Assembly (NCBI GenBank): GCA_025356335.1
Contig: JANXUF010000082.1
Location: 1,910-65,909 of the forward strand
Origin: Actinomycetes bacterium
GTDB lineage: Bacteria > Actinomycetota > Acidimicrobiia > Acidimicrobiales > Ilumatobacteraceae
Reading direction: 5' to 3'
DNA: 64,000 bases
The position numbers and the translations under genes were made by a program. Position 1 is the stretch's first letter; each line of letters opens with the position of its first letter. Below the pieces are notes generated by a model. It was not told the origin of the DNA, searched no databases, and was given only the letters and a program-made list of their open reading frames with translations. Shown piece by piece: positions 1-64,000 of the stretch.

Positions 1-62
1 GGTCGCCGCACCAGCGCCGAGCAGTAGAGAACGACGACTTCGTAACCGTGCAGCGCTCTCCA

Positions 63-1877
63 TCAGGGGCCTAGGACGGTCGGCGATGCTGCCGTCGTCG
101 TTGTCCCTGCTGGCGTCGGTGCCGTCGTTGCCGGCAGTTTGCCGGCATCGGGTCCGGTCGTCAGTGCCTTGCCGGTCGGGACGAACTCCCACAACGTGAC
201 GTTGGTGTAGTCGCGCGTCATGACCCACGTGCCGACTGCCGTTTTCGCGTGTATTGCATCGAGGAGAGCCTGACCGTGGAAGGAAACCGCCGAACTCTTG
301 ACGACGACCACGAAGTCGAATCGCCCGATCGGATCTGCGGCGACGAGTTCGAAGTTGCGGTTCTCCGGAACGACGTATTGACGAGGCTCACGGGTCACCA
401 GGGTCTCGAAGTTCGAGACATCCGTTGCAACCTTCTTTCCCTGGGCGAGCACGGGGTCGAGCTCGTCCCTCAGCACGTAGTACTGGTGGAGATCGGACTC
501 GAACAGCTGGTTCGGACTCCCGAGGATCGGCGTCGAGACGGTATCCCGTCCGAGGAGGTACCGGAAGAAGATGTACTCGCCTTCCGGACCGGTGGCCCGC
601 TGGACTGCAAGATGCAGCGTTGCCGATATCACGCCCACAATCAGCACCCCGACGCCTGCGAAGGAGAGCCAAGGGCGCAGTCGGCGTCCGCGCGGCGCAC
701 CGGCCGCGTTGCTCGTCGGTGGCGACGAGGCCCACAACACCGCCACGACGCTGAAAACCGACAGCACCATATAGAACCGGGGCACGGCCCAACTCGTCCC
801 GGTGTGTACCTGGTAGGCGCTGACGAGCGGCAGAGCAAGCGCGCCGGCCAACAGCCCGAAGGTGGCTCGAAAAGTCCGACGGAGCGCCGCAACCGCGAAG
901 ACGATGCCGGGGGCGAGCACGGCGACGAGCTCCCCGCTGTATTTCAAGGAGTTGGCGAGCGTGCGATTCTCCGGCAACCACGGCGCATGCTCTGGGACCT
1001 TCGTCAGGCCGGAAGACGCGTGCAGGAAGAAGATCCAGTCCTTCATGATCAATTTCGATGCCAGCGCCCACACGGCAACCCACAGGAGTGTCGGGATCAT
1101 TGCCAGCGTGAACGCACGGACCCAGCGTGCACGTGGCAACTGCATGGCGACGCCCGCACAGAGGAACGGGGCGACGATCAGCATCTCGTAGCGCGTCGCC
1201 GTCCCGAGCGCAAGGGCCACGCCGAAGAACACGAGGTCCCACACCTGATGGCTTCTGCTCCACCGCGCATAGGCCAGCAAGGTCAAGGCGATGAAGCAGG
1301 CAAAGGTCGATTCGCTCATGCCGTTCGACGACATGTAGATCGTCAGCGGACTGAGTGCGAAGACGGCGCAGACCGTCACGACCAGCCACCGTGGCGCGCC
1401 GAGGACGCGGCCCGTGGATGCCAGCATCGGGATCGTCAAAGCACCGAAGAATGCACATGTCATCGGGCCGGCGAAGGCGGCTGCGCCCAATGGCTCGAGC
1501 AGTAGAACGAACGGGATACGGCTGAAGGTCGGAATCGGCATCCAGTAGAACCCGATGGCGCCGAGATGTGGATCTGAGCTGAGCACCATCAACTTGGCGT
1601 TGAGGGTTCTCGTCGTCGCATCGCCGAGCGAGTACAGCTTGACGTACATCATCCACCAGCCGGCGGCGAGGAACTCGAAGAAGGCGACGACCGTCATTGC
1701 CCACGGCCACCGCGATGCTCGTGGGTCTGGTTCAGGCTCCCCCCCTGGGGCGTCTGTGCCAGGTCTGGCAGGCTCGGCAATCGTCGGCGCCACAGCAGCC
1801 TCTTGCGCAACGGAGAACCCGTCTCGTTGTCGGTCCTCGACGATCTGTTCGTCGGGCCGCGTTTCCGTGATCATCAC
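63..1877 (-). CDS. Polytopic membrane protein, putative GT-C-fold (ArnT/PMT-like) glycosyltransferase
   Basis: 604-aa ORF with many hydrophobic helices (res ~55-430), an early loop YSLGDATTRT, a ~170-aa soluble C-terminal domain and a Thr/Pro/Ala-rich tail. Its start overlaps the stop of the upstream GT2 gene by 4 nt (1874-1877). The family call rests on architecture only. Confidence 0.5.
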   Translation of the reverse strand: MMITETRPDEQIVEDRQRDGFSVAQEAAVAPTIAEPARPGTDAPGGEPEPDPRASRWPWAMTVVAFFEFLAAGWWMMYVKLYSLGDATTRTLNAKLMVLSSDPHLGAIGFYWMPIPTFSRIPFVLLLEPLGAAAFAGPMTCAFFGALTIPMLASTGRVLGAPRWLVVTVCAVFALSPLTIYMSSNGMSESTFACFIALTLLAYARWSRSHQVWDLVFFGVALALGTATRYEMLIVAPFLCAGVAMQLPRARWVRAFTLAMIPTLLWVAVWALASKLIMKDWIFFLHASSGLTKVPEHAPWLPENRTLANSLKYSGELVAVLAPGIVFAVAALRRTFRATFGLLAGALALPLVSAYQVHTGTSWAVPRFYMVLSVFSVVAVLWASSPPTSNAAGAPRGRRLRPWLSFAGVGVLIVGVISATLHLAVQRATGPEGEYIFFRYLLGRDTVSTPILGSPNQLFESDLHQYYVLRDELDPVLAQGKKVATDVSNFETLVTREPRQYVVPENRNFELVAADPIGRFDFVVVVKSSAVSFHGQALLDAIHAKTAVGTWVMTRDYTNVTLWEFVPTGKALTTGPDAGKLPATTAPTPAGTTTTAASPTVLGP

Positions 1878-3496
1878 TCGCTACCGGCCTCTGCAACACC
1901 CGTCGCGATCAGTGCCGGGGTGGGGACATCAGTCGTCGGCCGGCCATCACCGGTACCGGTCCGGACTCGGGACAGACCGTGCTGGGTCTTCTCCCAATAG
2001 GCCGGGTCTCGCAGCAGTTGCCACAGCGCCTTGATCGCCGCCAGCGACATCAGCACCCAGTACAGCGGCATCAGCAGCGCAGCTTTGAACATCGACCGTT
2101 GCTGGTATTCGTAGGCGGTGATGCAGTTCATATAGAAGATCAGGCAGTTGCCGACGAGCCACAGGAACAGGCCCGTGTAGTACAGCGGGGCCGGCATGAT
2201 CTGGCGGAGGAACGCCGGCTCCAGAAGGAACCAGACGGCCAGCAGGAACCAGAACACCGGATTGAGAATTGCCAGAAGCGGCGTTCCGCCGACAAAGAGG
2301 TTGAACCGCAGGAACTGGCGCAAGCCGAGTTCCCGATACATCTGTCGCGGGTGGCGAAGGTGGACGAGCCACGTCTGCAGGTAGCCCTTGTACCAGCGGC
2401 TGCGCTGCTTCACCCAGTTGATGACGTCGGTGTTCGCCTCTTCCAGCGTTATTGAATCAAGCAGTTCAACCCTGTAACCCTGGCGGTACATGCGGATGCC
2501 GAGGTCCGCATCCTCCGTCACGTTGTAGCTGTCCCAGCCACCGAGCGGAACGAGGATGTCCCGCCTGAAGTGGTTCGATGTACCGCCGAGCGGAATCGGC
2601 GCATCCGTGACCTTGAGGCCGGGTAGGAATTGCGAGAACCACGTGCGGTACTCGATCGAGAACCATCTCGTCAGCAAATTCTCGTCGGCGTTGAAGTACG
2701 CCAGTTCCGCCTGTACGCAAGCGACTTCGGGGCCGCATCGGGTGAACGCGATCGCCATGCGGCGTAGTTGCAGCCGGTCCGGAACATCCTCTGCGTCGTA
2801 GATACTGACGATGTCGCCGGTGCTCGTCAGCAGTCCGTAGTTCAGCGCCTTCGGTTTGGTACGCGGCGCTGCGGCCGGGACGATCACCGCCTTGATGTGA
2901 TCGGGGAGTTCGAGCGATCCCACTGCCTCGGTGGTGTCGATGTCATCCTCCTCGAGGAGCAGCATCACCTGCAGGAGATGCTGCGGGTATTCGAGGTTGG
3001 CCAATCCGGTGACGACATCGCCGATGACTTCGGCCTCGTGATAGGCGGGAACGAGCACCGTGACGGTCGGCAGTTCGGACTCCGGGAACGCTCGCGCTTC
3101 GTCGTCGGGGATCGTGATCCGGCTCGTCCGCTGGCGGGCGGTGATCATCACGAGGTGGAGTCGGAACCACACCACACCCAGATAGGTCGCCATCGACAGG
3201 CCGAGCATCACGGTGCCGGTGCCGATCGGGAAGAAGGCGAATCCGGCCACCACCACGAGTGCCATCAGTATGAAGCCGGCCCGCTGCGGTGTGGTGAAGC
3301 GGGTCTTGGCCGAGTAGGCGGGGAAGGCCTCCGCCAGGCCGTCCCTCGCCCATTCCAACGAGTCGATGCTCTCGGCTGAGTGGTCGAACACGTGTGGCTC
3401 CACGAACTCAGGGGCAGCCCAGGAGCCGGACATTCCGACGACATCGGATGAGTCGGTTCCGCCGCCTGGATTGTTCGACTCGTCCTGCACCATCAA
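1874..3496 (-). CDS. Membrane-embedded family-2 glycosyltransferase (processive-synthase-like architecture)
   Basis: 540 aa. N-terminal TM pair, GT-A core (VLVPAYHEAEV, YDAEDVP) and a QRSRWYKG (QxxRW) motif, followed by several C-terminal TM helices. Confidence 0.8.
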   Translation of the reverse strand: MMVQDESNNPGGGTDSSDVVGMSGSWAAPEFVEPHVFDHSAESIDSLEWARDGLAEAFPAYSAKTRFTTPQRAGFILMALVVVAGFAFFPIGTGTVMLGLSMATYLGVVWFRLHLVMITARQRTSRITIPDDEARAFPESELPTVTVLVPAYHEAEVIGDVVTGLANLEYPQHLLQVMLLLEEDDIDTTEAVGSLELPDHIKAVIVPAAAPRTKPKALNYGLLTSTGDIVSIYDAEDVPDRLQLRRMAIAFTRCGPEVACVQAELAYFNADENLLTRWFSIEYRTWFSQFLPGLKVTDAPIPLGGTSNHFRRDILVPLGGWDSYNVTEDADLGIRMYRQGYRVELLDSITLEEANTDVINWVKQRSRWYKGYLQTWLVHLRHPRQMYRELGLRQFLRFNLFVGGTPLLAILNPVFWFLLAVWFLLEPAFLRQIMPAPLYYTGLFLWLVGNCLIFYMNCITAYEYQQRSMFKAALLMPLYWVLMSLAAIKALWQLLRDPAYWEKTQHGLSRVRTGTGDGRPTTDVPTPALIATGVAEAGSE

Positions 3497-3603
3497 CCGA
3501 CTTTGGACCCTGTTCTTCTGGTATTCAACTGACCGCCACCGAATTGCGGCGCAGTTGTCGCTGCGTTCGACTGCTGTTCACCTGGATGACGTCTGGCAGA
3601 CAC

Positions 3604-4401
3604 TCAGGCGGCGTTGGCGTACGATTCCGCACTCGTGCCCAGGGCGCGCCGGCTGCGGTATTTGACGACGTCGACGAGCACGTCGGCGGCGTACTGCATG
3701 CCGTTGACATGACACTTCTCGTCGCCGTAGTACGTCGGGATGGGGATCTCCACGAAGCGGCCGCCGGCGTCCTTGACGCCGAGGATGATCTGCGTGTCGA
3801 ACTCGAAGCCGTCAGCCATCGAGTCGAACGCCAGCTTGCGCAGCACCGATGTGCTGTAGGCGCGATAGCCGGAATGCCATTCCGTCAGATGGAGCCCGCT
3901 GGCAAGGTTTTGGCAGAACGTCAACAAGCGGTTGCCGAGGAACTTGTACATCGGCATCCCGCCGAGACGTGCACCACCGCGTGTCATCATGCGGGAGCCG
4001 AAAACCGCTTCGGCCTTGCCGTCGATGAGCGGGGTGACCATCGCCATCGCCAGCTCCGGCGCATACTGGCCGTCGCCGTGGATCATCACGACCTGTTCGA
4101 AGCCGAGCCGGATCGCCCACTGGTAGCAAAATTTCTGGTTGCCTCCGTAGCCACGATTCTTGATCTGCTTGACGACCGTGACGGGCACCTCAGGGTGAGC
4201 TTCGGCCCAACACTGTGCACGCCCGACGGTGTCGTCCTTCGATGCGTCGTCGCTCACGAGGATGGCGCCGACGGACCGGGAGAAGGTCGAAGGAATGCGG
4301 TCGAGGACCCACTCGATCGTCGACTCTGCGTTGTAGGTGACGATGACGATGGCAACACTGTGGAAAGCGGGAGCGGGAGCGGGTGCGGCGGCGGACTTCA
4401 T
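3604..4401 (-). CDS. Soluble family-2 glycosyltransferase, polyprenyl-phosphate-sugar synthase-like (DPM1/GtrB type)
   Basis: 265 aa with motifs VAIVIVTYNAESTI, VSDDASKDDT and MIHGDGQY. Confidence 0.75.
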   Translation of the reverse strand: MKSAAAPAPAPAFHSVAIVIVTYNAESTIEWVLDRIPSTFSRSVGAILVSDDASKDDTVGRAQCWAEAHPEVPVTVVKQIKNRGYGGNQKFCYQWAIRLGFEQVVMIHGDGQYAPELAMAMVTPLIDGKAEAVFGSRMMTRGGARLGGMPMYKFLGNRLLTFCQNLASGLHLTEWHSGYRAYSTSVLRKLAFDSMADGFEFDTQIILGVKDAGGRFVEIPIPTYYGDEKCHVNGMQYAADVLVDVVKYRSRRALGTSAESYANAA

Positions 4402-4584
4402 GGTGGATCTCCTTGCGAGGGGTCTGAAGGAAGAGCGGGTGTGCCGCGTCGGCGGCAGGAGCAGGACGGACCGGATCGGAGATCAACGGTCGGAGCTGCA
4501 GAGAACGATTGGTGGAGGCCACCGGCTTCGAGCTGAGGAACGGGCAGCGGCAGCAAGCCCGTCCCCCAGCATCGATTCGTTGGC

Positions 4585-4613
4585 GTGACCGATTCAGTTT
4601 GACTGAAGGTCAC
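4585..4613 (-). terminator. Putative hairpin terminator after the PstS-like gene
   Basis: gtgacc-ga-ttcag / tttga / ctgaa-ggtcac: an 11-bp stem with a 2-nt bulge, 11 nt past the stop at 4624. No U-tract, which is common in high-GC genomes. Confidence 0.35.
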
Positions 4614-4623
4614 TGCGTCATAG

Positions 4624-5880
4624 TTACTGCGTTGCTACCGAGCAGCCATAGCCACTGGTGCGTAGTGCGGCTGGAACGGTCTGGAAGCCCTCGGCGAAGA
4701 TTGCGCTGTTGATCTCCGTCTTGTAGTTCACACCGGTCACGGTGTCGGTCGTGTGCGAGGTCGACGACGGATGGCAGAGCCACGACACGAACTGGCGAAC
4801 GGCGCCACCCGGGCCACTCGTGGCTCCGTACACGGTGTCCGCCGCGTTGTTACAAGCCCCTGCAGCGCCAGGCGTTGTCACACAATCGGCGTCGGTGTTC
4901 TTGGTGACAAGGTAGAGCGTACGAAGCACCGGGTAAGTCTGGTTATTCGTGTTCGCCGCTGTGGGAGTTGCCGGAGCAACCGTGTAGTCGTTGGTCAATG
5001 CAACGAGGTTGCTGGCCACTGACGTTCCGGTGTTGGCAGACAATCCGGTGTTCGTGTACGGGTAGGTCTTCCAGTCTCCGAAGGACATCCACCACACGAA
5101 GTCATTCGGGTTGTTGTTGACGTTGGTATCGGCCAGCAGCGGCTTGACATCATTCTCAAACGGAGCGATGCCGGTCGTCAGCTTGCGGACACACGTCCCG
5201 AAGGTCGGGTTCCCCATCCACGTCACGAACGTCGATCGCGTGCCCGAGGAAGCGTTCATGTCCCACGGGACAACCGTGTCAGTGTCAGTGAATTTCAGCC
5301 CCGTCGTTGCATCGGTGAACTTGTCCCAGGTCGTGAACCCAGGCAGGCAGGAGTACATATTGAATAGGTCCTGCTTCGACAGGATCGCCTGACGCGTACC
5401 AAATGTGACGACAGCGATTGCATCTCGGCCGAAGCCCCAGCCAGTAGTGCTCGCCAATTCTGTCGACGATGGAACCCGCGACGAACGAGCGTACGTGATC
5501 GGCGGGTTGTACTGCACGCCTGTCGGTAGCAGGGAGTTGATACCGGCACCTGATCCGATGGCAGCAGCGTCGACGAGGACGTCATGGTCGTAGTTGCCCT
5601 TGACATCACCGGTCGAGGCCGGCGCGCCGGCACACTTTGCCTTGGTCGCACTCGTCGTGCCGGTGTCCAACGCACAGCCTGGAGCACCGTTGTACAATGT
5701 ATCGAGGCGTTGCTGGACGAGGTAGGTCGTGTCGGACCCGCCACCTACAACGACGTCCGGGGAGTCGTCGTAGCCCGAGCCGCTCGGGGCGGCGCTAGCG
5801 GTGTTGCTGGCAAACGTCGCTGCGATCAGGCCGAGCGAAACACCTGCGATGAGAAAGCGCTTGATCTTCATGTTGGTCAT
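4624..5880 (-). CDS. Secreted PstS-family / PBP-like phosphate-binding protein (third paralog, no C-terminal anchor)
   Basis: 418 aa. Signal peptide MKIKRFLIAGVSLGLIAATFASNTASA. PstS-like GGGSDTTY and GSGAGINS motifs. Lies 5 nt downstream of the 5886-6473 gene. Confidence 0.7.
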   Translation of the reverse strand: MTNMKIKRFLIAGVSLGLIAATFASNTASAAPSGSGYDDSPDVVVGGGSDTTYLVQQRLDTLYNGAPGCALDTGTTSATKAKCAGAPASTGDVKGNYDHDVLVDAAAIGSGAGINSLLPTGVQYNPPITYARSSRVPSSTELASTTGWGFGRDAIAVVTFGTRQAILSKQDLFNMYSCLPGFTTWDKFTDATTGLKFTDTDTVVPWDMNASSGTRSTFVTWMGNPTFGTCVRKLTTGIAPFENDVKPLLADTNVNNNPNDFVWWMSFGDWKTYPYTNTGLSANTGTSVASNLVALTNDYTVAPATPTAANTNNQTYPVLRTLYLVTKNTDADCVTTPGAAGACNNAADTVYGATSGPGGAVRQFVSWLCHPSSTSHTTDTVTGVNYKTEINSAIFAEGFQTVPAALRTSGYGCSVATQ

Positions 5881-5885
5881 CTCCT

Positions 5886-6473
5886 TCAGGCCACGTTCGC
5901 CATTTGGCGCTTGCGGGTGATCATGTAGGCACCGCCGAGTACGGCGGCCCCGCCGAGGGGCAGCAGCACGTTGAGCGGAACTTCCGGCGTGTTGGCTGGT
6001 GGCGAAAAGCTGATAGGGGTAAAGAAATCAGAGGCGCTGTTCGTCGGTGTGCCAGGCGCAATCCGGATGTAGCAGGTCGTGTAGACCGGCCCGCCGCTGG
6101 CGGTGAGGCCGGCGTTTCCGCAGCCCCAGTCACCGTTACCGGGCTCATCGCCGGTGAACAGTGCGAAGGCCGAACCGGCATAGTTGCCGGAGTTGTCCGA
6201 CTTGAATTGAACTTCGTTGTAGGACGAGCAGTCGTTGAGATAGTTGAACGTCGGATCGGTGTCCGTCTTGCGGCACTCCTCGACGAAGCCGTACTGGCCA
6301 GGCAGAAGCCCGGTCCACGACACGTTCACACTGGGGTTGGCACCCGGTGTGCCGTCGATCCCGCTGCTCGGCGTCACGATCACGGAGGCGGCATTGGCTG
6401 CAGCGGCGAAGCCGGCGATGCCGACTGCGGCGACTCCTGCTGCCACGGCAATTCGCTTGATGCGCATTGTCAT
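5886..6473 (-). CDS. Small secreted protein of unknown function with PANxPExP-type C-terminal sorting tail
   Basis: Signal peptide MRIKRIAVAAGVAAVGIAGFAAAANA, with AAAGGA as RBS upstream of the ATG at 6473. Cys-containing ~130-aa domain. C-terminus PPANTPEVPLNVLLPLGGAAVLGGAYMITRKRQMANVA. Confidence 0.7.
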   Translation of the reverse strand: MTMRIKRIAVAAGVAAVGIAGFAAAANAASVIVTPSSGIDGTPGANPSVNVSWTGLLPGQYGFVEECRKTDTDPTFNYLNDCSSYNEVQFKSDNSGNYAGSAFALFTGDEPGNGDWGCGNAGLTASGGPVYTTCYIRIAPGTPTNSASDFFTPISFSPPANTPEVPLNVLLPLGGAAVLGGAYMITRKRQMANVA

Positions 6474-6584
6474 TGTTGTCCTTTCAAGACACACTGGAAC
6501 CGCACGCCCTTCGTACGTTCCCGGGTCCAGTGTCCGGCAACAGCCACACGATTGGAACCCTTTAGAGGGACTGTTGGCGAGCCC

Positions 6585-6627
6585 GTTTCCGAACGTTCAT
6601 GTTGCGTCCGCCTCACGTTTCCTCACT
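6585..6627 (+). promoter_or_regulatory. Candidate PHO-box-like direct repeats upstream of the 5886-6473 / PstS3 unit
   Basis: gtttccgaac gttcatgttgc gtccgcctcac gtttcctcact: GTTYNNN units at 10/11-nt phasing. The units are on the strand opposite to the gene, which makes this the weakest of the five sites. Confidence 0.3.
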
Positions 6628-6687
6628 GCCGGGTCTGCGGCAAATCGGCGTTGAAGAGACCGCCGATCGGCCGGTGCGGAACGCCGG

Positions 6688-7617
6688 TCAGCGAGTCGCA
6701 GCAAGAAGACTGTCAGCAAACAACGCGAGCCAAAGGAAGGCGACGAGCGCAACCGGCGCGAGTACGGCCAACACAAGGAGCGATCGCCCGCGTGCCTTGA
6801 GCAATCGCCACGTCAGCGCCGATGCCATCAGTCCGAGGTTCCCGTACAGCAGGAAAAGACCTGAAGGTTCATCCGGATCCGTCGCCAGCAACGAGATCGT
6901 CCGGGGCGTCGTCGGACCACCGGCGACGGAGTCCGGAGTAGTCGCGGTCACGACGAACGAGTCGTCGCTTGACCACCCACCGGCACCCGTTACGAGCACC
7001 AGTGTCGAGGTGCGGTCACTGGCCGGAGGAAGGCCGGCGGCGAGTTCGCTCTGCGGATACCTCCGCACGCCTGTGACGGTGTATGTGATGACGGGGGCCC
7101 TATTGCGCGCCTCAACGTAGATATTGTCGCCCTGTTTCAACTCGGGCACACCCTTGAACGGCCCGCCGTAAACCGATCGGTGGCCGAAAACAACGAGCGC
7201 ACCCCGCTGGCCCGGAAGCACACTCGATACGCTGACCGCCGGACCAGACCTCAGATTCGTGGCGTTCGCCCCAACAACGATCACTTCATTGACTCCGAGC
7301 GTCGGAATCTGAATCACACCGAACGCATCGCCGTTGCTGACCTTCGGCCGTCCGGAAGCAATCGCTGCAGCGAGGTGCCGCTGGCGTTGATCGTGCATCA
7401 GTCCGGTGATGAGTCGTTCGTATACAAGCAATCCCACGAAGGCCACCAGCACGACGACAACGGCACGCTTCAACCATCTCTCGGCCGAAATCCGCCGATG
7501 GACTCGACCTTTCCTGCGGACCGGCTGTGGGGCGACGGGAAGCGCTGCGCCGAATAACGGTGGTCGGACGGCCGGCACCGCAACGGTCGATGGATCCCCG
7601 GTCATCAGGTCCATCAC
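6688..7617 (-). CDS. Sortase-fold membrane protein lacking the catalytic Cys and Arg (pseudo-sortase)
   Basis: 309 aa. N-terminal TM anchor. Sortase pattern VVFGHRSVYGGPF...LKQGDNIYVEA...ITYTV. The TLxTC site reads TLVLVTGAGG (Gly codon GGT at 6985-6987) and the downstream Arg position reads DDSFVVTA. Extra C-terminal TM helices. 4-nt overlap with the upstream PstS-like gene. Confidence 0.65.
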   Translation of the reverse strand: MMDLMTGDPSTVAVPAVRPPLFGAALPVAPQPVRRKGRVHRRISAERWLKRAVVVVLVAFVGLLVYERLITGLMHDQRQRHLAAAIASGRPKVSNGDAFGVIQIPTLGVNEVIVVGANATNLRSGPAVSVSSVLPGQRGALVVFGHRSVYGGPFKGVPELKQGDNIYVEARNRAPVITYTVTGVRRYPQSELAAGLPPASDRTSTLVLVTGAGGWSSDDSFVVTATTPDSVAGGPTTPRTISLLATDPDEPSGLFLLYGNLGLMASALTWRLLKARGRSLLVLAVLAPVALVAFLWLALFADSLLAATR

Positions 7618-9545
7618 GAGCCTGCGAAACGTCGGAGATAGAACGAGCGCCCGAGAAGAAATCCGAGCGCACCGAGCACGAACGTTCCCAGTTTCTTGAA
7701 TCCACTCCCGTCCGAAGGTGAGCCCATCGGCAGTGTCGTCGAGTAGGTCGCCACCCGGGTCGACGGAGGCCCGGTGACGACTGCTTCAGTTGATGGCCGA
7801 GCTTCGATGGGCACTTCTGTTCCAACCGGCACCACGTCGGCGGGGAGCGTGACGGCGGCAACCGGCTCGGATTCAATTGTCCCCTCAGTCGTCGCTGTCG
7901 TCGTTGTCGTCGTTGTCGTTGTCGTTGCCGTTGTCGTTTTTGTCGTTGTTCTCGTCGCCCTCACAGCAGTGGTGGCTCGCGCCGCAGCGGTACTCGTGGC
8001 TTGCACCGTCGACTCGTCGACCGGTGTCTTCGTCGAGTCGGTGACAGTCGTCGGAACGGTTGTCGGCATTGCCGTCGTTTCCGTGATCGTCTCCGGAACG
8101 GTCGGAGTTTCGGCAAGGGTGGAGTCGGCGATGGTCGTCGGCTCTGGCGTCGGAACCATCGAGCAGTGCTTCATCGTCCCGATTGCGACAACCCCAGGTG
8201 TTGCCGGTTCGTTCGGGCCAGGCCCGCCGGACACGATCCGCTCGTCCGTCCCGGTGCAGTTGGACGCGACCAACGCGTCCGCCTGTTGCAAAGCCTCGAT
8301 CTTCATCGCCTGCGTCAGGCTGACGCCGCCGTTGTCAACAACCGTCTGCTGCCCGTCGGTCACAACGTACCGAATGAGCGCGGCAATAGCGTTTGTCTGC
8401 TCGATCGACAGACCACTGCTCGGCGCGTAGAGGCGATTTACATAAACCATGGGATAGGCCCCATCGACCTCGTTGGTTGCGGCATAGTTCGGCTGGTCGC
8501 CGCCGGCGACGAGCGCCGCTTGCACCGCCTGCGGGGTGGGAAGGACGTATTGGCCGAGCGCATTCCTTACTGAGGCCGTAACGAACTTCATACCGGAAGC
8601 GGCGTAGTCCTTCGTCGCCTTCTTCACCGAATCGGTGTTCACCGCTGCAGCGTTGGCACCCCACGACCCGCCGGTGTCGCCGTCGCTGTTCGGGAAGCCA
8701 GCGCGCGTGAACGCAGCCAACACGCCGGTCGTGTATCCGCCACGGGGAACTACCGTCGCTCCGGCACTGATCGGATAGCGCTCACCTGCCCCTGTCCAGT
8801 TGCGTCCGGACCCGGCCTTGCTCAACGCCAACGCCCAATCGTCAGGCGAGATCTTCTGGATGTAGTTCAGCAAATACTGGTTCACCGAGGTGCCCTCGAG
8901 TTGGTAGACGAAGGCGGCAAGATTCGGACTGTCGGGGTTGCTCAGCCGTAACGTCGGCACGTCGATGGCCGCTTTCCATGGGTCTGCACTGAAAAATGTG
9001 CGCCCGCCCCACCCGGCGATCAGCGCTGCGAGATTCTGCGGTGGCAGGTTCAGGTTGCCCACGTATGGCGTGTCGGTGGGATCGCACTGTTCGGCCCCCG
9101 CATCGAGCTCGCACCCTGCGGGAAGAAACGTTCGTATCTGATACATATCGGCCCTGATGCCGAAGAACACGGAAATCGACGCCACCGAGACGGGAACCGA
9201 GATCAACGGCGTCGAGTTGGCCGGCCGCGATCGCAGCTCGTCGGAGCTGAACGGGTCCGCCGAGATCGCGAAGTCCACCTTCCCATTCAGCAGCGCAGCG
9301 CGACCGTCCCGATCTCCCGACGTCTGATAGCCGACGTCCACCGATCCGGCGGCACCGTAGAGGGCGTTCTGCCACGGAATTACATCAGCGTTGAGGCCGG
9401 CTGCGCCTGCCCCAAAGATCTCGACCGGAACCGGTTCGGCAGCGGCCCACACCGGGCGCAACATCATCATCGAACAGGCGCCGGACAAAATGAAGCCGAG
9501 CGCCGATCTCACGGTGAGGTGGCCCCGACGTCGTCGCCGTTTCAC
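7614..9545 (-). CDS. Large PstS-like substrate-binding protein with Thr-rich linker and C-terminal TM anchor
   Basis: 643 aa. Signal peptide. PBP-like core (VDFAISADPFS). ~130-aa Thr/Pro/Glu-rich linker including a T10 run. C-terminus GFKKLGTFVLGALGFLLGRSFYLRRFAGS. Confidence 0.65.
   Translation of the reverse strand: MKRRRRRGHLTVRSALGFILSGACSMMMLRPVWAAAEPVPVEIFGAGAAGLNADVIPWQNALYGAAGSVDVGYQTSGDRDGRAALLNGKVDFAISADPFSSDELRSRPANSTPLISVPVSVASISVFFGIRADMYQIRTFLPAGCELDAGAEQCDPTDTPYVGNLNLPPQNLAALIAGWGGRTFFSADPWKAAIDVPTLRLSNPDSPNLAAFVYQLEGTSVNQYLLNYIQKISPDDWALALSKAGSGRNWTGAGERYPISAGATVVPRGGYTTGVLAAFTRAGFPNSDGDTGGSWGANAAAVNTDSVKKATKDYAASGMKFVTASVRNALGQYVLPTPQAVQAALVAGGDQPNYAATNEVDGAYPMVYVNRLYAPSSGLSIEQTNAIAALIRYVVTDGQQTVVDNGGVSLTQAMKIEALQQADALVASNCTGTDERIVSGGPGPNEPATPGVVAIGTMKHCSMVPTPEPTTIADSTLAETPTVPETITETTAMPTTVPTTVTDSTKTPVDESTVQATSTAAARATTAVRATRTTTKTTTATTTTTTTTTTATTEGTIESEPVAAVTLPADVVPVGTEVPIEARPSTEAVVTGPPSTRVATYSTTLPMGSPSDGSGFKKLGTFVLGALGFLLGRSFYLRRFAGS
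7889..7957 (-). repeat. GTY/ACN triplet low-complexity tract encoding poly-Thr
   Basis: gtcgtcgctgtcgtcgttgtcgtcgttgtcgttgtcgttgccgttgtcgtttttgtcgttgtt encodes TTTKTTTATTTTTTTTTTATT on the minus strand. Confidence 0.9.
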
Positions 9546-11398
9546 GAGCGCAGGCCTTCACGCTTCGAAGCTCCAGCCACGAGCACCCCGAGGGCGCAGA
9601 CGCCGGCACCCTCCAAGAGAGCCCACGCCACCTGTTGGCCATCGACACCAACTTTCGCTTCGGCGCTGACCACCGGGCCGGCCTTCTTCACCGCGACCTG
9701 CCCTGAAGAGATCGCTGCCTGGGTTCGACCATCGACGCTGTCCGGCGGTGTGTCGACTGTGAGCGCTGCGGCGTCAGTTTCGGACGTGCCACCCGCAGCT
9801 CCTGAGTCGACGGCTGTTTGCTGCCCGTCTACTACACACGAGGCGTCTGAAGAGGACGCGGTGGTCGCTGGGACCGAGGATTCTGTCGAGGCAGTGGTCG
9901 AGAGATCTGTCGCGGTTGGAGTCAACGGATCTGGCGTCGTTGCCACCGACGTCGTGCAGGTCGGCGAAATCGTTGCCGGCGCACCACCAACCACCGTTAC
10001 TGTCGACGTCGCTTTCGTCGTCACCGTCGACGACCCCGATTTTGTCGTCACCGTCGACGACCCAGCCTTTGTCGTAGCTGTCGAGGACCCGGCCTTTGTC
10101 GTCACCGAGGAGGACCCGGCCTGGGTCACCGTCGCCCCGCCGGGCTGTGTTGCCGCCGGCTGCCCGGCCTTTGTCGTCACCGACTTCGGTGCCGTCGTCG
10201 TAGAGGGGGTCGTAGTGGTGACAGTCGGTGAACCGCTCAGTACGGCGCACTGCTCCCATGGAGGGGCTCCCGGAATCTTGGCGATCGCATCCTTGGCAAT
10301 AGCGACCAACTCAGCTGACAGCGGAGCGTACCCGTCGGGGATGCTCTGCTTGCCCTGGCCCTTCGTCACTGCGTAGCAAAGAAATCGCGCCAGCACCTGC
10401 CCCTTGGCGGGGTCGAAGCCGGTCGTCTGGGAAATCACATAGCTATAGGTCGAGGGGAAATAGGCGGCCGGATCGCTCGCCGAGAACTTGAGGATGAAAG
10501 TGCCGTCGTCGTTCTTCTGTGCGTATGACAGCGCCTTGTTGACGTTCGCCGCCGTCGGCGCAAGAAAATTCCCGGCCGCCGTCTGCATCAACGCGTTCGG
10601 AAATCCATCCTTGATCGCAAAGCCGGCCTCGTTGTAGGTGATGGTTCCTTCGCCATTCGAATCGGCAACGACTGACGCCACGCCGTCAGCATTGAAACCC
10701 GTGACACTGTGGCCGAACTGCGGCGGCCACGTCGACGTCGGTCGCCCGGCGATCAGTTCCGGGTCACCCGTCTGCGGTCCGAGCGTGGCAGCGAACTTCT
10801 GCCAGACGTCTGGGGCAACAGCGATACAGAATTGGGAGAACACATAGCTGGTTCCGGAACCGTCCTGACGTACCACTGGCCGAACCAGTTCATGCTTGAA
10901 GGCGATGTCCGGGTTCGGTCCGGCGATGTCCGGATCGTCCCAATACAGATCGGCCGTCTCGGTGAATATGCGGCACGCGGCCCGGCGGGTCAATTTGAGG
11001 TCGGTGATCTGTGCGCCGCTCTCGTCGGTCAAGTTGTACATCAGTCCCAAGCCGCCAGCACTCACTGGGACGTAGACGAAGTCCTTGCGCGGCGAGGCGT
11101 TGAGCGGCCCTATCTCCGAAGGTTGGAACGGGATATCGGACGCGCCGAAATCCAGGCTCCCCTGGATGTATTGCGTGCGCCCGTACGTCGAACCCTGCGA
11201 GTTGTAGTTGACGGAAAGGCTGTAGGGAGCTTTGCCGGTTTCGGCCTGCCACTGGTCGATCTCGAGCTTGGCGAACGATGAACCGCCACCATTGACGGTC
11301 GCACCATCGGCGAAGCTGCTCGGCACGCGCGCAAGCAATGGGGTAGCGGCCACGGCCGCCGCAGCCAAGAGCCGCACCAGCTTTGTCCAACGGTTCAT
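9542..11398 (-). CDS. pstS: PstS phosphate-binding protein with Ser/Thr-rich repeat linker and C-terminal TM anchor
   Basis: 618 aa. Signal peptide. GGGSSFAKLEIDQW and LDFGASDIPF PstS motifs. TTKAGSSTV 9-aa repeats. C-terminal helix ALLEGAGVCALGVLVAGASKRE. 4-nt overlaps with pstB and with the next PstS-like gene. Confidence 0.8.
   Translation of the reverse strand: MNRWTKLVRLLAAAAVAATPLLARVPSSFADGATVNGGGSSFAKLEIDQWQAETGKAPYSLSVNYNSQGSTYGRTQYIQGSLDFGASDIPFQPSEIGPLNASPRKDFVYVPVSAGGLGLMYNLTDESGAQITDLKLTRRAACRIFTETADLYWDDPDIAGPNPDIAFKHELVRPVVRQDGSGTSYVFSQFCIAVAPDVWQKFAATLGPQTGDPELIAGRPTSTWPPQFGHSVTGFNADGVASVVADSNGEGTITYNEAGFAIKDGFPNALMQTAAGNFLAPTAANVNKALSYAQKNDDGTFILKFSASDPAAYFPSTYSYVISQTTGFDPAKGQVLARFLCYAVTKGQGKQSIPDGYAPLSAELVAIAKDAIAKIPGAPPWEQCAVLSGSPTVTTTTPSTTTAPKSVTTKAGQPAATQPGGATVTQAGSSSVTTKAGSSTATTKAGSSTVTTKSGSSTVTTKATSTVTVVGGAPATISPTCTTSVATTPDPLTPTATDLSTTASTESSVPATTASSSDASCVVDGQQTAVDSGAAGGTSETDAAALTVDTPPDSVDGRTQAAISSGQVAVKKAGPVVSAEAKVGVDGQQVAWALLEGAGVCALGVLVAGASKREGLRS
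10013..10121 (-). repeat. 27-bp in-frame tandem repeat, 4 copies
   Basis: Units begin at 10013, 10041, 10068 and 10095 (tttgtcgtcaccgtcgacgacccagcc-like) and encode TTK(A/S)GSST(A/V). A degenerate fifth copy lies near 10168. Confidence 0.85.
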
Positions 11399-12354
11399 CC
11401 GAACCGCCCGGTGACGTATGCCAGCGTGCGTTCGTCCGAGGGTTGATTGAACAGATGGTCAGTGGCACCCGCCTCGACGATGCGCCCCGGCACGCCCTGC
11501 TCCTCGACGAGGAAAAACGCACACTGGTGCGATACACGTTGCGCCTGCTGCATGTTGTGCGTCACGATCACGATGGTGATGTCGTCAGCAATCTGCTGAA
11601 TCGTCTCCTCGACCACGCGCGTCGAGATCGGATCGAGTGCAGAGCACGGTTCGTCCATCAGCAACACCCGTGGACGGACGGCAAGCGAACGAGCGATACA
11701 CAACCGCTGCTGCTGGCCTCCGGAAAGCGACATCCCACCCTCGTTGAGGCGGTCCTTGACCTCCGTCCACAGCCCCGCCCGCGTCAGGCATTCCTCGACC
11801 AATGCATCCCGGTCGGTCGACTTGGTCCCTGACAGCTTCAACCCGGCCAACACATTCTCACGAATCGACATCGCCGGGAATGGATTGGGTTTCTGGAACA
11901 CCATGCCAATGCGCATCCGGACCTGAGTGACGGACAATTCGCGTCCATAGATGTCGACGCCGTCGAGTTCGACGCTGCCAGCGACTTTTGCCACGCGGAT
12001 CACTTCGTGCATCCGATTGAGGATGCGCAGGAACGTCGACTTGCCACAGCCGGACGGCCCGATCAGCGCCGTGACCTGACGAGCCTCCATTCGCAGGCTG
12101 CACCGTTGTAGGACCTTCCGCGACCCGAACCACGCGCTGACGTCCGTGGCAGCGAGCGTCGCCGGCGATCCGGAACCGAGACTCGTGCCGGGCATGGGCT
12201 GCGTGGACGGAACTGGAACCTTCGCGATCTCTCTGGCGATGAGACCGCTACTCCAACTGTCCGGTTCGGCCGCAACGATCGGCGGGAGGCCGTTCCAATC
12301 CTCCAACGACGGATCCTGCGTCGCCACCTCTCTTTCGAATTGATCGAACGACAT
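11395..12354 (-). CDS. pstB: Phosphate ABC transporter ATP-binding protein
   Basis: GPSGCGKSTFLR (Walker A), LSGGQQQRLCIARSLAV, LLMDEPCSALDP, THNMQQAQRVS. Has a ~55-aa N-terminal extension if the 12354 start is used. Confidence 0.9.
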   Translation of the reverse strand: MSFDQFEREVATQDPSLEDWNGLPPIVAAEPDSWSSGLIAREIAKVPVPSTQPMPGTSLGSGSPATLAATDVSAWFGSRKVLQRCSLRMEARQVTALIGPSGCGKSTFLRILNRMHEVIRVAKVAGSVELDGVDIYGRELSVTQVRMRIGMVFQKPNPFPAMSIRENVLAGLKLSGTKSTDRDALVEECLTRAGLWTEVKDRLNEGGMSLSGGQQQRLCIARSLAVRPRVLLMDEPCSALDPISTRVVEETIQQIADDITIVIVTHNMQQAQRVSHQCAFFLVEEQGVPGRIVEAGATDHLFNQPSDERTLAYVTGRFG

Positions 12355-12357
12355 CTG

Positions 12358-13551
12358 CTAGTTCCTTCCAAGTCGCTTGGCGCCGCGGGCCCCGATCCAC
12401 CGAGCCATGGTGAAAAGCACCAGCACGAAGAGCAGCAACAGCAATGCAGCCGCCCAGGCTCTGTCGTTCTGCAGCACGCTCTGGGTCCTGATGTTGCCGT
12501 AGGCGAAGGTGGGCAGCGACGATTGCGGTTCCTTGAGCGGGTTCTTGTTCATGAATTTGCTGTCAAATGCTGTCAGCAGAACGGGCGCCGTCTCTCCGAT
12601 CGCCCGGGCAATACCAAGAATCGACGCCGTCAACAGTCCGCTCTTGGCGGTGGGGAGGACCACTCTGGTCACGACGCGCCACTGCGGAGCTCCGAGCGCC
12701 AATGCCGCCTCACGGAGCGAGTCCGGCACGGTCCTGAGAATCTCTTCCGACGTTCTGGTCACCGTTGGAATCATCAAGATGGCCAAGGCCTCTGCAGCGT
12801 GGATACCCGCATATCTGGGCCAGATCGAGAAGATCAGCAGGCCGGCGACGATCGAGGGCAAGCCGGCCAGTCCTTCGACGATGAAACGGATCGCACGCGC
12901 CATCCGCCCTTCCAGCTCGTGGAGATAGACCGCAGTCAGAATGGACACCGGTATCGCAAACGCGGCGGCTATGCCCACCTGTTCGAAGCTGCCGACCATC
13001 GAATGCAAGACGCCGCCGCCAGGAGTATTCGGACCTGCGGTTCGCATGTCGCGGACGAGAAAGCCTGGGCGGAGTTGCTTGACACCCTTGAGGGCGACGA
13101 ACCCGAAGATCCACATGAGGCTGGCGACGACGAGGGCCCCGATGACCCATATCAGGGTCGTCGTCATGCGATCGGCAGCGAGTTCCTTCGTCGACGACTG
13201 CCGCACGAGCGCGTAATGGAAGCAGATGAACGACACCAGGAAGAGAACGACGAAGCTGAGCAGGCCGCCCCAATCGAGCAGCATCCGCAGGGCGACCACC
13301 AGATTGACTGCGGTGAGTGTCGCGAGCGTATATTCGACCACGACGGCGCTGGTCGTCCGCCCGACTGAGCGCGGCGAATCGTCATCGTCGGAATCCTGAA
13401 TGTCGGCAACCACCTCACTGGTGACGGAGTGGACTCTCCTGCGCCGCCTCGGTCCCTTCCGCGCTGTCGCAGGTCCGCGAAGCATCGTCGGCACCGCTCC
13501 CGAAGCTTCATCGGTGAGTACCTCGCCGGAGGAAATGTCGGCAGAAGTCAC
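12358..13551 (-). CDS. pstA: Phosphate ABC transporter permease PstA (long N-terminal extension)
   Basis: Six-TM MetI-type permease core with the EAALALGAPQWRVV loop. 4-nt overlap with pstC. Confidence 0.85.
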   Translation of the reverse strand: MTSADISSGEVLTDEASGAVPTMLRGPATARKGPRRRRRVHSVTSEVVADIQDSDDDDSPRSVGRTTSAVVVEYTLATLTAVNLVVALRMLLDWGGLLSFVVLFLVSFICFHYALVRQSSTKELAADRMTTTLIWVIGALVVASLMWIFGFVALKGVKQLRPGFLVRDMRTAGPNTPGGGVLHSMVGSFEQVGIAAAFAIPVSILTAVYLHELEGRMARAIRFIVEGLAGLPSIVAGLLIFSIWPRYAGIHAAEALAILMIPTVTRTSEEILRTVPDSLREAALALGAPQWRVVTRVVLPTAKSGLLTASILGIARAIGETAPVLLTAFDSKFMNKNPLKEPQSSLPTFAYGNIRTQSVLQNDRAWAAALLLLLFVLVLFTMARWIGARGAKRLGRN

Positions 13552-14540
13552 GAGAACCTCGTCGTTCTGGCCACGACGCGGCGGGCTGCGAATCCGACGG
13601 TGAAGGTCAATGCCATGAGCGCAACGCCGGAGGCGACAAGCGCGCTGAGCTCGAGCGGCGACGCCTCTCCGAACCGGAGGAAAATGTTCGCGGCGATCGA
13701 ACCGGCACCGTGTTGCACGATATGAGGGTTCGCTTGATACGAGATATTCTGTAGTACCAGAGCGACCGCCACGGTTTCACCCAGCGCTCTGCCGAAGCCC
13801 AGCATGGTCGCGCCGACGACGCCGGATTTCCCATACGGCAGAATCACGTCGCGGATCATCGCCCACCGACTGCCGCCCAATGCCAAAGCGCCTTCGCATT
13901 GTTCCCGTGGGACCCGCGCCATCACGTCTCGGGAGACCGACGTGATGATCGGCACGATCATCATCCCGACGACCAGACCGGCGATCATGCTGCTCCCGGT
14001 GAAGTCCGGCTTGCCTGTTGCGTTGCTGAGCCGGAAGAACGGGATCGCAACCAGGTGGTCCGAGATCCAACGCGAGACGGGGATGAGATGGTTCTTGAAG
14101 GCGAAATAGCCCCACATACCGAAGATCAGGCTCGGCACCGCAGCAAGCAGATCGATCACGGCTGTCAGCGTCCGACCGATACGCGGCGGCGCGTACTCGT
14201 TGACGAACAACGCCATCCCGACGGCTAGCGGCACCGCCACGATCAGCGCAATTGTGGCGATGGTGATCGTTCCGATCACGAGGCCGAGTACGCCGAAATC
14301 GCCAACCGCTGCGTTCCAGACGCTCGCTGTGAAGAAGTGCCACACACCGGTTTTGGCGAGCGCCGGTCTGGATTTGTTGAGCAGAAAGATCGCCGTCGCG
14401 GCGATGATCACCAATGCCACGGAGGCGGAGGCGACGCAGATCACCCGGAAGATTCGATCGCCGACCGTCGGGTTGTCAGCCGGCCTGATCGGTATGTCGT
14501 TCGACGGATCGTCGCTGAATCCCACCGGAGGCGCGACCAT
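13548..14540 (-). CDS. pstC: Phosphate ABC transporter permease PstC
   Basis: Permease core with EGALALGGSRWAMIRDV. I prefer the ATG at 14540 because a GAGGAG RBS lies 8 nt upstream. The ATG at 14567 is an alternative. The ORF-track start at 14849 is an Arg/Ser-rich extension. Confidence 0.85.
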   Translation of the reverse strand: MVAPPVGFSDDPSNDIPIRPADNPTVGDRIFRVICVASASVALVIIAATAIFLLNKSRPALAKTGVWHFFTASVWNAAVGDFGVLGLVIGTITIATIALIVAVPLAVGMALFVNEYAPPRIGRTLTAVIDLLAAVPSLIFGMWGYFAFKNHLIPVSRWISDHLVAIPFFRLSNATGKPDFTGSSMIAGLVVGMMIVPIITSVSRDVMARVPREQCEGALALGGSRWAMIRDVILPYGKSGVVGATMLGFGRALGETVAVALVLQNISYQANPHIVQHGAGSIAANIFLRFGEASPLELSALVASGVALMALTFTVGFAARRVVARTTRFS

Positions 14541-14617
14541 GGGCGCGGCTCCTCGCAGGAATGTCATGCCCCGATGTTGCGAGACCTGAGTAGACACCAA
14601 CTGACGTGCGGATGGAC

Positions 14618-14650
14618 GCCAGATGAACAGTGGTCCAGTCGGCTGTGAAC
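14618..14650 (-). promoter_or_regulatory. PHO-box-like repeats in the pstC / exosortase divergent region
   Basis: Minus strand reads GTTCACAgccg actggaccact GTTCATCtggc, with the two GTTCA units 22 nt apart. The site lies 78-110 nt upstream of the pstC ATG (14540) and ~50-80 nt upstream of the exosortase ATG (14701). Confidence 0.5.
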
Positions 14651-14700
14651 TCGACACTGACCGGCATGTAGCGAGGTCGGGTTCCTGCGAGCCTCGTGGC

Positions 14701-16461
14701 ATGAGCGCTGTCACGCCCCGACTGACCGACGATCTCGAGTCCACAACGGTCAATGGCCTGCCCGCCACATCAGTCGCTAGGACATTCCGAGTCACCGCAC
14801 TTGTGTCATCGGTGCGCACTGGCAGGTGGGTTCGCCCGGCGATCGTCACCGGCAGCGTCGTCCTTGCGTATCACACCAGCCTGCAGACGCTCATCGACGG
14901 ACTCAGCCTCGACACCCCGATCGCTCATCTTGCGTTGGTCCCGCTGATAGCCCTGATGTTGGCGCTCGCCGCCCGCCACAACGACGCCGGTCCGGATATC
15001 AGCGACCGTCAGCTGGATTGGATCGTCGGGTTCCCGCTCGTCTTTGGGGCGTTGATGGCGAACTTGATTTTGCCGGCCCGACTGTCGGCGCAGTTCTGGC
15101 TGTGGCGTATCGACTTACTGACGATGCCCTTCTTTGCGGCTGGCGTCGTCACCCTCGTCTACGGTATTCGCACGACCTGGAAGATGCGTTACGGCCTGTT
15201 CTTCCTGTTCCTCGCATGGCCCTATCCGTACAACGTTGCTCTGACGAACTGGCTCGGCAAGTTCACCGACCTCACCGTCGCCGGGCTTGCCAAGTCGCTC
15301 AACGTCGTCCACCTCGCCAGGCAGATGGGCAATGGGTCGCCACTGTTCGAAATCACCCATGGAACATCCAAGTTCACGCTCTCCGTTGCCTCCGCCTGTT
15401 CGGGAGCGAACGGGCTCGTCGGGTTCCTGCTCGTCGGCATCGCCTTCGCGTTGATGGTCGAAGGCACGCGCTGGCAGAAGTTCCTGTGGTTGGCAATCGG
15501 CGCGATCCTCGTGTGGCTGCTGAACATCGGCCGTCTGCTCGTGGTGTTCTTCGCCGCTCATCGTTGGGGTGAGAAAGTGGCGATCGACGGTTTCCATCCG
15601 TTCGTCGGTCTGATCGCCTTCACGCTCGGCGTAGCGATCATGGTGCTGGTGATGGGACGTTTCGGTCTGCGATTCAAAGCGATCGACAACCGAATCAAGG
15701 CAAAAGCCAAGGCAGCACTCACGAGTCGCTCATCGACTGCCCCACGACTGCGCTACAGCGCGATGTGCGTCGCAGTGATGACCCTCGGCGTCGGCTTCAT
15801 GAACTCCAGCCTGGAGAAGAACGACCTCGTGTCCACGAGTCTCGGCTCGCCCCGGCTCGTCGCGTTCGCCGAGAGCAAGGAGACGCCACCCGGGTGGAAC
15901 CTTCAGACCGTGCAAACGATCGAATGGGCGAAACCGTTCTTCGGCGACAGCTCCGAATGGGTGAGATACCAATACCTCAGCGCCGGCACGACCTCGGACC
16001 TGCAGTCGTCCGCCCCGATCACGACGGACATCATCGATACACCGAGTCGGTCGGCACTCAACGCCTATGGCGTCGAGGCGTGCTACAACTTCCATGGCTA
16101 CAAGGTCACAGGTGTGAAAAGTGTCGACATGGGCGGCGGTGTCGTCGGCGAGCTACTCACTTGGAGTAGTCCGAATGGCAAAGTCACATATACGACTCTC
16201 TACTGGCATTGGCCGATCAAGACACCGAAGGGGACGAGCTACGAACGGGTCACTCTGATCATCGTCGACCAGCCGTCGAATACCTTCAAATCCCCGGATC
16301 TCGGGACGAGTTTCGTCGATCAGATCGGCATCAAGGCGAACGACGCGATTCGATCGGCAGGCAACGACGAGTCCGTCGACCGCCTACTGCGGACCCGTCA
16401 ATTCCTCGTCGCCTTCGGCCGTGAGATGATTCAGAAACGCAAGCCGGCAGCGACCTCCTGA
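14701..16461 (+). CDS. Exosortase/archaeosortase-family membrane protein with fused C-terminal EpsI-like extracytoplasmic domain
   Basis: Polytopic. Motifs LSVASACSGANGLVGF (Cys codon 15397-15399), LLNIGRLL (Arg codon 15532-15534), then AAHRWG / DGFHPF His residues. This Cys..Arg..His order and spacing (C-R = 45 aa) is typical of exosortases. After one more TM helix comes a ~220-aa domain containing YGVEACYNFHGYKV. The start is uncertain: ATG 14623 or 14701, or GTG 14803. Confidence 0.75.
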   Translation: MSAVTPRLTDDLESTTVNGLPATSVARTFRVTALVSSVRTGRWVRPAIVTGSVVLAYHTSLQTLIDGLSLDTPIAHLALVPLIALMLALAARHNDAGPDISDRQLDWIVGFPLVFGALMANLILPARLSAQFWLWRIDLLTMPFFAAGVVTLVYGIRTTWKMRYGLFFLFLAWPYPYNVALTNWLGKFTDLTVAGLAKSLNVVHLARQMGNGSPLFEITHGTSKFTLSVASACSGANGLVGFLLVGIAFALMVEGTRWQKFLWLAIGAILVWLLNIGRLLVVFFAAHRWGEKVAIDGFHPFVGLIAFTLGVAIMVLVMGRFGLRFKAIDNRIKAKAKAALTSRSSTAPRLRYSAMCVAVMTLGVGFMNSSLEKNDLVSTSLGSPRLVAFAESKETPPGWNLQTVQTIEWAKPFFGDSSEWVRYQYLSAGTTSDLQSSAPITTDIIDTPSRSALNAYGVEACYNFHGYKVTGVKSVDMGGGVVGELLTWSSPNGKVTYTTLYWHWPIKTPKGTSYERVTLIIVDQPSNTFKSPDLGTSFVDQIGIKANDAIRSAGNDESVDRLLRTRQFLVAFGREMIQKRKPAATS

Positions 16462-16701
16462 GAGTCCGCGAGCATCCGCAACGAAGCTGCTACCTCACCA
16501 CCCGAACTCGCTCCGAAAGGGACAGCTACCCGCCACAGGCACGACCACTGGCCGCTTGAGTCAATGGCGGATCGGGCCCTTGTGTCTCGACGTTGACCGT
16601 TATTGTTCGGCGTTAATCGTCGCGGGCGGTCGAAGCAACCGCGCTGCTCGAGCGTCACTGCGGAATGAGCATGTAGGTGGGCGGAAGCTGTGCCCACGCA
16701 G

Positions 16702-17007
16702 CTATACAGTCAGGCGGCGCAGAACGTCGAACGCGTCCTTCTCGACGAGCATTGGGACGAATGTCCGGACCGTCGCAGCGGCGTACTGCTGCCATGTCGC
16801 TCTGACGGTTCGTTCGACGGTGTCGTGACCGAGCACGTCTCCGAATCGACCGTCGAGCCGCCTGACGATCGGAGCGAACTGCTGATCGGTGAGATCATCC
16901 TCCGGCCCCGGAACTGTCGCGCCTTCGACTGCCTGACCGTTGTTCACTGGAAACACGAGGTGTCCTCCTCCGCCGCGCACGGGTCCCGCGGACCAGGCAA
17001 CGACCAT
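16702..17007 (-). CDS. Small protein with three-helix-bundle dimerization-like domain (as in N-termini of actinobacterial LMW phosphatase/ArsC-family proteins)
   Basis: VERTVRATWQQYAAATVRTFVPMLVEKDAFDVLRRL is recognised from memory. The start is uncertain. Confidence 0.45.
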   Translation of the reverse strand: MVVAWSAGPVRGGGGHLVFPVNNGQAVEGATVPGPEDDLTDQQFAPIVRRLDGRFGDVLGHDTVERTVRATWQQYAAATVRTFVPMLVEKDAFDVLRRLTV

Positions 17008-17119
17008 CAGAACGCTACCAGCGGCTGCGGCCGGCGGTTTTGTCTGCCACGCATCCTCGAGATGAACAGCGTCGGATCATCGTTGGAGCGCACCCACCGC
17101 TCGGACTGCTACGGTCCGG

Positions 17120-17368
17120 ATGATGACGACGATCACCGGAGATATCGAGTCAGACGAGCTGACCGACATCCAGCGACTGCTCGCCGGATCTCGGCTGCTC
17201 GACGACGCCGAGGTCAGGGTCACGGCGGAACGACTCCGCCTGACCAAGGTTCGCGGCCGTACGTACACCCTCGACTGGCTCCGCAGCGGCGATCTCCAAA
17301 CGGATCTCGAGATAGCCGCCGGACGACTCGCCGATCTCATCTCCTCCAGCGAACACTCCCCGATCTGA
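17120..17368 (+). CDS. Hypothetical small acidic protein
   Basis: 82-aa ORF with non-artefactual composition. No recognisable family. Confidence 0.35.
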   Translation: MMTTITGDIESDELTDIQRLLAGSRLLDDAEVRVTAERLRLTKVRGRTYTLDWLRSGDLQTDLEIAAGRLADLISSSEHSPI

Positions 17369-17416
17369 CGTCGATCGGTTTCCGGCGAGCGCAGCCGGGG
17401 TGCTTCACTGTGTTGC

Positions 17417-18229
17417 ATGGTTCGGATACTGCAGGTCAGTGACTCCCACCTGTCGACGCGTGCGCCCTTTGCCGACGACAATTGGCAGGCTGTTGTCGAC
17501 TACGTCCACACCCACCGGCCGGACTTCGTCGTCCACACCGGCGACATCAGCCTCAACGGTGCTGATGACGACACGGACCTCCTGCACGCACGCGCCCAGC
17601 TGGAACGCCTCGGCGTGCCGTGGCGAGCGATTCCCGGCAACCACGACATCGGCGACTTCGGCGACACCCTGCAACCGGTAACCGAGGCGAGGCGTCATCG
17701 ATACGCCGACGTCTTCGGCGCGCCGAGCTGGACCGTCGATTTCGGCGGGATCACGCTCGTCGGCCTCGACGTCCAAACGCTCCTTTCAGGGTTGGCGTCG
17801 TCGCTCGATCTGTGGGACTGGCTCGACGAACAACTCGGTGCAGCGGGACCGGTTGCACTCTTCCTCCACCGGCCACTGCTGCCATGGCATCCGGCAGAGA
17901 CCGACGATCCCCGTCGGTACGTCACCGAGCCGTCACGCAGTCGTCTCGGAGCCATCCTCCATCGAGCAGACCTCCGACTCGTGGCCAGTGGACATGTTCA
18001 TCAATGGCGCATGGTCGAGCACGAACGGACGAAACACATCTGGGCGCCATCCACATGGGCAATGCTTCCTGAACACATCCAGCCGACGATCGGCACGAAG
18101 GCCGTCGGATTCGTCGAACACGTGCTGAGTTCCGACGCCGACAACGCCGTCGTCAGCACGCTCGTGCGCCCGGCCGGTATTGCCCAGGTCACCATCGAGG
18201 CGGACTTCGCGTCACCATACGCTCACTGA
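17417..18229 (+). CDS. Calcineurin-like metallophosphoesterase (cytoplasmic)
   Basis: ILQVSDSHL, HTGDIS, PGNHD and GHVH motifs in canonical order. No signal peptide. Confidence 0.8.
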   Translation: MVRILQVSDSHLSTRAPFADDNWQAVVDYVHTHRPDFVVHTGDISLNGADDDTDLLHARAQLERLGVPWRAIPGNHDIGDFGDTLQPVTEARRHRYADVFGAPSWTVDFGGITLVGLDVQTLLSGLASSLDLWDWLDEQLGAAGPVALFLHRPLLPWHPAETDDPRRYVTEPSRSRLGAILHRADLRLVASGHVHQWRMVEHERTKHIWAPSTWAMLPEHIQPTIGTKAVGFVEHVLSSDADNAVVSTLVRPAGIAQVTIEADFASPYAH

Positions 18230-18352
18230 TCACGCTGCAGCACGGAGCGCCGAACGCCTTCTGCGTCCGCAGGCTCACCGGGGGCACCAATCGTACGGAC
18301 GACGGTCGCTCGTGGGAGCGTCTGGCGGCCCGCGCCCGACATGTCGCCGACT

Positions 18353-18385
18353 GTTCACGGACGACACGTCTGGAGTTCACCTGCC
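18353..18385 (+). promoter_or_regulatory. PHO-box-like repeats upstream of the 18448 gene
   Basis: GTTCACggacg acacgtctgga GTTCACCtgcc: two GTTCAC units exactly 22 nt apart, 63-95 nt upstream of the ATG at 18448 (RBS GGAGGA). Confidence 0.5.
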
Positions 18386-18447
18386 CGCTACGTCGATGTC
18401 GCTCCGTGGACGCACGATCGGTGACCAGCCGCCCCTCGGAGGAAACC

Positions 18448-19200
18448 ATGCTCGCTCTCCCACCCTCGTCGCGTTCCATCCGCTCACCGCGTGCGAGGAA
18501 GATTCGCAACGCTGCGTTCACCGGCGCCGTCGCACTCGTCGCGGTGATCGGGGTGCCGGGGTCAGCCTGGGCCACGGCGACCTCGGCAACCGGTGCCGTC
18601 GAAATCGTCTCCGCACCGCCGAGCGTCGCCGACGGCGCATACGAGAGCAATACAGCGATTCGTGTGTTCGACGAGTCGCAAGTGACGATCAGCAGCGGGC
18701 CGATTCCTGGCGGGGCAGCGCTCGTTGCTCCGCCGCAGACCGTTACCTGCCTGCAATCGCACATGATCCACTTCGACGCCGCCGGCACATCTCGAACAAG
18801 GCTGTCGGGCACCGTGACCTTCTCGCAGGACATCGTCGCCATCATCGGGACGAACAGACCGTTCGGGTTCCTGTTCAGGCCGCTTGACTTGACCGACCGC
18901 ATCGTCGGAGCCCACGGCACGACGTATCACTCGCCTGGCGATTCGAGACGCGGGGTCGAATTCCTCGACGACGATGTCGTTACCGTCGACGCGCACGATC
19001 GGAAAACCGTCGCCGTCAACCTCGGTGGTGACGGCTTCGACGAGGTTCGCGTCCTGACGAACTGCGATGTGCCGCCGGCCGACGTCCCGGAAGTTCCATT
19101 GAACGCGCTGCTCCCTCTCGGCGGCCTTGCGGTCGTCGGTGGGAGCTACGGCTGGTCACGTCGCGGACGCACGAGGCGGAACGTATCCGTCGGAGCGTAG
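18448..19200 (+). CDS. Secreted protein of unknown function with PANxPExP-type C-terminal sorting tail
   Basis: Signal peptide MLALPPSSRSIRSPRARKIRNAAFTGAVALVAVIGVPGSAWA. C-terminus PPADVPEVPLNALLPLGGLAVVGGSYGWSRRGRTRRNVSVGA. The 3' end overlaps the convergent phosphatase gene by 55 nt. Confidence 0.7.
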   Translation: MLALPPSSRSIRSPRARKIRNAAFTGAVALVAVIGVPGSAWATATSATGAVEIVSAPPSVADGAYESNTAIRVFDESQVTISSGPIPGGAALVAPPQTVTCLQSHMIHFDAAGTSRTRLSGTVTFSQDIVAIIGTNRPFGFLFRPLDLTDRIVGAHGTTYHSPGDSRRGVEFLDDDVVTVDAHDRKTVAVNLGGDGFDEVRVLTNCDVPPADVPEVPLNALLPLGGLAVVGGSYGWSRRGRTRRNVSVGA

Positions 19201-20777
19201 GTCGCCGACCCGGCCTTGGCGGCGTAGTACTGCACGGTGATGGACGTCGCGCCACCACGCTTTCCGGGATCGACGTCGAACGTACAGAAGCCGTACGGAT
19301 TGGCGAGATCGCGGAAGGCCGACCAGTTGCCGGGCTCCGTCGTGATCTTCGAGGGCCGCGGCCCGATGCCGTTGACGACCGCCGAGGTGTCGACGTCGTA
19401 GATCAACACGCCATCGTGTGGCATGTCGAACGCCGACGGACTGGTCGGGAACGAATGACCCCCACCGCCGATGATCATATGGACCGTCCCCTTGGTCGTG
19501 TCGATCACGTCGATCGCAGTGGTCTGGGGAATCGGTGTCCGTAGCTGGGTGCCGGTCGGGCCGAGGATCGTGGCGTCGAACCCGTGTACGGCGTGCGTGC
19601 GCTCGTAGTGGTGCTCGTGGCCGGCGACCACCAGATCGACTCCGTACTGCTCGAACAACGGCAGCCATTGCTGACGGATACCGAGGTCTGCACCATTGAA
19701 GTGGGCGGAGGACATCGCCACCTGGTGCATACAGACGACGATCCAGTCGATGTCGTCGTTCGCCCGGATCGTGCGAAGTGTGCGCTCGAGCCATGCCTTC
19801 TGAGCGCCCTGCGAGTACCCGTTGATGTAGTCCTGACGATGTGCCGCATGCTTGTTGTTGTCGAGCCGGTATTTGACATATGACCCCGCCTGTAGACAGA
19901 CATCGTCGTTGTTCAACGAGACGACGGCGACACTGCCGACCTTGAACCAGTACCAGTTGCCCTGCCAATCCTGTTGCTGATCATTGTCCGGCAACGAGAA
20001 CCACGTCTGGTAGGCGAGCATTCCCTGTGAGCCGTTGCCCATCTCGTTTTCGTGGTTCCCGGCACTCGGCATCCACGGGCGGTTGCGCGCAGAACGCATG
20101 TTGTTCTGGAAGAACGATCGCCATGTCGCCACCGGGTTGTCGCTGACGTTGGCGTAGCAGAGATCCCCGTTGAGCAGATGGAACAGCGGGTCCGTTGCCT
20201 CGACGGCGTCGACGATGTAGCCGGCGTTCGGCGTATGCGGCCCGACCAGCGCGCCAGACCCGACAGCGGCCGGGATTGCCTGGTCACCGAAACTCGAGAA
20301 GCGGAACGGTGCACGACGATCCGGGGCGGAGCGGAATGTGCCCCCCACCGGATCGCCGCCCTGAGCGTACGCCTGGTAGGTGTACTGCTGCCCGGCCCGG
20401 AGACCGTCGACCTGGGCGTGGTACGTGTAGACCGTCTCGCCCGTGAGCGCATCGGTGTAGGCGCGTTCTTCGGCCTGTACGACATCGCCGTAGCCCCCGT
20501 GTTTCGAGCCGAGCCGTAGCCGAGGACGCTTCGACTGCGTCGGGGTCGACCACGACGCAACGATCGTTTCACTGGCGTCTGCGCCGAACTGCAGATGCAA
20601 CATGTCGGCTGGCGCCGCACCGCTCACATCAGGCTGACGCACCAGCGTCGGTCCGGCCGAGGCCTTCCCGGCAAAGGCAGTGGCGGCGGCTACGGCAGTC
20701 CCGGCGATGCCCGCATCGCGGAGAAACCGCCGACGGCCGATCGGCGCTTGTGTGTTGTCCTCGTCCGGTGTTGACAT
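19146..20777 (-). CDS. Tat-exported purple-acid-phosphatase-type metallophosphoesterase
   Basis: Twin-arginine signal GRRRFLRDAGIAGTAVAAATAFAGKASA. Metallophosphatase motifs GDLCY, GNHE, VVCMHQ and AGHEHHYER. ATG at 20777 with a GAGGAG RBS. Confidence 0.85.
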   Translation of the reverse strand: MSTPDEDNTQAPIGRRRFLRDAGIAGTAVAAATAFAGKASAGPTLVRQPDVSGAAPADMLHLQFGADASETIVASWSTPTQSKRPRLRLGSKHGGYGDVVQAEERAYTDALTGETVYTYHAQVDGLRAGQQYTYQAYAQGGDPVGGTFRSAPDRRAPFRFSSFGDQAIPAAVGSGALVGPHTPNAGYIVDAVEATDPLFHLLNGDLCYANVSDNPVATWRSFFQNNMRSARNRPWMPSAGNHENEMGNGSQGMLAYQTWFSLPDNDQQQDWQGNWYWFKVGSVAVVSLNNDDVCLQAGSYVKYRLDNNKHAAHRQDYINGYSQGAQKAWLERTLRTIRANDDIDWIVVCMHQVAMSSAHFNGADLGIRQQWLPLFEQYGVDLVVAGHEHHYERTHAVHGFDATILGPTGTQLRTPIPQTTAIDVIDTTKGTVHMIIGGGGHSFPTSPSAFDMPHDGVLIYDVDTSAVVNGIGPRPSKITTEPGNWSAFRDLANPYGFCTFDVDPGKRGGATSITVQYYAAKAGSATYAPTDTFRLVRPRRDQP

Positions 20778-20836
20778 TGTTGCTCCTCGAATCCGACTGA
20801 CCACCATTTGTGTGGCTCGGTGAAGCCTGCGCCCTG

Positions 20837-20891
20837 CGTTGCTGAACGAACAAGGTCAGCTTCGGGAACAAACGGCAACATTCTGTTGAAC
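20837..20891 (-). promoter_or_regulatory. PHO-box-like array upstream of the purple-acid-type phosphatase
   Basis: Minus strand reads GTTCAacagaa TGTTGccgttt GTTCCcgaagc TGACCttgttc GTTCAgcaacg. These are five 11-nt units with GTTCA/GTTCC at 22-nt spacing, 60-114 nt upstream of the ATG at 20777. Confidence 0.5.
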
Positions 20892-21109
20892 GATCCGGTC
20901 TGCGGCCCGGTGCGACGGGCGAGGTTGTAGCCATTGCCGGTGATCGAGTTGTCGACTCGGGAATGACGAGGCGACGGCGGCAGGGCGTCAAGCGGCGCAG
21001 CGCTGGCGGTGGCCCCACCGGCTGGCGTGGTCATGGCTCGTCAGCCGACAATGAAGCCAGAGATGCTGGACGGGTTTGCGACCATCACCCTTTCGACACC
21101 CGTCTCCGC

Positions 21110-21949
21110 TCACGCATCGCGACGCCTCAGGAGGTAGTTGGCGACGAGCATGAGCACTGCGGTCCACAGGCACACGACGCCGAAGCCCTGCCACGGCGTC
21201 AGGAGATCTTTGGGTCCCTGGCGTGCGTTCACCATCAGCTGGCCGGCACTGGTCGGCAGGTAGGCGTAGATGTGGTCGCCGATCGCTCCCGGGATCAGCT
21301 GGGTGAGCGGTGCGAGCACGAGCACGAAGGCGATGATCCCGGTGATGCCTCCGGCGGTGTGGCGCACGATCGCGCCGATGGCGATGGAGAACACGCCGAG
21401 CACGGCGCCGTAGAGGCCTGCACCGAAGAGGGCGTGGAGCACGCCCGGGTCGCCGATGCCGACCGGCACCTTCGAGTGCAGGATCGGGGCACCGATAGCG
21501 AACGCACCGAACGCAGCGACTTCGCCGACGACGAATACGAGCACGGCGAACACCGCTGCCTTGGTCATCAGCATCGGGGTCCGCCGGGGGACGGCGAGCA
21601 GGCTGGCACGAATGGTGCCGCTGGAGTACTCGTTGGAGATGACGAGTACGCCGAGAACGCAGACCGCGAGCTGGCTGATCTGGAACCCGGCCCCCAGGAT
21701 CAGGCGGGTCGGGTCGAGCTGATACGTCAGCTTCTGAACGGCGTCGAGCTGATCCCATTGGGTAACGGTCAGACCGACGAAGAGGGCGGTGAACCCGACG
21801 GTCGCGACGACGAGCAGCACGAATGCGGCGACGCTGGAGCGCAGCGAACGGATCTTGGTCCATTCCGACCTGACCAGGCCGCCGATGTCGAGACCGGTCC
21901 GCCCGAGGCGCACATCCTCGGAGGGCGGGTGGAGGACGGTGGCGGTCAT
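21110..21949 (-). CDS. ABC-2 type transporter permease
   Basis: The real start is MTATVLHPP at 21949, an ATGA overlap with the upstream ATPase. Six hydrophobic helices. The longer ORF-track N-terminus is an Arg-rich artefact. Confidence 0.8.
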   Translation of the reverse strand: MTATVLHPPSEDVRLGRTGLDIGGLVRSEWTKIRSLRSSVAAFVLLVVATVGFTALFVGLTVTQWDQLDAVQKLTYQLDPTRLILGAGFQISQLAVCVLGVLVISNEYSSGTIRASLLAVPRRTPMLMTKAAVFAVLVFVVGEVAAFGAFAIGAPILHSKVPVGIGDPGVLHALFGAGLYGAVLGVFSIAIGAIVRHTAGGITGIIAFVLVLAPLTQLIPGAIGDHIYAYLPTSAGQLMVNARQGPKDLLTPWQGFGVVCLWTAVLMLVANYLLRRRDA

Positions 21950-22905
21950 CGGTCGGCTCCAACGGACGAGGCGGTGGCGAACACCGGACTGTCGCTGTTC
22001 GAACTGTGGCCGCCGAACTCGGTGCTGGTGTGGGTCTGTTCCATGAATGCGTCCTCGAGTGATGCGAGTTGCGGGGTGAGCTCGTGGAGTTCGAGCCTGG
22101 CTGTGAATGCGAGTGCCCCGATGTGGGCGGCGTCGACCAGTGTGACGATCAGTTCGCCTTCGCCATGGGTTTCGACGTGTCCGCCGGCGGACGTGATCAG
22201 GTCGGCCAACGCCACGGCGTCGGGCGACTTGACGAGCACAGTCCGTTTCGAACTTCGTTCGACGAACTCGTCGGTCGTACATGCAGCGATGAGTCGGCCG
22301 CGGCCGATGACGATCAGGTCCGATGCGGTGGCCGCGATCTCGCTCATCAGATGACTGGAGACCAAGATCGTGCGACCTTCGCTCGCGAGGTGGATCACGA
22401 GGTTGCGGATCCACATGATGCCGTCGGGGTCGAGTCCGTTGACCGGTTCATCGAGGATCAACACCGATGGATCACCGATCAGCGCGGCGGCGAGGCCGAG
22501 GCGTTGACCCATGCCGAGTGAGAACGTGCCGGCGCGTTCGTGGGCCACATCGTGCAGCCCGACGAGCTCGAGCACCTCGTCGACCCGGCCGCGGGGGATG
22601 CCCTGCGTCTGGGCGAGGTACAGCAGGTGGTCGTACGCCGTGCGGCCCTTGTGGGTTGCGCCGGCGTCGAGCAGGGCACCGACCACTCGCAGCGGCCGCG
22701 GCAGCTCGACGTAGTGGATGCCGCCGATGGTGGCATCACCCGATGTGGGTCGGTCGAGACCGACGATGAGGCGCATCGTCGTCGACTTGCCGGCACCGTT
22801 CGGGCCGAGGAAGCCCGTGACGACGCCTGGTTGGACAGTGAAGGAGAGGTGGTCGATGACGACCTTGCCGTCGTAGCTCTTGCAGAGATCGCGGACCTCG
22901 ATCAC
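21946..22905 (-). CDS. ABC transporter ATP-binding protein (partner of the ABC-2 permease)
   Basis: GPNGAGKSTTMR, LSLGMGQRLGLAAAL, ILDEPVNGLDP. GTG at 22905 directly precedes IEVRDLCKSY. The start is uncertain by about 30 nt. Confidence 0.85.
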   Translation of the reverse strand: MIEVRDLCKSYDGKVVIDHLSFTVQPGVVTGFLGPNGAGKSTTMRLIVGLDRPTSGDATIGGIHYVELPRPLRVVGALLDAGATHKGRTAYDHLLYLAQTQGIPRGRVDEVLELVGLHDVAHERAGTFSLGMGQRLGLAAALIGDPSVLILDEPVNGLDPDGIMWIRNLVIHLASEGRTILVSSHLMSEIAATASDLIVIGRGRLIAACTTDEFVERSSKRTVLVKSPDAVALADLITSAGGHVETHGEGELIVTLVDAAHIGALAFTARLELHELTPQLASLEDAFMEQTHTSTEFGGHSSNSDSPVFATASSVGADR

Positions 22906-23262
22906 ATGCGACGGTCCGACAGGCCGACTCACGGCAGAATCGATGCTGCGGAGGCCGGCGATGGTTCCGAGCCGCCACGGTCGAAGCGGAATGCTGCATA
23001 GGTTCGGCGCTCGCTGGTGACGTGGCAACCGACCCGTTCCGGTCCGACAACGATGATGACATTCATGACGACTCCCTTGAATCGCAACCAGAACACGGCT
23101 TCGAGACAGCTCCAACGTACGTGCAAACAGAAACGCAAGTCAGGGCCAAACGTCCTCAATGACGCTGTGGACCTCAAGCGCTTCTTCCGACGTGTCGGTG
23201 AGCCGCCGGCGTTGACCTCGGCGTTCATGGTCCGTTCATCACTGCTCCGTAGGGTCGTACCC

Positions 23263-25134
23263 ATGGCACCCAGTGACGATCGACCGGATTCGCTCGATCC
23301 AGCCGAACTCGTCCGGGTGGAGGACGAGTTGCACCGGTTGCGCGCCGATCTCGTGGCAGCAGAAGTTGCCGGCACCGAAGCGATCGAGGCCGCCCATCCG
23401 ACGCATCGGCGGTCGGCCGTCAACCTCGTCCACTACGTCGAACTCCGCAATCACGATGTCCGCGAATTGCAGTCGCGACTCGCAGTGCTCGGCTTGTCGT
23501 CGTTGGGCCGATCGGAATCCGACGTCATCAGGGCGATCGACGCAGTGCTCGTCATCCTTTCGACGTTGACCGGCTCGACGCCGCTTCCACGGTCAGACGA
23601 CGATCGGTTCCCGGCCGGGACCGACGTGCTGACCGCCAACGCCGATCGCCTGCTCGGACCTGCGCCGGCTGCTCGCAGCACTCGGATCATGGTGACGATG
23701 CCGAGCGAAGCCGCAGGCGATGCGGATCTCGTTGCCGGACTGTTCGACAGGGGTATGGACATCGGCAGGGTGAACTGCGCACACGACGACGCCGATGGGT
23801 GGGCGCGGATGATCGTCCACCTCCGAGCGAGCATCACGGCGCGTGGACGCCGTTGCCGGGTGACCATGGACCTCGCCGGCCCGAAACTGCGGACGGGCCC
23901 GTTGCTCCCCGGGCCGCAAGCCATACGGGTCGGACCGAAACGCGACGGGCTTGGCCGCGTGGTGTCGCCGGCGAAGGTGTGGTTGGCCGCTCCCGTGGCG
24001 TCGGATGCCTCCGTGCCGACCCACGTCGGTATCGTCACCGTGCCGGTCGAGGACGCCTCGTGGATCGAGCGGCGGCGTTTCGGGGATCGTCTCGAACTCA
24101 TCGACAGTCGTGGTGCGCAGCGGCACTGGGACGTCGTCGACGTTGCGGAAGGCGGTTGCCTGGTTTCGACGGAGCAGACGACCTACCTGACCACCGGTTT
24201 GCGGGTCTCGTGTCCGACCGTCGACGGCGCTGACGCTGTGGCGATCGGCGAACTTCCCGAGCTCGAGCTCGCCCACCGCGTGCTGCTCGGCGACACCGTG
24301 ATCCTGACCAGATCGCTCACACCGGCGGCCGCCACCGTCGGAGGTACCCCCCACGCGATCGGCTGCAGCCTCCCCGAGGCCTTCACACAGGCGGAAGCGG
24401 GCGAACACGTGTGGCTCGACGACGGCAAGATCGGCGGCGTCATCGACCGGGTAACGGCTGACGAGATCACGATGACCGTCACCGTCGTGCGCCCTGGCGG
24501 AGCGAAGCTCAGAGCCGGCAAAGGGATCAACCTTCCCGAAACAGATCTGCGGCTCGATGCCTTGACCGCCAAGGACCTGCACGATCTGGAATTCGTTGCA
24601 CGCAACGCGGACATCGTCGAATTGTCCTTTGTCCGTCGTCCGGCAGATATCGAACAACTGCAGCGTGAACTCCTCCGGCTCGATGCCTCCCATGTCGGCA
24701 TCGTCTTGAAGATCGAGAATGCGGCTGCGTTCGAGCACCTTCCCGAGCTGTTGTTGACAGCGATGCGCAGCCGGGACGTGGGGGTGATGATCGCCCGCGG
24801 TGACCTCGCTGTGGAGGTCGGCTTCGATCGTCTCGCCGAGGTGCAGGAGGAAATCATGTGGCTCTGCGAGGCCGCTCGCGTCCCGGTCATCTGGGCAACG
24901 CAGGTGCTCGACACGCTGGCCAGAACCGGGCAGCCGTCGCGGGCCGAGATCACCGACGCCGCAATGTCGGAGCGCGCCGAATGCGTCATGCTCAACAAGG
25001 GCCCGCATATCGCCGAAGCCGTCACCGTGCTGGATTCGATCCTCGTACGAATGCAGGATCATTACGACAAGAAGCGCAGTCTCCTCCGCCGGCTCCGAGC
25101 CTGGAGCCACGGCACCCCAGGGACCGACGACTGA
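23263..25134 (+). CDS. Pyruvate kinase family protein (long form)
   Basis: GRVNCAHDD, MIARGDLAVEVG, VIWATQVLDTL, PSRAEITDAA, VMLNKGPH. The ATG at 23263 was chosen; the upstream part of the ORF is compositionally poor. Confidence 0.7.
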   Translation: MAPSDDRPDSLDPAELVRVEDELHRLRADLVAAEVAGTEAIEAAHPTHRRSAVNLVHYVELRNHDVRELQSRLAVLGLSSLGRSESDVIRAIDAVLVILSTLTGSTPLPRSDDDRFPAGTDVLTANADRLLGPAPAARSTRIMVTMPSEAAGDADLVAGLFDRGMDIGRVNCAHDDADGWARMIVHLRASITARGRRCRVTMDLAGPKLRTGPLLPGPQAIRVGPKRDGLGRVVSPAKVWLAAPVASDASVPTHVGIVTVPVEDASWIERRRFGDRLELIDSRGAQRHWDVVDVAEGGCLVSTEQTTYLTTGLRVSCPTVDGADAVAIGELPELELAHRVLLGDTVILTRSLTPAAATVGGTPHAIGCSLPEAFTQAEAGEHVWLDDGKIGGVIDRVTADEITMTVTVVRPGGAKLRAGKGINLPETDLRLDALTAKDLHDLEFVARNADIVELSFVRRPADIEQLQRELLRLDASHVGIVLKIENAAAFEHLPELLLTAMRSRDVGVMIARGDLAVEVGFDRLAEVQEEIMWLCEAARVPVIWATQVLDTLARTGQPSRAEITDAAMSERAECVMLNKGPHIAEAVTVLDSILVRMQDHYDKKRSLLRRLRAWSHGTPGTDD

Positions 25135-25138
25135 GGAA

Positions 25139-25840
25139 TCAGGCCGGTGCGTGACGGGTGGACGTACGCAGCAGGGCGATGGCGAGCCCGCCGACGACGA
25201 TGAGCAGGAGCAACGGGACGATGGCCGTCCAGGCGACGACGGCGAAGGGGATCGTCCCGATCGCCATCAACACTGCGGCTACCGCCCGACGGTCACCGAC
25301 GACCCACGAACTGGCGACGAGCGCAATCCCACCGCAGGCACCGATGACGAAACGCAGTGGCGAAGCGCTTGCGGCCATCAACAGCTCGAACAGGCCGAGG
25401 GACGCCAGCAGGATCCGCAGCCAGTGCTGCCGGACGATGCTTCCCGCCGATCTCCAGCTGTCGACCGTCAGCACGCCACCGACGAGCAGCAAGAGGCCAG
25501 GGACGTACCACAGCCTCCCGACCGTCGTGAAGCACACCAACGCGACGACGCCGATCGATGCCGTCGCCATCAGCCGGCTTGTCGACCGACGGTCCGTTCG
25601 TTGCAGCACTCGCGCGGCGACACCTGCGAGGACCGACAGGATGACGGTCAGTATTCCGAGTGCTCTGGGCGATGCCTTCGCCCCACTCCATGTTGGGATG
25701 CGCGAGCCGACGGTTGCCTGAACCAGTCCGGCGAGCACCCCGACAAGCGCGCCGGATATCGCAATCTTCGCACCGGCGTTGCGCTGTCCAGTGCCGGCGG
25801 TGTTGGTGGTCGTCGTGGTGGGGGTGGTGGTGATGTTCAT
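25139..25840 (-). CDS. Hypothetical integral membrane protein
   Basis: 233 aa with ~7 hydrophobic helices. 4-nt overlap with the upstream nitroreductase-like gene. Confidence 0.5.
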   Translation of the reverse strand: MNITTTPTTTTTNTAGTGQRNAGAKIAISGALVGVLAGLVQATVGSRIPTWSGAKASPRALGILTVILSVLAGVAARVLQRTDRRSTSRLMATASIGVVALVCFTTVGRLWYVPGLLLLVGGVLTVDSWRSAGSIVRQHWLRILLASLGLFELLMAASASPLRFVIGACGGIALVASSWVVGDRRAVAAVLMAIGTIPFAVVAWTAIVPLLLLIVVGGLAIALLRTSTRHAPA

Positions 25841-27174
25841 CGGGTCACCGCTGCCAGCGCACGGCGTGGGCTCGGTCGTGCAGCCCTGGCGGGGTAACCG
25901 ACGCGGAAGGCGACGAGCGGTCGAACCCCTGCGGGAAGCAGTTCGGCGAAGCGCGGAGCGAATGTCGCCGGCGCCCCGGTCGCCTGTTCTCGATCGATGC
26001 GTTCGGTGATCTGGTTCATGTGCTGCAGTGCGACGCCGCGGCTGGAAGCGGTGAGATGGAGGCGTTGCAGCAACCGTCCACCGGTCAGTTGCGTTTCGAC
26101 GTCGGCGGAGTCAGCGACCGTGACGACGCCGTATGCCGCGGCCGTTCTGATGTGAACATTGCGGGTCTGGTCGACCCAGAAGGTGTCGCCGGCAGAGCGT
26201 GTCGAGGCCGGCAACAGCTTCCCGGCAGTGAGCATGAGCGGGGAGAGCCCCTGCTCGTCGAGTGTCAGTCCGTCTCGATGCTGTTGGATGGCGTCGTCAT
26301 TGGAACGAAACCAGGCGAATCCGTCGATCGACTGCTGCTGGTCGTTGACAACAGCGTGCGCGGCGTCGAGCATCAACTGCCCGAGCGCCGCCTTGGCGGT
26401 CTCGTCGGTGATCCAATGGATGTCGACTCCGGACAAGCCCGTCGTGTCGACCAGTTCGGAGAGAACGCCGGCAGCAACCGGCGTCGCCCGATACGGTCCG
26501 CGATTCGAATGGCGGCTCCCGATCGCCTCGTACAGCGGCGATCGTTCTGCGGGCCCCGCAGCGAGGGCGACATGGGCAACATGGTCAACCACGTCGCTCG
26601 CTGATCCTGATGGCAGCAACGTGACCGTCGGCACGAAACCTTTGGCACGAGCGGCGATCACCAGATTTTCGATGGCGCAACCAAGTCCGACATGGTGTTC
26701 GCGTCCGGCGACGTCGACCGTGCCGATGCGTCGCGCTGAGTCGGCGTAGACGTCGATCGCCGAGTCGGTCACGTGGAAGAACCACGGCTGGGTGTTGTGC
26801 GGATTCGCAGCGAGGATCGCCGCTGCCACGGTTCCGAGCGGACCGCCGACCGACCGCCACGTCCGCCACGGGTCGTAGGCATTCCCGCCCTCCGGATCGA
26901 GCACTGCGGTGTCGAACACACGGTAACTCAGCACACCGGTGGCCAGCACGACGGCCGTGGCGCCGGCGACACCGGCGCTGCGAAGCCACGACCGCCGGGA
27001 AACCATGCGGGGCGCCTCGGTGGACGAGGCGATTCCGGTTGTCGGAGGCGACGGGTCGGCGCCGGATTCGTCTGCAGATCGTGGCAGCGTAGGCAGGGAC
27101 ATCAGCAACTCTCCAGTGGTCGGCTGCTTCCACACTGCCCCGCTGGACTCCACGTCGTCAGGGCCGAACGTCAC
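25837..27174 (-). CDS. Acg-family (double nitroreductase-fold) FMN-binding oxidoreductase with twin-arginine-like N-terminus
   Basis: SRRSWLRSAGVAGATAVVLATG, PHNTQPWFFHV, RHSNRGPY. Size and layout resemble mycobacterial Acg-type proteins (from memory). Confidence 0.65.
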   Translation of the reverse strand: MTFGPDDVESSGAVWKQPTTGELLMSLPTLPRSADESGADPSPPTTGIASSTEAPRMVSRRSWLRSAGVAGATAVVLATGVLSYRVFDTAVLDPEGGNAYDPWRTWRSVGGPLGTVAAAILAANPHNTQPWFFHVTDSAIDVYADSARRIGTVDVAGREHHVGLGCAIENLVIAARAKGFVPTVTLLPSGSASDVVDHVAHVALAAGPAERSPLYEAIGSRHSNRGPYRATPVAAGVLSELVDTTGLSGVDIHWITDETAKAALGQLMLDAAHAVVNDQQQSIDGFAWFRSNDDAIQQHRDGLTLDEQGLSPLMLTAGKLLPASTRSAGDTFWVDQTRNVHIRTAAAYGVVTVADSADVETQLTGGRLLQRLHLTASSRGVALQHMNQITERIDREQATGAPATFAPRFAELLPAGVRPLVAFRVGYPARAARPSPRRALAAVTR

Positions 27175-27246
27175 CAGTGGCCAACAGTCGCCGATGCGCC
27201 AGAACGTGGATCGACCGGACGATCGTCGTGATCGAACGATTCGACG

Positions 27247-27714
27247 CTACGTATCCGGTCGTCCGTCCCGTGCCAGCGCGGCGTTCGACCACTCCGATCG
27301 TCCCGTGAGTTCGCGCCCGAACCACGTCGGCACCTCGAACCCGTGCGCAGCCGACTCCGACTCGAACTCGACCTCGACGATGCGTAAACCAGCAAGTGCG
27401 CCGTCGTACAGGTCGACCTCGGCCACATGTCCGCCGAGGGCGACACGGTGGCGCACTTTCTCGACCCGGCGGCCCTGTGTGAACGGCCAGAGGGACATCG
27501 CCTCCGCCTCGGTGATCGCACACTCCACCTCGGTCCTCGACAGACCGAGGCCGGCCTTCACGGTGATGACGGCGACCGCATCGGTGATCCGCACGCGTAG
27601 CTCGACGCCGTTGTCCTCAGCCAGGTATCCCTGTCGGAGCCGCACGCCATCGCCGAGCTGTGGCGCAGCCGGCAATTCTCCGACCATGAATTTGCGCTCC
27701 AGCTCGATACCCAT
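27247..27714 (-). CDS. CYTH-domain protein (triphosphate tunnel metalloenzyme)
   Basis: N-terminal IELERKFMV (ExExK signature) directly after the ATG at 27714. About 155 aa. Confidence 0.75.
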   Translation of the reverse strand: MGIELERKFMVGELPAAPQLGDGVRLRQGYLAEDNGVELRVRITDAVAVITVKAGLGLSRTEVECAITEAEAMSLWPFTQGRRVEKVRHRVALGGHVAEVDLYDGALAGLRIVEVEFESESAAHGFEVPTWFGRELTGRSEWSNAALARDGRPDT

Positions 27715-27735
27715 CGAACGCAGTATGGTGCGCCC

Positions 27736-28698
27736 ATGCGCCTGACCTCCAAAATGTCGGCGACGCACGGGTTCGTGTCAGTGCTGCTGGACGAACTGCA
27801 GGCAATCGAGGTCAACTGGCCGGCGGCAATCGACGGTACGGATCCCGAAGGTCTGCACCAGCTCCGAGTTGCGATGCGCCGCACTCGGGCAGTGATCGGC
27901 GAGAGCAAGGGCGTCCTGCCAGCGGTGACACGCCGCCTGTACAGCGACGAGTTCGCCTGGCTCGCCGGCTCGACCGGGCCGACCCGCGATCTCGACGTCT
28001 ACGTCATCGAATGGCCGAGTTACGTCGACGGAATGTCGTCGAAGAGCATCGAGGCGCTGCAACCGGTCCTCGACCGCATCGAACTGGACCGGGCGCAGGC
28101 CCGCACAGCGCTCGTTGCCGTGCTGCAATCAGCGAGAGCCAACGATGTCATCGAAGCGTGGCGGGCGACGCTCGCCGATGGCCGGGCGCCGGCGATGGGT
28201 GAACCTGGCTCGGCGACGCCGGTCGACGACATCGGCCCCTCGCTCGGGCAGGTGCTCGCCATGCGGTTCCGGCATGCTCACTCACGGGTCCTCGATGCTG
28301 GGCGGCGTATCGATCCGGACTCACCGGCTGAAGCCCTCCACGAGCTCCGCAAGGACGCCAAGAAGCTCCGCTATATCGTCGACTGCTTCTCCCCGGTACT
28401 GCCGAAGAAGTTGCGCAACGCCTTCGGCGAACAGATGCAGGGCCTGCAGGACAACCTCGGCGAACACCAGGATGCCCAGGTGCATACCAGCGAACTCGAT
28501 ACCGTGGCCCATGGCCTGATCGCCAACCGTCGCAACGTCGACACGTTCATCGCTCTCGGCAGGCTGCTCGAGCGATTGCAACAGATGCAGATCAGCGCTC
28601 GGTCCGAGTTCGCAGACCGTTTCCGAGAATACGACTCACCCAAGACCAAGAGGATCGTGAGCGAGTTACTCGACTCCCTCGACGAGGCACACCGATGA
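27736..28698 (+). CDS. CHAD-domain protein
   Basis: Helical repeats with HQLRVAMRRTRAVI, LHELRKDAKKLRYIVDCF and LGEHQDAQV. Confidence 0.8.
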   Translation: MRLTSKMSATHGFVSVLLDELQAIEVNWPAAIDGTDPEGLHQLRVAMRRTRAVIGESKGVLPAVTRRLYSDEFAWLAGSTGPTRDLDVYVIEWPSYVDGMSSKSIEALQPVLDRIELDRAQARTALVAVLQSARANDVIEAWRATLADGRAPAMGEPGSATPVDDIGPSLGQVLAMRFRHAHSRVLDAGRRIDPDSPAEALHELRKDAKKLRYIVDCFSPVLPKKLRNAFGEQMQGLQDNLGEHQDAQVHTSELDTVAHGLIANRRNVDTFIALGRLLERLQQMQISARSEFADRFREYDSPKTKRIVSELLDSLDEAHR

Positions 28699-28828
28699 CC
28701 GTTTAGGCGGACCGACCAGTTACGTCGCGTCGGGGACGCGGCGCCGGCGCGACCTGACTCCGAAGCCGAGCACGCCGAGCCCGGCCAACGGCAACAGGAT
28801 GGCAACCGGTGTCCAGCCGTCACACGCT

Positions 28829-28865
28829 GGCGCCTCGGATCGCATCACTTACGATCTGAGGCGCC
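28829..28865. terminator. Hairpin between convergent CHAD and TIGR03943-like genes
   Basis: ggcgcctcggatcg / catcactta / cgatctgaggcgcc: a 14-bp stem with one G-T pair, 33 nt past the stop at 28898. Confidence 0.45.
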
Positions 28866-28897
28866 GGCGTCGCGTCCGGCACCGGGTCCGTACGGCA

Positions 28898-29746
28898 TCA
28901 GTTCGGCTCGTACGGGTCTGATGGCTGGGCGATCGGGGTGACCGTCGCGGCAACGAGCAACGGTGCTTGCTGCGGTCCGGCACCGGCGTGGAACGAGCCG
29001 GTGATCTGCACCCAGCTGTCGACGGGCGGGACCGTGCCGGTGTAGCCGATGACGTGCGCCAGGTTCGCCCTCCCGTCGGCAGCGCAGCAGGCGATCTGGA
29101 AACGGGCGACGATGAAACCGTCACCGTGTGGCGCCTTGGCGACGAAGCCGACGACCGATACCGGTACACCGGCGAAGCTCACCCCCGCCCGGTCGAAAGC
29201 CCGTTCGTCGAACTCCTTGAGCAGCATCCCGACCGGATCGGCACCCGTCAGATCGGCAAACGATCCGGAGCCCTGCTGCACCGATGTCGACGACAATGCC
29301 CGCGAGAGGGCGAACGAGCCGAGCCCCGGCGGGGCGATGGCGAACACGGTCAGCACCGGGACGAGCAGCAACCAGCCGACCGCAATCCTGCCGTGCCCGT
29401 CGTCATCGTGTTCGTGGCCGTGGTAGCGGCCGTGTTCGTGTTCGTGGCTGTCACTGGGGCCACGCCTCGAACTCCACCATGTGACGGCGCCAGCGAGGAT
29501 CAGGACGAATCCGCTGATCATCAAGATCGGGCCCATGCCGACTCGGACATACCGCTTGTAGTGCCCTGTTGTGACGAGGCGGACGAGGCAGATGCCGACG
29601 AGCGCACAGACCAACGCCGGAGCGCCGGAACCGGATGAATGCCGTGCGAACGAGTTCGGCGCGGCGGGGGCGGAGCCCACCTCGTCATGCTGGAGCAGTG
29701 CCCTCACGTCGGTGCTGACGTCCTGATCGAAGAGGTCCGAGCTCAC
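28898..29746 (-). CDS. TIGR03943-like two-TM protein with His-rich loop (partner of the upstream permease)
   Basis: GTG at 29746 forms a GTGA overlap with the permease stop. His-rich stretch SDSHEHEHGRYHGHEHDDDGHG lies between two TM helices. C-terminal domain has FQIACCAADG. Only the last 282 codons of the 749-aa track ORF look real. Confidence 0.7.
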   Translation of the reverse strand: MSSDLFDQDVSTDVRALLQHDEVGSAPAAPNSFARHSSGSGAPALVCALVGICLVRLVTTGHYKRYVRVGMGPILMISGFVLILAGAVTWWSSRRGPSDSHEHEHGRYHGHEHDDDGHGRIAVGWLLLVPVLTVFAIAPPGLGSFALSRALSSTSVQQGSGSFADLTGADPVGMLLKEFDERAFDRAGVSFAGVPVSVVGFVAKAPHGDGFIVARFQIACCAADGRANLAHVIGYTGTVPPVDSWVQITGSFHAGAGPQQAPLLVAATVTPIAQPSDPYEPN

Positions 29747-30711
29747 AACAGCACCAGGCCGACAGCAGTCGCCGCAAGCACGCAGACGACGAACGTCACC
29801 GGAGCGAACCGCAGCGTGAACGACCGGCCGAACGTGCCGGCCTGCAGGGCGATCAGTTTGACGTCGACCATCGGGCCGACGGTCATGAACACCAGCCGAG
29901 ACGTCAGCGAGAACTGGCTCAGACCGGCGGCGATGAAGGCGTCGGCTTCGGAGCAGACGGCGAGCACGACGGCGAGCAGGCCGAGAGCAAGCAGGGAGAT
30001 CCAACCGAGGGAGGCGACGCTGCCGAGTATCCGTTGCGGAACGATCGTCTGCAGCGTCGCCGACATGGCTGCGCCGATCACGAGATACCCGCCTGCCTGG
30101 AGGAAGTCGTGCTGCACCGTGTGCGTGAACGCATCGAGGCGATTGTCGTGCTGATGGGCCGGACGGCGGGCCTTCAGCAACCAATCCTCGTGACCGATCC
30201 GTATCCAGATCCACCCGACGGCGATCGAGGCGACGAGGCCGGCGACGAATCGGGCCAGAACCATTTCCGGGTGACCGGGAAAGGCAACGGCGGTGGCGAC
30301 GAGCACGACCGGGTTGACGGCAGGCGCCGCCAGTAGGAACGTCAGTGCAGCAGCCGATGGTGCGCCACGCGAAATCAGGCGGCCGGCGATCGGCACCGAG
30401 CCGCACTCGCATCCGGGCAGCGCGACGCCGGCGATGGCGGCGACGGGCACTGCGAATACCGGCCGCTTCGGCAGCATGTTGGCAACAGCGTCCGGTGGCA
30501 GAAAGGCAGCGATCGAACCGCTGACGAGCACTCCCAACACGAGGAAGGGCATCGCCTGGATACACACGGCGACGAATACGGTCGCCCAGTTCGCCAGTGC
30601 CGGATGACCGCCAACGCCGACGGCTAGCAGTTCGAACGCTGACGCCGCCACAGAGAAAAACGTAGGTGCCGGAGATGGACGGCGGATGACGAACAGACCA
30701 ACGGTCGCCAA
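29743..30711 (-). CDS. Permease of the COG0701 / ArsP-like family
   Basis: 322 aa, ~8 TM helices, LPGCECGSVPIAGRL and VCSEADAFIAAG motifs. Confidence 0.8.
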   Translation of the reverse strand: MATVGLFVIRRPSPAPTFFSVAASAFELLAVGVGGHPALANWATVFVAVCIQAMPFLVLGVLVSGSIAAFLPPDAVANMLPKRPVFAVPVAAIAGVALPGCECGSVPIAGRLISRGAPSAAALTFLLAAPAVNPVVLVATAVAFPGHPEMVLARFVAGLVASIAVGWIWIRIGHEDWLLKARRPAHQHDNRLDAFTHTVQHDFLQAGGYLVIGAAMSATLQTIVPQRILGSVASLGWISLLALGLLAVVLAVCSEADAFIAAGLSQFSLTSRLVFMTVGPMVDVKLIALQAGTFGRSFTLRFAPVTFVVCVLAATAVGLVLL

Positions 30712-30743
30712 CCCGCAGATGTATGTGCGATGACGGCGCCGAA

Positions 30744-30776
30744 CGTTTGCCGGATGTTCGTCTGTCGTTCAACTGC
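30744..30776 (+). promoter_or_regulatory. PHO-box-like repeats upstream of the 5'-nucleotidase
   Basis: GTTTGccggat GTTCGtctgtc GTTCAactgca: three consecutive 11-nt units, 82-114 nt upstream of the ATG at 30858 (RBS GGGAGG). The site is shared with the divergent permease gene. Confidence 0.5.
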
Positions 30777-30857
30777 ACGTCTGCTGGGCGATTGGTGACG
30801 GTGGCGGAACTGTTGACAGACCTGTAGACGGCTTCAGGTTGCCATGGGAGGCACAGC

Positions 30858-32966
30858 ATGAAACACCGACACTCCGCCACGCTCCGTACCATCGGCGTCG
30901 TGGCCCTGCTCGGCGCGGCGATCATCGCACCGCTGGCATCGGGATCGTCCGCCAACGCGACAGTGATCTCCGGAGCGAACAGCATCGGCGACACCGTCAA
31001 GATGGCCTTCCCAGGAGCGGGAAGCGGAGCGACAACGAGCATCCACGTGCTCGGCTTCAACGACCTGCACGGCAACCTCGACGCGACGGCAACGACTCCT
31101 GCGAAGCAGTACGGGACGTTCGCCGGCGGTGCAGCCAACCTCGCCAATCTCGTCGCCTCGAAGAAGTCTGCCTACGGCGCTTCCGACGTCGCCACGGTCT
31201 ACGCCGGTGACGCCGTCGGTGCCTCGCCGCTGATCAGTGCCGTCTACAACGACGAGCCGACGATTGTCGCCCTCGACCAGATGGGCATCGACTTCGCCTC
31301 GGTCGGCAACCACGAATTCGACAAGGGCTTCACCGAACTGCAGCGCCTTGCCAAAGGCTGCAGCACTGCGCCGGATCCGTCCGCCTGTTCTGTCGCCAAG
31401 ACCAAGATCCATGCCGACAATGTCGCCAAGGGCACCTCGAACGCCGAGGACTACATCCTGCCGGGCGGCGGCACGAGCCCGACCTATCCCGGTGCCAATT
31501 TCCAGTACCTGTCGACGAATGTTCGCACGACATCGTCCGGCAACCTCGCCGAGAACACGCTGTTCCCAGCGTACGGCACCAAGGACTTTCCGTCGAGCAG
31601 CGGCGGCACGATCAAGGTCGGATTCATCGGCCTGACCCTGAAGGACACGCCGACGATTGTCTCGCCTGGGGGTGTCGCCGGACTGACGTTCGACCCGGAG
31701 GTCGCGGCTGCGAACGCCGCCGCCACGAAGTTGAAGGCGCTCGGCGCCAAGACGATCGTGATGCTCCTGCACCAGGGCGGTTTCCAGGCCGGAACCGCTG
31801 TCCTCAACGGCTGCGCAGGCAACCTCGACCCGGCGGTCAACGCCTCCAACCAACCGATCTTCGACATCGTCGGCCCGTCGAGCGGCCTCGATCCGGACAT
31901 CGGTGTGATCATCAGCGGACACACGCACACCGAGTACGTGTGCACGATCACCAACGGTACGCAGACACGACTGATCACCAGCGCGTCGGCGTTCGCCAGG
32001 GTGCTCACCGACGCCACCTTGACGATTTCCAACGACACCGGCGAGTTGAAGCTCGCCAGCGCCGTCAACCAGATCAACTCATCGTCCTCGAACGCCACGA
32101 CGTTCACGGCGCTGCCGGGCGATCCGACCACGGCGGCGATCGTCGCCCAGTACCGGACTGCAGTCGCCTCGACCGCCCGTGCCATCGTCGGCAGGATCAC
32201 TGCCAGTTTCAGCAACTCGGTGCAGGCGCCATACGGCGAAATGACAGCCGGGGACCTCGTCGCCGACGCTCAACTCGCGGCAACGGCGAGCCCGTCGAGC
32301 GGTGGCGCACAGATAGCGCTGATGAACTCCGGCGGCGTCCGTTCGCCCGGCCTCGTCTTCTCCGGCAGCGGAACACTGACGTACAACGACGCTTTCACGA
32401 TGCAACCGTTCTACAACTACCTCGTCACCAAGACGATGACGGGTGCCGACATCCGCTCGGTCCTGGAGGAGCAGTACGTCGGCTGCGGCGGCCAGACCGT
32501 GCAGCGCATCATGCTGGCGTCGACGGGTTTCCGGTACGAGACCAATCCGGCAGCGGTGCCATGCGCAGCGAAGATCGGCGCGATCCAGTTGAACGGTATC
32601 GATATCGTGCCGACGCAGACCTATCGCGTGACGATGAACAACTTCATGTACGGCGGCGGCGACGGCTACGGCGTCTTCAAGAACGCCCCCCAGGACGGTG
32701 TGTACGGCCAGTTCGATATCGACGCCCTGGTCGCCTTTCTGCAGCCGAGTATCGCCGGTCCGGCGTTTTCGCCGATCGCGCTGAAGACCTCGGCCCCCGT
32801 GCTGTCATCAGATCCGAACCGGATCGTCTCGATCGGCAGCCTGCCGCCAGGGGTCCCGGCAAACGTGCCGGAGGCGTCGAACCCCGCATTCCTGCTGCTC
32901 GCCGCCGGCGGTGTCCTGCTGCTCGGCATGTGGTTCACCAACCGCAAGCGTGCGAGCGTCGCCTGA
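30858..32966 (+). CDS. Secreted bifunctional metallophosphatase / 5'-nucleotidase with PANxPE-type C-terminal sorting tail
   Basis: Signal peptide. VLGFNDLHGNLD, GNHEFD, ISGHTH. C-terminal 5'-nucleotidase domain. C-terminus VPANVPEASNPAFLLLAAGGVLLLGMWFTNRKRASVA. Confidence 0.85.
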   Translation: MKHRHSATLRTIGVVALLGAAIIAPLASGSSANATVISGANSIGDTVKMAFPGAGSGATTSIHVLGFNDLHGNLDATATTPAKQYGTFAGGAANLANLVASKKSAYGASDVATVYAGDAVGASPLISAVYNDEPTIVALDQMGIDFASVGNHEFDKGFTELQRLAKGCSTAPDPSACSVAKTKIHADNVAKGTSNAEDYILPGGGTSPTYPGANFQYLSTNVRTTSSGNLAENTLFPAYGTKDFPSSSGGTIKVGFIGLTLKDTPTIVSPGGVAGLTFDPEVAAANAAATKLKALGAKTIVMLLHQGGFQAGTAVLNGCAGNLDPAVNASNQPIFDIVGPSSGLDPDIGVIISGHTHTEYVCTITNGTQTRLITSASAFARVLTDATLTISNDTGELKLASAVNQINSSSSNATTFTALPGDPTTAAIVAQYRTAVASTARAIVGRITASFSNSVQAPYGEMTAGDLVADAQLAATASPSSGGAQIALMNSGGVRSPGLVFSGSGTLTYNDAFTMQPFYNYLVTKTMTGADIRSVLEEQYVGCGGQTVQRIMLASTGFRYETNPAAVPCAAKIGAIQLNGIDIVPTQTYRVTMNNFMYGGGDGYGVFKNAPQDGVYGQFDIDALVAFLQPSIAGPAFSPIALKTSAPVLSSDPNRIVSIGSLPPGVPANVPEASNPAFLLLAAGGVLLLGMWFTNRKRASVA

Positions 32967-32987
32967 GCCCACGTAGTACCTCTCGCT

Positions 32988-33024
32988 GGCAGTAGATGTC
33001 GCAGATTCTGCGACATCTACTGCC
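32988..33024. terminator. Perfect 17-bp hairpin, bidirectional terminator candidate
   Basis: ggcagtagatgtcgcag att ctgcgacatctactgcc, lying between convergent genes that end at 32966 (+) and 33048 (-). Confidence 0.6.
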
Positions 33025-33047
33025 GGCGTTCACATTTTTCGGCCGCC

Positions 33048-33466
33048 TCAGATCGCTCGCATCCTGTTGTTACGGGCGTGGTGTTCGACTTCGGCGAGGC
33101 CGAGCACTTCGAGCACTGGCGGCACGTAGTTGCCGAACCGCCCCGCAACCCCTTCTTGAACCCGTACCAGCCACCGACGGGATTGTCGGTCGATCGCCCC
33201 CACGCTTCCACGGTTCCGTCTGCCGCCGGCTTCTGTTCGTCAGCGTTGCCGAGCGGCATCCAATCGCCGGCATCCGTCAGCATCGCGTGGAGATCCTCGA
33301 TGCACGACAGGTGATAGCGCAATTGCGTCTTGCCGACCTGGACCACGAGCGCCGGAGGCGACGCGTCCGGATCGCGATACGCCTCGAACGAACTGCTCCC
33401 CGGCGGGGTCGTCAACTGCCATGGGTCGCTCGGAGTTCCGGTGCCTGCTACATCGTCGATGTTCAT
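33048..33466 (-). pseudogene. Conserved actinobacterial hypothetical protein with an apparent 1-nt frameshift in a G-run
   Basis: The frame reads ...NPVGGWYGFKKGLRG up to ~33140. The adjacent frame then continues RFGNYVPPVLEVLGLAEVEHHARNNRMRAI* and stops at 33048. The listed ORF instead runs into a Cys/Ser-rich tail ending at 33017, inside the hairpin. Confidence 0.6.
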
Positions 33467-33536
33467 GGAGTCACTGTCTCATCTCGAAGGTGACATCTGC
33501 TGTCATCTTCTTCGACAGTTCGACTACGGTTCGTCG

Positions 33537-34208
33537 GTGCGCGCCGCCCGCCTCCTCGACATGTTGCTGCTGCTCCAGCGACGAGGGCGGATGACGGCGA
33601 CGGAACTGGCCGACACGCTCGAGGTGTCGCGTCGGTCGATCCTGCGCGACGTCGAGGCGCTCAGCGAAACAGGTGTGCCGATCTTCACGACGAGGGGCGC
33701 GGGCGGCGGCATCGAACTGTTGGACGGATTCCAGACACACCTCACCGGTCTGACCACCGAGGAAGCGATGTGTCTGTTCCTCGTCGGCCAGCCACGGGTT
33801 GCTCACCGGCTCGGCCTCGGTGCGCCGACGTCGACGGCGCGCAACAAGCTGATCAGCGCTCTCCCCCAGGCGCTCGCCGACGAAGCCGACCGCTTGTCCA
33901 GCTGGCTGCTCCACGACCCGGATCCGTGGACGGGCAACCGAATTCCTCACGGTGAGCTCAGGAGGTTGGCCCGTATGGTGCGCGAACAACGCCAAGTCGA
34001 GCTGACCATTGCCGACCATCCGACCATCATCGTCAAACCCATCGGCCTGGTGCTCAAGGCCGGTTCATGGCACCTCGTCGTCTGTGGTCGCAGCGAGGCC
34101 GACGTCATGTGCATCGACGAGTTGCGGGCAACGAGGCTCACCACTCAGCGATTCATCCCCCCGTGCGACTTCGACCTCGCCACGTTCTGGAAACAGCACA
34201 CCGCCTGA
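33537..34208 (+). CDS. YafY-family HTH + WYL-domain transcriptional regulator
   Basis: RAARLLDMLLLLQRRGRMTATELADTLEVSRRSILRDVEALSETGVPI, and later KAGSWHLVVCG (WYL-like). A GTG start at 33537 is proposed; ATG starts further upstream are possible. Confidence 0.75.
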   Translation: MRAARLLDMLLLLQRRGRMTATELADTLEVSRRSILRDVEALSETGVPIFTTRGAGGGIELLDGFQTHLTGLTTEEAMCLFLVGQPRVAHRLGLGAPTSTARNKLISALPQALADEADRLSSWLLHDPDPWTGNRIPHGELRRLARMVREQRQVELTIADHPTIIVKPIGLVLKAGSWHLVVCGRSEADVMCIDELRATRLTTQRFIPPCDFDLATFWKQHTA

Positions 34209-34253
34209 CACGGCTACGGGCGCGATGGCGACGCCCGTACCGCGGTTGTCGGG

Positions 34254-34574
34254 TCAGGCCGGTGTGACATCCACATGCTCGCCGCGGCGACGGAAAGCGA
34301 CCATGCCGCCGACGAGCACTACGGCAGCGGCGACGGGCATCATGACCGCGAGCGGTGATTCCGGGATGTTCGCCGGCACGCCGGACCACGGTCCACTGAT
34401 CGCAGAGGTGATGCCGGGAACCTGCGTGTTGACGAACATGAACGTGCCGTCACGTGAGAAACAGACACAGCGCACCGTACCGGGCGACGCTGTCGCTGTA
34501 CGGCGTGGCGCTCGACGCGCCTGGGGCGATCGGCGTGCCTGCAGCCCCGGCGTGCAGCCCCGGCGTTCCGGCAA
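34254..34574 (-). pseudogene. Relic 3' end of a PhoX/DUF839-like secreted phosphatase carrying the PANxPE sorting tail
   Basis: DGTFMFVNTQVPGITSAISGPW resembles the C-terminal FVNxQHPG...ItGPW end of PhoX-type proteins (from memory). It is followed by VPANIPESPLAVMMPVAAAVVLVGGMVAFRRRGEH. Only 66 nt separate this ORF from the ppk stop, so no full-length gene can exist. No RBS before the internal ATG at 34439. Confidence 0.4.
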
Positions 34575-34640
34575 GCGGCGGCGTCCAGGTGTCCCTGCCG
34601 TGGTCCTGGAGACGATCGTGTACGAGAAACCGTTCGGAGG

Positions 34641-36587
34641 TTATCGACGAAGGGAACTGGCGAGTAACTGACCGATGCGGTATTGGACGTCGACCTCGTT
34701 GTCGCTGCGAGACCGGGTCCAGACACCACTTTCCGCCAATCCCCAACTGATCGCCGCTGCCGACAGCTCAGCAGCGAGGATGCCGTCGAGGTACGCCTGA
34801 TGGCGCGGCGAGCGCACCGGCACCATGACCTCGACGCGGCGATCGAGGTTGCGCCCCATCCAGTCGGCCGAACCGATCAGATACAGCGGAGACCCCTCGC
34901 TGCCGTGGGCGAAACGGAGGATTCGCGAGTGTTCGAGATACCGCCCGAGGATCGAACGAACCGTGATGTTCTCCGACATCTCGGCGACACCTGGACGCAG
35001 GCAGCAGATCCCACGGATGATCAAGTCGATCTTCACGCCGGAGCAACTGGCCTCGTACAACGCCTCGATCATCTCAGGATCGGCGAGCGAGTTCAGCTTC
35101 AGGGTGATGCGGCCCGCTTCGCCATAGGCGATCTCGCGCTTGATCAGTTCGAGCAGACGCGAGCGCAGTTGGTGCGGGGCGACGAGCAGCCGCCGGTATT
35201 CCGTATTGCGGCTGAACCCGGTGAGGTGGTTGAACAGATCCCCGACGTCGGCACCGATTTCCGGATCGGTCGTCAACAGACCGATGTCCTCGTACAGCCG
35301 TGCCGTCTTCGAGTTGTAATTCCCGGTGCCGATATGGACATAGCGCCGGAGACCGTCGGCGTCGTTGCGCACCACCAGCACGCATTTCGAATGGGTCTTC
35401 AAACCGACCAACCCGTACACCACGTGCACGCCTGCGCGCTCGAGCGCCTTTGCCCACGTGACGTTCGTCTGCTCGTCGAAGCGGGCCTTCAATTCCACCA
35501 GCACAGCGACCTGCACACCCCGTTCGGCGGCACGGATCAGGCTGGCGGCAATCGGACTGTCGCCGCTCGTGCGGTACAACGTCATCTTGATCGACTGCAC
35601 GAGGCGGTCCTGTGACGCCCGCTCGATGAACGCCTGAACGGAACCGGCGAACGATTCGTATGGATGATGGACGAGCACATCCCGCTCGCGGAGCACGGCG
35701 AAGATGCTCTTGGTGTCGTCGACCGACAGTTCCGTCGGCAGCACCGATTTCCACTGCTCGTCCTTGAGCAGCGGTTTGTCCAGGCCGTGGAGGATGAACA
35801 GGCCGGTGAGGTCGATCAGCGTGTGGACGAAGGTGACATCGTCACGGTCGAGATCGAGTTCCTCGAGCAGGAAATCGAGCATCTCGACCGGCATCTCTGC
35901 ATCGACTTCGAGGCGAACCGCCCGGCCGAATCGCCGGCGTCGGAGTTCGATCTCGACCGCCGCCAGCAGGTCGTCCGCATCCTCTTCCTCGAGCGACAGA
36001 TCGGCATCCCTGGTGACACGAAATGCCGAAGAACTCTCGACTTCCATGCCAGGGAACAACCGGCCGAGCTTGGCGGCGACGACCTGCTCGAGCGTGACGA
36101 ACCGGTTGCCGTCCGGCAGCGGCAGGAATCGAGGCAACAGCGGCGGCATCTTGACCCTGGCGAAGCGGCGCTCGCCGGTGCCAGGATCGAGCAACCGCAC
36201 ACCGAGGTTGAGCGACAGGTTGGAGATGTACGGGAACGGGTGACCGGGGTCGACAGCGAGTGGCGTCAGCACCGGGAAGACGCGCAATTCGAAGACCTCG
36301 CCGAGCACCTTACGATCGTCGTCGGACAGCGAATCCCAGGTTTCGATGCTGATCTCGGCTTCGGCCATCGCTGCGCTGACGTCGCCGGCGAACAACTCCT
36401 CCTGGATGGTCACCATGGCGTGCACCCGATCGGAGAATTCGACGAGGATGTTCGCCGGCGTCAGCCCGTCGGCACCCGGCCTGGCGAACCCGGCGACGAT
36501 CTTGTCCTTGAGCGAGGCGACGCGAACCTGGAAGAACTCGTCGAGGTTGCTCGAGGCGATCGCCAGGAACTTTGCACGTTCGAGCAC
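34641..36587 (-). CDS. ppk: Polyphosphate kinase 1
   Basis: Full PPK1 layout (FLAIASSNLDEFFQVRV ... two PLD-like C-terminal domains). The first canonical start is the GTG at 36587, but conserved N-terminal sequence continues in frame upstream to 36725 (see findings). Confidence 0.9.
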   Translation of the reverse strand: MLERAKFLAIASSNLDEFFQVRVASLKDKIVAGFARPGADGLTPANILVEFSDRVHAMVTIQEELFAGDVSAAMAEAEISIETWDSLSDDDRKVLGEVFELRVFPVLTPLAVDPGHPFPYISNLSLNLGVRLLDPGTGERRFARVKMPPLLPRFLPLPDGNRFVTLEQVVAAKLGRLFPGMEVESSSAFRVTRDADLSLEEEDADDLLAAVEIELRRRRFGRAVRLEVDAEMPVEMLDFLLEELDLDRDDVTFVHTLIDLTGLFILHGLDKPLLKDEQWKSVLPTELSVDDTKSIFAVLRERDVLVHHPYESFAGSVQAFIERASQDRLVQSIKMTLYRTSGDSPIAASLIRAAERGVQVAVLVELKARFDEQTNVTWAKALERAGVHVVYGLVGLKTHSKCVLVVRNDADGLRRYVHIGTGNYNSKTARLYEDIGLLTTDPEIGADVGDLFNHLTGFSRNTEYRRLLVAPHQLRSRLLELIKREIAYGEAGRITLKLNSLADPEMIEALYEASCSGVKIDLIIRGICCLRPGVAEMSENITVRSILGRYLEHSRILRFAHGSEGSPLYLIGSADWMGRNLDRRVEVMVPVRSPRHQAYLDGILAAELSAAAISWGLAESGVWTRSRSDNEVDVQYRIGQLLASSLRR

Positions 36588-36801
36588 CGGGACCCGCTGC
36601 TCGCGCGCCTGGGCAATGACGCGCTCGTTGAAGTCCAGCCACGACAGATCCCGATTGATGATGCGTTGTCCGATGATCCCATCGTAGTGACCCCCCGACC
36701 GAGCAGTCGGATGCGCTACCGGCGTTCACCGGAAATTCAGCCGGAGCTGGTCGTTCTCACGCTCGACGGGACCGTGTAGCACACCCGGTCGAGCGTGTGT
36801 A

Positions 36802-37062
36802 CTACCCCTGGTCGGGAATGCCGAGGTCCCATTCGAGTGAGATGTTCTCGCGGTCGGCGTCGCGTGCGATGCGCTCGCGGTTGCGGCGGAATTGCGGGTC
36901 GTCACGCGGGAGCAGCACGAGCCGGGCGAGGACGCGGGCGGCGAATTCATCGACGAGATTGCGATCACCGAAGTCGCTGTACAGCTCCCAGTGCGGCGAC
37001 ACGGGTCCGACGTACGTGATCCTGGCGTGTGCCCGGGGTGGTACCGGCGCAATGTCGGTCAT
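36802..37062 (-). CDS. Hypothetical 86-aa protein
   Basis: ATG at 37062 with a GGAGG RBS 7 nt upstream. MTDIAPVPPRAHARITYVGPVSPHWELYSDFGD. No family assigned. Confidence 0.5.
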   Translation of the reverse strand: MTDIAPVPPRAHARITYVGPVSPHWELYSDFGDRNLVDEFAARVLARLVLLPRDDPQFRRNRERIARDADRENISLEWDLGIPDQG

Positions 37063-37292
37063 GGGAAATCCTCCGAAGTGAGCGGACGGACGAGTGTACA
37101 GACAGTGGCAGCGCATTGAACTGGCACGCCAGCAGGTTGAACTCGGGCGATTCGCCTGCTTGACTGGAGATTGTCGGGAACCGAATGGCCCGCTCGTGCG
37201 TCTACTACTGATGAACGCGAGTGATCTGTCCGCACCTCGACGGAGGGCGGAGAATTCACGCAGTCGCGGCTGCAAACACGGAGGATGCCCCG

Positions 37293-37559
37293 ATGGATCA
37301 AAACCGGCAAATGGTCGAGGACAACGAGACGGCGTGGATGGCGCGCGGCAACTGCCGCAACTACCCGCCTGCCGTGTTTTTTCCCAGCGACGGCGTCGGA
37401 GTGGACCGAGCCCGCAAGATCTGCGCGACCTGCCGGGTGATGAGCGAATGCCTCGAGTACGCCGTCACCAACCACATCGATCACGGCGTCTGGGGTGGCG
37501 CCTCCGAACGCGAGCGTCGCCGCATCGCCAAGCGTCGCCGCATCGCTGTGCTGTCCTGA
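37293..37559 (+). CDS. WhiB-like (Wbl) Fe-S transcription factor
   Basis: Four Cys in C-x(n)-C-x2-C-x5-C (GNCRNY...ICATCRVMSECLEY) and a GVWGG turn plus basic tail. ATG at 37293 with a GGAGGA RBS. Confidence 0.85.
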   Translation: MDQNRQMVEDNETAWMARGNCRNYPPAVFFPSDGVGVDRARKICATCRVMSECLEYAVTNHIDHGVWGGASERERRRIAKRRRIAVLS

Positions 37560-37605
37560 CTTCCCCACCCTCCCTCCCGAGTCGCTCGTACGGCAGATGT
37601 CCTGC

Positions 37606-38955
37606 TCACGGGTTGTAGAACTGGACTGAGGAGCCTTCGCGGATTGTTGTCAAGCGTTTGACTCTGTCGACGACATCGGCGATCACCTCGGGAAGATCGA
37701 TCGTCAGCAGTTGGCGGTCTCGCATCAGTACCTGTCCGTCGACGATCACCGTCCGCACGTCGCTCGTCTGCATCCCGTAGACGAGCGCGGCCCTGGCATC
37801 GTGCACTGGCTGGTGGTGCGATCCACCGAGATCGACGAGCACGATGTCTGCGGGCCCGCCGGGGCGTAGGTCAGGGTCGCCGAGCCCGAGCGCAGCGGCA
37901 CCCCCGCGCATCGCCAGGCGCACTGTGTCCGACGTTGTCATCACCATTGCATCCGTCGTCTGATACTTCTGCGTCATTGCCAGTAGCCGCATCGATTCCC
38001 ACATATCGAGCGTGTTGTGGCCGGCGGCACCATCGGTCCCCGCTGCAACGCCGACGCCGAGTTGCTGTAGGTCCCCGACCGGCGTCATCGGCGCGAGCGC
38101 ATGCTTGAGATAGACCTTCGGGCAGCTGGCGACCGACGTGGTCGTCGAATGCGTCGCCAACAGCTCGTAGTCGGACGGCACGATGCCGCAACCATGGGCG
38201 ATCAGGACACCGGCATCGAGCACCCCGGTTCGGCTCAACACTTCGATCGGCGTGATGCCGCGACGCTGCAGGCTCGAACGGGTCTGGTCGATATTTTCGC
38301 TTGCGTGGATGTGCACGCGAATTCCGAGGCGCCGTGCCTGTGCTGCGACTTCGGCGAGGTCGTCATCGTCGACGGTGTACGGAGCATGGGGGCCCATCGA
38401 GGTCGAGATCCGACCGGCCGCAGCGCCGTTCCATCGCCCGGCGAACTCGACGGTCGCATCGAGCGCCTCCCGGCCACGGCTGCTGAAGTAGGTCGGGGCG
38501 ATGTTCGCCCGCAGACCGGCGGAGGCGACGGAACGGGCGATCGCCTCCTCGAAAAAATAGTGATCGGCAAAGGCCGTCGTTCCGCCTTGGATCATCTCCG
38601 CGCACGCCAGCAGCGCACCTGCTGCGACATCGTCTTCGGTGAGATTGCTCTCCATCGGCCAGACTCGCTCGTTGAACCAGGCAGCCACTGGCACATCCTC
38701 GGCTGCGCCGCGGAAAAGCACCATCGGGCTGTGCGTATGCGTATTGACCAACCCTGGTGTGGCCAGCAGACCACGGCCGTCGATGATCTGCGCCGCCGGG
38801 CTGACCGAGCTGCCCGTCGGTGAAATGGACTCGATGAGGTTCCCGACGACGACGATGTCCTGGTTGGTGACCACCCAGCACTCACCGGTTTCGGGCACGC
38901 GCAAGACGTCACATCCACGGACCACGAGAACACTGGGCGACGGCTCTGAGCTCAC
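37606..38955 (-). CDS. Amidohydrolase, MTA/SAH-deaminase-like (MtaD/guanine deaminase family)
   Basis: GLVNTHTHSPM (HxH), VHIHASE, LIAHGCG, AAGTDGA. GTG at 38955 is proposed. The longer track ORF fuses an antisense stretch across tatA. Confidence 0.8.
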   Translation of the reverse strand: MSSEPSPSVLVVRGCDVLRVPETGECWVVTNQDIVVVGNLIESISPTGSSVSPAAQIIDGRGLLATPGLVNTHTHSPMVLFRGAAEDVPVAAWFNERVWPMESNLTEDDVAAGALLACAEMIQGGTTAFADHYFFEEAIARSVASAGLRANIAPTYFSSRGREALDATVEFAGRWNGAAAGRISTSMGPHAPYTVDDDDLAEVAAQARRLGIRVHIHASENIDQTRSSLQRRGITPIEVLSRTGVLDAGVLIAHGCGIVPSDYELLATHSTTTSVASCPKVYLKHALAPMTPVGDLQQLGVGVAAGTDGAAGHNTLDMWESMRLLAMTQKYQTTDAMVMTTSDTVRLAMRGGAAALGLGDPDLRPGGPADIVLVDLGGSHHQPVHDARAALVYGMQTSDVRTVIVDGQVLMRDRQLLTIDLPEVIADVVDRVKRLTTIREGSSVQFYNP

Positions 38956-39067
38956 CGCCAAGAACTTACAGTCGTTCACGGAGCGCCGGAACAGCAAAAA
39001 CCCGCGAGCGGCTGTGAGCCGGTCGCGGGTCGATGTGGTCACTCGGCACCGCAGCGGTGCCGATGTG

Positions 39068-39310
39068 TCAGCTATCGGTTTTCGGCGCGTCTGCGGGAGG
39101 CTGAACGACGACGACGGGCGGCTGTTGTACGACAACGGGCGGCGCAGTCGATGCGTCGCTCTTGTCCTTGCCGGCGTCGAGACCTTTTTTGAATTCGTTC
39201 TGCGCCTGGCCAAGATTCTTAGCGAGCTTCGGCAGCTGAGAGCCGCCAAACACCAAGAGGACGAGTACCACGACGATGATGAGCTCTGGCCCTTCAAGGA
39301 AACTGAACAT
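39068..39310 (-). CDS. tatA: Twin-arginine translocase subunit TatA/E
   Basis: MFSFLEGPELIIVVVLVLLVFGGSQLPKLAKNLGQAQNEFKKG, then a Pro/Val-rich tail. ATG at 39310. Confidence 0.85.
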   Translation of the reverse strand: MFSFLEGPELIIVVVLVLLVFGGSQLPKLAKNLGQAQNEFKKGLDAGKDKSDASTAPPVVVQQPPVVVVQPPADAPKTDS

Positions 39311-39407
39311 GGAAACTACGGTATCACCACGGCCAGCGAACCGGTATTGCAACCCGCTGCAAACTCTGGATGAGTGAAATGTGACCGCGCCATCATGCCG
39401 GCAGGCT

Positions 39408-39695
39408 TCAGGCGGTGGCGCTCCGCCGTCCGCTGAGGGCGCGTTGACGACGCAGCTTGCGGCGTTCACGCTCGGAAAGGCCGCCCCAGATACCGAACTT
39501 CTCGCCGTTGACGAGTGCATATTCGAGGCAGTGGAGGCGCACGACACAGCCGCGGCACACCTCTTTTGCCTCGCGGGTGCTGGCACCACGTTCTGGGAAG
39601 AAAAGATCGGGATCGACACCCAGGCAGTTCGCCTCGTCCTGCCAGCTGCCGTCTTCGATATTGATTGCCGAATGGCTGATTGATGTTTGAGTCAT
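39408..39695 (-). CDS. whiB: WhiB-family regulator (WhiB2/WhmD-like)
   Basis: EANCLGVDPDLFFPERGASTREAKEVCRGCVVRLHCLEYALVNGEKFGIWGGLSERERRKL. Confidence 0.9.
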   Translation of the reverse strand: MTQTSISHSAINIEDGSWQDEANCLGVDPDLFFPERGASTREAKEVCRGCVVRLHCLEYALVNGEKFGIWGGLSERERRKLRRQRALSGRRSATA

Positions 39696-39896
39696 GGTGT
39701 TGGCCTTCCCTGCTGCTGGCCAGTTACGGCGCCATCCCGCCGAACCCGGATTGGTCCAAACGATGTCAACCGTGTAGTTACAACGATGTCATTCTCCCCT
39801 ACCACACCCGCCGAGCGCAAGGGCGGATGGCAGAAATATTGTGAAACACCTGTTAAACGGGAAGAAATCCGGCTGAAACGGACCGACCGGTCGACC

Positions 39897-41921
39897 TCAG
39901 CCCGCTCGACGGCGAGTTTGGTTACCTCCACGGGCGATCTGGCGCTTGTGCTCGATGAAGTCGACGAGGACATAATCGCCGAGCGTGTCCGGGGTCGTGA
40001 AGAAGGCTCGGCCGCGATTCATCGCCGTCAATTTCTCGATGAACGACTTGAGATAGGCGTTGGCGTCGAGCATGAAGGTGTTGATGCGGATGTCGTCCCG
40101 AGTGCAGCGCATGACTTCCCGAAGCGTCGCCTCGATCGTCTCGGCAACCGGCGGGTAGTTGAAGTACACCTCACCTCGCTGATCGATATGCGCCGTCGGC
40201 TCGCCGTCGGTGATCATGATGATCTGCTTCGTGCCACTCTGACGGGCAAGCAATTGGCGGCTGAGCTGGAAGGCGTGCTGCATGTTCGTGCCGTAGACGA
40301 AATCCCAGCTGACCTCCGGTAGGTCCTCCGGTTTGATGATCCGCCCGACCTCGCTGAAGCCGACGATGCCGAGGTAGTCGCGCGGGAACTGCGTGGAGAT
40401 CAACGAATGCAACGCCATGGCGACCTTCTTGGCCGGTAGGAAGTTGTCACGCATCGGCATCGAGAGCGACAGGTCGAGCATCAGCACCGTCGACGAGCGG
40501 GTGATGTTCTCGGTTCGCTCGATCTCGAAGTCCTCAGGCGTCAGGCGCACCGGCGTTCCGGTTCCCGAGCGGCCGAGTGCGTTGCGGATCGTCCGTTGCA
40601 GGTCGAGGTTGAACGGATCGCCGTACTCGTACTGCTTCGATTCGTACGATCGTTCGTGGCCGATGCCCTGACGCTCGATCTGATGCTGGCCCATCTTGTC
40701 CTTGGCCAACTTCGAGAACAATTCGCGCAGTGCGTTCGAGCCGATCTTGCGGAGGCCCTTCGGCGTCAGCGTCAGGCGACCTTCCTTGTTGTTGATCAAT
40801 CCGGCGTCTTCGAGCATCTTCGCCAGTTCTGCCATCTTCTGCAGCGACTTGGCGGTGTCGTCACCCATCAGGTTGCGGACCTTGTCCATGTCGGCCTCTG
40901 CCAACTGGCCAGGGCTGGTGGCGTTTTTCAGCAGGTTCTCGAGCTGATCGAGATCACCGAGATCCTGCATCGCCTGCATTGCCTGGCCGAATCCCATCGG
41001 ATCGGAACCCTGCATGTCGTGACTCTGGCCCCAACCCATCTGTGGGTACATCGACTGCAGGTGCTGGCTGAGTTGTCCGGCCTGCCACTGCAGATCCATG
41101 TCCTCCATCAGCGCCTCGGAGAGCTGCTGCAACTGCGCCCGCTGGGCCGGCGACATCGAATTCATCATCGCCTGCATCGCCGCCATGCGTTGCGCCATCT
41201 GCTCCAACAGTTCGTCGAGTGTCTGCGGGTTCTCCGGGAAGAACTCGCCGAACTTGTCCATGAAGCCTTCGAAGTCCGGTTCCTCGCCCTGTTCGCGCTG
41301 CTCGATCATCTGGTTGAGCGCCGCCATCATGTCCTTCATGCGCTGCATCTGCTCCGGCGACATGTTCTGCACACCGTCGGTGACCTGATCGACGAACTGC
41401 TGGGTGAGCTGATCGCGCAGCTTGTCCATCAGCTTCTCGAAACGCTGCTGTGCCTCTGCAGACGCGAAGTCGTAACTCTGTAGCTCGCGAACCTTGCCGG
41501 CGAGGTCGTCCGGCAGCATGTCGAGGCGGAAATTGCGTTCCATCGCTGCTGCTTCGGCCGTCTCCGCACGACGCTCGTCACCTGATTGCTGCGCGTCGCG
41601 AAGCTGGTTCTCGACGCCGTGGCGTTCCTCGTCGACGATGTCGTCGAGCTCTTTGGCGATTTCCTCGTACACACCGCCGAGATCGCCGCTGTCCTTGATC
41701 TCCTGGCGCTTCTGGCGGAGTTTCTCCATCATCGCGCGCAGGCCGGCGACCTTTTCGTTGTTGCGGTCCTGGAAACCCTGCTGCATCATCCGCCGCAGGG
41801 CATTGTTGATGTCACCGTGGTAGAGCAGATCGTCGGTCAGTTCGTCGAAGATCGAATCGGCATCGACCTCGAAGCCCTTCTGCGTTCCATCCCAGCGGGA
41901 GTAGGTGAATCGAGCAGCCAT
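39897..41921 (-). CDS. Large VWA-domain protein (partner type of ChlI/MoxR-like AAA+ ATPases)
   Basis: N-terminus MAARFTYSRWDGTQ, a long acidic coiled middle, and a C-terminal VWA (VLMLDLSLSM MIDAS-like DxSxS, ITDGEPTAH). Confidence 0.8.
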   Translation of the reverse strand: MAARFTYSRWDGTQKGFEVDADSIFDELTDDLLYHGDINNALRRMMQQGFQDRNNEKVAGLRAMMEKLRQKRQEIKDSGDLGGVYEEIAKELDDIVDEERHGVENQLRDAQQSGDERRAETAEAAAMERNFRLDMLPDDLAGKVRELQSYDFASAEAQQRFEKLMDKLRDQLTQQFVDQVTDGVQNMSPEQMQRMKDMMAALNQMIEQREQGEEPDFEGFMDKFGEFFPENPQTLDELLEQMAQRMAAMQAMMNSMSPAQRAQLQQLSEALMEDMDLQWQAGQLSQHLQSMYPQMGWGQSHDMQGSDPMGFGQAMQAMQDLGDLDQLENLLKNATSPGQLAEADMDKVRNLMGDDTAKSLQKMAELAKMLEDAGLINNKEGRLTLTPKGLRKIGSNALRELFSKLAKDKMGQHQIERQGIGHERSYESKQYEYGDPFNLDLQRTIRNALGRSGTGTPVRLTPEDFEIERTENITRSSTVLMLDLSLSMPMRDNFLPAKKVAMALHSLISTQFPRDYLGIVGFSEVGRIIKPEDLPEVSWDFVYGTNMQHAFQLSRQLLARQSGTKQIIMITDGEPTAHIDQRGEVYFNYPPVAETIEATLREVMRCTRDDIRINTFMLDANAYLKSFIEKLTAMNRGRAFFTTPDTLGDYVLVDFIEHKRQIARGGNQTRRRAG

Positions 41922-42086
41922 GGGTCGACGTTACTCCTCTGCGTCGTGGTTCGCCGCCCAGGGCTCCGTCGGCGCTCCGTCGGCCGGCCCGACGCCTGAG
42001 CGCTGCCTGCAGTATCCCCCGGTGGTGCCAGGAGTTCACAAATCCGAAACCATCCGCAGCCCGCCGTCGGCTACGGTGGGAGTGCT

Positions 42087-42638
42087 ATGCGGGTGCCGAG
42101 AACGTTTACCTTCGTTGATTTGTCGGGGTTCACGAACTACACCGCCGCGTACGGAGACGACGCCGCCGGCCGGATCCTCGGTGCGTTCCGCACGATTGCC
42201 AGGGAGATCGCCAGTGAGACCGGCGTACGCATCGCCAAATGGCTCGGTGACGGCTTCATGACCGTTTCGATCCACCAGAGTGATGCGATCATCTTCGCCC
42301 TCGAACTGGAAAGCCGCTCCGCCGAGGTCTGTGCTCCGCTCACGGTCCGCGTCGGCATGGCGTCAGGTCACGCGCTGCTCTTCGAAGGCGACGACTACAT
42401 CGGTTCCGCCGTCAACATGGCGTCTCGCCTGTGCGACTTCGCCGGTCCGTTCGAGACGCTGCTCCCGACGATGCAGCTCGAGCGGCTGCCTGAGGGCGTG
42501 CTCGCCACCCCGCACGGCTCAGTCGAACTGCGCGGATTCCCCGGCGCTGTCGACGTCGTCGAACTCTCCGGTCGTCCAACTGCCCAGCCGCGAAACGACA
42601 CCGCCGAACTCTGGACCCGCGACCCGCTCCTCGGCTGA
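42087..42638 (+). CDS. Class III adenylate/guanylate cyclase catalytic-domain protein (stand-alone)
   Basis: FTFVDLSGFT, KWLGDGFM, GDDYIGSAVNMASRL. Confidence 0.8.
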   Translation: MRVPRTFTFVDLSGFTNYTAAYGDDAAGRILGAFRTIAREIASETGVRIAKWLGDGFMTVSIHQSDAIIFALELESRSAEVCAPLTVRVGMASGHALLFEGDDYIGSAVNMASRLCDFAGPFETLLPTMQLERLPEGVLATPHGSVELRGFPGAVDVVELSGRPTAQPRNDTAELWTRDPLLG

Positions 42639-42650
42639 GTGCTGACACAC

Positions 42651-42694
42651 TCCGCCGACCACGCTCGGCCGACCATGCTTCGGCCGACCATGCT
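42651..42694. repeat. Short tandem repeat, about 3 copies of 15 nt
   Basis: tccgccgaccacgc / tcggccgaccatgct / tcggccgaccatgct. The last two copies are identical. The repeat begins 13 nt after the cyclase stop. Confidence 0.85.
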
Positions 42695-42872
42695 CATCCG
42701 GGGCGGACCCACCTGTCGACGAGTGATCGAGTAGGAACAGGCCCTACGCCGCGCGGCAAATACTCGGATGGGCCCAGCGTCAAGGAAATACTCGAAGCAG
42801 GCACTCGCGAGCCGGGATCAAAGGTGCCATGACACAGGAGATCCCGTAGGAGGAAGTGAGTAGGCTGCCCGG

Positions 42873-43826
42873 GTGATCAAGGGTGCCGCCATTCCGGTGG
42901 CGGGGTTCGAGGCCGACCGGATCACCGAGGACATCGCCTTTGCTGCCGAATCCGGTCTGACACAACTGCGCTTCGCGGTCAACTGGGCGAAAATGCAACC
43001 GAAGGCCGGGATCGTCGTCGGCGACTGGGTCGAGCGCTATCGATTCGCAGCCCAGACGTGTACCGGTCTCGGCATCGAGCCGTGGTTCATGTTGCTCCCC
43101 CAACAGTTCCCCAAGTGGTTCGAGAACGAGGGAGGGTTCCTCGACGAACGGGCTGCCGGCCGCTTCTGGCCGCGCTGGGTCGAGGCGGTCACCGATGCTC
43201 TCGGCGATGTCGCCGCCGGGTGGATTCCGATCGAGGCACCGTTCGCCCTTGCCGAACGCATCGTCCCGAACGACCCGCGCCGCCACGGTGACGTCGTCAA
43301 CACGCTGACGGTCGCCTGGCGCGACGCCTGGAGGATCCTGCGCGGCGGCCAACCCGTTGCCACCTCGATCGATGTCAAGGTCGTCCGCCCGAAGGACGAG
43401 ACGATCCAGGAAGCCGAGCTGTCCCGCCGCGAGGATCAACTTCGGTGGCGGGTCTGGCTGCAGGGACTGCGCGATGGAACCATCAGCATTCCAGGGCGCG
43501 CCGACCGGGAGTTGGCGGACTTCGCCGGATCCTGCGACATCGTCGGCGTTCGTGGGCGCGGCGAAACGGAGACGATTCTCTACCGAGCGGCCGAGATGGC
43601 CCCCGATCGGCCGATCGCGCTGACGTTCAAGCCGGATGGCAAGAACGATGTCGAGCGGACTCGCTCGGTCGAAGCAATGAGCGTCGAACTCGCCAGATCA
43701 GCTGAAGAACTGCCGATGGCCTCCGTGACCATCACCCCGTTCCGCGACGCTGGTGGTGCAACAGACGGCATCGTCACCGTCGATAGGGAATTGAAGGACA
43801 GCGGACACGCCTTTCTGCTGACCTGA
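42873..43826 (+). CDS. Short glycoside-hydrolase-family-1-like protein (possibly non-catalytic)
   Basis: GH1-like N-terminal half (LRFAVNWAKMQP, GIEPWFMLLPQQFPKWF, WIPIEAP in place of TxNEP). I cannot find an ITENG-type nucleophile motif. Confidence 0.5.
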   Translation: MIKGAAIPVAGFEADRITEDIAFAAESGLTQLRFAVNWAKMQPKAGIVVGDWVERYRFAAQTCTGLGIEPWFMLLPQQFPKWFENEGGFLDERAAGRFWPRWVEAVTDALGDVAAGWIPIEAPFALAERIVPNDPRRHGDVVNTLTVAWRDAWRILRGGQPVATSIDVKVVRPKDETIQEAELSRREDQLRWRVWLQGLRDGTISIPGRADRELADFAGSCDIVGVRGRGETETILYRAAEMAPDRPIALTFKPDGKNDVERTRSVEAMSVELARSAEELPMASVTITPFRDAGGATDGIVTVDRELKDSGHAFLLT

Positions 43827-43871
43827 ACGTACGCCCGAGAACTGTGTATCTGTCTCACCCGTCGACCGCTC

Positions 43872-44249
43872 ATGAACTCCATGGAGATCGGGAGTGTGCA
43901 GGTACTGGGCCACACGACGCAAGCGTCGCGTGCGCTGGGCTCGATGGCAGCGCTGGCGATCCTCGACCTCGCCGGCGCGTTGATCGCCAGGCGATACGCG
44001 GTCAATCATTCCTCGCTCGCGCTCGCCGGCGGTTGCCTCGTCTTTGCCGCTCTGTTCTGGGTCTATGGCAGGAGCCTTGCCTATGCGGAGTTGGCGACGG
44101 TGACGATCGGCTGGATCGTGTTGCTGCAGGTCGGTGTGCTCTTCGTCAGCCGATTCCTCGACGGAGTCACCATCCCTCCGGGGAAGTGGATCGCTATCAT
44201 CGCTATCTTGCTGCTGCAGGGCTATCTGCTGCTCGCCCCGTCGACCTAA
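43872..44249 (+). CDS. Small 4-TM membrane protein (SMR/DMT-like)
   Basis: Four hydrophobic helices in ~105 aa. The start is uncertain (ATG 43872 or 43944). Confidence 0.45.
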   Translation: MNSMEIGSVQVLGHTTQASRALGSMAALAILDLAGALIARRYAVNHSSLALAGGCLVFAALFWVYGRSLAYAELATVTIGWIVLLQVGVLFVSRFLDGVTIPPGKWIAIIAILLLQGYLLLAPST

Positions 44250-44309
44250 CACGCTCCGGCGCGTGGCGATGCACTGTGGAGGCAGACGGCCCGATGTTGC
44301 TCGTCTGGA

Positions 44310-44915
44310 TCACACCGCGAGGCGCGCCTGCAGGCCTGCTTTGACGGCTGACCATTCTTCGGAGACGATCGAGAACATCGCCGTGTCTCGGGGGCCGGGG
44401 CCTGGCTGCGCAGGCTGGAAGCTCCGCAACACTCCCTCGAAGCGGGCACCGATGCGTTCGATCGCTGCGCGGCTGCGCTCGTTGCGCGCATCGGTCTTCA
44501 ACTGCACACGGACACAGCCCCACGTTTCGAAGGCATGTGTGAGCATCAGCAGTTTGGCCTCCGTGTTGACCATGCTTCGTTGCGCCGATGCTGCCAGCCA
44601 CGTGCCGCCGATCTCGCACGACTCTGGCAACCGCGAGTCGGCAGCCCAATACTGGATCGTCAGGAATCGCGTCGTGCCGACGACCTGGCCATCGGACAGG
44701 CGGAGGGTGGCGAAGGCGACCCAGTCAAGCGTCTCGTGAGCTGTGGCGACATAGCGCAGTGCCTCGTCGACACCGTCGGGGACGCCGGTGAATCCGTACG
44801 ATTCACGGTTCTCTGCAGCTGCAGCCGCCAAGCCGACTGCGTGGCGATCTTCGATCGGCTCGAGGCGGACGAACGAACCGGTGAGTGTGACTGCTTCGGG
44901 TCGGCGATCAGCCAC
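44310..44915 (-). CDS. GNAT-family N-acetyltransferase (RimJ/RimL-like)
   Basis: 201 aa. VRLEPIEDRH...GTWLAASAQRSMVNTEAKLLMLTHAFE...NERSRAAIERIGARFEG. Confidence 0.8.
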   Translation of the reverse strand: MADRRPEAVTLTGSFVRLEPIEDRHAVGLAAAAAENRESYGFTGVPDGVDEALRYVATAHETLDWVAFATLRLSDGQVVGTTRFLTIQYWAADSRLPESCEIGGTWLAASAQRSMVNTEAKLLMLTHAFETWGCVRVQLKTDARNERSRAAIERIGARFEGVLRSFQPAQPGPGPRDTAMFSIVSEEWSAVKAGLQARLAV

Positions 44916-46320
44916 GGCTGCGGTACGTCGAACGCGACCCTGAGGAGTCCTTGTTCAGACGCTTCGACAGATGGAGTCCTTCGAGCACCAACTCGACGGC
45001 GCTGGCGATCGCCGCCGGCGACTCGTCGCCCTCTGTCAGGGTCAACACGACGTTGCGCAACGGCGGCATCGTTTCGACGAGGCGGGCCTCGTCGACCGAC
45101 GTCACGTCTTCGCCGGTGTGGGCGACAATGCCCTCTTCGAATGCACCGACGACGTCACGGACCTGATCCGGGGTGACCTTGGCCTTGTAGACCGCGAGCA
45201 CAGCGCTCCGCAGCATGTTGTCGACGATTGCGCCCTCGCGGCCCTCCTCCAGCGACTCGATCTCGATCTTGCCGCTACTCGACGCCGGCAGCGCGTCGAG
45301 GTCACAGATACGGGTGACGACAGTGTTCTCACCCGCCCGGAGGCCGCGTCGCAGGGCGTTGGCGGCGAGCACTTCGTAGTTGCTGACCGTCAGTCGCACG
45401 GACACGCCGCTCTTCTGATTGACGTGGGTACTGACCCGGGCCAGTTGCGTGAAGGTGGCGATGATCTCCTCCATGTAGGCGGGCACCGTGACCTTGACGC
45501 TGCCGATGCTCGGCGGGCGTGCTTCTTGGCGCACGATTGCCACTTCGGTGGCGATGTCGAGCGGGTAGTGCGTGCGGATCTGGCTGCCGAAACGGTCCTT
45601 CAGCGGTGTGATGATGCGGCCGCGGTTGGTGTAGTCGTCGGGGTTCGCCGAGGCGAGGAGGATGACGTCGAGCGGTAGACGGATCTTGTAACCGCGGATC
45701 TGCACGTCACGCTCCTCGAGCACGTTGAGCAGGCCGACCTGGATGCGCTCCGCGAGGTCCGGGATCTCGTTGATCGCAAAGATGCCGCGGTTCGTGCGGG
45801 GTACGAGGCCATAGTGCAGTGTCAGTTCGTCTGACAGGTAGCGGCCCTCCGCAACCTTGATCGGGTCGACTTCACCGATGAGGTCGGCGATGGAGGTGTC
45901 GGGGGTTGCCAGCTTCTCGCCGTATCGCTCGTCGCGGTGGACCCACGAAATCGGTGTGTTGTCCCCCTCGGCGGCGATCAGATCGCGGGCATGCTTCGAA
46001 ACCGGGTTGTACGGATCGTCGTTGATCTCGCTGCCGGCGACGACCGGCATCCACTCGTCCAGCAGCCCGGTGAGTGAGCGGATCATCCGCGTCTTCGCCT
46101 GGCCGCGCTCGCCGAGGAAGATGATGTCGTGGCCGGCCAGTAACGCATTCTCCAACTGCGGCATCACCGTGTTCTCGTAGCCGAGCACACCGTCGAACAA
46201 CGGCTCGCCCGCAGCTATCTTGGCGACTGCGTTGGTGCGCAGTTCTTCCTTGATCGGCACGGACTTCCAGCCCGACGCCTTGAGGTCTCCGAGCGTCTGT
46301 GCAAGTTGCGTCATCGTCAC
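44908..46320 (-). CDS. AAA+ ATPase, Mg-chelatase ChlI / MoxR-like
   Basis: FLGERGQAKTRMIR (Walker A-like) and GIFAINEIPDL (Walker B-like). 470 aa. Confidence 0.8.
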   Translation of the reverse strand: MTMTQLAQTLGDLKASGWKSVPIKEELRTNAVAKIAAGEPLFDGVLGYENTVMPQLENALLAGHDIIFLGERGQAKTRMIRSLTGLLDEWMPVVAGSEINDDPYNPVSKHARDLIAAEGDNTPISWVHRDERYGEKLATPDTSIADLIGEVDPIKVAEGRYLSDELTLHYGLVPRTNRGIFAINEIPDLAERIQVGLLNVLEERDVQIRGYKIRLPLDVILLASANPDDYTNRGRIITPLKDRFGSQIRTHYPLDIATEVAIVRQEARPPSIGSVKVTVPAYMEEIIATFTQLARVSTHVNQKSGVSVRLTVSNYEVLAANALRRGLRAGENTVVTRICDLDALPASSSGKIEIESLEEGREGAIVDNMLRSAVLAVYKAKVTPDQVRDVVGAFEEGIVAHTGEDVTSVDEARLVETMPPLRNVVLTLTEGDESPAAIASAVELVLEGLHLSKRLNKDSSGSRSTYRSRG

Positions 46321-46438
46321 GACGATAGCTGTATCGCCGACGGCTTTACCGTTCGGGGCATGGACCGGCCGGCGAGTTGGCGACGTCGGTCTGTCGGCCG
46401 GTCCAACGGCGACGACACCTGCCCTCTACGCTCGCTGC

Positions 46439-48574
46439 ATGCAGTTGTCGGGTCCATGGCGAGCGGCAGAGGCTGACGACGAGTTGCGTCGTTCAGGTGT
46501 CGGAATGGCGTTCGACGACTCCGCATGGGCACAGATCGCCGTGCCAGGTCATTGGCGGTCGCACCGGGACTTCGCAGCCTCTGACGGACCGATGCTCTAT
46601 CGAACCAACTTCGACTATCCGACACCTGCGCACGGCGAACGTGTCTGGGTCGTCTTCGATGGCATCTTCTACCAGGCCGATGTGTGGCTGGACGGCGCCT
46701 ACCTCGGCGATCCAGAGGGTTACTTCTCCCCGCACAGCTTCGACATCACTGCGCTGGCGAGACTCGAGGAGTCACATGCGCTGGCCGTCGAGTTGAACTG
46801 TGCGCCGCAAGGCGATCGTCGCAACAAGCGGCTGATCACCGGAGCGTTCCAACACGACAGCGCGATCGACCCGTCCTGGAATCCCGGCGGGATCTGGCAG
46901 CCTGTCCGTGTCGAGACGACGGGTCCGGTGCGTATCGAGAAGCTCCGCGTGCTCTGCCGCGACGCCAACGTCGACCGCGCCGATCTGCAGTTCGTCGCCC
47001 AACTCGACTGCGACGCCAATCAGACAGTCCGAATCCGCACGACCGTCGGCGGTTACACCGATCGTGAACGCGAACAGCCGTTGGCGCGTGGCAGCAATGA
47101 AGTGTCGTGGACACTCGGTGTCAACAACCCGACGCTGTGGTGGCCGTGGTCGCTCGGCGAGGCGGGACTGACGAACATCACCGTCGAAGTCGCGGTCGAA
47201 CACGCAATCAGCGACCGGGTCGAACGCCGTATCGGATTCCGCACGGTCAGCCTCAATGACTGGGTGTTCTCGGTCAACGGAGAGCGGCTGTTCGTCAAAG
47301 GTGTCAACTACGGCCCGACGACACGTGCACCTGGCGAGGTCGACGCAGCAGTCATCCGGCGCGACCTCGAAATCGCCAAGGACACCGGGTTCGACCTCGT
47401 TCGCGTCCACAGCCACATCGCCTCGCCGGCACTGTACGACGCAGCCGACGAACTCGGGCTGATGATCTGGCAGGACTTTCCACTGCACCGCGGCTACTCG
47501 CGCCACATCGGTGATCAGGCCAGCAGCCAGGTACGCGAAGCAGTCGATCTACTCGCGCATCATCCGTCGATCATTGCATGGTGCGGGCACAACGAGCCGT
47601 TCCGTGGCAGTCAACGTGACGGCGAGCATGGCGAAGCGCAGACGGTCGCTGAGCACTTCGAGATCAAGACGGCACTCGGACAACAACTGCCCTCCTGGAA
47701 CCGGACGCTGCTCGACCGACGCGTCAAACGGGCGTTCGAGCAAGCGGACGACACGCGCCCGGTCATCGCCCATTCCGGTGTGCTCCCCCATCTTCCGCAG
47801 CTCAACGGCACGGACACGCATCTGTACCTCGGCTGGCATACCAACACCGATCGCGAGCTCCCCGGTCTTGCCGCGAGCCTGCCGCGCCTCGTCCGTTTCG
47901 TCGGCGAATTCGGAGCCCAGTCCGTCCCTGACTCCGCGGACTTCATCGACGCATCGATGTGGCCGAACCTGGATTGGGATCAACTCGAAGCGCACTTCGG
48001 TCTCGACAGAGCCGCAATGGAGCATCACGTACCGCCCCGACGATTCGACACCTTCGACGAATGGAGGCTGGCGACGCAGGCATACCAGTCGACGCTGCTG
48101 CGGTTTCACATCGAGACCCTCCGCCGACTGAAGTACTCCCCGACCGGCGGCTTCTGCGTCAGCCAGTTGACAGATCCGCAGCCGGCGATCTCCTGGGGCC
48201 TGCTCGACTCCAGCCGCGTTCCCAAGCTCGCGTTGAACGCCGTTGCCGAGGCAGTACGTCCGTTGATCATCGTCGCTGATCGCCTGCCCGATGCGGTCCA
48301 ACCCGGTCTGGCAATGGCCCTCGACATCCACGTCGTCAGTGACCTGCGCGTTCCGCTGGCCGACGCCCAGGTCGATGTCGCCCTGCGTTGGAAGGGCGGC
48401 GCTCATGAGTGGCACTATGCCGGCGACATTCATGCCGATTCCGTCAGCCGCGTCGGCACGGTTCGCTTCGTCGTGCCCGCCGTCTACGGCCGGCTCGAAC
48501 TGGACCTCAGCCTGACCAGTCCCGACGGGGCAGCCACCAACCGCTACAGCACGACGATCGCTCCAGCCGTGTGA
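46439..48574 (+). CDS. Glycoside hydrolase family 2 (beta-mannosidase / beta-galactosidase-like)
   Basis: Sugar-binding N-domain, GVNYGP, CGHNEPF (acid/base Glu), FVGEFGAQS (nucleophile Glu). ATG at 46439. Confidence 0.8.
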   Translation: MQLSGPWRAAEADDELRRSGVGMAFDDSAWAQIAVPGHWRSHRDFAASDGPMLYRTNFDYPTPAHGERVWVVFDGIFYQADVWLDGAYLGDPEGYFSPHSFDITALARLEESHALAVELNCAPQGDRRNKRLITGAFQHDSAIDPSWNPGGIWQPVRVETTGPVRIEKLRVLCRDANVDRADLQFVAQLDCDANQTVRIRTTVGGYTDREREQPLARGSNEVSWTLGVNNPTLWWPWSLGEAGLTNITVEVAVEHAISDRVERRIGFRTVSLNDWVFSVNGERLFVKGVNYGPTTRAPGEVDAAVIRRDLEIAKDTGFDLVRVHSHIASPALYDAADELGLMIWQDFPLHRGYSRHIGDQASSQVREAVDLLAHHPSIIAWCGHNEPFRGSQRDGEHGEAQTVAEHFEIKTALGQQLPSWNRTLLDRRVKRAFEQADDTRPVIAHSGVLPHLPQLNGTDTHLYLGWHTNTDRELPGLAASLPRLVRFVGEFGAQSVPDSADFIDASMWPNLDWDQLEAHFGLDRAAMEHHVPPRRFDTFDEWRLATQAYQSTLLRFHIETLRRLKYSPTGGFCVSQLTDPQPAISWGLLDSSRVPKLALNAVAEAVRPLIIVADRLPDAVQPGLAMALDIHVVSDLRVPLADAQVDVALRWKGGAHEWHYAGDIHADSVSRVGTVRFVVPAVYGRLELDLSLTSPDGAATNRYSTTIAPAV

Positions 48575-48609
48575 CACCGCCGGCCGCCGCAGCGACCCGC
48601 AGCGAGGGC

Positions 48610-49383
48610 TCAGGTTCGGCTGAGGGACTTGCGGTTCTTGAATTTCGACTTGCGGTAGTCCTGGTTCATCAGCGCGATGAAGTCGAGGCTGATGCCCTTC
48701 GGGCAGGCCGCCTCGCACTCGCCGTGGTTCGTGCACGAGCCGAAGTGCTCGTCCATCTTCTCGACCATCGCTTCGGTCCTGGCAAAACGCTCCGCCTGGC
48801 CCTGTGGCAGCATGTTGAGGTGGGCGATCTTCGCCGACGTGAACAGGTTGGCTGCACCGTTCGGACAGGCGGCGACGCAGGCACCACAGCCGATGCATTC
48901 CGCCGCATCCATCGCTGCATCGGCGACCGGCTTGGGGATCGGGATGAGGTTGGCGTCAGGCGCACCACCGGTCGGGGCGGTGATGAAACCGCCGACCTCG
49001 ATGATGCGGTCGAACGCCGAACGGTCGACCATCAGGTCCTTGAGGATCGGGAACGCCGATGCGCGCCACGGCTCGACGACGATCGTGTCGTTGCTGGCGA
49101 ACTTGCGCATGTGCAACTGGCAGGTCGCCGTCATCCTTGCAGGTCCGTGGGCCTGGCCGTTGATCATCAGCGAGCAGGTGCCGCAGATGCCTTCGCGGCA
49201 GTCGTGGTCGAAGACGATTGCTTCCTTGCCCTCGTTGATCAGGCGCTCGTTGAGCACGTCGAGCATTTCGAGGAACGAGGCTTCGTCGCTGATCTCCGGG
49301 ACGTTGTAGTTCTCGAAGCGGCCGCCGTCGGCGGGGCCGTCCTGGCGCCAGACCTTGAGCGTGATGTTCTGTATCGCTTCCAT
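48610..49383 (-). CDS. sdhB: Succinate dehydrogenase / fumarate reductase iron-sulfur subunit
   Basis: Three Cys clusters: CREGICGTCS, CIGCGACVAACP, CTNHGECEAACP. Confidence 0.9.
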   Translation of the reverse strand: MEAIQNITLKVWRQDGPADGGRFENYNVPEISDEASFLEMLDVLNERLINEGKEAIVFDHDCREGICGTCSLMINGQAHGPARMTATCQLHMRKFASNDTIVVEPWRASAFPILKDLMVDRSAFDRIIEVGGFITAPTGGAPDANLIPIPKPVADAAMDAAECIGCGACVAACPNGAANLFTSAKIAHLNMLPQGQAERFARTEAMVEKMDEHFGSCTNHGECEAACPKGISLDFIALMNQDYRKSKFKNRKSLSRT

Positions 49384-49426
49384 TAGCGTCGTGCTCCTTC
49401 GTCGCAGCTTCGCATCGGATGAGTGC

Positions 49427-51345
<1,919 letters not shown>

Positions 51346-51349
<4 letters not shown>

Positions 51350-52113
51350 GATTTCACCTTCACGATGTTGGCCAGCACGGCGATCGGGAACGAGACGTTG
51401 CCGACGACGATCAGCGTGGCGATACCGATCGCTGCTTCACGCCGCCATTTGTTGAACCGGGGATTCGACCAGCCCATCGACTGGAACAGGCTCCACACAC
51501 CGTGGAAGAGATGAATGCCGAGGGCGATATTGGCGATGATGTAGAAGATCGCCACTGCGGGCCTGTCGAGTGTGTTGACGACGTTCTCGTAGGCGTGGCC
51601 ACGTACGAAGCCGCTGCCATTGAGCGTGCCGGCGGTCAGGTCGAGCAGGTGCCAGATGATGAACAGCAGCACGATGATGCCAGACCAACGCATCGTTCGG
51701 CTGGCGAAGTTGGCGGCGACGTAGTCACGTTCAGACTGATATTTGACCGGACGGGCCTTGCGGTTGAGGATCGTCAAGCTGTAGGCGGCGTGGATGTGCA
51801 GCAGGATCGCACCGATCAACGTCAGGCGTAGCAGCCACAGCGTGACGGTCCTCGGCAGGATCGGCACGAGCAGTTCACGCAGGAACTCGGCGTAGTGATC
51901 GAACTCGGCAGGCCCGAGATACATCTTGAGGTTGCCGATCATGTGCACGAGCACGAAGCCGATCCCGATGATCCCGGTGATCGCCATCACATATTTCTTG
52001 CCGACCGCGGTCGAATAGATATCGAGCAGGAATGGCTTCCGTTTGCGCTTCTGCGTCGCAGTCCCGGTGACCGGGCTGCGATCCGGGGCCGGTTTGCTGA
52101 TTGTCGATGCCAT
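51346..52113 (-). CDS. sdhC: Succinate dehydrogenase cytochrome b558-type membrane subunit
   Basis: 255 aa, five TM helices with conserved His residues. 4-nt overlap with sdhA. Confidence 0.8.
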
Positions 52114-52263
52114 TCTTTACGGCCTCCGTCTGCGAGCAGTCTGCGTCGCCCATGGGCGGTCTGAACGGTAGTCCCGATGTGAACATAAGGTGAAACTCAG
52201 ACTGGAACCATCGCTGGTACGTATAACCACTAACTGTTTTAGGCGTGCACTCCACAAACGTGA

Positions 52264-52896
52264 CTACAGGCCGAGGTCCGCCCCACCGAAGGCGGCAACT
52301 GCCGCCGGATCTCCGCTCACGGTGGCCTTCGATGCGCCGTGACGACCGAACAGGTACAGCCCGATCTCGATCGGCTCGCCGCTGATCGTCACCCTCGGTG
52401 CCTTGCCGGTCGTGATCGTCGACCCGTTCGGACGCTTCAGTTCCATACCGAATCCCTTCGGTAGGCCGGGTGTCAGCCTCGCGGCGTGGCCGTAGAGCTT
52501 CCACAGCGCATCCTGCAGATCGTCGATTCCCTGACGCGGTCCCCGTCCGTTGGCTCGGCGGAGATCTTCGTGATGGATGACGAACTCGTTGAGGTTGATG
52601 AACTTGCTGATCAACTTCGTGGCGAGGGGAGGCCCTGCCCGCACGAGCCCGACGACGGCCGGGAACCCCTTGGCGTGTTCTCGCTCTTGAGCAGATTCTG
52701 TCGCCTTGGCGAGCGCCGGGAACTTGTCACCGAGCAGGATGCCCGGTCCGCCACGGAGGCTGCGCTCGCGGACGACAAGATGCGTGGCGAGATCGAAGGC
52801 CGTCCATCCCTCGCACAACGTCGGGACATCAGGCCCCAACTCGAGGAAAAGATCACACAGCAGGTGTCGCTCGCGGATATCGAAGTGTTCAGCCAT
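52264..52896 (-). CDS. TIGR03085-like DinB/mycothiol-dependent-isomerase-fold metal-binding protein
   Basis: MAEHFDIRERHLLCDLFLELGPDVPTLCEGWTAFDLATHLVVRE. ATG at 52896. Confidence 0.6.
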   Translation of the reverse strand: MAEHFDIRERHLLCDLFLELGPDVPTLCEGWTAFDLATHLVVRERSLRGGPGILLGDKFPALAKATESAQEREHAKGFPAVVGLVRAGPPLATKLISKFINLNEFVIHHEDLRRANGRGPRQGIDDLQDALWKLYGHAARLTPGLPKGFGMELKRPNGSTITTGKAPRVTISGEPIEIGLYLFGRHGASKATVSGDPAAVAAFGGADLGL

Positions 52897-52900
52897 GCAC

Positions 52901-53353
52901 CTAGTGAACCGCCTGTGATTCATCACCGGCGATGAGTATCCACTCGACGCCCAACGCTTCATATGTTTTGGTGGCTCGACGATCGGCCGTGAGCATCGGG
53001 AGTGCCCGCATCAGCGCGCTGGCTGCGACGACAGCGTCATAGACCGCTCCACCGGCGATCGACGTGTCGGCCAGTGCGGCCGTCAGCGAGGAGTGTGCCT
53101 GCGGAGTCAGCCATGCGACGTCGGCAAAGTTGTGCGAGATGATCGTCCGTGCGCTCGTTGCGCTGAGGCGGAAGGCATCCGGCAGACGACTCAGTACGGA
53201 AAACGTCTCGAACCATGCGTGTCCGGCGAGGGCCGGAGCCCACTCGTTCACCGCCAGAACACTGACATCGTGGTTCGGGTGCGCGCCCAATGCAAGAGCG
53301 ACGGCAACGCTGGTATCGGCGACCGCCCTCGCAGGCGGTCTACCTTTGGGCAT
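52901..53353 (-). CDS. vapC: PIN-domain toxin (VapC-like)
   Basis: Acidic quartet positions ADTSV, WFETFSVL, VYDAVVAASA and LTADRR. 14-nt overlap with the upstream antitoxin. Confidence 0.7.
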   Translation of the reverse strand: MPKGRPPARAVADTSVAVALALGAHPNHDVSVLAVNEWAPALAGHAWFETFSVLSRLPDAFRLSATSARTIISHNFADVAWLTPQAHSSLTAALADTSIAGGAVYDAVVAASALMRALPMLTADRRATKTYEALGVEWILIAGDESQAVH

Positions 53354-53579
53354 CGAGTCGCATGGCGCGCAGGTCGTTCTCCGTCAGGTTCGCACCCGCA
53401 CCCTCGACGACGAGAAATTGCCCGTGCGCGCTCACCTTGGCGTCGCCGGGGCGACGCTCGATCCTGATCGTCCACCCGTCCAGTTCGATATCGACCTCGT
53501 CGCCGGCGACCAGCCCGAGTTCGGTTCGCAACGACTTCGGGATCACCACCCGTCCCCCAGCGTCAATGGTCGACCTCAT
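53340..53579 (-). CDS. vapB: AbrB/SpoVT-fold antitoxin (VapB-like)
   Basis: MRSTIDAGGRVVIPKSLRTELGLVAGDEVDIELDGWTIRI swapped-hairpin motif. 79 aa. Confidence 0.7.
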   Translation of the reverse strand: MRSTIDAGGRVVIPKSLRTELGLVAGDEVDIELDGWTIRIERRPGDAKVSAHGQFLVVEGAGANLTENDLRAMRLDAQR

Positions 53580-53647
53580 GCCATCGACGCTACCATTTGC
53601 AATGCCATCGACGGCACGGGAATCCTGCCTCCGTTCGCGTTCCGCGT

Positions 53648-54733
53648 TCAGACGGAGGCGGGCTCCTTTGCCGACTCGACGAAAGCCCGCTGAGCCACGA
53701 TCTTGACGGTGACACGGTCGCCGGGGTTCGGTTGGGTGATGGAGTCGGCGGCTGCGTCGGCATCGACCAACGTGTCGGTACTGTCCAGGCGCACCTTGAC
53801 CCGAATCGTCGAGCCTTGAAACGCCGCGGTGACCACCGTTCCCGCCAGACCATCGTTGCCGTTGCCGTTTCCGTTGCTGTGCTCGACCAGCAGACCCTCC
53901 GGCCGCACCAGCACCTTGACGGCGTCGCCGGGCCCGAAATGCTCGACACCCTTGGCAGGAATTGCCGTACCGCCGACCTCGACCGAACGCCCGTCGCTGC
54001 GAACCGTTCCGGGCAGTTCGTTGACGGTACCGACGAAACGGGCAACGAACGACGACGACGGATCCTGATAGACGGCCGTCGGGTTGCCGATCTGTTCGAG
54101 GCGGCCGTTGGACATGACGCCGACGCGATCGGAGACAGCCAGGGCCTCCTCCTGGTCGTGGGTCACGAACAGCGTGGTGGTGCCGGTTTCCAGTTGGATT
54201 CGGCGGATCTCGTCGCGGAGATTGACGCGCACCTTGGCATCGAGCGCCGACAGCGGTTCGTCGAGCAGCAACACTTCAGGCTGGATGGCAAGAGCTCGGG
54301 CAAGGGCGACGCGTTGCTGCTGCCCGCCCGACATCTGCTGCGCGTACCGCTTTGCCTGCGGGGACAGACCGACGAGGTCGAGCATCTCGGCAACACGCTT
54401 GCGGCGCTGCTCGCCCGACTGCTTCCGCAGACGCAAACCGAACGCCACGTTCTCTTCGGCGGTGAGGTTGGGAAACAGGCTATATGCCTGGAACACCATG
54501 CCCATGTTGCGCTTGTTCGCCGGTTTGCGGGTGATGTCGGTGCCACCGAGCAGCACAGAACCGGAGTCGGGAACCTCGAACCCGGCGACGATGCGCAGAG
54601 CCGTGGTCTTGCCGCAGCCGCTCGGGCCGAGCAGGCAGACGAGCTCACCATCGCCGAGCGACAGGTCGAGATGTTCCAACGCGGCGGTTCCCGCAAACGT
54701 CTTGCGGACGGCCGACAATTCCAAAGCAGACAC
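53648..54733 (-). CDS. ABC importer ATP-binding protein (PotA/FbpC type with C-terminal TOBE-like domain)
   Basis: GPSGCGKTT, MSGGQQQRVALARAL, LLLDEPLSALD. Confidence 0.9.
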   Translation of the reverse strand: MSALELSAVRKTFAGTAALEHLDLSLGDGELVCLLGPSGCGKTTALRIVAGFEVPDSGSVLLGGTDITRKPANKRNMGMVFQAYSLFPNLTAEENVAFGLRLRKQSGEQRRKRVAEMLDLVGLSPQAKRYAQQMSGGQQQRVALARALAIQPEVLLLDEPLSALDAKVRVNLRDEIRRIQLETGTTTLFVTHDQEEALAVSDRVGVMSNGRLEQIGNPTAVYQDPSSSFVARFVGTVNELPGTVRSDGRSVEVGGTAIPAKGVEHFGPGDAVKVLVRPEGLLVEHSNGNGNGNDGLAGTVVTAAFQGSTIRVKVRLDSTDTLVDADAAADSITQPNPGDRVTVKIVAQRAFVESAKEPASV

Positions 54734-54748
54734 GTAGGGGCCTCCGAG

Positions 54749-55615
54749 TCAGGCGATTGCGGCAGTGGCGTTTGCGCCGCCGCGTTTGCGGGTGAAGAGT
54801 CCGAGCAGAGCAAAGAGCACCGCAACGGCGAGCATCGACATCAGACCCAGCGCCGGGCCGGCGAAGATCTCCTTCGAGTTGTATGTCGCCAGAAAAATCG
54901 GGAAGGTGTTGATCAGCAGCAGTGAAGCGATCGTGTACTCGCCGAGCACCACTGCGACCGTCAGGAAGGTGGCACCGAGCAGCGCCGAACGCAGGTTGGG
55001 GACGACGACGCGCAAGATGGTCGTCAACCAACCGGCACCGAGTCCGCGAGACGCCTCGGTGAGCGTCTTGACGTCGATCGCCCGCAAACCGGCGTCGAGC
55101 GATCGATACGTGAACGGCATCGCCAGCACGGTGTAGAAGAAGATCAGCGAATACGGATTGGCGATGAAGCTCGGGAATGCCGGCCGGAAGACGCCGGCAA
55201 TACCGACGACGAAGGCGATCGGCGGAACCATGTAGGGCAGGATCGAGATGAACTCGACGACCGGCTGCATCCGTTTGACCTTCAGCGTCGTCCACAGCAC
55301 GGTCCAGATCATCAATGCCAACGACAGCACGACCGTGCCACCGGTGATCCGCAAACTGAGCCACAGCGTGGTGTGCAACTCCGGCTCCTGGACCGCCTTG
55401 GTATACGCCTTGAACGTCCAACCCTCGAGCGGGAGGTCGAGGGTGAACTTGGCAATCGCCCACAACGGGAACAGGAAGTACAGCGCGCAGACGACGACGA
55501 CGGACCACAGACCGAACTGCGGGCGCTTCCGGCCGAGATTCGACTTCGGCTGCGGATGCTGACGGGCCATCGAGTCGGCCGTCGCCCCGGTGGCGATCGA
55601 ATTGACGCTGGTCAC
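54749..55615 (-). CDS. ABC importer permease (PotC-like)
   Basis: Six TM helices, EASRGLGAGWLTTILRVVVP loop. GTG at 55615 forms a GTGA overlap with the upstream permease. The ATG at 55570 is an alternative. Confidence 0.85.
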   Translation of the reverse strand: MTSVNSIATGATADSMARQHPQPKSNLGRKRPQFGLWSVVVVCALYFLFPLWAIAKFTLDLPLEGWTFKAYTKAVQEPELHTTLWLSLRITGGTVVLSLALMIWTVLWTTLKVKRMQPVVEFISILPYMVPPIAFVVGIAGVFRPAFPSFIANPYSLIFFYTVLAMPFTYRSLDAGLRAIDVKTLTEASRGLGAGWLTTILRVVVPNLRSALLGATFLTVAVVLGEYTIASLLLINTFPIFLATYNSKEIFAGPALGLMSMLAVAVLFALLGLFTRKRGGANATAAIA

Positions 55616-56508
55616 TGCAGCCACCTGGTCGTGCGACTGCGGAGCCATTGGTACAGCAGAATGGCGATGAGCACGACGATGATCATCCATGCGGCGATCG
55701 CGTAGCCGATCTGCTGGGAGTCGGCGATCGTGTTGCCCTGCAGGAAGAAGCCGATCTGGATCGATGCCAGGTTCGACTGCCCGCCTGTCAACACGTAGGC
55801 AGTGGCATAGGCGGCGAAGGAGTTGGCGAACAGCAGCACGATGCCTCCGAGAAACGCCGGCCACAGTACGGGCAGACCGACTCGACGCCAGTACTGCATG
55901 CCGCTCGAGCCGAGGTTCGCCGCAGCCTCGCGCCACGCCGGTTTGAGTCCATCGATCGCCGGCAGCATGACGATCACCATCAACGGAATCTGGAAGTACA
56001 GGTAGATGATGGTCAGTACGTGGTAGCTGCCGCTGTAGATGAACTGCTTGTCGTACAGATGGATGCCGTGACCCAGCAGAAACGTGGTCAGCAGGCCGGT
56101 CACGCCGATCGAGGCGACGAAGAGAAAGACGAGGGCGACGCCGCCCATGTTGGCGGCGACGGCGCTGAAGGACATCACGGCACTGCGCAGCCACTTCGGA
56201 CGGCGAATGGAAACGATCGCGTAGGTGAGCAACAGACCGATGACCCCGCCGATGACTGCCGAGGAGAAGGACAGGAGTGTGCTGTTCCAGAAACTCTGGC
56301 GGAACTGCGGCGAGGTGGCGATCTTGCCGTAGGTGCTCAGCGTGAAGTTGCCGGCATTGTCGTGGGCGGCTTTCCAGAAGACGGCCAGCGTCGGCCACAA
56401 GAGGAAGACGGTGACGAAGGCGAAGAACGGCACGAGCCCGATCCACGCCCAACTGATGTGGCGGCGGGCACCGGCGGAGACAGGTGTCTCCGCCGGTGTC
56501 GCCACCAC
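55612..56508 (-). CDS. ABC importer permease (PotB-like)
   Basis: Six TM helices, EAAANLGSSGMQYWRRVGLP loop. GTG at 56508 or 56505, just after the SBP stop. Confidence 0.85.
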   Translation of the reverse strand: MVATPAETPVSAGARRHISWAWIGLVPFFAFVTVFLLWPTLAVFWKAAHDNAGNFTLSTYGKIATSPQFRQSFWNSTLLSFSSAVIGGVIGLLLTYAIVSIRRPKWLRSAVMSFSAVAANMGGVALVFLFVASIGVTGLLTTFLLGHGIHLYDKQFIYSGSYHVLTIIYLYFQIPLMVIVMLPAIDGLKPAWREAAANLGSSGMQYWRRVGLPVLWPAFLGGIVLLFANSFAAYATAYVLTGGQSNLASIQIGFFLQGNTIADSQQIGYAIAAWMIIVVLIAILLYQWLRSRTTRWLQ

Positions 56509-56516
56509 TGTGGTGC

Positions 56517-57794
56517 TCAGTTGCCTGCCACTTTCGGACCCCACTGGTCGGTGACCAGTTTCGTTGCGGCGTCGGTCTGGGCCTGGGTCGGGAACGAGAT
56601 CTTGGAGATCAGGTCGGCACTGGGCAGACCCTTCTTGATGTCGTCGGTGACCTTGCCGGCCTTCAAGAGTGACGCATAGCGAGCCGGAAGTGCTCCGCCC
56701 TTGAGGTAGTTCACTGCGCCTTCGTCGCTCACCAGCCACTCCACCCACAACTTGCCGGCTGCGGCGTTCGGGGAACCCTTGATCGCTGCCTGGCAGTAGT
56801 ATCCGGCATAGATGCCGTCCGTCGGGACGTTGGTGACGAGTGTCTTGCCGGCGGTCTTCAGCTGGGCGATCGGGCCGGGGAAGTTGTACGTCCAGTCGAT
56901 GGCGATGGCGACTTCGCCCTTGGCCAACGAGGTTGCCTTGAGGTCGGTCGGCAGCAGGTTGCCGGACTTCTTCAGGTCGGCGAAGAAGTCGATACCCGGC
57001 TGGGCGTTGTCGAACGAGCCGCCGTTGGCGAGCGCGGCGGCGAACACGGCGGCGAGTGCCGATCCGGACTTGCGCGGGTCTCCGTTGAGCACGACGAGAC
57101 CCTTGTATTCCGGCTTCTTCAGATCCGCCCAGGTCTTCGGCGGGTTCTTCGCCTGATCGGTGACTGCGCCGATACAGATGATGCCGTAGTAACCGGCAAC
57201 CCACTGGCCGTCGGGATCCTTCAACGCTGTCGGGATGTCGTCCCACGTCGATGGCTTGAACGTTTCGAAGAGACCGGCGGTCTTGCCCTTCTCGGCGAAC
57301 GCCGGCGAGACGTCGACCGAGTCAGGCTGTGTGCCCTGGCCCTTGAGCGTCGTGACGGCGGTGATCTCGTCGGACGACGAACCGTCTGGGTTCGACACCG
57401 TGAAGGCGATGTTGTACTTCGCCTTGAAGTCGGCGAGATTGCCCTTGTAGTTGGCCCAATCATCCGGCAGGGCGATGAGGTTGACCTTGGCCTCTTTCTG
57501 CGCTGCCGCGACGAGCGTCGCCAAGTCGGCCGCCGAGAGGGCCCCACCCGATGACGCCGCGGAACCGGCAGTCGTTCCCGCTGCCGAACCGGCGGTTGTT
57601 CCCGCGGCCGCAGTCGTGGTCGCAGTTGCGGTGGTGGTGCCGGTGGCTGATGTCGTCGCCGAAGCAACGGTTTTGGCGCTCGAGCCACAGGCTGCGAGAA
57701 AGGCGGTGCCCCCGGCAGCGAGGACGCCGAGCTTCAGGAAGTGACGTCTCTCGACTGCTGCCTGAATCGGGGTCTGGATACTTTCTTCTGACAC
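56517..57794 (-). CDS. ABC importer substrate-binding lipoprotein (family-1 SBP; PotD/Fe3+/aminoethylphosphonate-type, substrate unknown)
   Basis: GTG at 57794 with a GAGGGAG RBS. Tat-like RRHFLKLGVLAAGGTAFLAACGSS lipobox. Ala/Thr-rich linker followed by an SBP fold. Confidence 0.8.
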   Translation of the reverse strand: MSEESIQTPIQAAVERRHFLKLGVLAAGGTAFLAACGSSAKTVASATTSATGTTTATATTTAAAGTTAGSAAGTTAGSAASSGGALSAADLATLVAAAQKEAKVNLIALPDDWANYKGNLADFKAKYNIAFTVSNPDGSSSDEITAVTTLKGQGTQPDSVDVSPAFAEKGKTAGLFETFKPSTWDDIPTALKDPDGQWVAGYYGIICIGAVTDQAKNPPKTWADLKKPEYKGLVVLNGDPRKSGSALAAVFAAALANGGSFDNAQPGIDFFADLKKSGNLLPTDLKATSLAKGEVAIAIDWTYNFPGPIAQLKTAGKTLVTNVPTDGIYAGYYCQAAIKGSPNAAAGKLWVEWLVSDEGAVNYLKGGALPARYASLLKAGKVTDDIKKGLPSADLISKISFPTQAQTDAATKLVTDQWGPKVAGN

Positions 57795-58091
57795 TTTTTC
57801 TCCCTCATGTGACGGTTCACGCTGATCGGTGCCGAAGCGGAAATCGAGTGATCGCAGCGACACCAACTCGCACAACGTAGCGAACTTCGGAGGTCCATGC
57901 GGACAGTACCCACCGACAGTCCACCGAGTGGTCATCTCGCCGTTCCCCGCTGTTTCCCCAACGTTTGCAAACTGCGGTCGATTCCGCCCGGTTTCGCCCT
58001 TGCATGGTTCCAGTCCCTATGCTCTCGGAACTTCACATGCGAATCCGCGTGCATGCTCGCGCGGATTGAAACTGCCAAGGGGATCACACCG

Positions 58092-60401
<2,310 letters not shown>

Positions 60402-60478
60402 CTGCTGCGTAAGCATCTGGTGTGAGCATGGGCGGTCGCAATCGCGAGCCGGTGATTGCCCACTAGCCTCGGGACTTC

Positions 60479-61120
60479 GTGTCACTCCTCGCTTCCATCC
60501 TCAGCCCCAACGACATCATCAGCCAGGGCGGATTGTTCCTGGTCGCAGCGATCATCTTCGCCGAGTCGTGCCTGCTGTTCTTCCTGCCGGGCGACTCGTT
60601 GCTGTTCATCACCGGTTTCCTGGCGACGAAGCCGTCGGGCCTGCCGCATGTCGATCAGCCGCTGATCGTCATCATCCTCGTGTTGTTCGCCGCTGCGGTC
60701 ATCGGCAACCAGGTCGCCTACATCATCGGCAAAACCGTCGGCCCCCGGCTTTTCAGCAAGCCGGATTCGAAGCTCTTCAGCCCGTCGAACCTGGCGAAGT
60801 CACAGGCTTTCTTCGAACGCAACGGGACAAAAACGATCTTCCTCGCCCGGTTCGTTCCCGTCGTGCGGACCTTCGCCCCGATCGTCGCCGGCATCGGCCG
60901 TATGCCGTATCGGTTGTTCGTGATCTACAACATCATCGGTGCTGCGGTGTGGGCCGGCGGGCTGACGGTCCTCGGCTACTACCTCGGCCAGCGCAAGATC
61001 ATCAAAGACCACGTCGACATTGCCGTCATCGGCATCGTCATCCTGTCCCTCGTTCCCGTCGGCATCGAGTACCTGCGCCACCGCAAACACGCAGCAGAAG
61101 AAGTCACCCCCGTCCCGTAA
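60479..61120 (+). CDS. dedA: DedA-family (VTT-domain) membrane protein
   Basis: FLPGDSLLFITG, GKTVGPRLF, LARFVPVVRTFAPIVAG. Confidence 0.85.
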   Translation: MSLLASILSPNDIISQGGLFLVAAIIFAESCLLFFLPGDSLLFITGFLATKPSGLPHVDQPLIVIILVLFAAAVIGNQVAYIIGKTVGPRLFSKPDSKLFSPSNLAKSQAFFERNGTKTIFLARFVPVVRTFAPIVAGIGRMPYRLFVIYNIIGAAVWAGGLTVLGYYLGQRKIIKDHVDIAVIGIVILSLVPVGIEYLRHRKHAAEEVTPVP

Positions 61121-61223
61121 GTTCTTTCGACGTCACTCGCTCTCTCGCTCGTTCCTCGCGTCGTTCGCTCCTTGCGAACGCAGGGTCTCCATACCGGTCG
61201 ACACGTCCCGGACTCTCACATGC

Positions 61224-62108
61224 CTACCCTTGCTCCGTCACGAAATCGATCAGTTGTTCGACCGCTCCGTTCAGTTCGGGGGTGAGGTCGGCGTAGCTCT
61301 TGACGGTGTTGCGCAAGCGTGGCCAGAAGTTGGCGACATCAGTGCCGAGAGCAGCGCACATGCCCTCCTTCCACGGAACGCCCCTCGGCACTTCCGGCCA
61401 CATCGTCAAGCCAAAGACCTTCGGGCGAATGCCGGCCCACACGTCGACGAACGGATGGCCGGTGACCAGTACGTTCCGATCGCGAACCGTTGCGGCGATA
61501 CGCGATTCCTTCGAGCCTGGCACGAGATGGTCCACGAGTACCCCGAGCCGCCTCTGTGCGCTCGGGCAAAACCCGGCGACAGCTCCGGCGAGATCATCGA
61601 TCCCGTCGAGCGCTTCGACGACGATACCCAAGTCGCGTAGGTCATCTCCCCAGACATGTTCGACGAGTTCCGCATCGTGCTTGCCCTCGACCCAGATCCG
61701 GCTGGCTCTGGCGACCTTGGCGGCGGGCGGCTTGGGATCGGCGACCGAGCCGGACGCAGTGAACGTCTTCGTCGTCGACTTGGCAACGGTCGGTCGCACG
61801 AGTGTGACGATCTTGCCGCCGAACCGGAAGCCGCCCTCCTTGTAGGTGAAGTGGCGGTGGGTGTTGTTACGCGACCTCAGCGTGACGGCCTCGATCGACA
61901 GCTTGACGACGTCACCGCAGAACCCGCTTGCGCAGTCTTCGACGACCATGCCGATCGAGGCCTCCATCTTCGGAAACGTCGGCTTACGACGTGGGTCGAA
62001 GTCTTCGAGTACGTCTGGTCCATAGTTCACCTGTCCATTCTCGCCGATGGCTGCCGGCACTTCCCGGCATCTTCGCCCCGCTACGGAGATCGAGGGCGCT
62101 GTCGCCAA
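61224..62108 (-). CDS. DUF3097-like conserved actinobacterial protein
   Basis: NYGPDVLEDF, GMVVEDCASGFCGDVV, RIWVEGKHDAELVEHVWGDDLR (family recalled from memory). A GTG at 62030 is an alternative start that removes the overlap with the upstream gene. Confidence 0.55.
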   Translation of the reverse strand: MATAPSISVAGRRCREVPAAIGENGQVNYGPDVLEDFDPRRKPTFPKMEASIGMVVEDCASGFCGDVVKLSIEAVTLRSRNNTHRHFTYKEGGFRFGGKIVTLVRPTVAKSTTKTFTASGSVADPKPPAAKVARASRIWVEGKHDAELVEHVWGDDLRDLGIVVEALDGIDDLAGAVAGFCPSAQRRLGVLVDHLVPGSKESRIAATVRDRNVLVTGHPFVDVWAGIRPKVFGLTMWPEVPRGVPWKEGMCAALGTDVANFWPRLRNTVKSYADLTPELNGAVEQLIDFVTEQG

Positions 62109-62809
62109 CCGTCACCAGTGAGGACGAGGTCGATGACCGCACCGTCCGGCAGGCGGAACGGGGCGCGGAGCCCGAGATGGGCGAACGCCTGCGGCGCGAC
62201 CGTCGGTCCGAGAGCATGCCCCGACCACCGATGGGTGCGGTGCGCTGGAAGTTCGACGAGTTCGACGATGGAACCTGGCAGCTCGATCTGCCCATGGACC
62301 GTCCCGCGCTGTTCGTAGCCGCTTTCCGTTGCGCGAGCAGCCGCCATTTCGGCGAGGCGTTGGGCAGGCCAGACGGCACCGTCGGTCACGGATTCCACGG
62401 CCGACCTGAGCGGCGTCGGTTCAGCTGTGGCATACCACTCGAGGTCCGTGGCGATCGGCGTCGCCTCGCCGTACGCCATGCGGAGTGCCTCCTGCGGATC
62501 ATTGAGAGCGACGGCATAGGTTTCGTTGCCGATGGTCCACTGCTCGAACGGCGACTCGCAGGTCAGTTCTGCCCACATCGCCTCGGCCTTGGCGAGCAGC
62601 GGGTCGGAACGGCGCGGAATGTCGAACTCGGTCACATGGAGCAGACGTTCGCCGCGGCGGGCGAGCGCCCACCAGTACCAGGCGTCGTGGGCTCCGAGCA
62701 GGCGGTAGCCCGTCACCAGCCCGAGGGTCCCATCCGTCGCCCAGCACGAAAATGTCCATTCCTCGGACGTCACGCCATGCGCCCGTTCGTCGATCGGCGT
62801 CCAACGCAC
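62081..62809 (-). CDS. Hypothetical protein
   Basis: 242-aa ORF with ordinary composition. No family recognised. Confidence 0.45.
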   Translation of the reverse strand: MRWTPIDERAHGVTSEEWTFSCWATDGTLGLVTGYRLLGAHDAWYWWALARRGERLLHVTEFDIPRRSDPLLAKAEAMWAELTCESPFEQWTIGNETYAVALNDPQEALRMAYGEATPIATDLEWYATAEPTPLRSAVESVTDGAVWPAQRLAEMAAARATESGYEQRGTVHGQIELPGSIVELVELPAHRTHRWSGHALGPTVAPQAFAHLGLRAPFRLPDGAVIDLVLTGDGWRQRPRSP

Positions 62810-62828
62810 GCCCCGATCATGCCGCTGG

Positions 62829-63248
62829 ATGGTGGCGATGCGGCAGACTGGAGCGGTGTTTCGTTACCTCAGTCTCGAATGGATCGATGCGTTGACCTCC
62901 GAGGTCGCCAACAGTTCGGCGCTGAAGGCATTGGCGACGACGAACTCGATCGGGGTCACGCAGGAAGTGACAGCAGGTCCGGAGGGCGACGTTGTGTATC
63001 ACCTGCGTGTCGGAGACGGCATCGTCGAGTTCGGCCCTGGTGCAGCCTTCGCAGAGGACCTCAAGTTCCGCCAGAGCTGGGAGACAGCCGTCGGCGTGGC
63101 GACAGGCACGTTGAACGCCCAGGAGGCGTTCATCAAAGGGCGCATCCTGCTGTTCGGCGATCGTCAGAAACTGCTCGACAACCAGGACGTCTTCCGCGAG
63201 TTGGAGTTGGTGTTCACCAAGGTCCGTACCGAGACGGTGTACGAGTAG
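62829..63248 (+). CDS. SCP2 sterol-binding-domain protein
   Basis: 139 aa. ...LNAQEAFIKGRILLFGDRQKLL... Confidence 0.65.
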   Translation: MVAMRQTGAVFRYLSLEWIDALTSEVANSSALKALATTNSIGVTQEVTAGPEGDVVYHLRVGDGIVEFGPGAAFAEDLKFRQSWETAVGVATGTLNAQEAFIKGRILLFGDRQKLLDNQDVFRELELVFTKVRTETVYE

Positions 63249-64000
63249 TGCCGGAGCTGCCGGAGGTTCAGGCTCATGCGGAGCGTCTCACCGAGACGTT
63301 TCACGGGCAGCTCCTCGAGCGGTTCACGCAGTTGACCTTCACGGCACTGAAGACCGCCAGGCCGCTTCCCGATGATGCCTACGGGTTGCCGCTGCAGGCG
63401 GTCGGCCGGCGGGGTAAGTACCTGTTGGTGGAGTTCGAGCCGGTCACCTTCGCCGTGCACCTGATGCAGGGCGGGCGGTTGCTCGTCGATCAGAAGATGT
63501 CGGCGAAGCCACGCGGCGGCCAGGCGCGGTTCACCTTCGCCGACGGCCCGGCGCTGCTGCTGACGGAGCAGGGGACAGAGCGACGCGCCGGAGTCTGGGC
63601 GCTGCCGTCCGCCGAGGCGTTGACGGTGCCGCCGTTGAACCGTCTCGGCCCGGAGGCGTTGGACGTGACGCCCGAGTCGTTGAACGGCTTGTTCCTCGAA
63701 CACCCGATGCGCGTCCACGGGTTCCTGCGCGACCAACACAAGATCGCCGGCATCGGCCGCCGGTTGGCAAACGAGATCTGCTGGCAGGCGAAGATCTCGC
63801 CGTTCGCCAGTACCGCCAAGTTGGGGATCGAAGGTGCCACTGCCGTCGTGCAGGCGATCCAGTCTGCATGCGCAGAAGGTCTGGCGTACGAGCGGACTCG
63901 CCCCGACATGAGTTCGTCAGCGGACCGGCCAGGCGGGGTACACAAACGCAGTGGAGCGCCATGCCCGATCGACGGCACCCCGATCCGCGACATCGAGTAC
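63248..64000 (+). CDS. Fpg/Nei-family DNA glycosylase, 3'-truncated by the window edge (not in the ORF track)
   Basis: My translation from the GTG at 63248 (overlapping the TAG of the SCP2 gene, TAGTG) gives (M)PELPEVQAHAERLTETFHG...GRRGKYLLVEF...IAGIGRRLANEICW. The frame is open to 64000. Confidence 0.8.
   Translation, partial: MPELPEVQAHAERLTETFHGQLLERFTQLTFTALKTARPLPDDAYGLPLQAVGRRGKYLLVEFEPVTFAVHLMQGGRLLVDQKMSAKPRGGQARFTFADGPALLLTEQGTERRAGVWALPSAEALTVPPLNRLGPEALDVTPESLNGLFLEHPMRVHGFLRDQHKIAGIGRRLANEICWQAKISPFASTAKLGIEGATAVVQAIQSACAEGLAYERTRPDMSSSADRPGGVHKRSGAPCPIDGTPIRDIEY

Follow-up and report, generated by a model that had tools for sequence, protein, structure and literature searches.

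Comparison with related loci indicates that a C-terminal tail found four times in a 64,000-nucleotide stretch of DNA from an Actinomycetes bacterium (the window) is the sorting signal of the neighboring exosortase, and we consider it likely that the tails form a sorting domain for the exosortase-family enzyme that 14701-16461 encodes. Tail and enzyme together appear to be a new flavour of the exosortase/PEP-CTERM kind of surface anchoring. To our knowledge, what is known of exosortase systems comes almost wholly from bioinformatic work on double-membrane bacteria, together with one bench-studied archaeal enzyme. The present pair would extend them to Gram-positive-type cells, a lineage where they were unexpected. 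It is clean and widespread (the tail in at least 458 clusters, the enzyme with more than 600 homologs), and its host class Acidimicrobiia is actinobacterial, abundant and poorly cultured. Annotators would gain new models, one of the sorting domain and one of the enzyme, for proteins currently labelled only "hypothetical" or "exosortase/archaeosortase family protein".

Four tails in a phosphate locus

The window carries phosphate genes: pstSCAB, a metallophosphoesterase, a purple acid phosphatase, a 5'-nucleotidase, a CHAD protein and ppk. The features relevant to the tails are:

5886..6494, minus strand: protein A, 202 aa, small secreted protein in the pst operon; tail 5886-6002 (SPPANTPEVPLNVLLPLGGAAVLGGAYMITRKRQMANVA)
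6688-7617, minus strand: sortase-fold protein, between pstS and gene A, directly upstream of gene A
7614-9545, minus strand: second PstS-like protein (PstS2), between pstS and gene A
9542..14540, minus strand: pstC-pstA-pstB-pstS, divergent from the exosortase gene
14701..16461, plus strand: exosortase-family gene, 586 aa, ORF opening at 14623 (PF09721, TIGR04178)
18406..19200, plus strand: protein B, ORF of 264 aa, called as 250 aa; tail 19072-19200
30858..32966, plus strand: protein C, 5'-nucleotidase, 702 aa, with a 5'-nucleotidase C-terminal domain and a signal peptide; tail 32853-32966
34254..34574, minus strand: D, short ORF directly 3' of the ppk stop codon; intact-looking tail 34254-34379

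A first-pass annotation of this DNA had reported four tails, and translation of the window reproduced all of them (A, B, C and D) where it had placed them. It had let them end at the basic cluster, which has to be corrected: 4–8 further residues follow in each, tail A ending in ...RKRQMANVA, B in ...RRGRTRRNVSVGA, C in ...RKRASVA and D in ...RRRGEHVDVTPA. The full-length carriers had been described as possessing signal peptides, and on inspection the N-termini of A (...AAANA/AS), B (...GSAWA/TA) and C (...SSANA/TV) fit this description. Most tail ORFs in related loci likewise have, by inspection, an N-terminus that is first basic, then hydrophobic and then AxA-like.

Protein A shows a weak neocarzinostatin-like match. 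Tail-bearing orthologs occupy the same operon position in loci L002, L004, L005 and L009, and its family is the biggest passenger cluster with 37 members. Protein B is secreted, a domain search assigned no known domain to it, and its gene is flanked by those for the metallophosphoesterase and the purple acid phosphatase; tail-bearing homologs were found in loci L019 and L030. The tail of protein C is diverged (VPANVPEASNPAFLLL...NRKRASVA). D does not belong among the secreted proteins, of which four had been counted, because it is a decayed remnant. Inspection of its N-terminus revealed no signal peptide, and it is probably what a large internal deletion left of a PhoX gene: alignment with the tail-bearing PhoX of L002 gave two collinear short PhoX-like stretches (PNGFSYTIV and FSRDGTFMFVNTQVPGI), each non-significant alone. 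Full-length PhoX with the same tail is present in L002 and L004.

The exosortase

As annotated, the window contains a single exosortase gene. Its product matches PF09721 with 80 bits (cutoff 25.7) and TIGR04178 with 55.9 bits (cutoff 23), and consists of a polytopic membrane core followed by some 200 aa that form a conserved extracytoplasmic domain at the C-terminus; the mean pLDDT of its AlphaFold model is 74. Candidate catalytic residues are Cys233 (15397), Asn275/Arg278 (15523/15532) and His299 (15595), all four of them invariant among 23 homologs of 39–70% identity. None of the named subtypes (XrtA, D, E, J, M, R, S, V, W, X; ArtC; CrtC) exceeded its curated cutoff. The best score was that for XrtA (62.2 versus a cutoff of 208), the others being lower relative to their own cutoffs, and XrtJ and XrtG were absent from the subtype model matches. 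More than 600 homologs exist, all carrying generic names only. By these sequence criteria we regard the product as a bona fide member of the exosortase family outside the named Xrt subtypes.

Tail signature and linkage to the exosortase

Across the family the tail follows the consensus PPxx[VT]-PE-[VAST]-P-x3-LLP-x7-GG-x4-RRR, after which 2–10 residues follow. A tail profile matched 458 protein clusters when 1.84 billion representatives were searched. Among the 150 best global matches the Pro-Glu lies 29–46 residues from the C-terminus in 148, and PE[VAST]P occurs in 143 as opposed to two with classical PEP. This agrees with the earlier description of a tripartite signal of the PEP-CTERM type having PExP rather than PEP. 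The proposed core PANxPE has to be split: PExP is retained, but PAN or PAD is a local lineage flavour of the core [VT]PE[VAST]P...LLP...GG...RRR. The residue after PE is V in 40%, A in 34%, S in 13% and T in 11%. Counted from the PE anchor, spacing is fixed, with Pro at +3 (92%), Leu at +8 (92%) and Pro at +9 (88%), and the Arg cluster follows at a distance of 20–23 residues in 180 of 191 tails. The tail is found on passengers of at least 57 clusters unrelated to one another; apart from many unknowns, the cargo in relatives includes PhoX, phosphoesterases, GH5 cellulases, and NHL and LTD proteins. We conclude that the tail is modular and strictly C-terminal, and that it is probably a distinct sorting domain.

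To assess linkage we used 80 related loci from Acidimicrobiia and some Chloroflexota that were picked solely by exosortase homology and scored within 10 kb of the exosortase genes, so that the sample is selected on the enzyme. In these loci the same tail ends about 60 ORFs (>25 bits) near a homologous exosortase, and all but one of the roughly 62 profile matches above this score terminate no more than 8 residues from the stop codon. The motif is strictly C-terminal both in the loci and among the best global matches. Tail density peaks within 1 kb of the exosortase at 1.2 per 10 kb, compared with 0.1–0.5 farther away. Most Chloroflexota loci have a tail ORF that terminates just upstream of the exosortase, and a tail protein that the tail profile had picked up independently is encoded 50 bp upstream of an exosortase on a 194-kb contig. 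This recurrence beside homologous exosortases in two phyla supports the suggestion that the tail is cognate to the neighboring enzyme. No tail of at least 25 bits was detected in 42 of the 80 loci, many of them short (among them that of the cultured Aquihabitans sp. McL0605, L032), and no exosortase was found within 10 kb of one 5'-nucleotidase ortholog (P0283).

The association with phosphate genes that had been noted stands within the window, but does not extend to the cargo of relatives as a whole. Among the longer Acidimicrobiia loci, the majority have the exosortase beside pst genes, in several different gene orders. The phosphate link is a property of the Acidimicrobiia locus and not of the sorting signal as such.

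The tails could instead be unprocessed membrane anchors of tail-anchored ectoproteins, the motif reflecting a helix-capping preference and common descent. A helix with a basic cluster suffices for anchoring, and PstS and PstS2 of the same operon do end in other helix-plus-basic tails that lack the PE-x-P motif. We nevertheless regard this explanation as improbable. The fixed Pro-Glu and the spaced Pro, Leu and Pro recur in two phyla on no fewer than 57 unrelated families of passengers, so that the constraint on the motif far exceeds the needs of anchoring, and the tails cluster tightly around the exosortase gene.

A cysteine-less sortase homolog

The first-pass annotation had overlooked a possible rival enzyme, the sortase-fold protein at 6688-7617. 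It matches the Pfam Sortase model PF04203 with 55.6 bits (cutoff 26.6), and all class-specific NCBIfam sortase models stayed below their cutoffs (class E sortase 61.6 versus 160). The tails might be substrates of this protein, or of another, unlinked protease, rather than of the exosortase: gene A follows directly downstream of its gene, 19 of the 80 loci contain a homolog, and the tails show weak matches to LPXTG-anchor models. These matches remain below cutoff (TIGR01167 14.0–14.9 bits, cutoff 15.9; PF00746 13–14.5 bits, cutoff 20) and stem from the helix-plus-basic part only; no LPXTG or LAXTG motif is present in any of the four tails of the window. Furthermore, the protein contains no cysteine at all. 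Its LVLVTGAGG aligns where true sortases from sister loci have TLTTCNP (motif TLxTC), the Cys is missing in ten homologs from eight loci, the window included, and across the clade the catalytic Cys is replaced by G, S, N, D or A. The true, class-E-like sortases of sister loci have substrates of their own, as PstS ends there in LA[FYLT]TG, and Chloroflexota loci with tails and exosortase contained no sortase within 10 kb. Processing by the sortase homolog or an unlinked protease is therefore very unlikely. The sortases and LAXTG substrates of the sister loci argue for a monoderm wall in the hosts, and a locus that encodes substrates of a sortase next to those of an exosortase offers a natural comparison of the two anchoring routes.

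Comparison with known sorting systems

The system resembles PEP-CTERM/XrtA (EpsH) in its C-terminal Pro-Glu motif followed by a membrane helix and an Arg cluster, in the N-terminal signal peptides, in the many unrelated and mostly unannotatable passengers with several copies per genome, in an exosortase-family enzyme with a Cys/Arg/His triad and in the linkage to glycosyltransferase genes. It differs in the core, which is PE[VAST]P instead of PEP, and in the additional conserved LLP and GG within the helix. Its enzyme, about 580 aa long, bears a fused domain at the C-terminus and lies below the XrtA cutoff, its tails go undetected by TIGR02595 and PF07589, and its hosts are Acidimicrobiia and Chloroflexota, with a locus tied to pst and phosphatase genes. 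PEP-CTERM was originally defined for hosts with an outer membrane and EPS genes, as restricted to outer-membrane bacteria and with none in Actinomycetes (Haft et al. 2006, PMC1569441).

PExPT-CTERM/XrtJ (TIGR04200) is, judged by its name, a PEP-CTERM variant with the same one-residue insertion, PExP. Its targets are short low-complexity proteins adjoining XrtJ. The tails described here gave no TIGR04200 match at E up to 10, unlike this system, and the enzyme no XrtJ match.

PGF-CTERM/ArtA of Haloferax shares a homologous enzyme family and a single-membrane cell. It differs in its motif (PGF), in belonging to another domain of life and in the enzyme subfamily, the best archaeosortase match of our exosortase being ArtC with 28 bits versus a cutoff of 100. 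ArtA is presented as the only family member with reported removal of the C-terminal helix and lipid attachment (bioRxiv 10.1101/2023.06.07.544157), and for a monoderm host it is the best analogy of mechanism.

Sortase/LPXTG systems follow the same logic and tripartite layout and are present in the corresponding loci of sister lineages, but their enzyme fold is unrelated, the tails are devoid of LPXTG or LAXTG and the sortase homolog of the window is devoid of the catalytic Cys. Moreover, unlike in LPXTG signals, the motif abuts the helix with no spacer, an arrangement that the same source describes as typical of substrates of membrane-embedded sorting enzymes (bioRxiv 10.1101/2023.06.07.544157).

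Given the shared tripartite architecture and enzyme superfamily, the tails might be ordinary members of the described PEP-CTERM or PExPT-CTERM families and nothing new. The PExP core even has a precedent, because NCBIfam contains the PExPT-CTERM model TIGR04200 (XrtJ target). However, eight representative tails searched against NCBIfam with E up to 10 reached neither TIGR02595 nor TIGR04200 nor any other sorting-domain model, and seven tails gave no match to Pfam PF07589 at the same threshold. Classical PEP-CTERM control tails did match, with 29.4 and 32.2 bits for TIGR02595 (cutoff 16) and, for one tail, 33.5 bits for PF07589 (cutoff 20.7); TIGR04200, present among the searched models, weakly matched one control tail. 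On the enzyme side, all named Xrt models stayed below their cutoffs, and XrtJ was not even listed. Membership in a described family is thus highly unlikely, and the comparison that the first-pass annotation had asked for shows that existing models do not cover the tails. Among the papers covered by the literature search, none linked exosortases with Acidimicrobiia.

Significance of the tails in the window

A tail profile built from the loci of other organisms only was searched against the 1046 six-frame ORFs of the window. It recovered A with 55.4 bits (E 2e-16), B with 47.0 bits and D with 37.6 bits, while the top reversed-sequence decoy reached 9.6 bits. High-GC genomes give many ORF ends rich in Ala, Gly, Leu and Arg, and the strict pattern PA[ND]xPE, which occurs 12 times in the six-frame ORFs of 1.32 Mb, marks a true C-terminal tail in seven cases and such an ORF end in two further C-terminal ones. 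Chance likeness among hydrophobic, GC-rich C-termini is nevertheless refuted by the E-values of 2e-16 to 8e-11 against the decoy maximum, the 458 clusters and the C-terminal position of the Pro-Glu, and the assertion that the tails exceed chance holds.

Tail C scored 5.8 bits, which is within noise. All nine closest homologs of the 5'-nucleotidase (53–97% identity) have a C-terminal tail made of a membrane helix and a basic cluster, with Pro-Glu in eight and Ser-Glu in one, and seven of them score 10–34 bits in a gradual series leading into canonical tails; 111 remoter homologs end before the tail. Tail C thus appears to be a degenerate or diverged member of the family. The same window search returned a fifth tail-like ORF with 25.2 bits (E 6e-7), which lacks the Pro-Glu and is probably another remnant:

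28720..28848, minus strand: ORF of 42 codons (…DGWTPVAILLPLAGLGVLGFGVRSRRRRVPDAT)

Possible mechanism

Cleavage, transfer step and acceptor are inferred by analogy with PEP-CTERM/XrtA and PGF-CTERM/ArtA. The tail helix would keep the cargo protein in the membrane with the Arg cluster inside the cell, and the PE-x-P motif, lying right at the membrane's outer face, would meet the membrane-embedded Cys233/Arg278/His299 site. The exosortase would then remove the helix and hand the mature protein to an envelope acceptor, lipid or glycan. In the organism of the window the system would serve chiefly phosphate-scavenging proteins.

More tentatively, Acidimicrobiia and some Chloroflexota may use a dedicated exosortase with a fused extracytoplasmic domain, probably under Pho control, as a third route of surface display in a single-membrane envelope besides lipoproteins and sortase. 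This exosortase would remove the PE-x-P tail from phosphate scavengers such as PhoX, 5'-nucleotidase and phosphoesterases and attach them covalently, either to a lipid or to a glycan that the adjacent glycosyltransferases produce. If so, scavengers would be retained on the cell surface under phosphate starvation. Protein sorting would be tied to a physiologically readable regulon, that of phosphate starvation, and so lend itself readily to induction and proteomic tests.

The acceptor may come from the linked glycosyltransferases, a set that lies downstream and co-directional (63..4401, minus strand):

63-1877, minus strand: membrane protein, weakly PMT-like
1874-3496, minus strand: GT2, processive-type
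3604-4401, minus strand: GT2, polyprenyl-phosphate-sugar-synthase-like

In 43 of the 80 loci, every Chloroflexota locus among them, a homolog of the processive-type GT2 lies no more than 10 kb from the exosortase.

Tail sequences and the proteins carrying them

Four ORFs in the window, A to D, end in a shared tail consisting of a PE-x-P motif, a membrane helix and a basic cluster, which a first-pass annotation had proposed as the sorting signal of the exosortase encoded in the same window. The window has a G+C content of 63.8% and its closest relatives are metagenome-assembled Acidimicrobiia. The features concerned are:

5886-6494, minus strand: A, 202 aa
18406-19200, plus strand: B, ORF of 264 aa
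30858-32966, plus strand: C, 5'-nucleotidase of 702 aa
34254-34574, minus strand: D, short ORF in frame directly after the stop codon of the polyphosphate kinase
14701-16461, plus strand (ORF from 14623): exosortase

Translation reproduced the four annotated tail peptides exactly, but they had been ended at the basic cluster, and 4-8 more residues follow in each (A …MANVA, B …NVSVGA, C …ASVA, D …HVDVTPA). On inspection A, B and C, the full-length carriers, open with basic, hydrophobic and AxA-type segments in succession, as expected for signal peptides; D has none, so that the earlier description of four secreted proteins holds for three of them. When scored with a tail profile from which the window had been left out, A reached 55.4 bits, B 47.0 and D 37.6, far beyond chance as had been claimed, against 9.6 bits for the best reversed decoy. 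C reached 5.8 bits. The genes of B and of a purple acid phosphatase (19146-20807, minus strand) are convergent and overlap by 55 nt (19146-19200), and the last 18 codons of the B tail therefore lie opposite the phosphatase C-terminus.

All nine of the closest C homologs (53-97% identity) end in a membrane helix plus basic tail. Pro-Glu is kept in eight and replaced by Ser-Glu in one, and seven score 10-34 bits on the leave-window-out profile, their tails forming a gradient from the canonical type (…PPPDVPEAPVPILLGLGG…RRRR) to the C variant. The remaining 111 homologs among the matches listed (47-51% identity) end at …DRIVAPAP without a tail. Since the close homologs are tailed and these others are not, the tail is an add-on module and C is, judged by its sequence, a diverged member of the tail family.

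In the D remnant (34254-34640, minus strand) the tail is retained along with two short PhoX-like stretches in collinear order: PNGFSYTIV, at about PhoX residue 85, and FSRDGTFMFVNTQVPGI, at about residue 613. On this basis it may be read as a PhoX gene that has lost about 500 internal codons, which is plausible but unproven: BLASTP matches to tail-bearing PhoX were short, collinear and non-significant. Short homologs of the remnant occur in the protein collection (P0128, 61 aa; P0215, 194 aa). Downstream of an ArsP-type permease pair lies a 42-codon ORF (28720-28848, minus strand; VMRSEAPACDGWTPVAILLPLAGLGVLGFGVRSRRRRVPDAT) that lacks Pro-Glu but reaches 25 bits with the tail profile; it probably represents the decayed remnant of a fifth tail.

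Tail signature and coverage by known models

A global profile was built from the four window tails and four retrieved tails. A word-index search with the tail profile returned 7 matches, mostly fragments, and an index-free search was used instead: among 1.84 billion representative proteins 458 matched at E ≤0.001. In 148 of the best 150 of these the Pro-Glu lies 29-46 residues from the C-terminus; 143 of the 150 read PE[VAST]P and two carry the classical PEP. Chance resemblance is refuted by the 458 matches, their C-terminal placement and the leave-out scores relative to the decoy.

Tail signature over 192 distinct tails (positions relative to P of PE)
-5: P 66%
-4: P 48%
-1: V, T or I
0, +1: P, E (alignment anchor)
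+2: V, A, S or T
+3: P 92%
+8: L 92%
+9: P 88%
+17, +18: G 78%, G 71%
+23 to +25: RRR

The gap between PE and the basic cluster measures 20-23 residues in 180 of 191 tails. From the core originally described as PANxPE with PExP, the PExP part was borne out, while PAN or PAD stands at variable positions and represents a local flavour. Clustering the carriers with the tail removed gave 57 unrelated groups, of which the family of A is the largest. Most have no match in Pfam; those recognised are PhoX (2), 5'-nucleotidase, metallophosphoesterase, GH5 cellulase (2), NHL, LTD and neocarzinostatin-like (3) proteins.

The tested tails are not covered by existing PEP-CTERM-type models: no NCBIfam (release June 2026) or Pfam model reached its cutoff in searches with E up to 10, and sub-cutoff matches to generic anchor models comprised the helix-plus-basic part only. 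For comparison, control tails of the classical PEP-CTERM type gave 29-32 bits with TIGR02595, where the cutoff is 16, and 33.5 bits with PF07589, where it is 20.7. Plain PEP-CTERM membership is refuted by these control scores, the model misses and the motif counts in the best 150. A precedent for the PExP core exists in the PExPT-CTERM model (targets of XrtJ); however, it does not match the window-type tails, nor does the enzyme 14701-16461 match XrtJ.

The exosortase

The gene scores 80 bits on Pfam Exosortase_EpsH and 55.9 bits on the TIGR04178 signature (cutoff 23), and the family profile finds a single copy within the window, in agreement with the annotation. No named exosortase subtype was reached; the best, XrtA, gave 62 bits where its cutoff requires 208. 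More than 600 homologs exist, which their source names only "exosortase/archaeosortase family protein". In an alignment of 23 homologs (39-70% identity) Cys233 (ASACSG), Asn275/Arg278 and His299 (GFHP) are invariant.

The protein of about 580 aa combines a polytopic core with a conserved mixed alpha/beta C-terminal extracytoplasmic domain of about 200 aa (15850-16461, residues about 385-586), in which Y456, G457, E459, C461, H465, W502, W504, P505, E515 and R516 are invariant. A PDB sequence search with the exosortase gave chance matches to antibody chains and nothing else, and a fold search with its AlphaFold model (mean pLDDT 74) gave no match at E ≤0.001. For the C-terminal domain no relative was found in Pfam or PDB. 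Foldseek reported weak likeness (E 0.01-0.1) to 3lyd (Jonesia), the mycobacterial envelope proteins LpqN and Mtc28 and START/Ups1-type lipid binders; these were not relied on.

Tails cluster beside exosortase genes

Scanning one genome per species yielded 80 exosortase loci (numbered with L), nearly all from Acidimicrobiia (Ilumatobacteraceae, Aquihabitans and others) plus about 15 from Chloroflexota. About 60 ORFs lying no farther than 10 kb from the exosortase gene terminate in x-x-[VIT]-PE-[VAS]-P-…LLP…GG…RRRR. A search of the complete set of 11,834 six-frame ORFs in these loci with the locus tail profile gave about 62 matches above 25 bits, all but one of which ended within 8 residues of a stop codon. 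Tail density, measured around exosortase genes only, peaks in the first kb beside the gene at 1.2 per 10 kb compared to 0.1-0.5 farther away. Most Chloroflexota loci have an ORF with such a tail terminating immediately upstream of the exosortase. On a 194-kb contig, an exosortase is preceded at a distance of 50 bp by a tail protein that was recovered solely via the tail profile. In 42 of the 80 loci, many of them short, no tail is within reach. The contig of P0283, a C ortholog, has no exosortase within 10 kb and that of P0126 is too short, so that neither speaks for or against the pairing.

Phosphate genes and glycosyltransferases

As annotated, 4.6-36.6 kb of the window form a phosphate neighbourhood, with pstSCAB, extra binding proteins, metallophosphoesterase, purple acid phosphatase, 5'-nucleotidase, a CHAD protein and ppk. 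Most of the longer loci from Acidimicrobiia have pstC/A/B/S adjoining the exosortase, in orders and orientations that differ, an argument that proximity itself is under selection. Between pstC and the exosortase lie GTTCA-type direct repeats with 11-nt phasing (14610-14650, minus strand; GTTCACAGCCG ACTGGACCACT GTTCATCTGGC GTCCATCC), an arrangement kept in L002, L004, L005 and L006, all with the same divergent gene layout. The repeats resemble the PHO boxes of actinobacterial PhoP; if they are real, phosphate could regulate the pst operon as well as the exosortase.

A processive-type GT2 glycosyltransferase (window 1874-3496) occurs with the exosortase in 43 of the 80 loci, including all from Chloroflexota. 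Many loci contain a trio (window 63-4401, minus strand; L085 13569-15425) of a weakly PMT-like membrane protein, a cellulose-synthase/PgaC-like GT2 and a polyprenyl-phosphate-sugar-synthase-like GT2. Given this travelling trio and the long Thr/Ser/Pro linkers in PstS, PstS2 (the second PstS-like protein) and some cargo, O-glycosylation of the sorted proteins is conceivable.

Proposed processing of the tails

What the sequences show directly is how the signal is built, that it lies at the C-terminus, that it is modular and linked to the exosortase family, and that the triad of the enzyme is conserved. After Sec export the tail helix would keep the protein in the membrane, the exosortase cysteine would cut at the PE-x-P motif and the protein would be transferred to an acceptor; a glycan or glycolipid is a reasonable guess because of the linked glycosyltransferases. 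No spacer separates the PE-x-P motif from the helix, as is typical of the substrates of sorting enzymes embedded in the membrane but not of LPXTG signals (bioRxiv 10.1101/2023.06.07.544157). Among systems studied by experiment, archaeosortase A is the closest parallel for a cell with one membrane; it removes the PGF-CTERM helix in an action linked to lipid attachment (bioRxiv 10.1101/2023.06.07.544157).

If the tails were plain, unprocessed membrane anchors, neither a conserved and precisely spaced motif on unrelated proteins nor the clustering at the enzyme would be explained. A second candidate enzyme, overlooked in the annotation, is the sortase-fold protein at 6688-7617 (minus strand; sortase domain 55.6 bits), which contains zero cysteine. 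It belongs to a clade (window, L002, L004, L005, L009, L041, L049, L057, L061, L064) encoded within pst operons after the second PstS-like gene. Where sortases have TLTTCNP its members read LVLVTGAGG or LTLVT[SNDA], so that G, S, N, D or A replaces the catalytic Cys, and Arg or His is often missing too; they look like pseudo-enzymes retained by selection. Processing of the tails by this protein is unlikely and was rejected: it lacks the nucleophile, the true sortases of sister loci own other substrates, and Chloroflexota loci carry tails without a nearby sortase. The substrates in question are PstS proteins ending in LA[FYLT]TG, helix and RRRL beside a true class-E-like sortase (L013-L015, L025, L028, L033, L036, L044-L046, L048, L051, L052, L055, L063), which makes the sister-lineage PstS a predicted wall-anchored ABC binding protein. 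In the window lineage PstS and PstS2 end in other conserved tails (window 7614-7790 and 9542-9700), …AWWLxQGAxVCAxG…RRR and …SLP[MLQ]xxPSDGxxGFKKLGTLMLGA…, and these tails coincide with the cysteine-less sortase.

The observation of shared tails is thus confirmed, and its interpretation as sorting signal of the exosortase is, with the corrections described, supported. Tail and enzyme belong with the exosortase/PEP-CTERM systems as a variant whose host group was not expected and whose functional association is unusual. According to the founding paper, PEP-CTERM is confined to bacteria that have an outer membrane and is absent from Actinomycetes (PMC1569441), and in our literature search no paper was found tying exosortases to Acidimicrobiia or phosphate genes.

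We also noticed a conserved [ND]-P-[VL]-P in PstS tails right after LAxTG and abutting the helix, e.g. TGGNPVPIVL (L022, L025, L028, L042, L044-L046, L048, L050-L052, L055, L058, L063). Its placement recalls the position of PE-x-P.

What the first reader, a model, noticed from the sequence alone, without database searches (positions are those of the whole stretch)
6688..7617. Sortase-fold protein with Cys-to-Gly and Arg loss at the active site, translationally coupled to two tail-anchored PstS paralogs
The protein follows the sortase pattern (N-terminal TM, GHRSVYGGPF, LKQGDNIYVEA, ITYTV). Where TLxTC is expected it reads TLVLVTGAGG (Gly GGT at 6985-6987, one transversion away from TGT). The downstream catalytic Arg position reads DDSFVVTA. 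The conserved His is retained. Two extra TM helices follow the domain. The gene overlaps the preceding PstS-like gene by 4 nt and is the last gene of pstC-pstA-pstB-pstS-pstS'. Loss of two catalytic residues argues for a real pseudo-enzyme (a scaffold or receptor for the anchored PstS proteins?) rather than a sequencing error.
Basis: partly seen in the sequence, partly recalled or inferred. Interest (0 to 1): 0.6.

Follow-up and report, generated by a model that had tools for sequence, protein, structure and literature searches.

The report
Dead sortase in phosphate-transporter operon
This gene encodes a membrane protein with the fold of a sortase (the enzyme that staples proteins to Gram-positive cell walls) but no cysteine at all; it belongs to a large actinobacterial family, apparently undescribed, that was found in a second phosphate-transporter operon in every case examined, so it probably holds protein tails instead of cutting them.

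Summary
ORF 6688-7617(-) has a sortase domain (Pfam E=6e-15) and a confident sortase fold (pLDDT 90; the top PDB matches are sortases). It keeps His146. It has Gly211 (GGT 6985-6987) at the catalytic Cys position and Ser220 at the Arg position, and it contains no cysteine anywhere.

The Gly is not an error: the gene is base-identical in assemblies from three separate sequencing runs.

It is not a one-off. 574 cluster representatives match a 7-sequence profile (window protein plus six homologues) at E<=1e-30, and none of the 155 examined has Cys at that position (A85, S48, G12, T5, V4, N1).

Three similar Cys-bearing sortases lie elsewhere.

The nearest Cys-bearing relative (G590) sits in the same operon slot, and its PstS-like neighbours there end in LAFTG and LGRTG sorting signals. 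In the window's clade the upstream protein ends in a conserved LP(L/M)xxP tail (here LPMGSP).

Best reading: a non-catalytic descendant of a dedicated class E sortase that now serves as an accessory part of a second Pst-type importer. Tail binding is inferred, not shown.

Earlier scan notes report the same family on other DNA. The papers I searched did not describe it.

The parts
6688..7617 (-). Cys-free sortase-fold membrane protein P0001 (309 aa from GTG 7617; 308 aa from ATG 7614)
   Evidence: Translation. Pfam Sortase E=5.8e-15. AlphaFold2 pLDDT 90.2, pTM 0.82. Foldseek top hits are all sortases.
7354..7485 (-). N-terminal membrane anchor plus juxtamembrane helix (residues 45-88), preceded by an Arg/Lys-rich cytoplasmic tail
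   Evidence: AlphaFold2 helix 45-88. Hydropathy segment 47-74.
6937..7326 (-). Sortase beta-barrel domain (residues 98-227)
   Evidence: Strand pattern in the model. Pfam match over 102-225. PDB profile alignment.
7180..7182 (-). His146 (CAC), the retained catalytic-position histidine
6985..6987 (-). Gly211 (GGT) at the position of the catalytic Cys of TLxTC
   Evidence: The same codon is present in three independent run assemblies.
6958..6960 (-). Ser220 (TCG) at the position of the catalytic Arg
6706..6861 (-). Two C-terminal membrane helices (residues 253-275 and 279-304) with the basic loop KARGRS between them
   Evidence: AlphaFold2 helices. The same two-helix extension occurs in Cys-bearing class E sortases of this genome and its relatives.
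7614..9545 (-). P0002: divergent PstS-like ectoprotein with a Thr-rich linker and a C-terminal anchor, translationally coupled to the sortase-like gene
   Evidence: Weak PBP_like_2 and TIGR00975 matches. Syntenic orthologues.
7716..7733 (-). LPMGSP motif (P0002 residues 605-610), about 10 residues before the C-terminal hydrophobic helix and basic tail
   Evidence: Conserved as (L/M)P(L/M)xxP in 11 loci while the preceding linker is not alignable.
9542..11398 (-). P0003: PstS homologue that keeps the phosphate-binding motifs (GGGSSF, FGASD, RQDGSGTS), with a long linker and a C-terminal anchor
   Evidence: TIGR00975 E=3.7e-43, below cutoff. Alignment to solved PstS 8ods.
11395..12354 (-). pstB-type ATPase
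   Evidence: TIGR00972 329.9 bits, just under the cutoff of 343.2.
12358..13551 (-). pstA-type permease
   Evidence: TIGR00974 238.5 bits, over the cutoff.
13548..14849 (-). pstC-type permease (the true start is probably downstream of the ORF's first start codon)
   Evidence: TIGR02138 258.1 bits, over the cutoff.
5886..6494 (-). 202-aa secreted protein with a PEVP...LLP tail (likely exosortase target), syntenic downstream neighbour
4624..5880 (-). 418-aa PBP_like_2 protein without a C-terminal anchor, syntenic downstream neighbour

Best explanation
P0001 is a catalytically dead descendant of a class E sortase.

Shown here:
- It has the sortase fold, an N-terminal anchor and two C-terminal membrane helices, so the barrel faces outward.
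- It has no nucleophile: Gly stands where the Cys should be, and there is no Cys anywhere in the protein. It also lacks the catalytic Arg.
- It is under purifying selection.
- It belongs to a large Cys-less family of Actinomycetota. In every locus examined, that family's genes lie inside a second, enlarged Pst-type ABC importer cluster whose extracellular proteins are held by C-terminal membrane helices.
- The closest Cys-bearing relative occupies the same operon slot, and its PstS-like neighbours carry genuine LAxTG-type sorting signals.

Inferred:
- The ancestor was a dedicated sortase that processed the operon's binding proteins.
- After losing its chemistry, the protein was kept as a non-enzymatic accessory subunit.
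- Its peptide-binding groove holds, without cutting, the conserved LP(L/M)xxP tail of the upstream protein (here LPMGSP of P0002). Its three membrane helices keep that partner next to the PstC/PstA permease.
For: Fold and residues:
- Pfam Sortase E=5.8e-15.
- AlphaFold2 pLDDT 90.2.
- Foldseek top hits are sortases: 4d70 at target TM-score 0.77 and SrtE 5go5/5go6 at 0.69.
- Profile alignment fixes the His, Cys and Arg columns.
- The protein has zero cysteines.

The gene is real and under selection:
- It is identical in assemblies from three sequencing runs.
- dN/dS is 0.19-0.39 against orthologues, with saturated dS.

Family:
- 574 representatives at E<=1e-30.
- 0 of 155 have Cys at the site: A85, S48, G12, T5, V4, N1.
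- Public names for ten representative clusters are all 'sortase' or similar.

Context:
- 18 of 18 Cys-less loci across the phylum lie in pstC/pstA/pstB/PstS-like clusters. Three loci without pst genes turned out to have an intact His/Cys/Arg set.
- 8 more Cys-less loci in the class show the same gene order as the window.
- The genome has a canonical pstSCAB elsewhere, on contig C68.

Live relative:
- L106 (G590) has TLTTC and an Arg, sits after pstB and two PstS-like genes, and those genes end in LAFTG and LGRTG plus a helix and an RRR tail.
- On the tree it is sister to a single clade of all 56 Cys-less rows (SH-aLRT 95 and 99).

Tail:
- (L/M)P(L/M)xxP plus spacer, helix and basic end is conserved in 11 loci, while the linker before it is not.
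- In the other subfamily, 6 of 18 operons have LPxTG-, LAxTG- or xPxTG-type tails on the gene just upstream.
Against: - No direct test of binding was possible.
- The class E Tyr of the GPGHY loop is replaced here (GPAVS), so the groove differs from that of known sortases (sequence).
- LPxTG-like tails are absent from about two thirds of the other subfamily's operons, so tail recognition may not be the family-wide role.
- His146 is retained, and several relatives keep His, Ser and Arg together. That leaves room for some chemistry in relatives.
- The tree was a quick search with SH-aLRT support only, and the root is assumed.
- Co-transcription with pst genes rests on overlapping stop and start codons and on synteny, not on RNA data.
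Confidence: 0.68

Rival explanations
1. Decoy or shield. The dead sortase binds the sorting-signal-like tails only to keep the genome's real sortases from cutting them and moving the binding proteins to the cell wall. It has no part in the transporter itself.
For: The genome has six Cys-bearing sortase-domain genes. Some operons of the family keep perfect LAxTG or LPxTG tails that housekeeping sortases could cut.
Against: In the window's clade the tail has already lost the Thr-Gly scissile pair (LPMGSP), so it needs no shielding. In most operons the gene is directly adjacent to or overlapping pstB, which suggests co-expression with the transporter core.
Confidence: 0.12
2. Cell-wall tether. 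The domain keeps the second binding site of sortases (for the lipid II or peptidoglycan cross-bridge) and ties the transporter complex to the wall, independent of any protein tail.
For: Sortases bind a peptidoglycan precursor as their second substrate (established knowledge). Tail motifs are not universal across the family.
Against: Nothing in the data points to this site specifically. It does not explain the conserved LP(L/M)xxP tail on the gene just upstream or the live relative with LAxTG neighbours.
Confidence: 0.08
3. Still an enzyme. The His-retaining subfamily uses Ser (with His and Arg) as a nucleophile, and the window's protein either uses another residue or is a recently inactivated member.
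For: In the His-retaining subfamily, Ser is the commonest residue at the Cys position (20 of 28), and 8 representatives have His, Ser and Arg together. Three of the genome loci also have His, Ser and Arg.
Against: The window has Gly, as do 7 of 28 subfamily representatives, spread over several branches; Asn and Gln also occur. The larger subfamily has mostly Ala together with His replaced by Arg. A position that tolerates Gly, Ala, Val, Asn and Gln is not a conserved nucleophile. Purifying selection continues in the Gly-bearing lineage.
Confidence: 0.08
4. Artefact or decaying pseudogene: a sequencing or assembly error at one codon, or a gene on its way out.
For: Gly (GGT) is one transversion from Cys (TGT). 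The genome is a fragmented assembly of 156 contigs.
Against: The DNA is identical in three independent run assemblies. The frame is intact in all orthologues at 42-65% identity, and dN/dS is well below 1. The sister sequences have Ser, not Cys. The Arg position is also changed and there is no Cys in the family.
Confidence: 0.01

Closest known systems
Class E sortases of Actinobacteria (S. coelicolor SrtE1 5cuw; S. avermitilis SrtE 5go5/5go6; T. fusca SrtE 9iok)
   Same: - Same beta-barrel fold, and these are the best sequence and structure matches.
- Same N-terminal anchor.
- The two C-terminal membrane helices and the ...LLPxx(L/R) end are shared with Cys-bearing class E sortases of this genome and its relatives.
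- The Cys-less clade nests next to such enzymes on the tree.
   Different: - No catalytic Cys (Gly211) and no Arg (Ser220).
- The GPGHY loop Tyr that reads the Ala of LAxTG is absent.
- It scores 61.6 bits against a cutoff of 160 for NF033747.
- Its neighbour has LPMGSP, not LAxTG.
- It is fixed in a pst operon rather than serving as a housekeeping gene.
Operon of G590 (locus L106): a Cys-bearing class E sortase encoded after pstC-pstA-pstB and two PstS-like genes
   Same: Same gene order, with the same neighbouring exosortase and glycosyltransferase genes. The sortase has the same two C-terminal helices. It is the closest Cys-bearing relative of the Cys-less clade.
   Different: It keeps His, Cys and Arg (TLTTCHPKYSAAKRLIVVA). 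Its PstS-like neighbours end in LAFTG and LGRTG sorting signals, so it looks like the working version of the system.
Canonical PstSCAB phosphate importer (E. coli; M. tuberculosis with PstS1-3 lipoproteins)
   Same: PstC and PstA pass the NCBIfam cutoffs. PstB is just under its cutoff. P0003 keeps the phosphate-binding motifs.
   Different: - The gene order is pstC-A-B-S-S'.
- The binding proteins are 618-643 aa, with long Thr/Ser/Pro linkers and C-terminal helix anchors instead of lipoprotein anchors.
- There is an extra sortase-like subunit.
- The genome has a separate canonical pstSCAB.
Pseudoenzymes in general (for example iRhoms, the inactive rhomboid homologues)
   Same: An enzyme fold kept under selection after loss of catalytic residues. 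It is presumed to bind what the ancestor cut (comparison from general knowledge, not tested here).
   Different: In the papers I could search, I found no pseudo-sortase of this family and no link between sortases and ABC importers.

Membership tests
Sortase superfamily (Pfam PF04203 fold) | Significant match to the sortase domain model | tested here: met
   E=5.8e-15, 55.6 bits against a cutoff of 26.6, residues 102-225.
Sortase superfamily (Pfam PF04203 fold) | Eight-stranded sortase beta-barrel | tested here: met
   AlphaFold2 pLDDT 90.2. Foldseek probability 1.00 to many sortases, target TM-score up to 0.77.
Active sortase (cysteine transpeptidase, MEROPS C60) | Catalytic Cys in the TLxTC motif | tested here: not met
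   Gly211 (GGT 6985-6987). No Cys in the whole protein.
Active sortase (cysteine transpeptidase, MEROPS C60) | Catalytic His | tested here: met
   His146 in FGHRS aligns with AGHRR of 5go5.
Active sortase (cysteine transpeptidase, MEROPS C60) | Catalytic Arg on the strand after the Cys | tested here: not met
   Ser220 aligns with the Arg of SHRLIVWA.
Class E sortase (NCBIfam NF033747) | Score over the curated cutoff | tested here: not met
   61.6 bits against 160. It is nevertheless the best-scoring class.
Class E sortase (NCBIfam NF033747) | Partner proteins with an LAxTG sorting signal | tested here: not met
   The upstream protein ends in LPMGSP + helix + RR. P0003 has no such motif.
Cys-less sortase-like family linked to pst operons (unnamed; defined here and in earlier scan notes) | A small non-Cys residue at the TLxTC position, with the sortase fold kept | tested here: met
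   0 of 155 representatives have Cys. The window has Gly, as do 12 representatives.
Cys-less sortase-like family linked to pst operons (unnamed; defined here and in earlier scan notes) | N-terminal anchor plus two C-terminal membrane helices, about 300 aa | tested here: met
   Full-length profile matches. Helices in the model.
Cys-less sortase-like family linked to pst operons (unnamed; defined here and in earlier scan notes) | Encoded inside or beside a pstC/pstA/pstB/PstS-like cluster | tested here: met
   Window.
PstSCAB phosphate ABC importer | PstC and PstA permeases over the curated cutoffs | tested here: met
   TIGR02138 258.1 against 196.45. TIGR00974 238.5 against 193.45.
PstSCAB phosphate ABC importer | PstB and PstS over the curated cutoffs | tested here: not met
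   PstB 329.9 against 343.2. P0003 147.8 against 205. P0002 39.9 against 205. The phosphate-binding motifs of P0003 are kept.

The most novel reading that the evidence does not exclude
The dead sortase is a sorting-signal receptor built into an ABC importer. It grips the LP(L/M)xxP tail of a stalked, probably glycosylated, binding protein and docks it at the PstC/PstA permease. This would be a first case of a sortase-derived pseudoenzyme acting as a transporter subunit. A living Cys-bearing intermediate (G590) shows how cell-wall sorting was converted into membrane retention.
Probability: 0.35. Interest if true: 0.8.

Novelty: new variant of a known kind. Interest (0 to 1): 0.66.

Why it matters
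Sortases are studied as cysteine transpeptidases and drug targets, and databases name the members I looked up 'sortase' or 'sortase A'. That name would predict the wrong function for them.

A sortase fold kept for hundreds of species' worth of divergence without its nucleophile, and always inside a phosphate-transporter operon, points to an unrecognised way of organising substrate-binding proteins on the Gram-positive surface.

The window's subfamily adds three things:
- It still has the His.
- The nucleophile position drifts among Ser, Gly, Asn and Gln.
- The partner's tail has changed from LAxTG to LP(L/M)xxP.

Together with the live G590 operon, this gives a concrete, testable series from enzyme to pseudoenzyme.

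Tried and rejected
- The first structure model, built from 7 sequences, was poor (pLDDT 57.5) and I did not use it. The 130-sequence alignment gave the model I used.
- The search for related loci with family alignments failed because no stretch was conserved enough. With the single protein it found one named relative, an Actinomycetota MAG.
Independent run assemblies served instead.
- The phylum-wide profile tally (265 of 401 genomes) is not specific, because ordinary sortases match the barrel part. I used only full-length matches and read the catalytic residues locus by locus.
- The first tree left the relation of the two Cys-less clades to real sortases unresolved. Adding more loci gave a single Cys-less clade, but with quick-search support only.
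- Promoter and terminator scans and RNA folding of the 193-nt gap after the gene found nothing: 0 sites, z=-1.1.
- I first considered the PstS tails as exosortase targets, because the neighbouring exosortase recognises PEVP...LLP tails. The 202-aa protein has that tail, but P0002 and P0003 do not (note e1-3985401).
- Literature searches for pseudo-sortases, sortases lacking Cys, and sortase with PstS gave nothing relevant.

Full report
**What is there**

The minus-strand ORF 6688-7617 encodes 309 aa. Gene callers on other assemblies start one codon later, at ATG 7614. Its start overlaps the stop of the upstream gene (GTGA or TGATG).

Pfam places a sortase domain at residues 102-225 (E=5.8e-15). 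NCBIfam ranks class E sortase first, but far below its cutoff (61.6 against 160 bits).

With a 130-sequence alignment, AlphaFold2 gives a confident model (pLDDT 90.2, pTM 0.82). It shows:
- a long N-terminal helix (residues 45-88);
- a beta-barrel (98-227);
- two C-terminal helices (253-275 and 279-304).

Foldseek against the PDB returns only sortases at the top: C. perfringens SrtD 4d70 at target TM-score 0.77, and S. avermitilis SrtE 5go5/5go6 at 0.69.

**Catalytic positions**

A profile of the family aligned to SrtE 5go5/5go6 maps three segments:
- the His of AGHRR;
- the Cys of LTLTTC;
- the Arg of SHRLIVWA.

In the window these positions are His146 (CAC 7180-7182), Gly211 (GGT 6985-6987) and Ser220 (TCG 6958-6960). 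The protein has no cysteine at all.

**Not an error, not a dying gene**

However, the exact protein is recorded on 10 contigs. The three fetched, from runs SRR20627847, SRR20627849 and SRR23617210, carry a gene identical to the window's at all 927 bases.

Orthologues at 42-65% identity are full length. Pairwise dN/dS is 0.19-0.39, with saturated dS.

**A large family**

An exhaustive profile search found 574 cluster representatives at E<=1e-30, nearly all about 300 aa and matched end to end. Among the 155 examined:
- the Cys position is Ala 85, Ser 48, Gly 12, Thr 5, Val 4, Asn 1, and never Cys;
- the His position is Arg 120, His 28, Lys 6, Tyr 1.

More than half of these proteins contain no cysteine anywhere.

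The window belongs to a well-supported subfamily that keeps the His. In that subfamily the Cys position is Ser (20), Gly (7) or Asn (1). Genome loci add Gln. Gly appears on several separate branches, and the window's nearest relative has Ser. A position that drifts among small residues is structural, not a nucleophile.

Public sources call the family members I looked up 'sortase', 'sortase A' or 'LPXTG-site transpeptidase family protein'.

**Context**

In the window the gene follows pstC (13548-14849), pstA (12358-13551), pstB (11395-12354) and two further genes:
- P0003 (9542-11398), a PstS homologue that keeps the phosphate-binding motifs;
- P0002 (7614-9545), a weakly PstS-like protein.

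Both have long Thr/Ser/Pro linkers and a C-terminal helix plus basic end. A canonical pstSCAB lies on another contig (C68), so this is a second system.

I fetched 20 loci with full-length profile matches from across the phylum:
- 17 lie in pstC/pstA/pstB/PstS-like clusters, with pstB at E about 1e-107 to 1e-118 wherever it lay within the fetched stretch;
- the 3 that do not lie in such clusters have an intact His/Cys/Arg set, so they are real sortases.

A Streptomyces locus (L012) and two metagenome loci (L008, L010) agree.

A second search with a profile of the His-retaining subfamily found 9 more loci in 300 genomes of the class. All have the window's gene order: pstC-pstA-pstB-PstS1-PstS2-sortase-like, often followed by the 202-aa and 418-aa genes.

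**A live relative**

One of those nine, L106 (G590), has TLTTCHPKYSAAKRLIVVA, that is, His, Cys and Arg all present. Its two PstS-like neighbours end in ...PLGRTG... and ...QLAFTGG..., each followed by a hydrophobic helix and RRR. These are ordinary LAxTG-type sorting signals.

On a tree rooted on sortases without the C-terminal helices, all 56 Cys-less rows form one clade (SH-aLRT 99) and L106 is its sister (95). This was a quick search and the root is assumed, so I treat a single loss of Cys from an operon-resident sortase as likely, not proven.

**The partner's tail**

In the 11 loci of the His-retaining subfamily where it can be read, the protein encoded just upstream ends in four elements:
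- (L/M)P(L/M)xxP;
- then about 8 residues;
- then a hydrophobic helix;
- then a basic end.

The window has STTLPMGSPSDGSGFKKLGTFVLGALGFLLGRSFYLRRFAGS. The linker before the motif cannot be aligned.

The layout is that of a sorting signal, but the Thr-Gly pair that sortases cut is gone.

In the other (His-to-Arg) subfamily, 6 of 18 operons have LASTG, LPSTG, LPMTG, VPVTG or HPNTG on the gene just upstream. The rest do not.

**Reading**

Shown:
- sortase fold;
- no nucleophile;
- purifying selection;
- a large Cys-less family;
- strict linkage to a second Pst-type cluster with tail-anchored ectoproteins;
- a Cys-bearing relative in the same slot with LAxTG partners.

Inferred:
- the protein is a non-catalytic accessory part of this importer;
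- it holds the tail its ancestor used to cut;
- it keeps the stalked binding protein at the permease.

Rivals are a shield against the genome's six real sortases, a cell-wall tether, residual Ser-based chemistry in relatives, and an artefact. The last is effectively excluded.

**Surroundings**

A divergent exosortase-family gene (14623-16461) lies nearby. So does a 202-aa protein with a PEVP...LLP tail.

Downstream lie two GT2 glycosyltransferases and a PMT-like membrane protein. They may glycosylate the Thr-rich linkers. PstS of S. coelicolor is O-glycosylated by Ppm1/Pmt (PMC5882110).

**Novelty**

I found no paper describing a Cys-less sortase family or a link between sortases and pst operons in the searchable library. 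That library lacks most subscription journals, so this is not proof of absence.

Earlier notes of this scan report the same family on other genomes. I read them only after reaching the same conclusions from my own searches.

New here are the His-retaining subfamily, the drift at the nucleophile position, the LP(L/M)xxP tail and the live G590 operon.

Noticed in passing
L106 (G590:C241:36100-52631), sortase at locus 8242-10263: A Cys-bearing class E sortase sits after pstC-pstA-pstB and two PstS-like genes whose products end in LGRTG and LAFTG sorting signals. An exosortase and a GT2 gene lie downstream and a PMT-like gene upstream. It looks like the working ancestor-type version of the window's cluster.
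   Followed up: partly
window 9542-9700 (C-terminus of P0003): The tail of the first PstS-like protein (...GVDGQQVAWALLEGAGVCALGVLVAGASKREGLRS) is almost unchanged in orthologues at about 50-65% identity, including a Cys inside the helix. It has no LPxTG-like motif. In the other subfamily, PstS-like tails share a GW..Q...helix...PP pattern.
   Followed up: partly
window 14623-16461 (+) and 5886-6002 (-): An exosortase-family gene is divergent from pstC. The 202-aa protein downstream of the sortase-like gene ends in TPEVPLNVLLPLGG...RKRQ, a PEP-CTERM-like tail. So two different C-terminal sorting-type systems sit in one cluster.
   Followed up: no
window 63-4401 (-): Two GT2 glycosyltransferases and a PMT-like polytopic membrane protein follow the cluster and are syntenic in relatives (L008, L101). 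They may glycosylate the Thr-rich linkers, as Pmt does for PstS in S. coelicolor (PMC5882110).
   Followed up: no
G000:C77:63287-65218 (own genome, outside the window): A Cys-bearing class E sortase in the same genome has the same two C-terminal membrane helices and ends in NRLLPPNL. The 'extra' helices of the dead sortase are therefore inherited, not new.
   Followed up: partly
G092:C1:643576-644562, G164:C1:1086074-1087054, G400:C23:210067-211062: Strong full-length matches to the family profile in one genus or family carry in-frame stops (1 TGA and 2 TAG, or 1 TAG). They may be decayed copies or frame changes.
   Followed up: no
window 13548-14849 (-) against 14623-16461 (+): The longest ORFs of pstC and the exosortase overlap by about 230 bases on opposite strands. 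The Pfam and NCBIfam matches of pstC begin near residue 130, so its true start is probably much further in.
   Followed up: no
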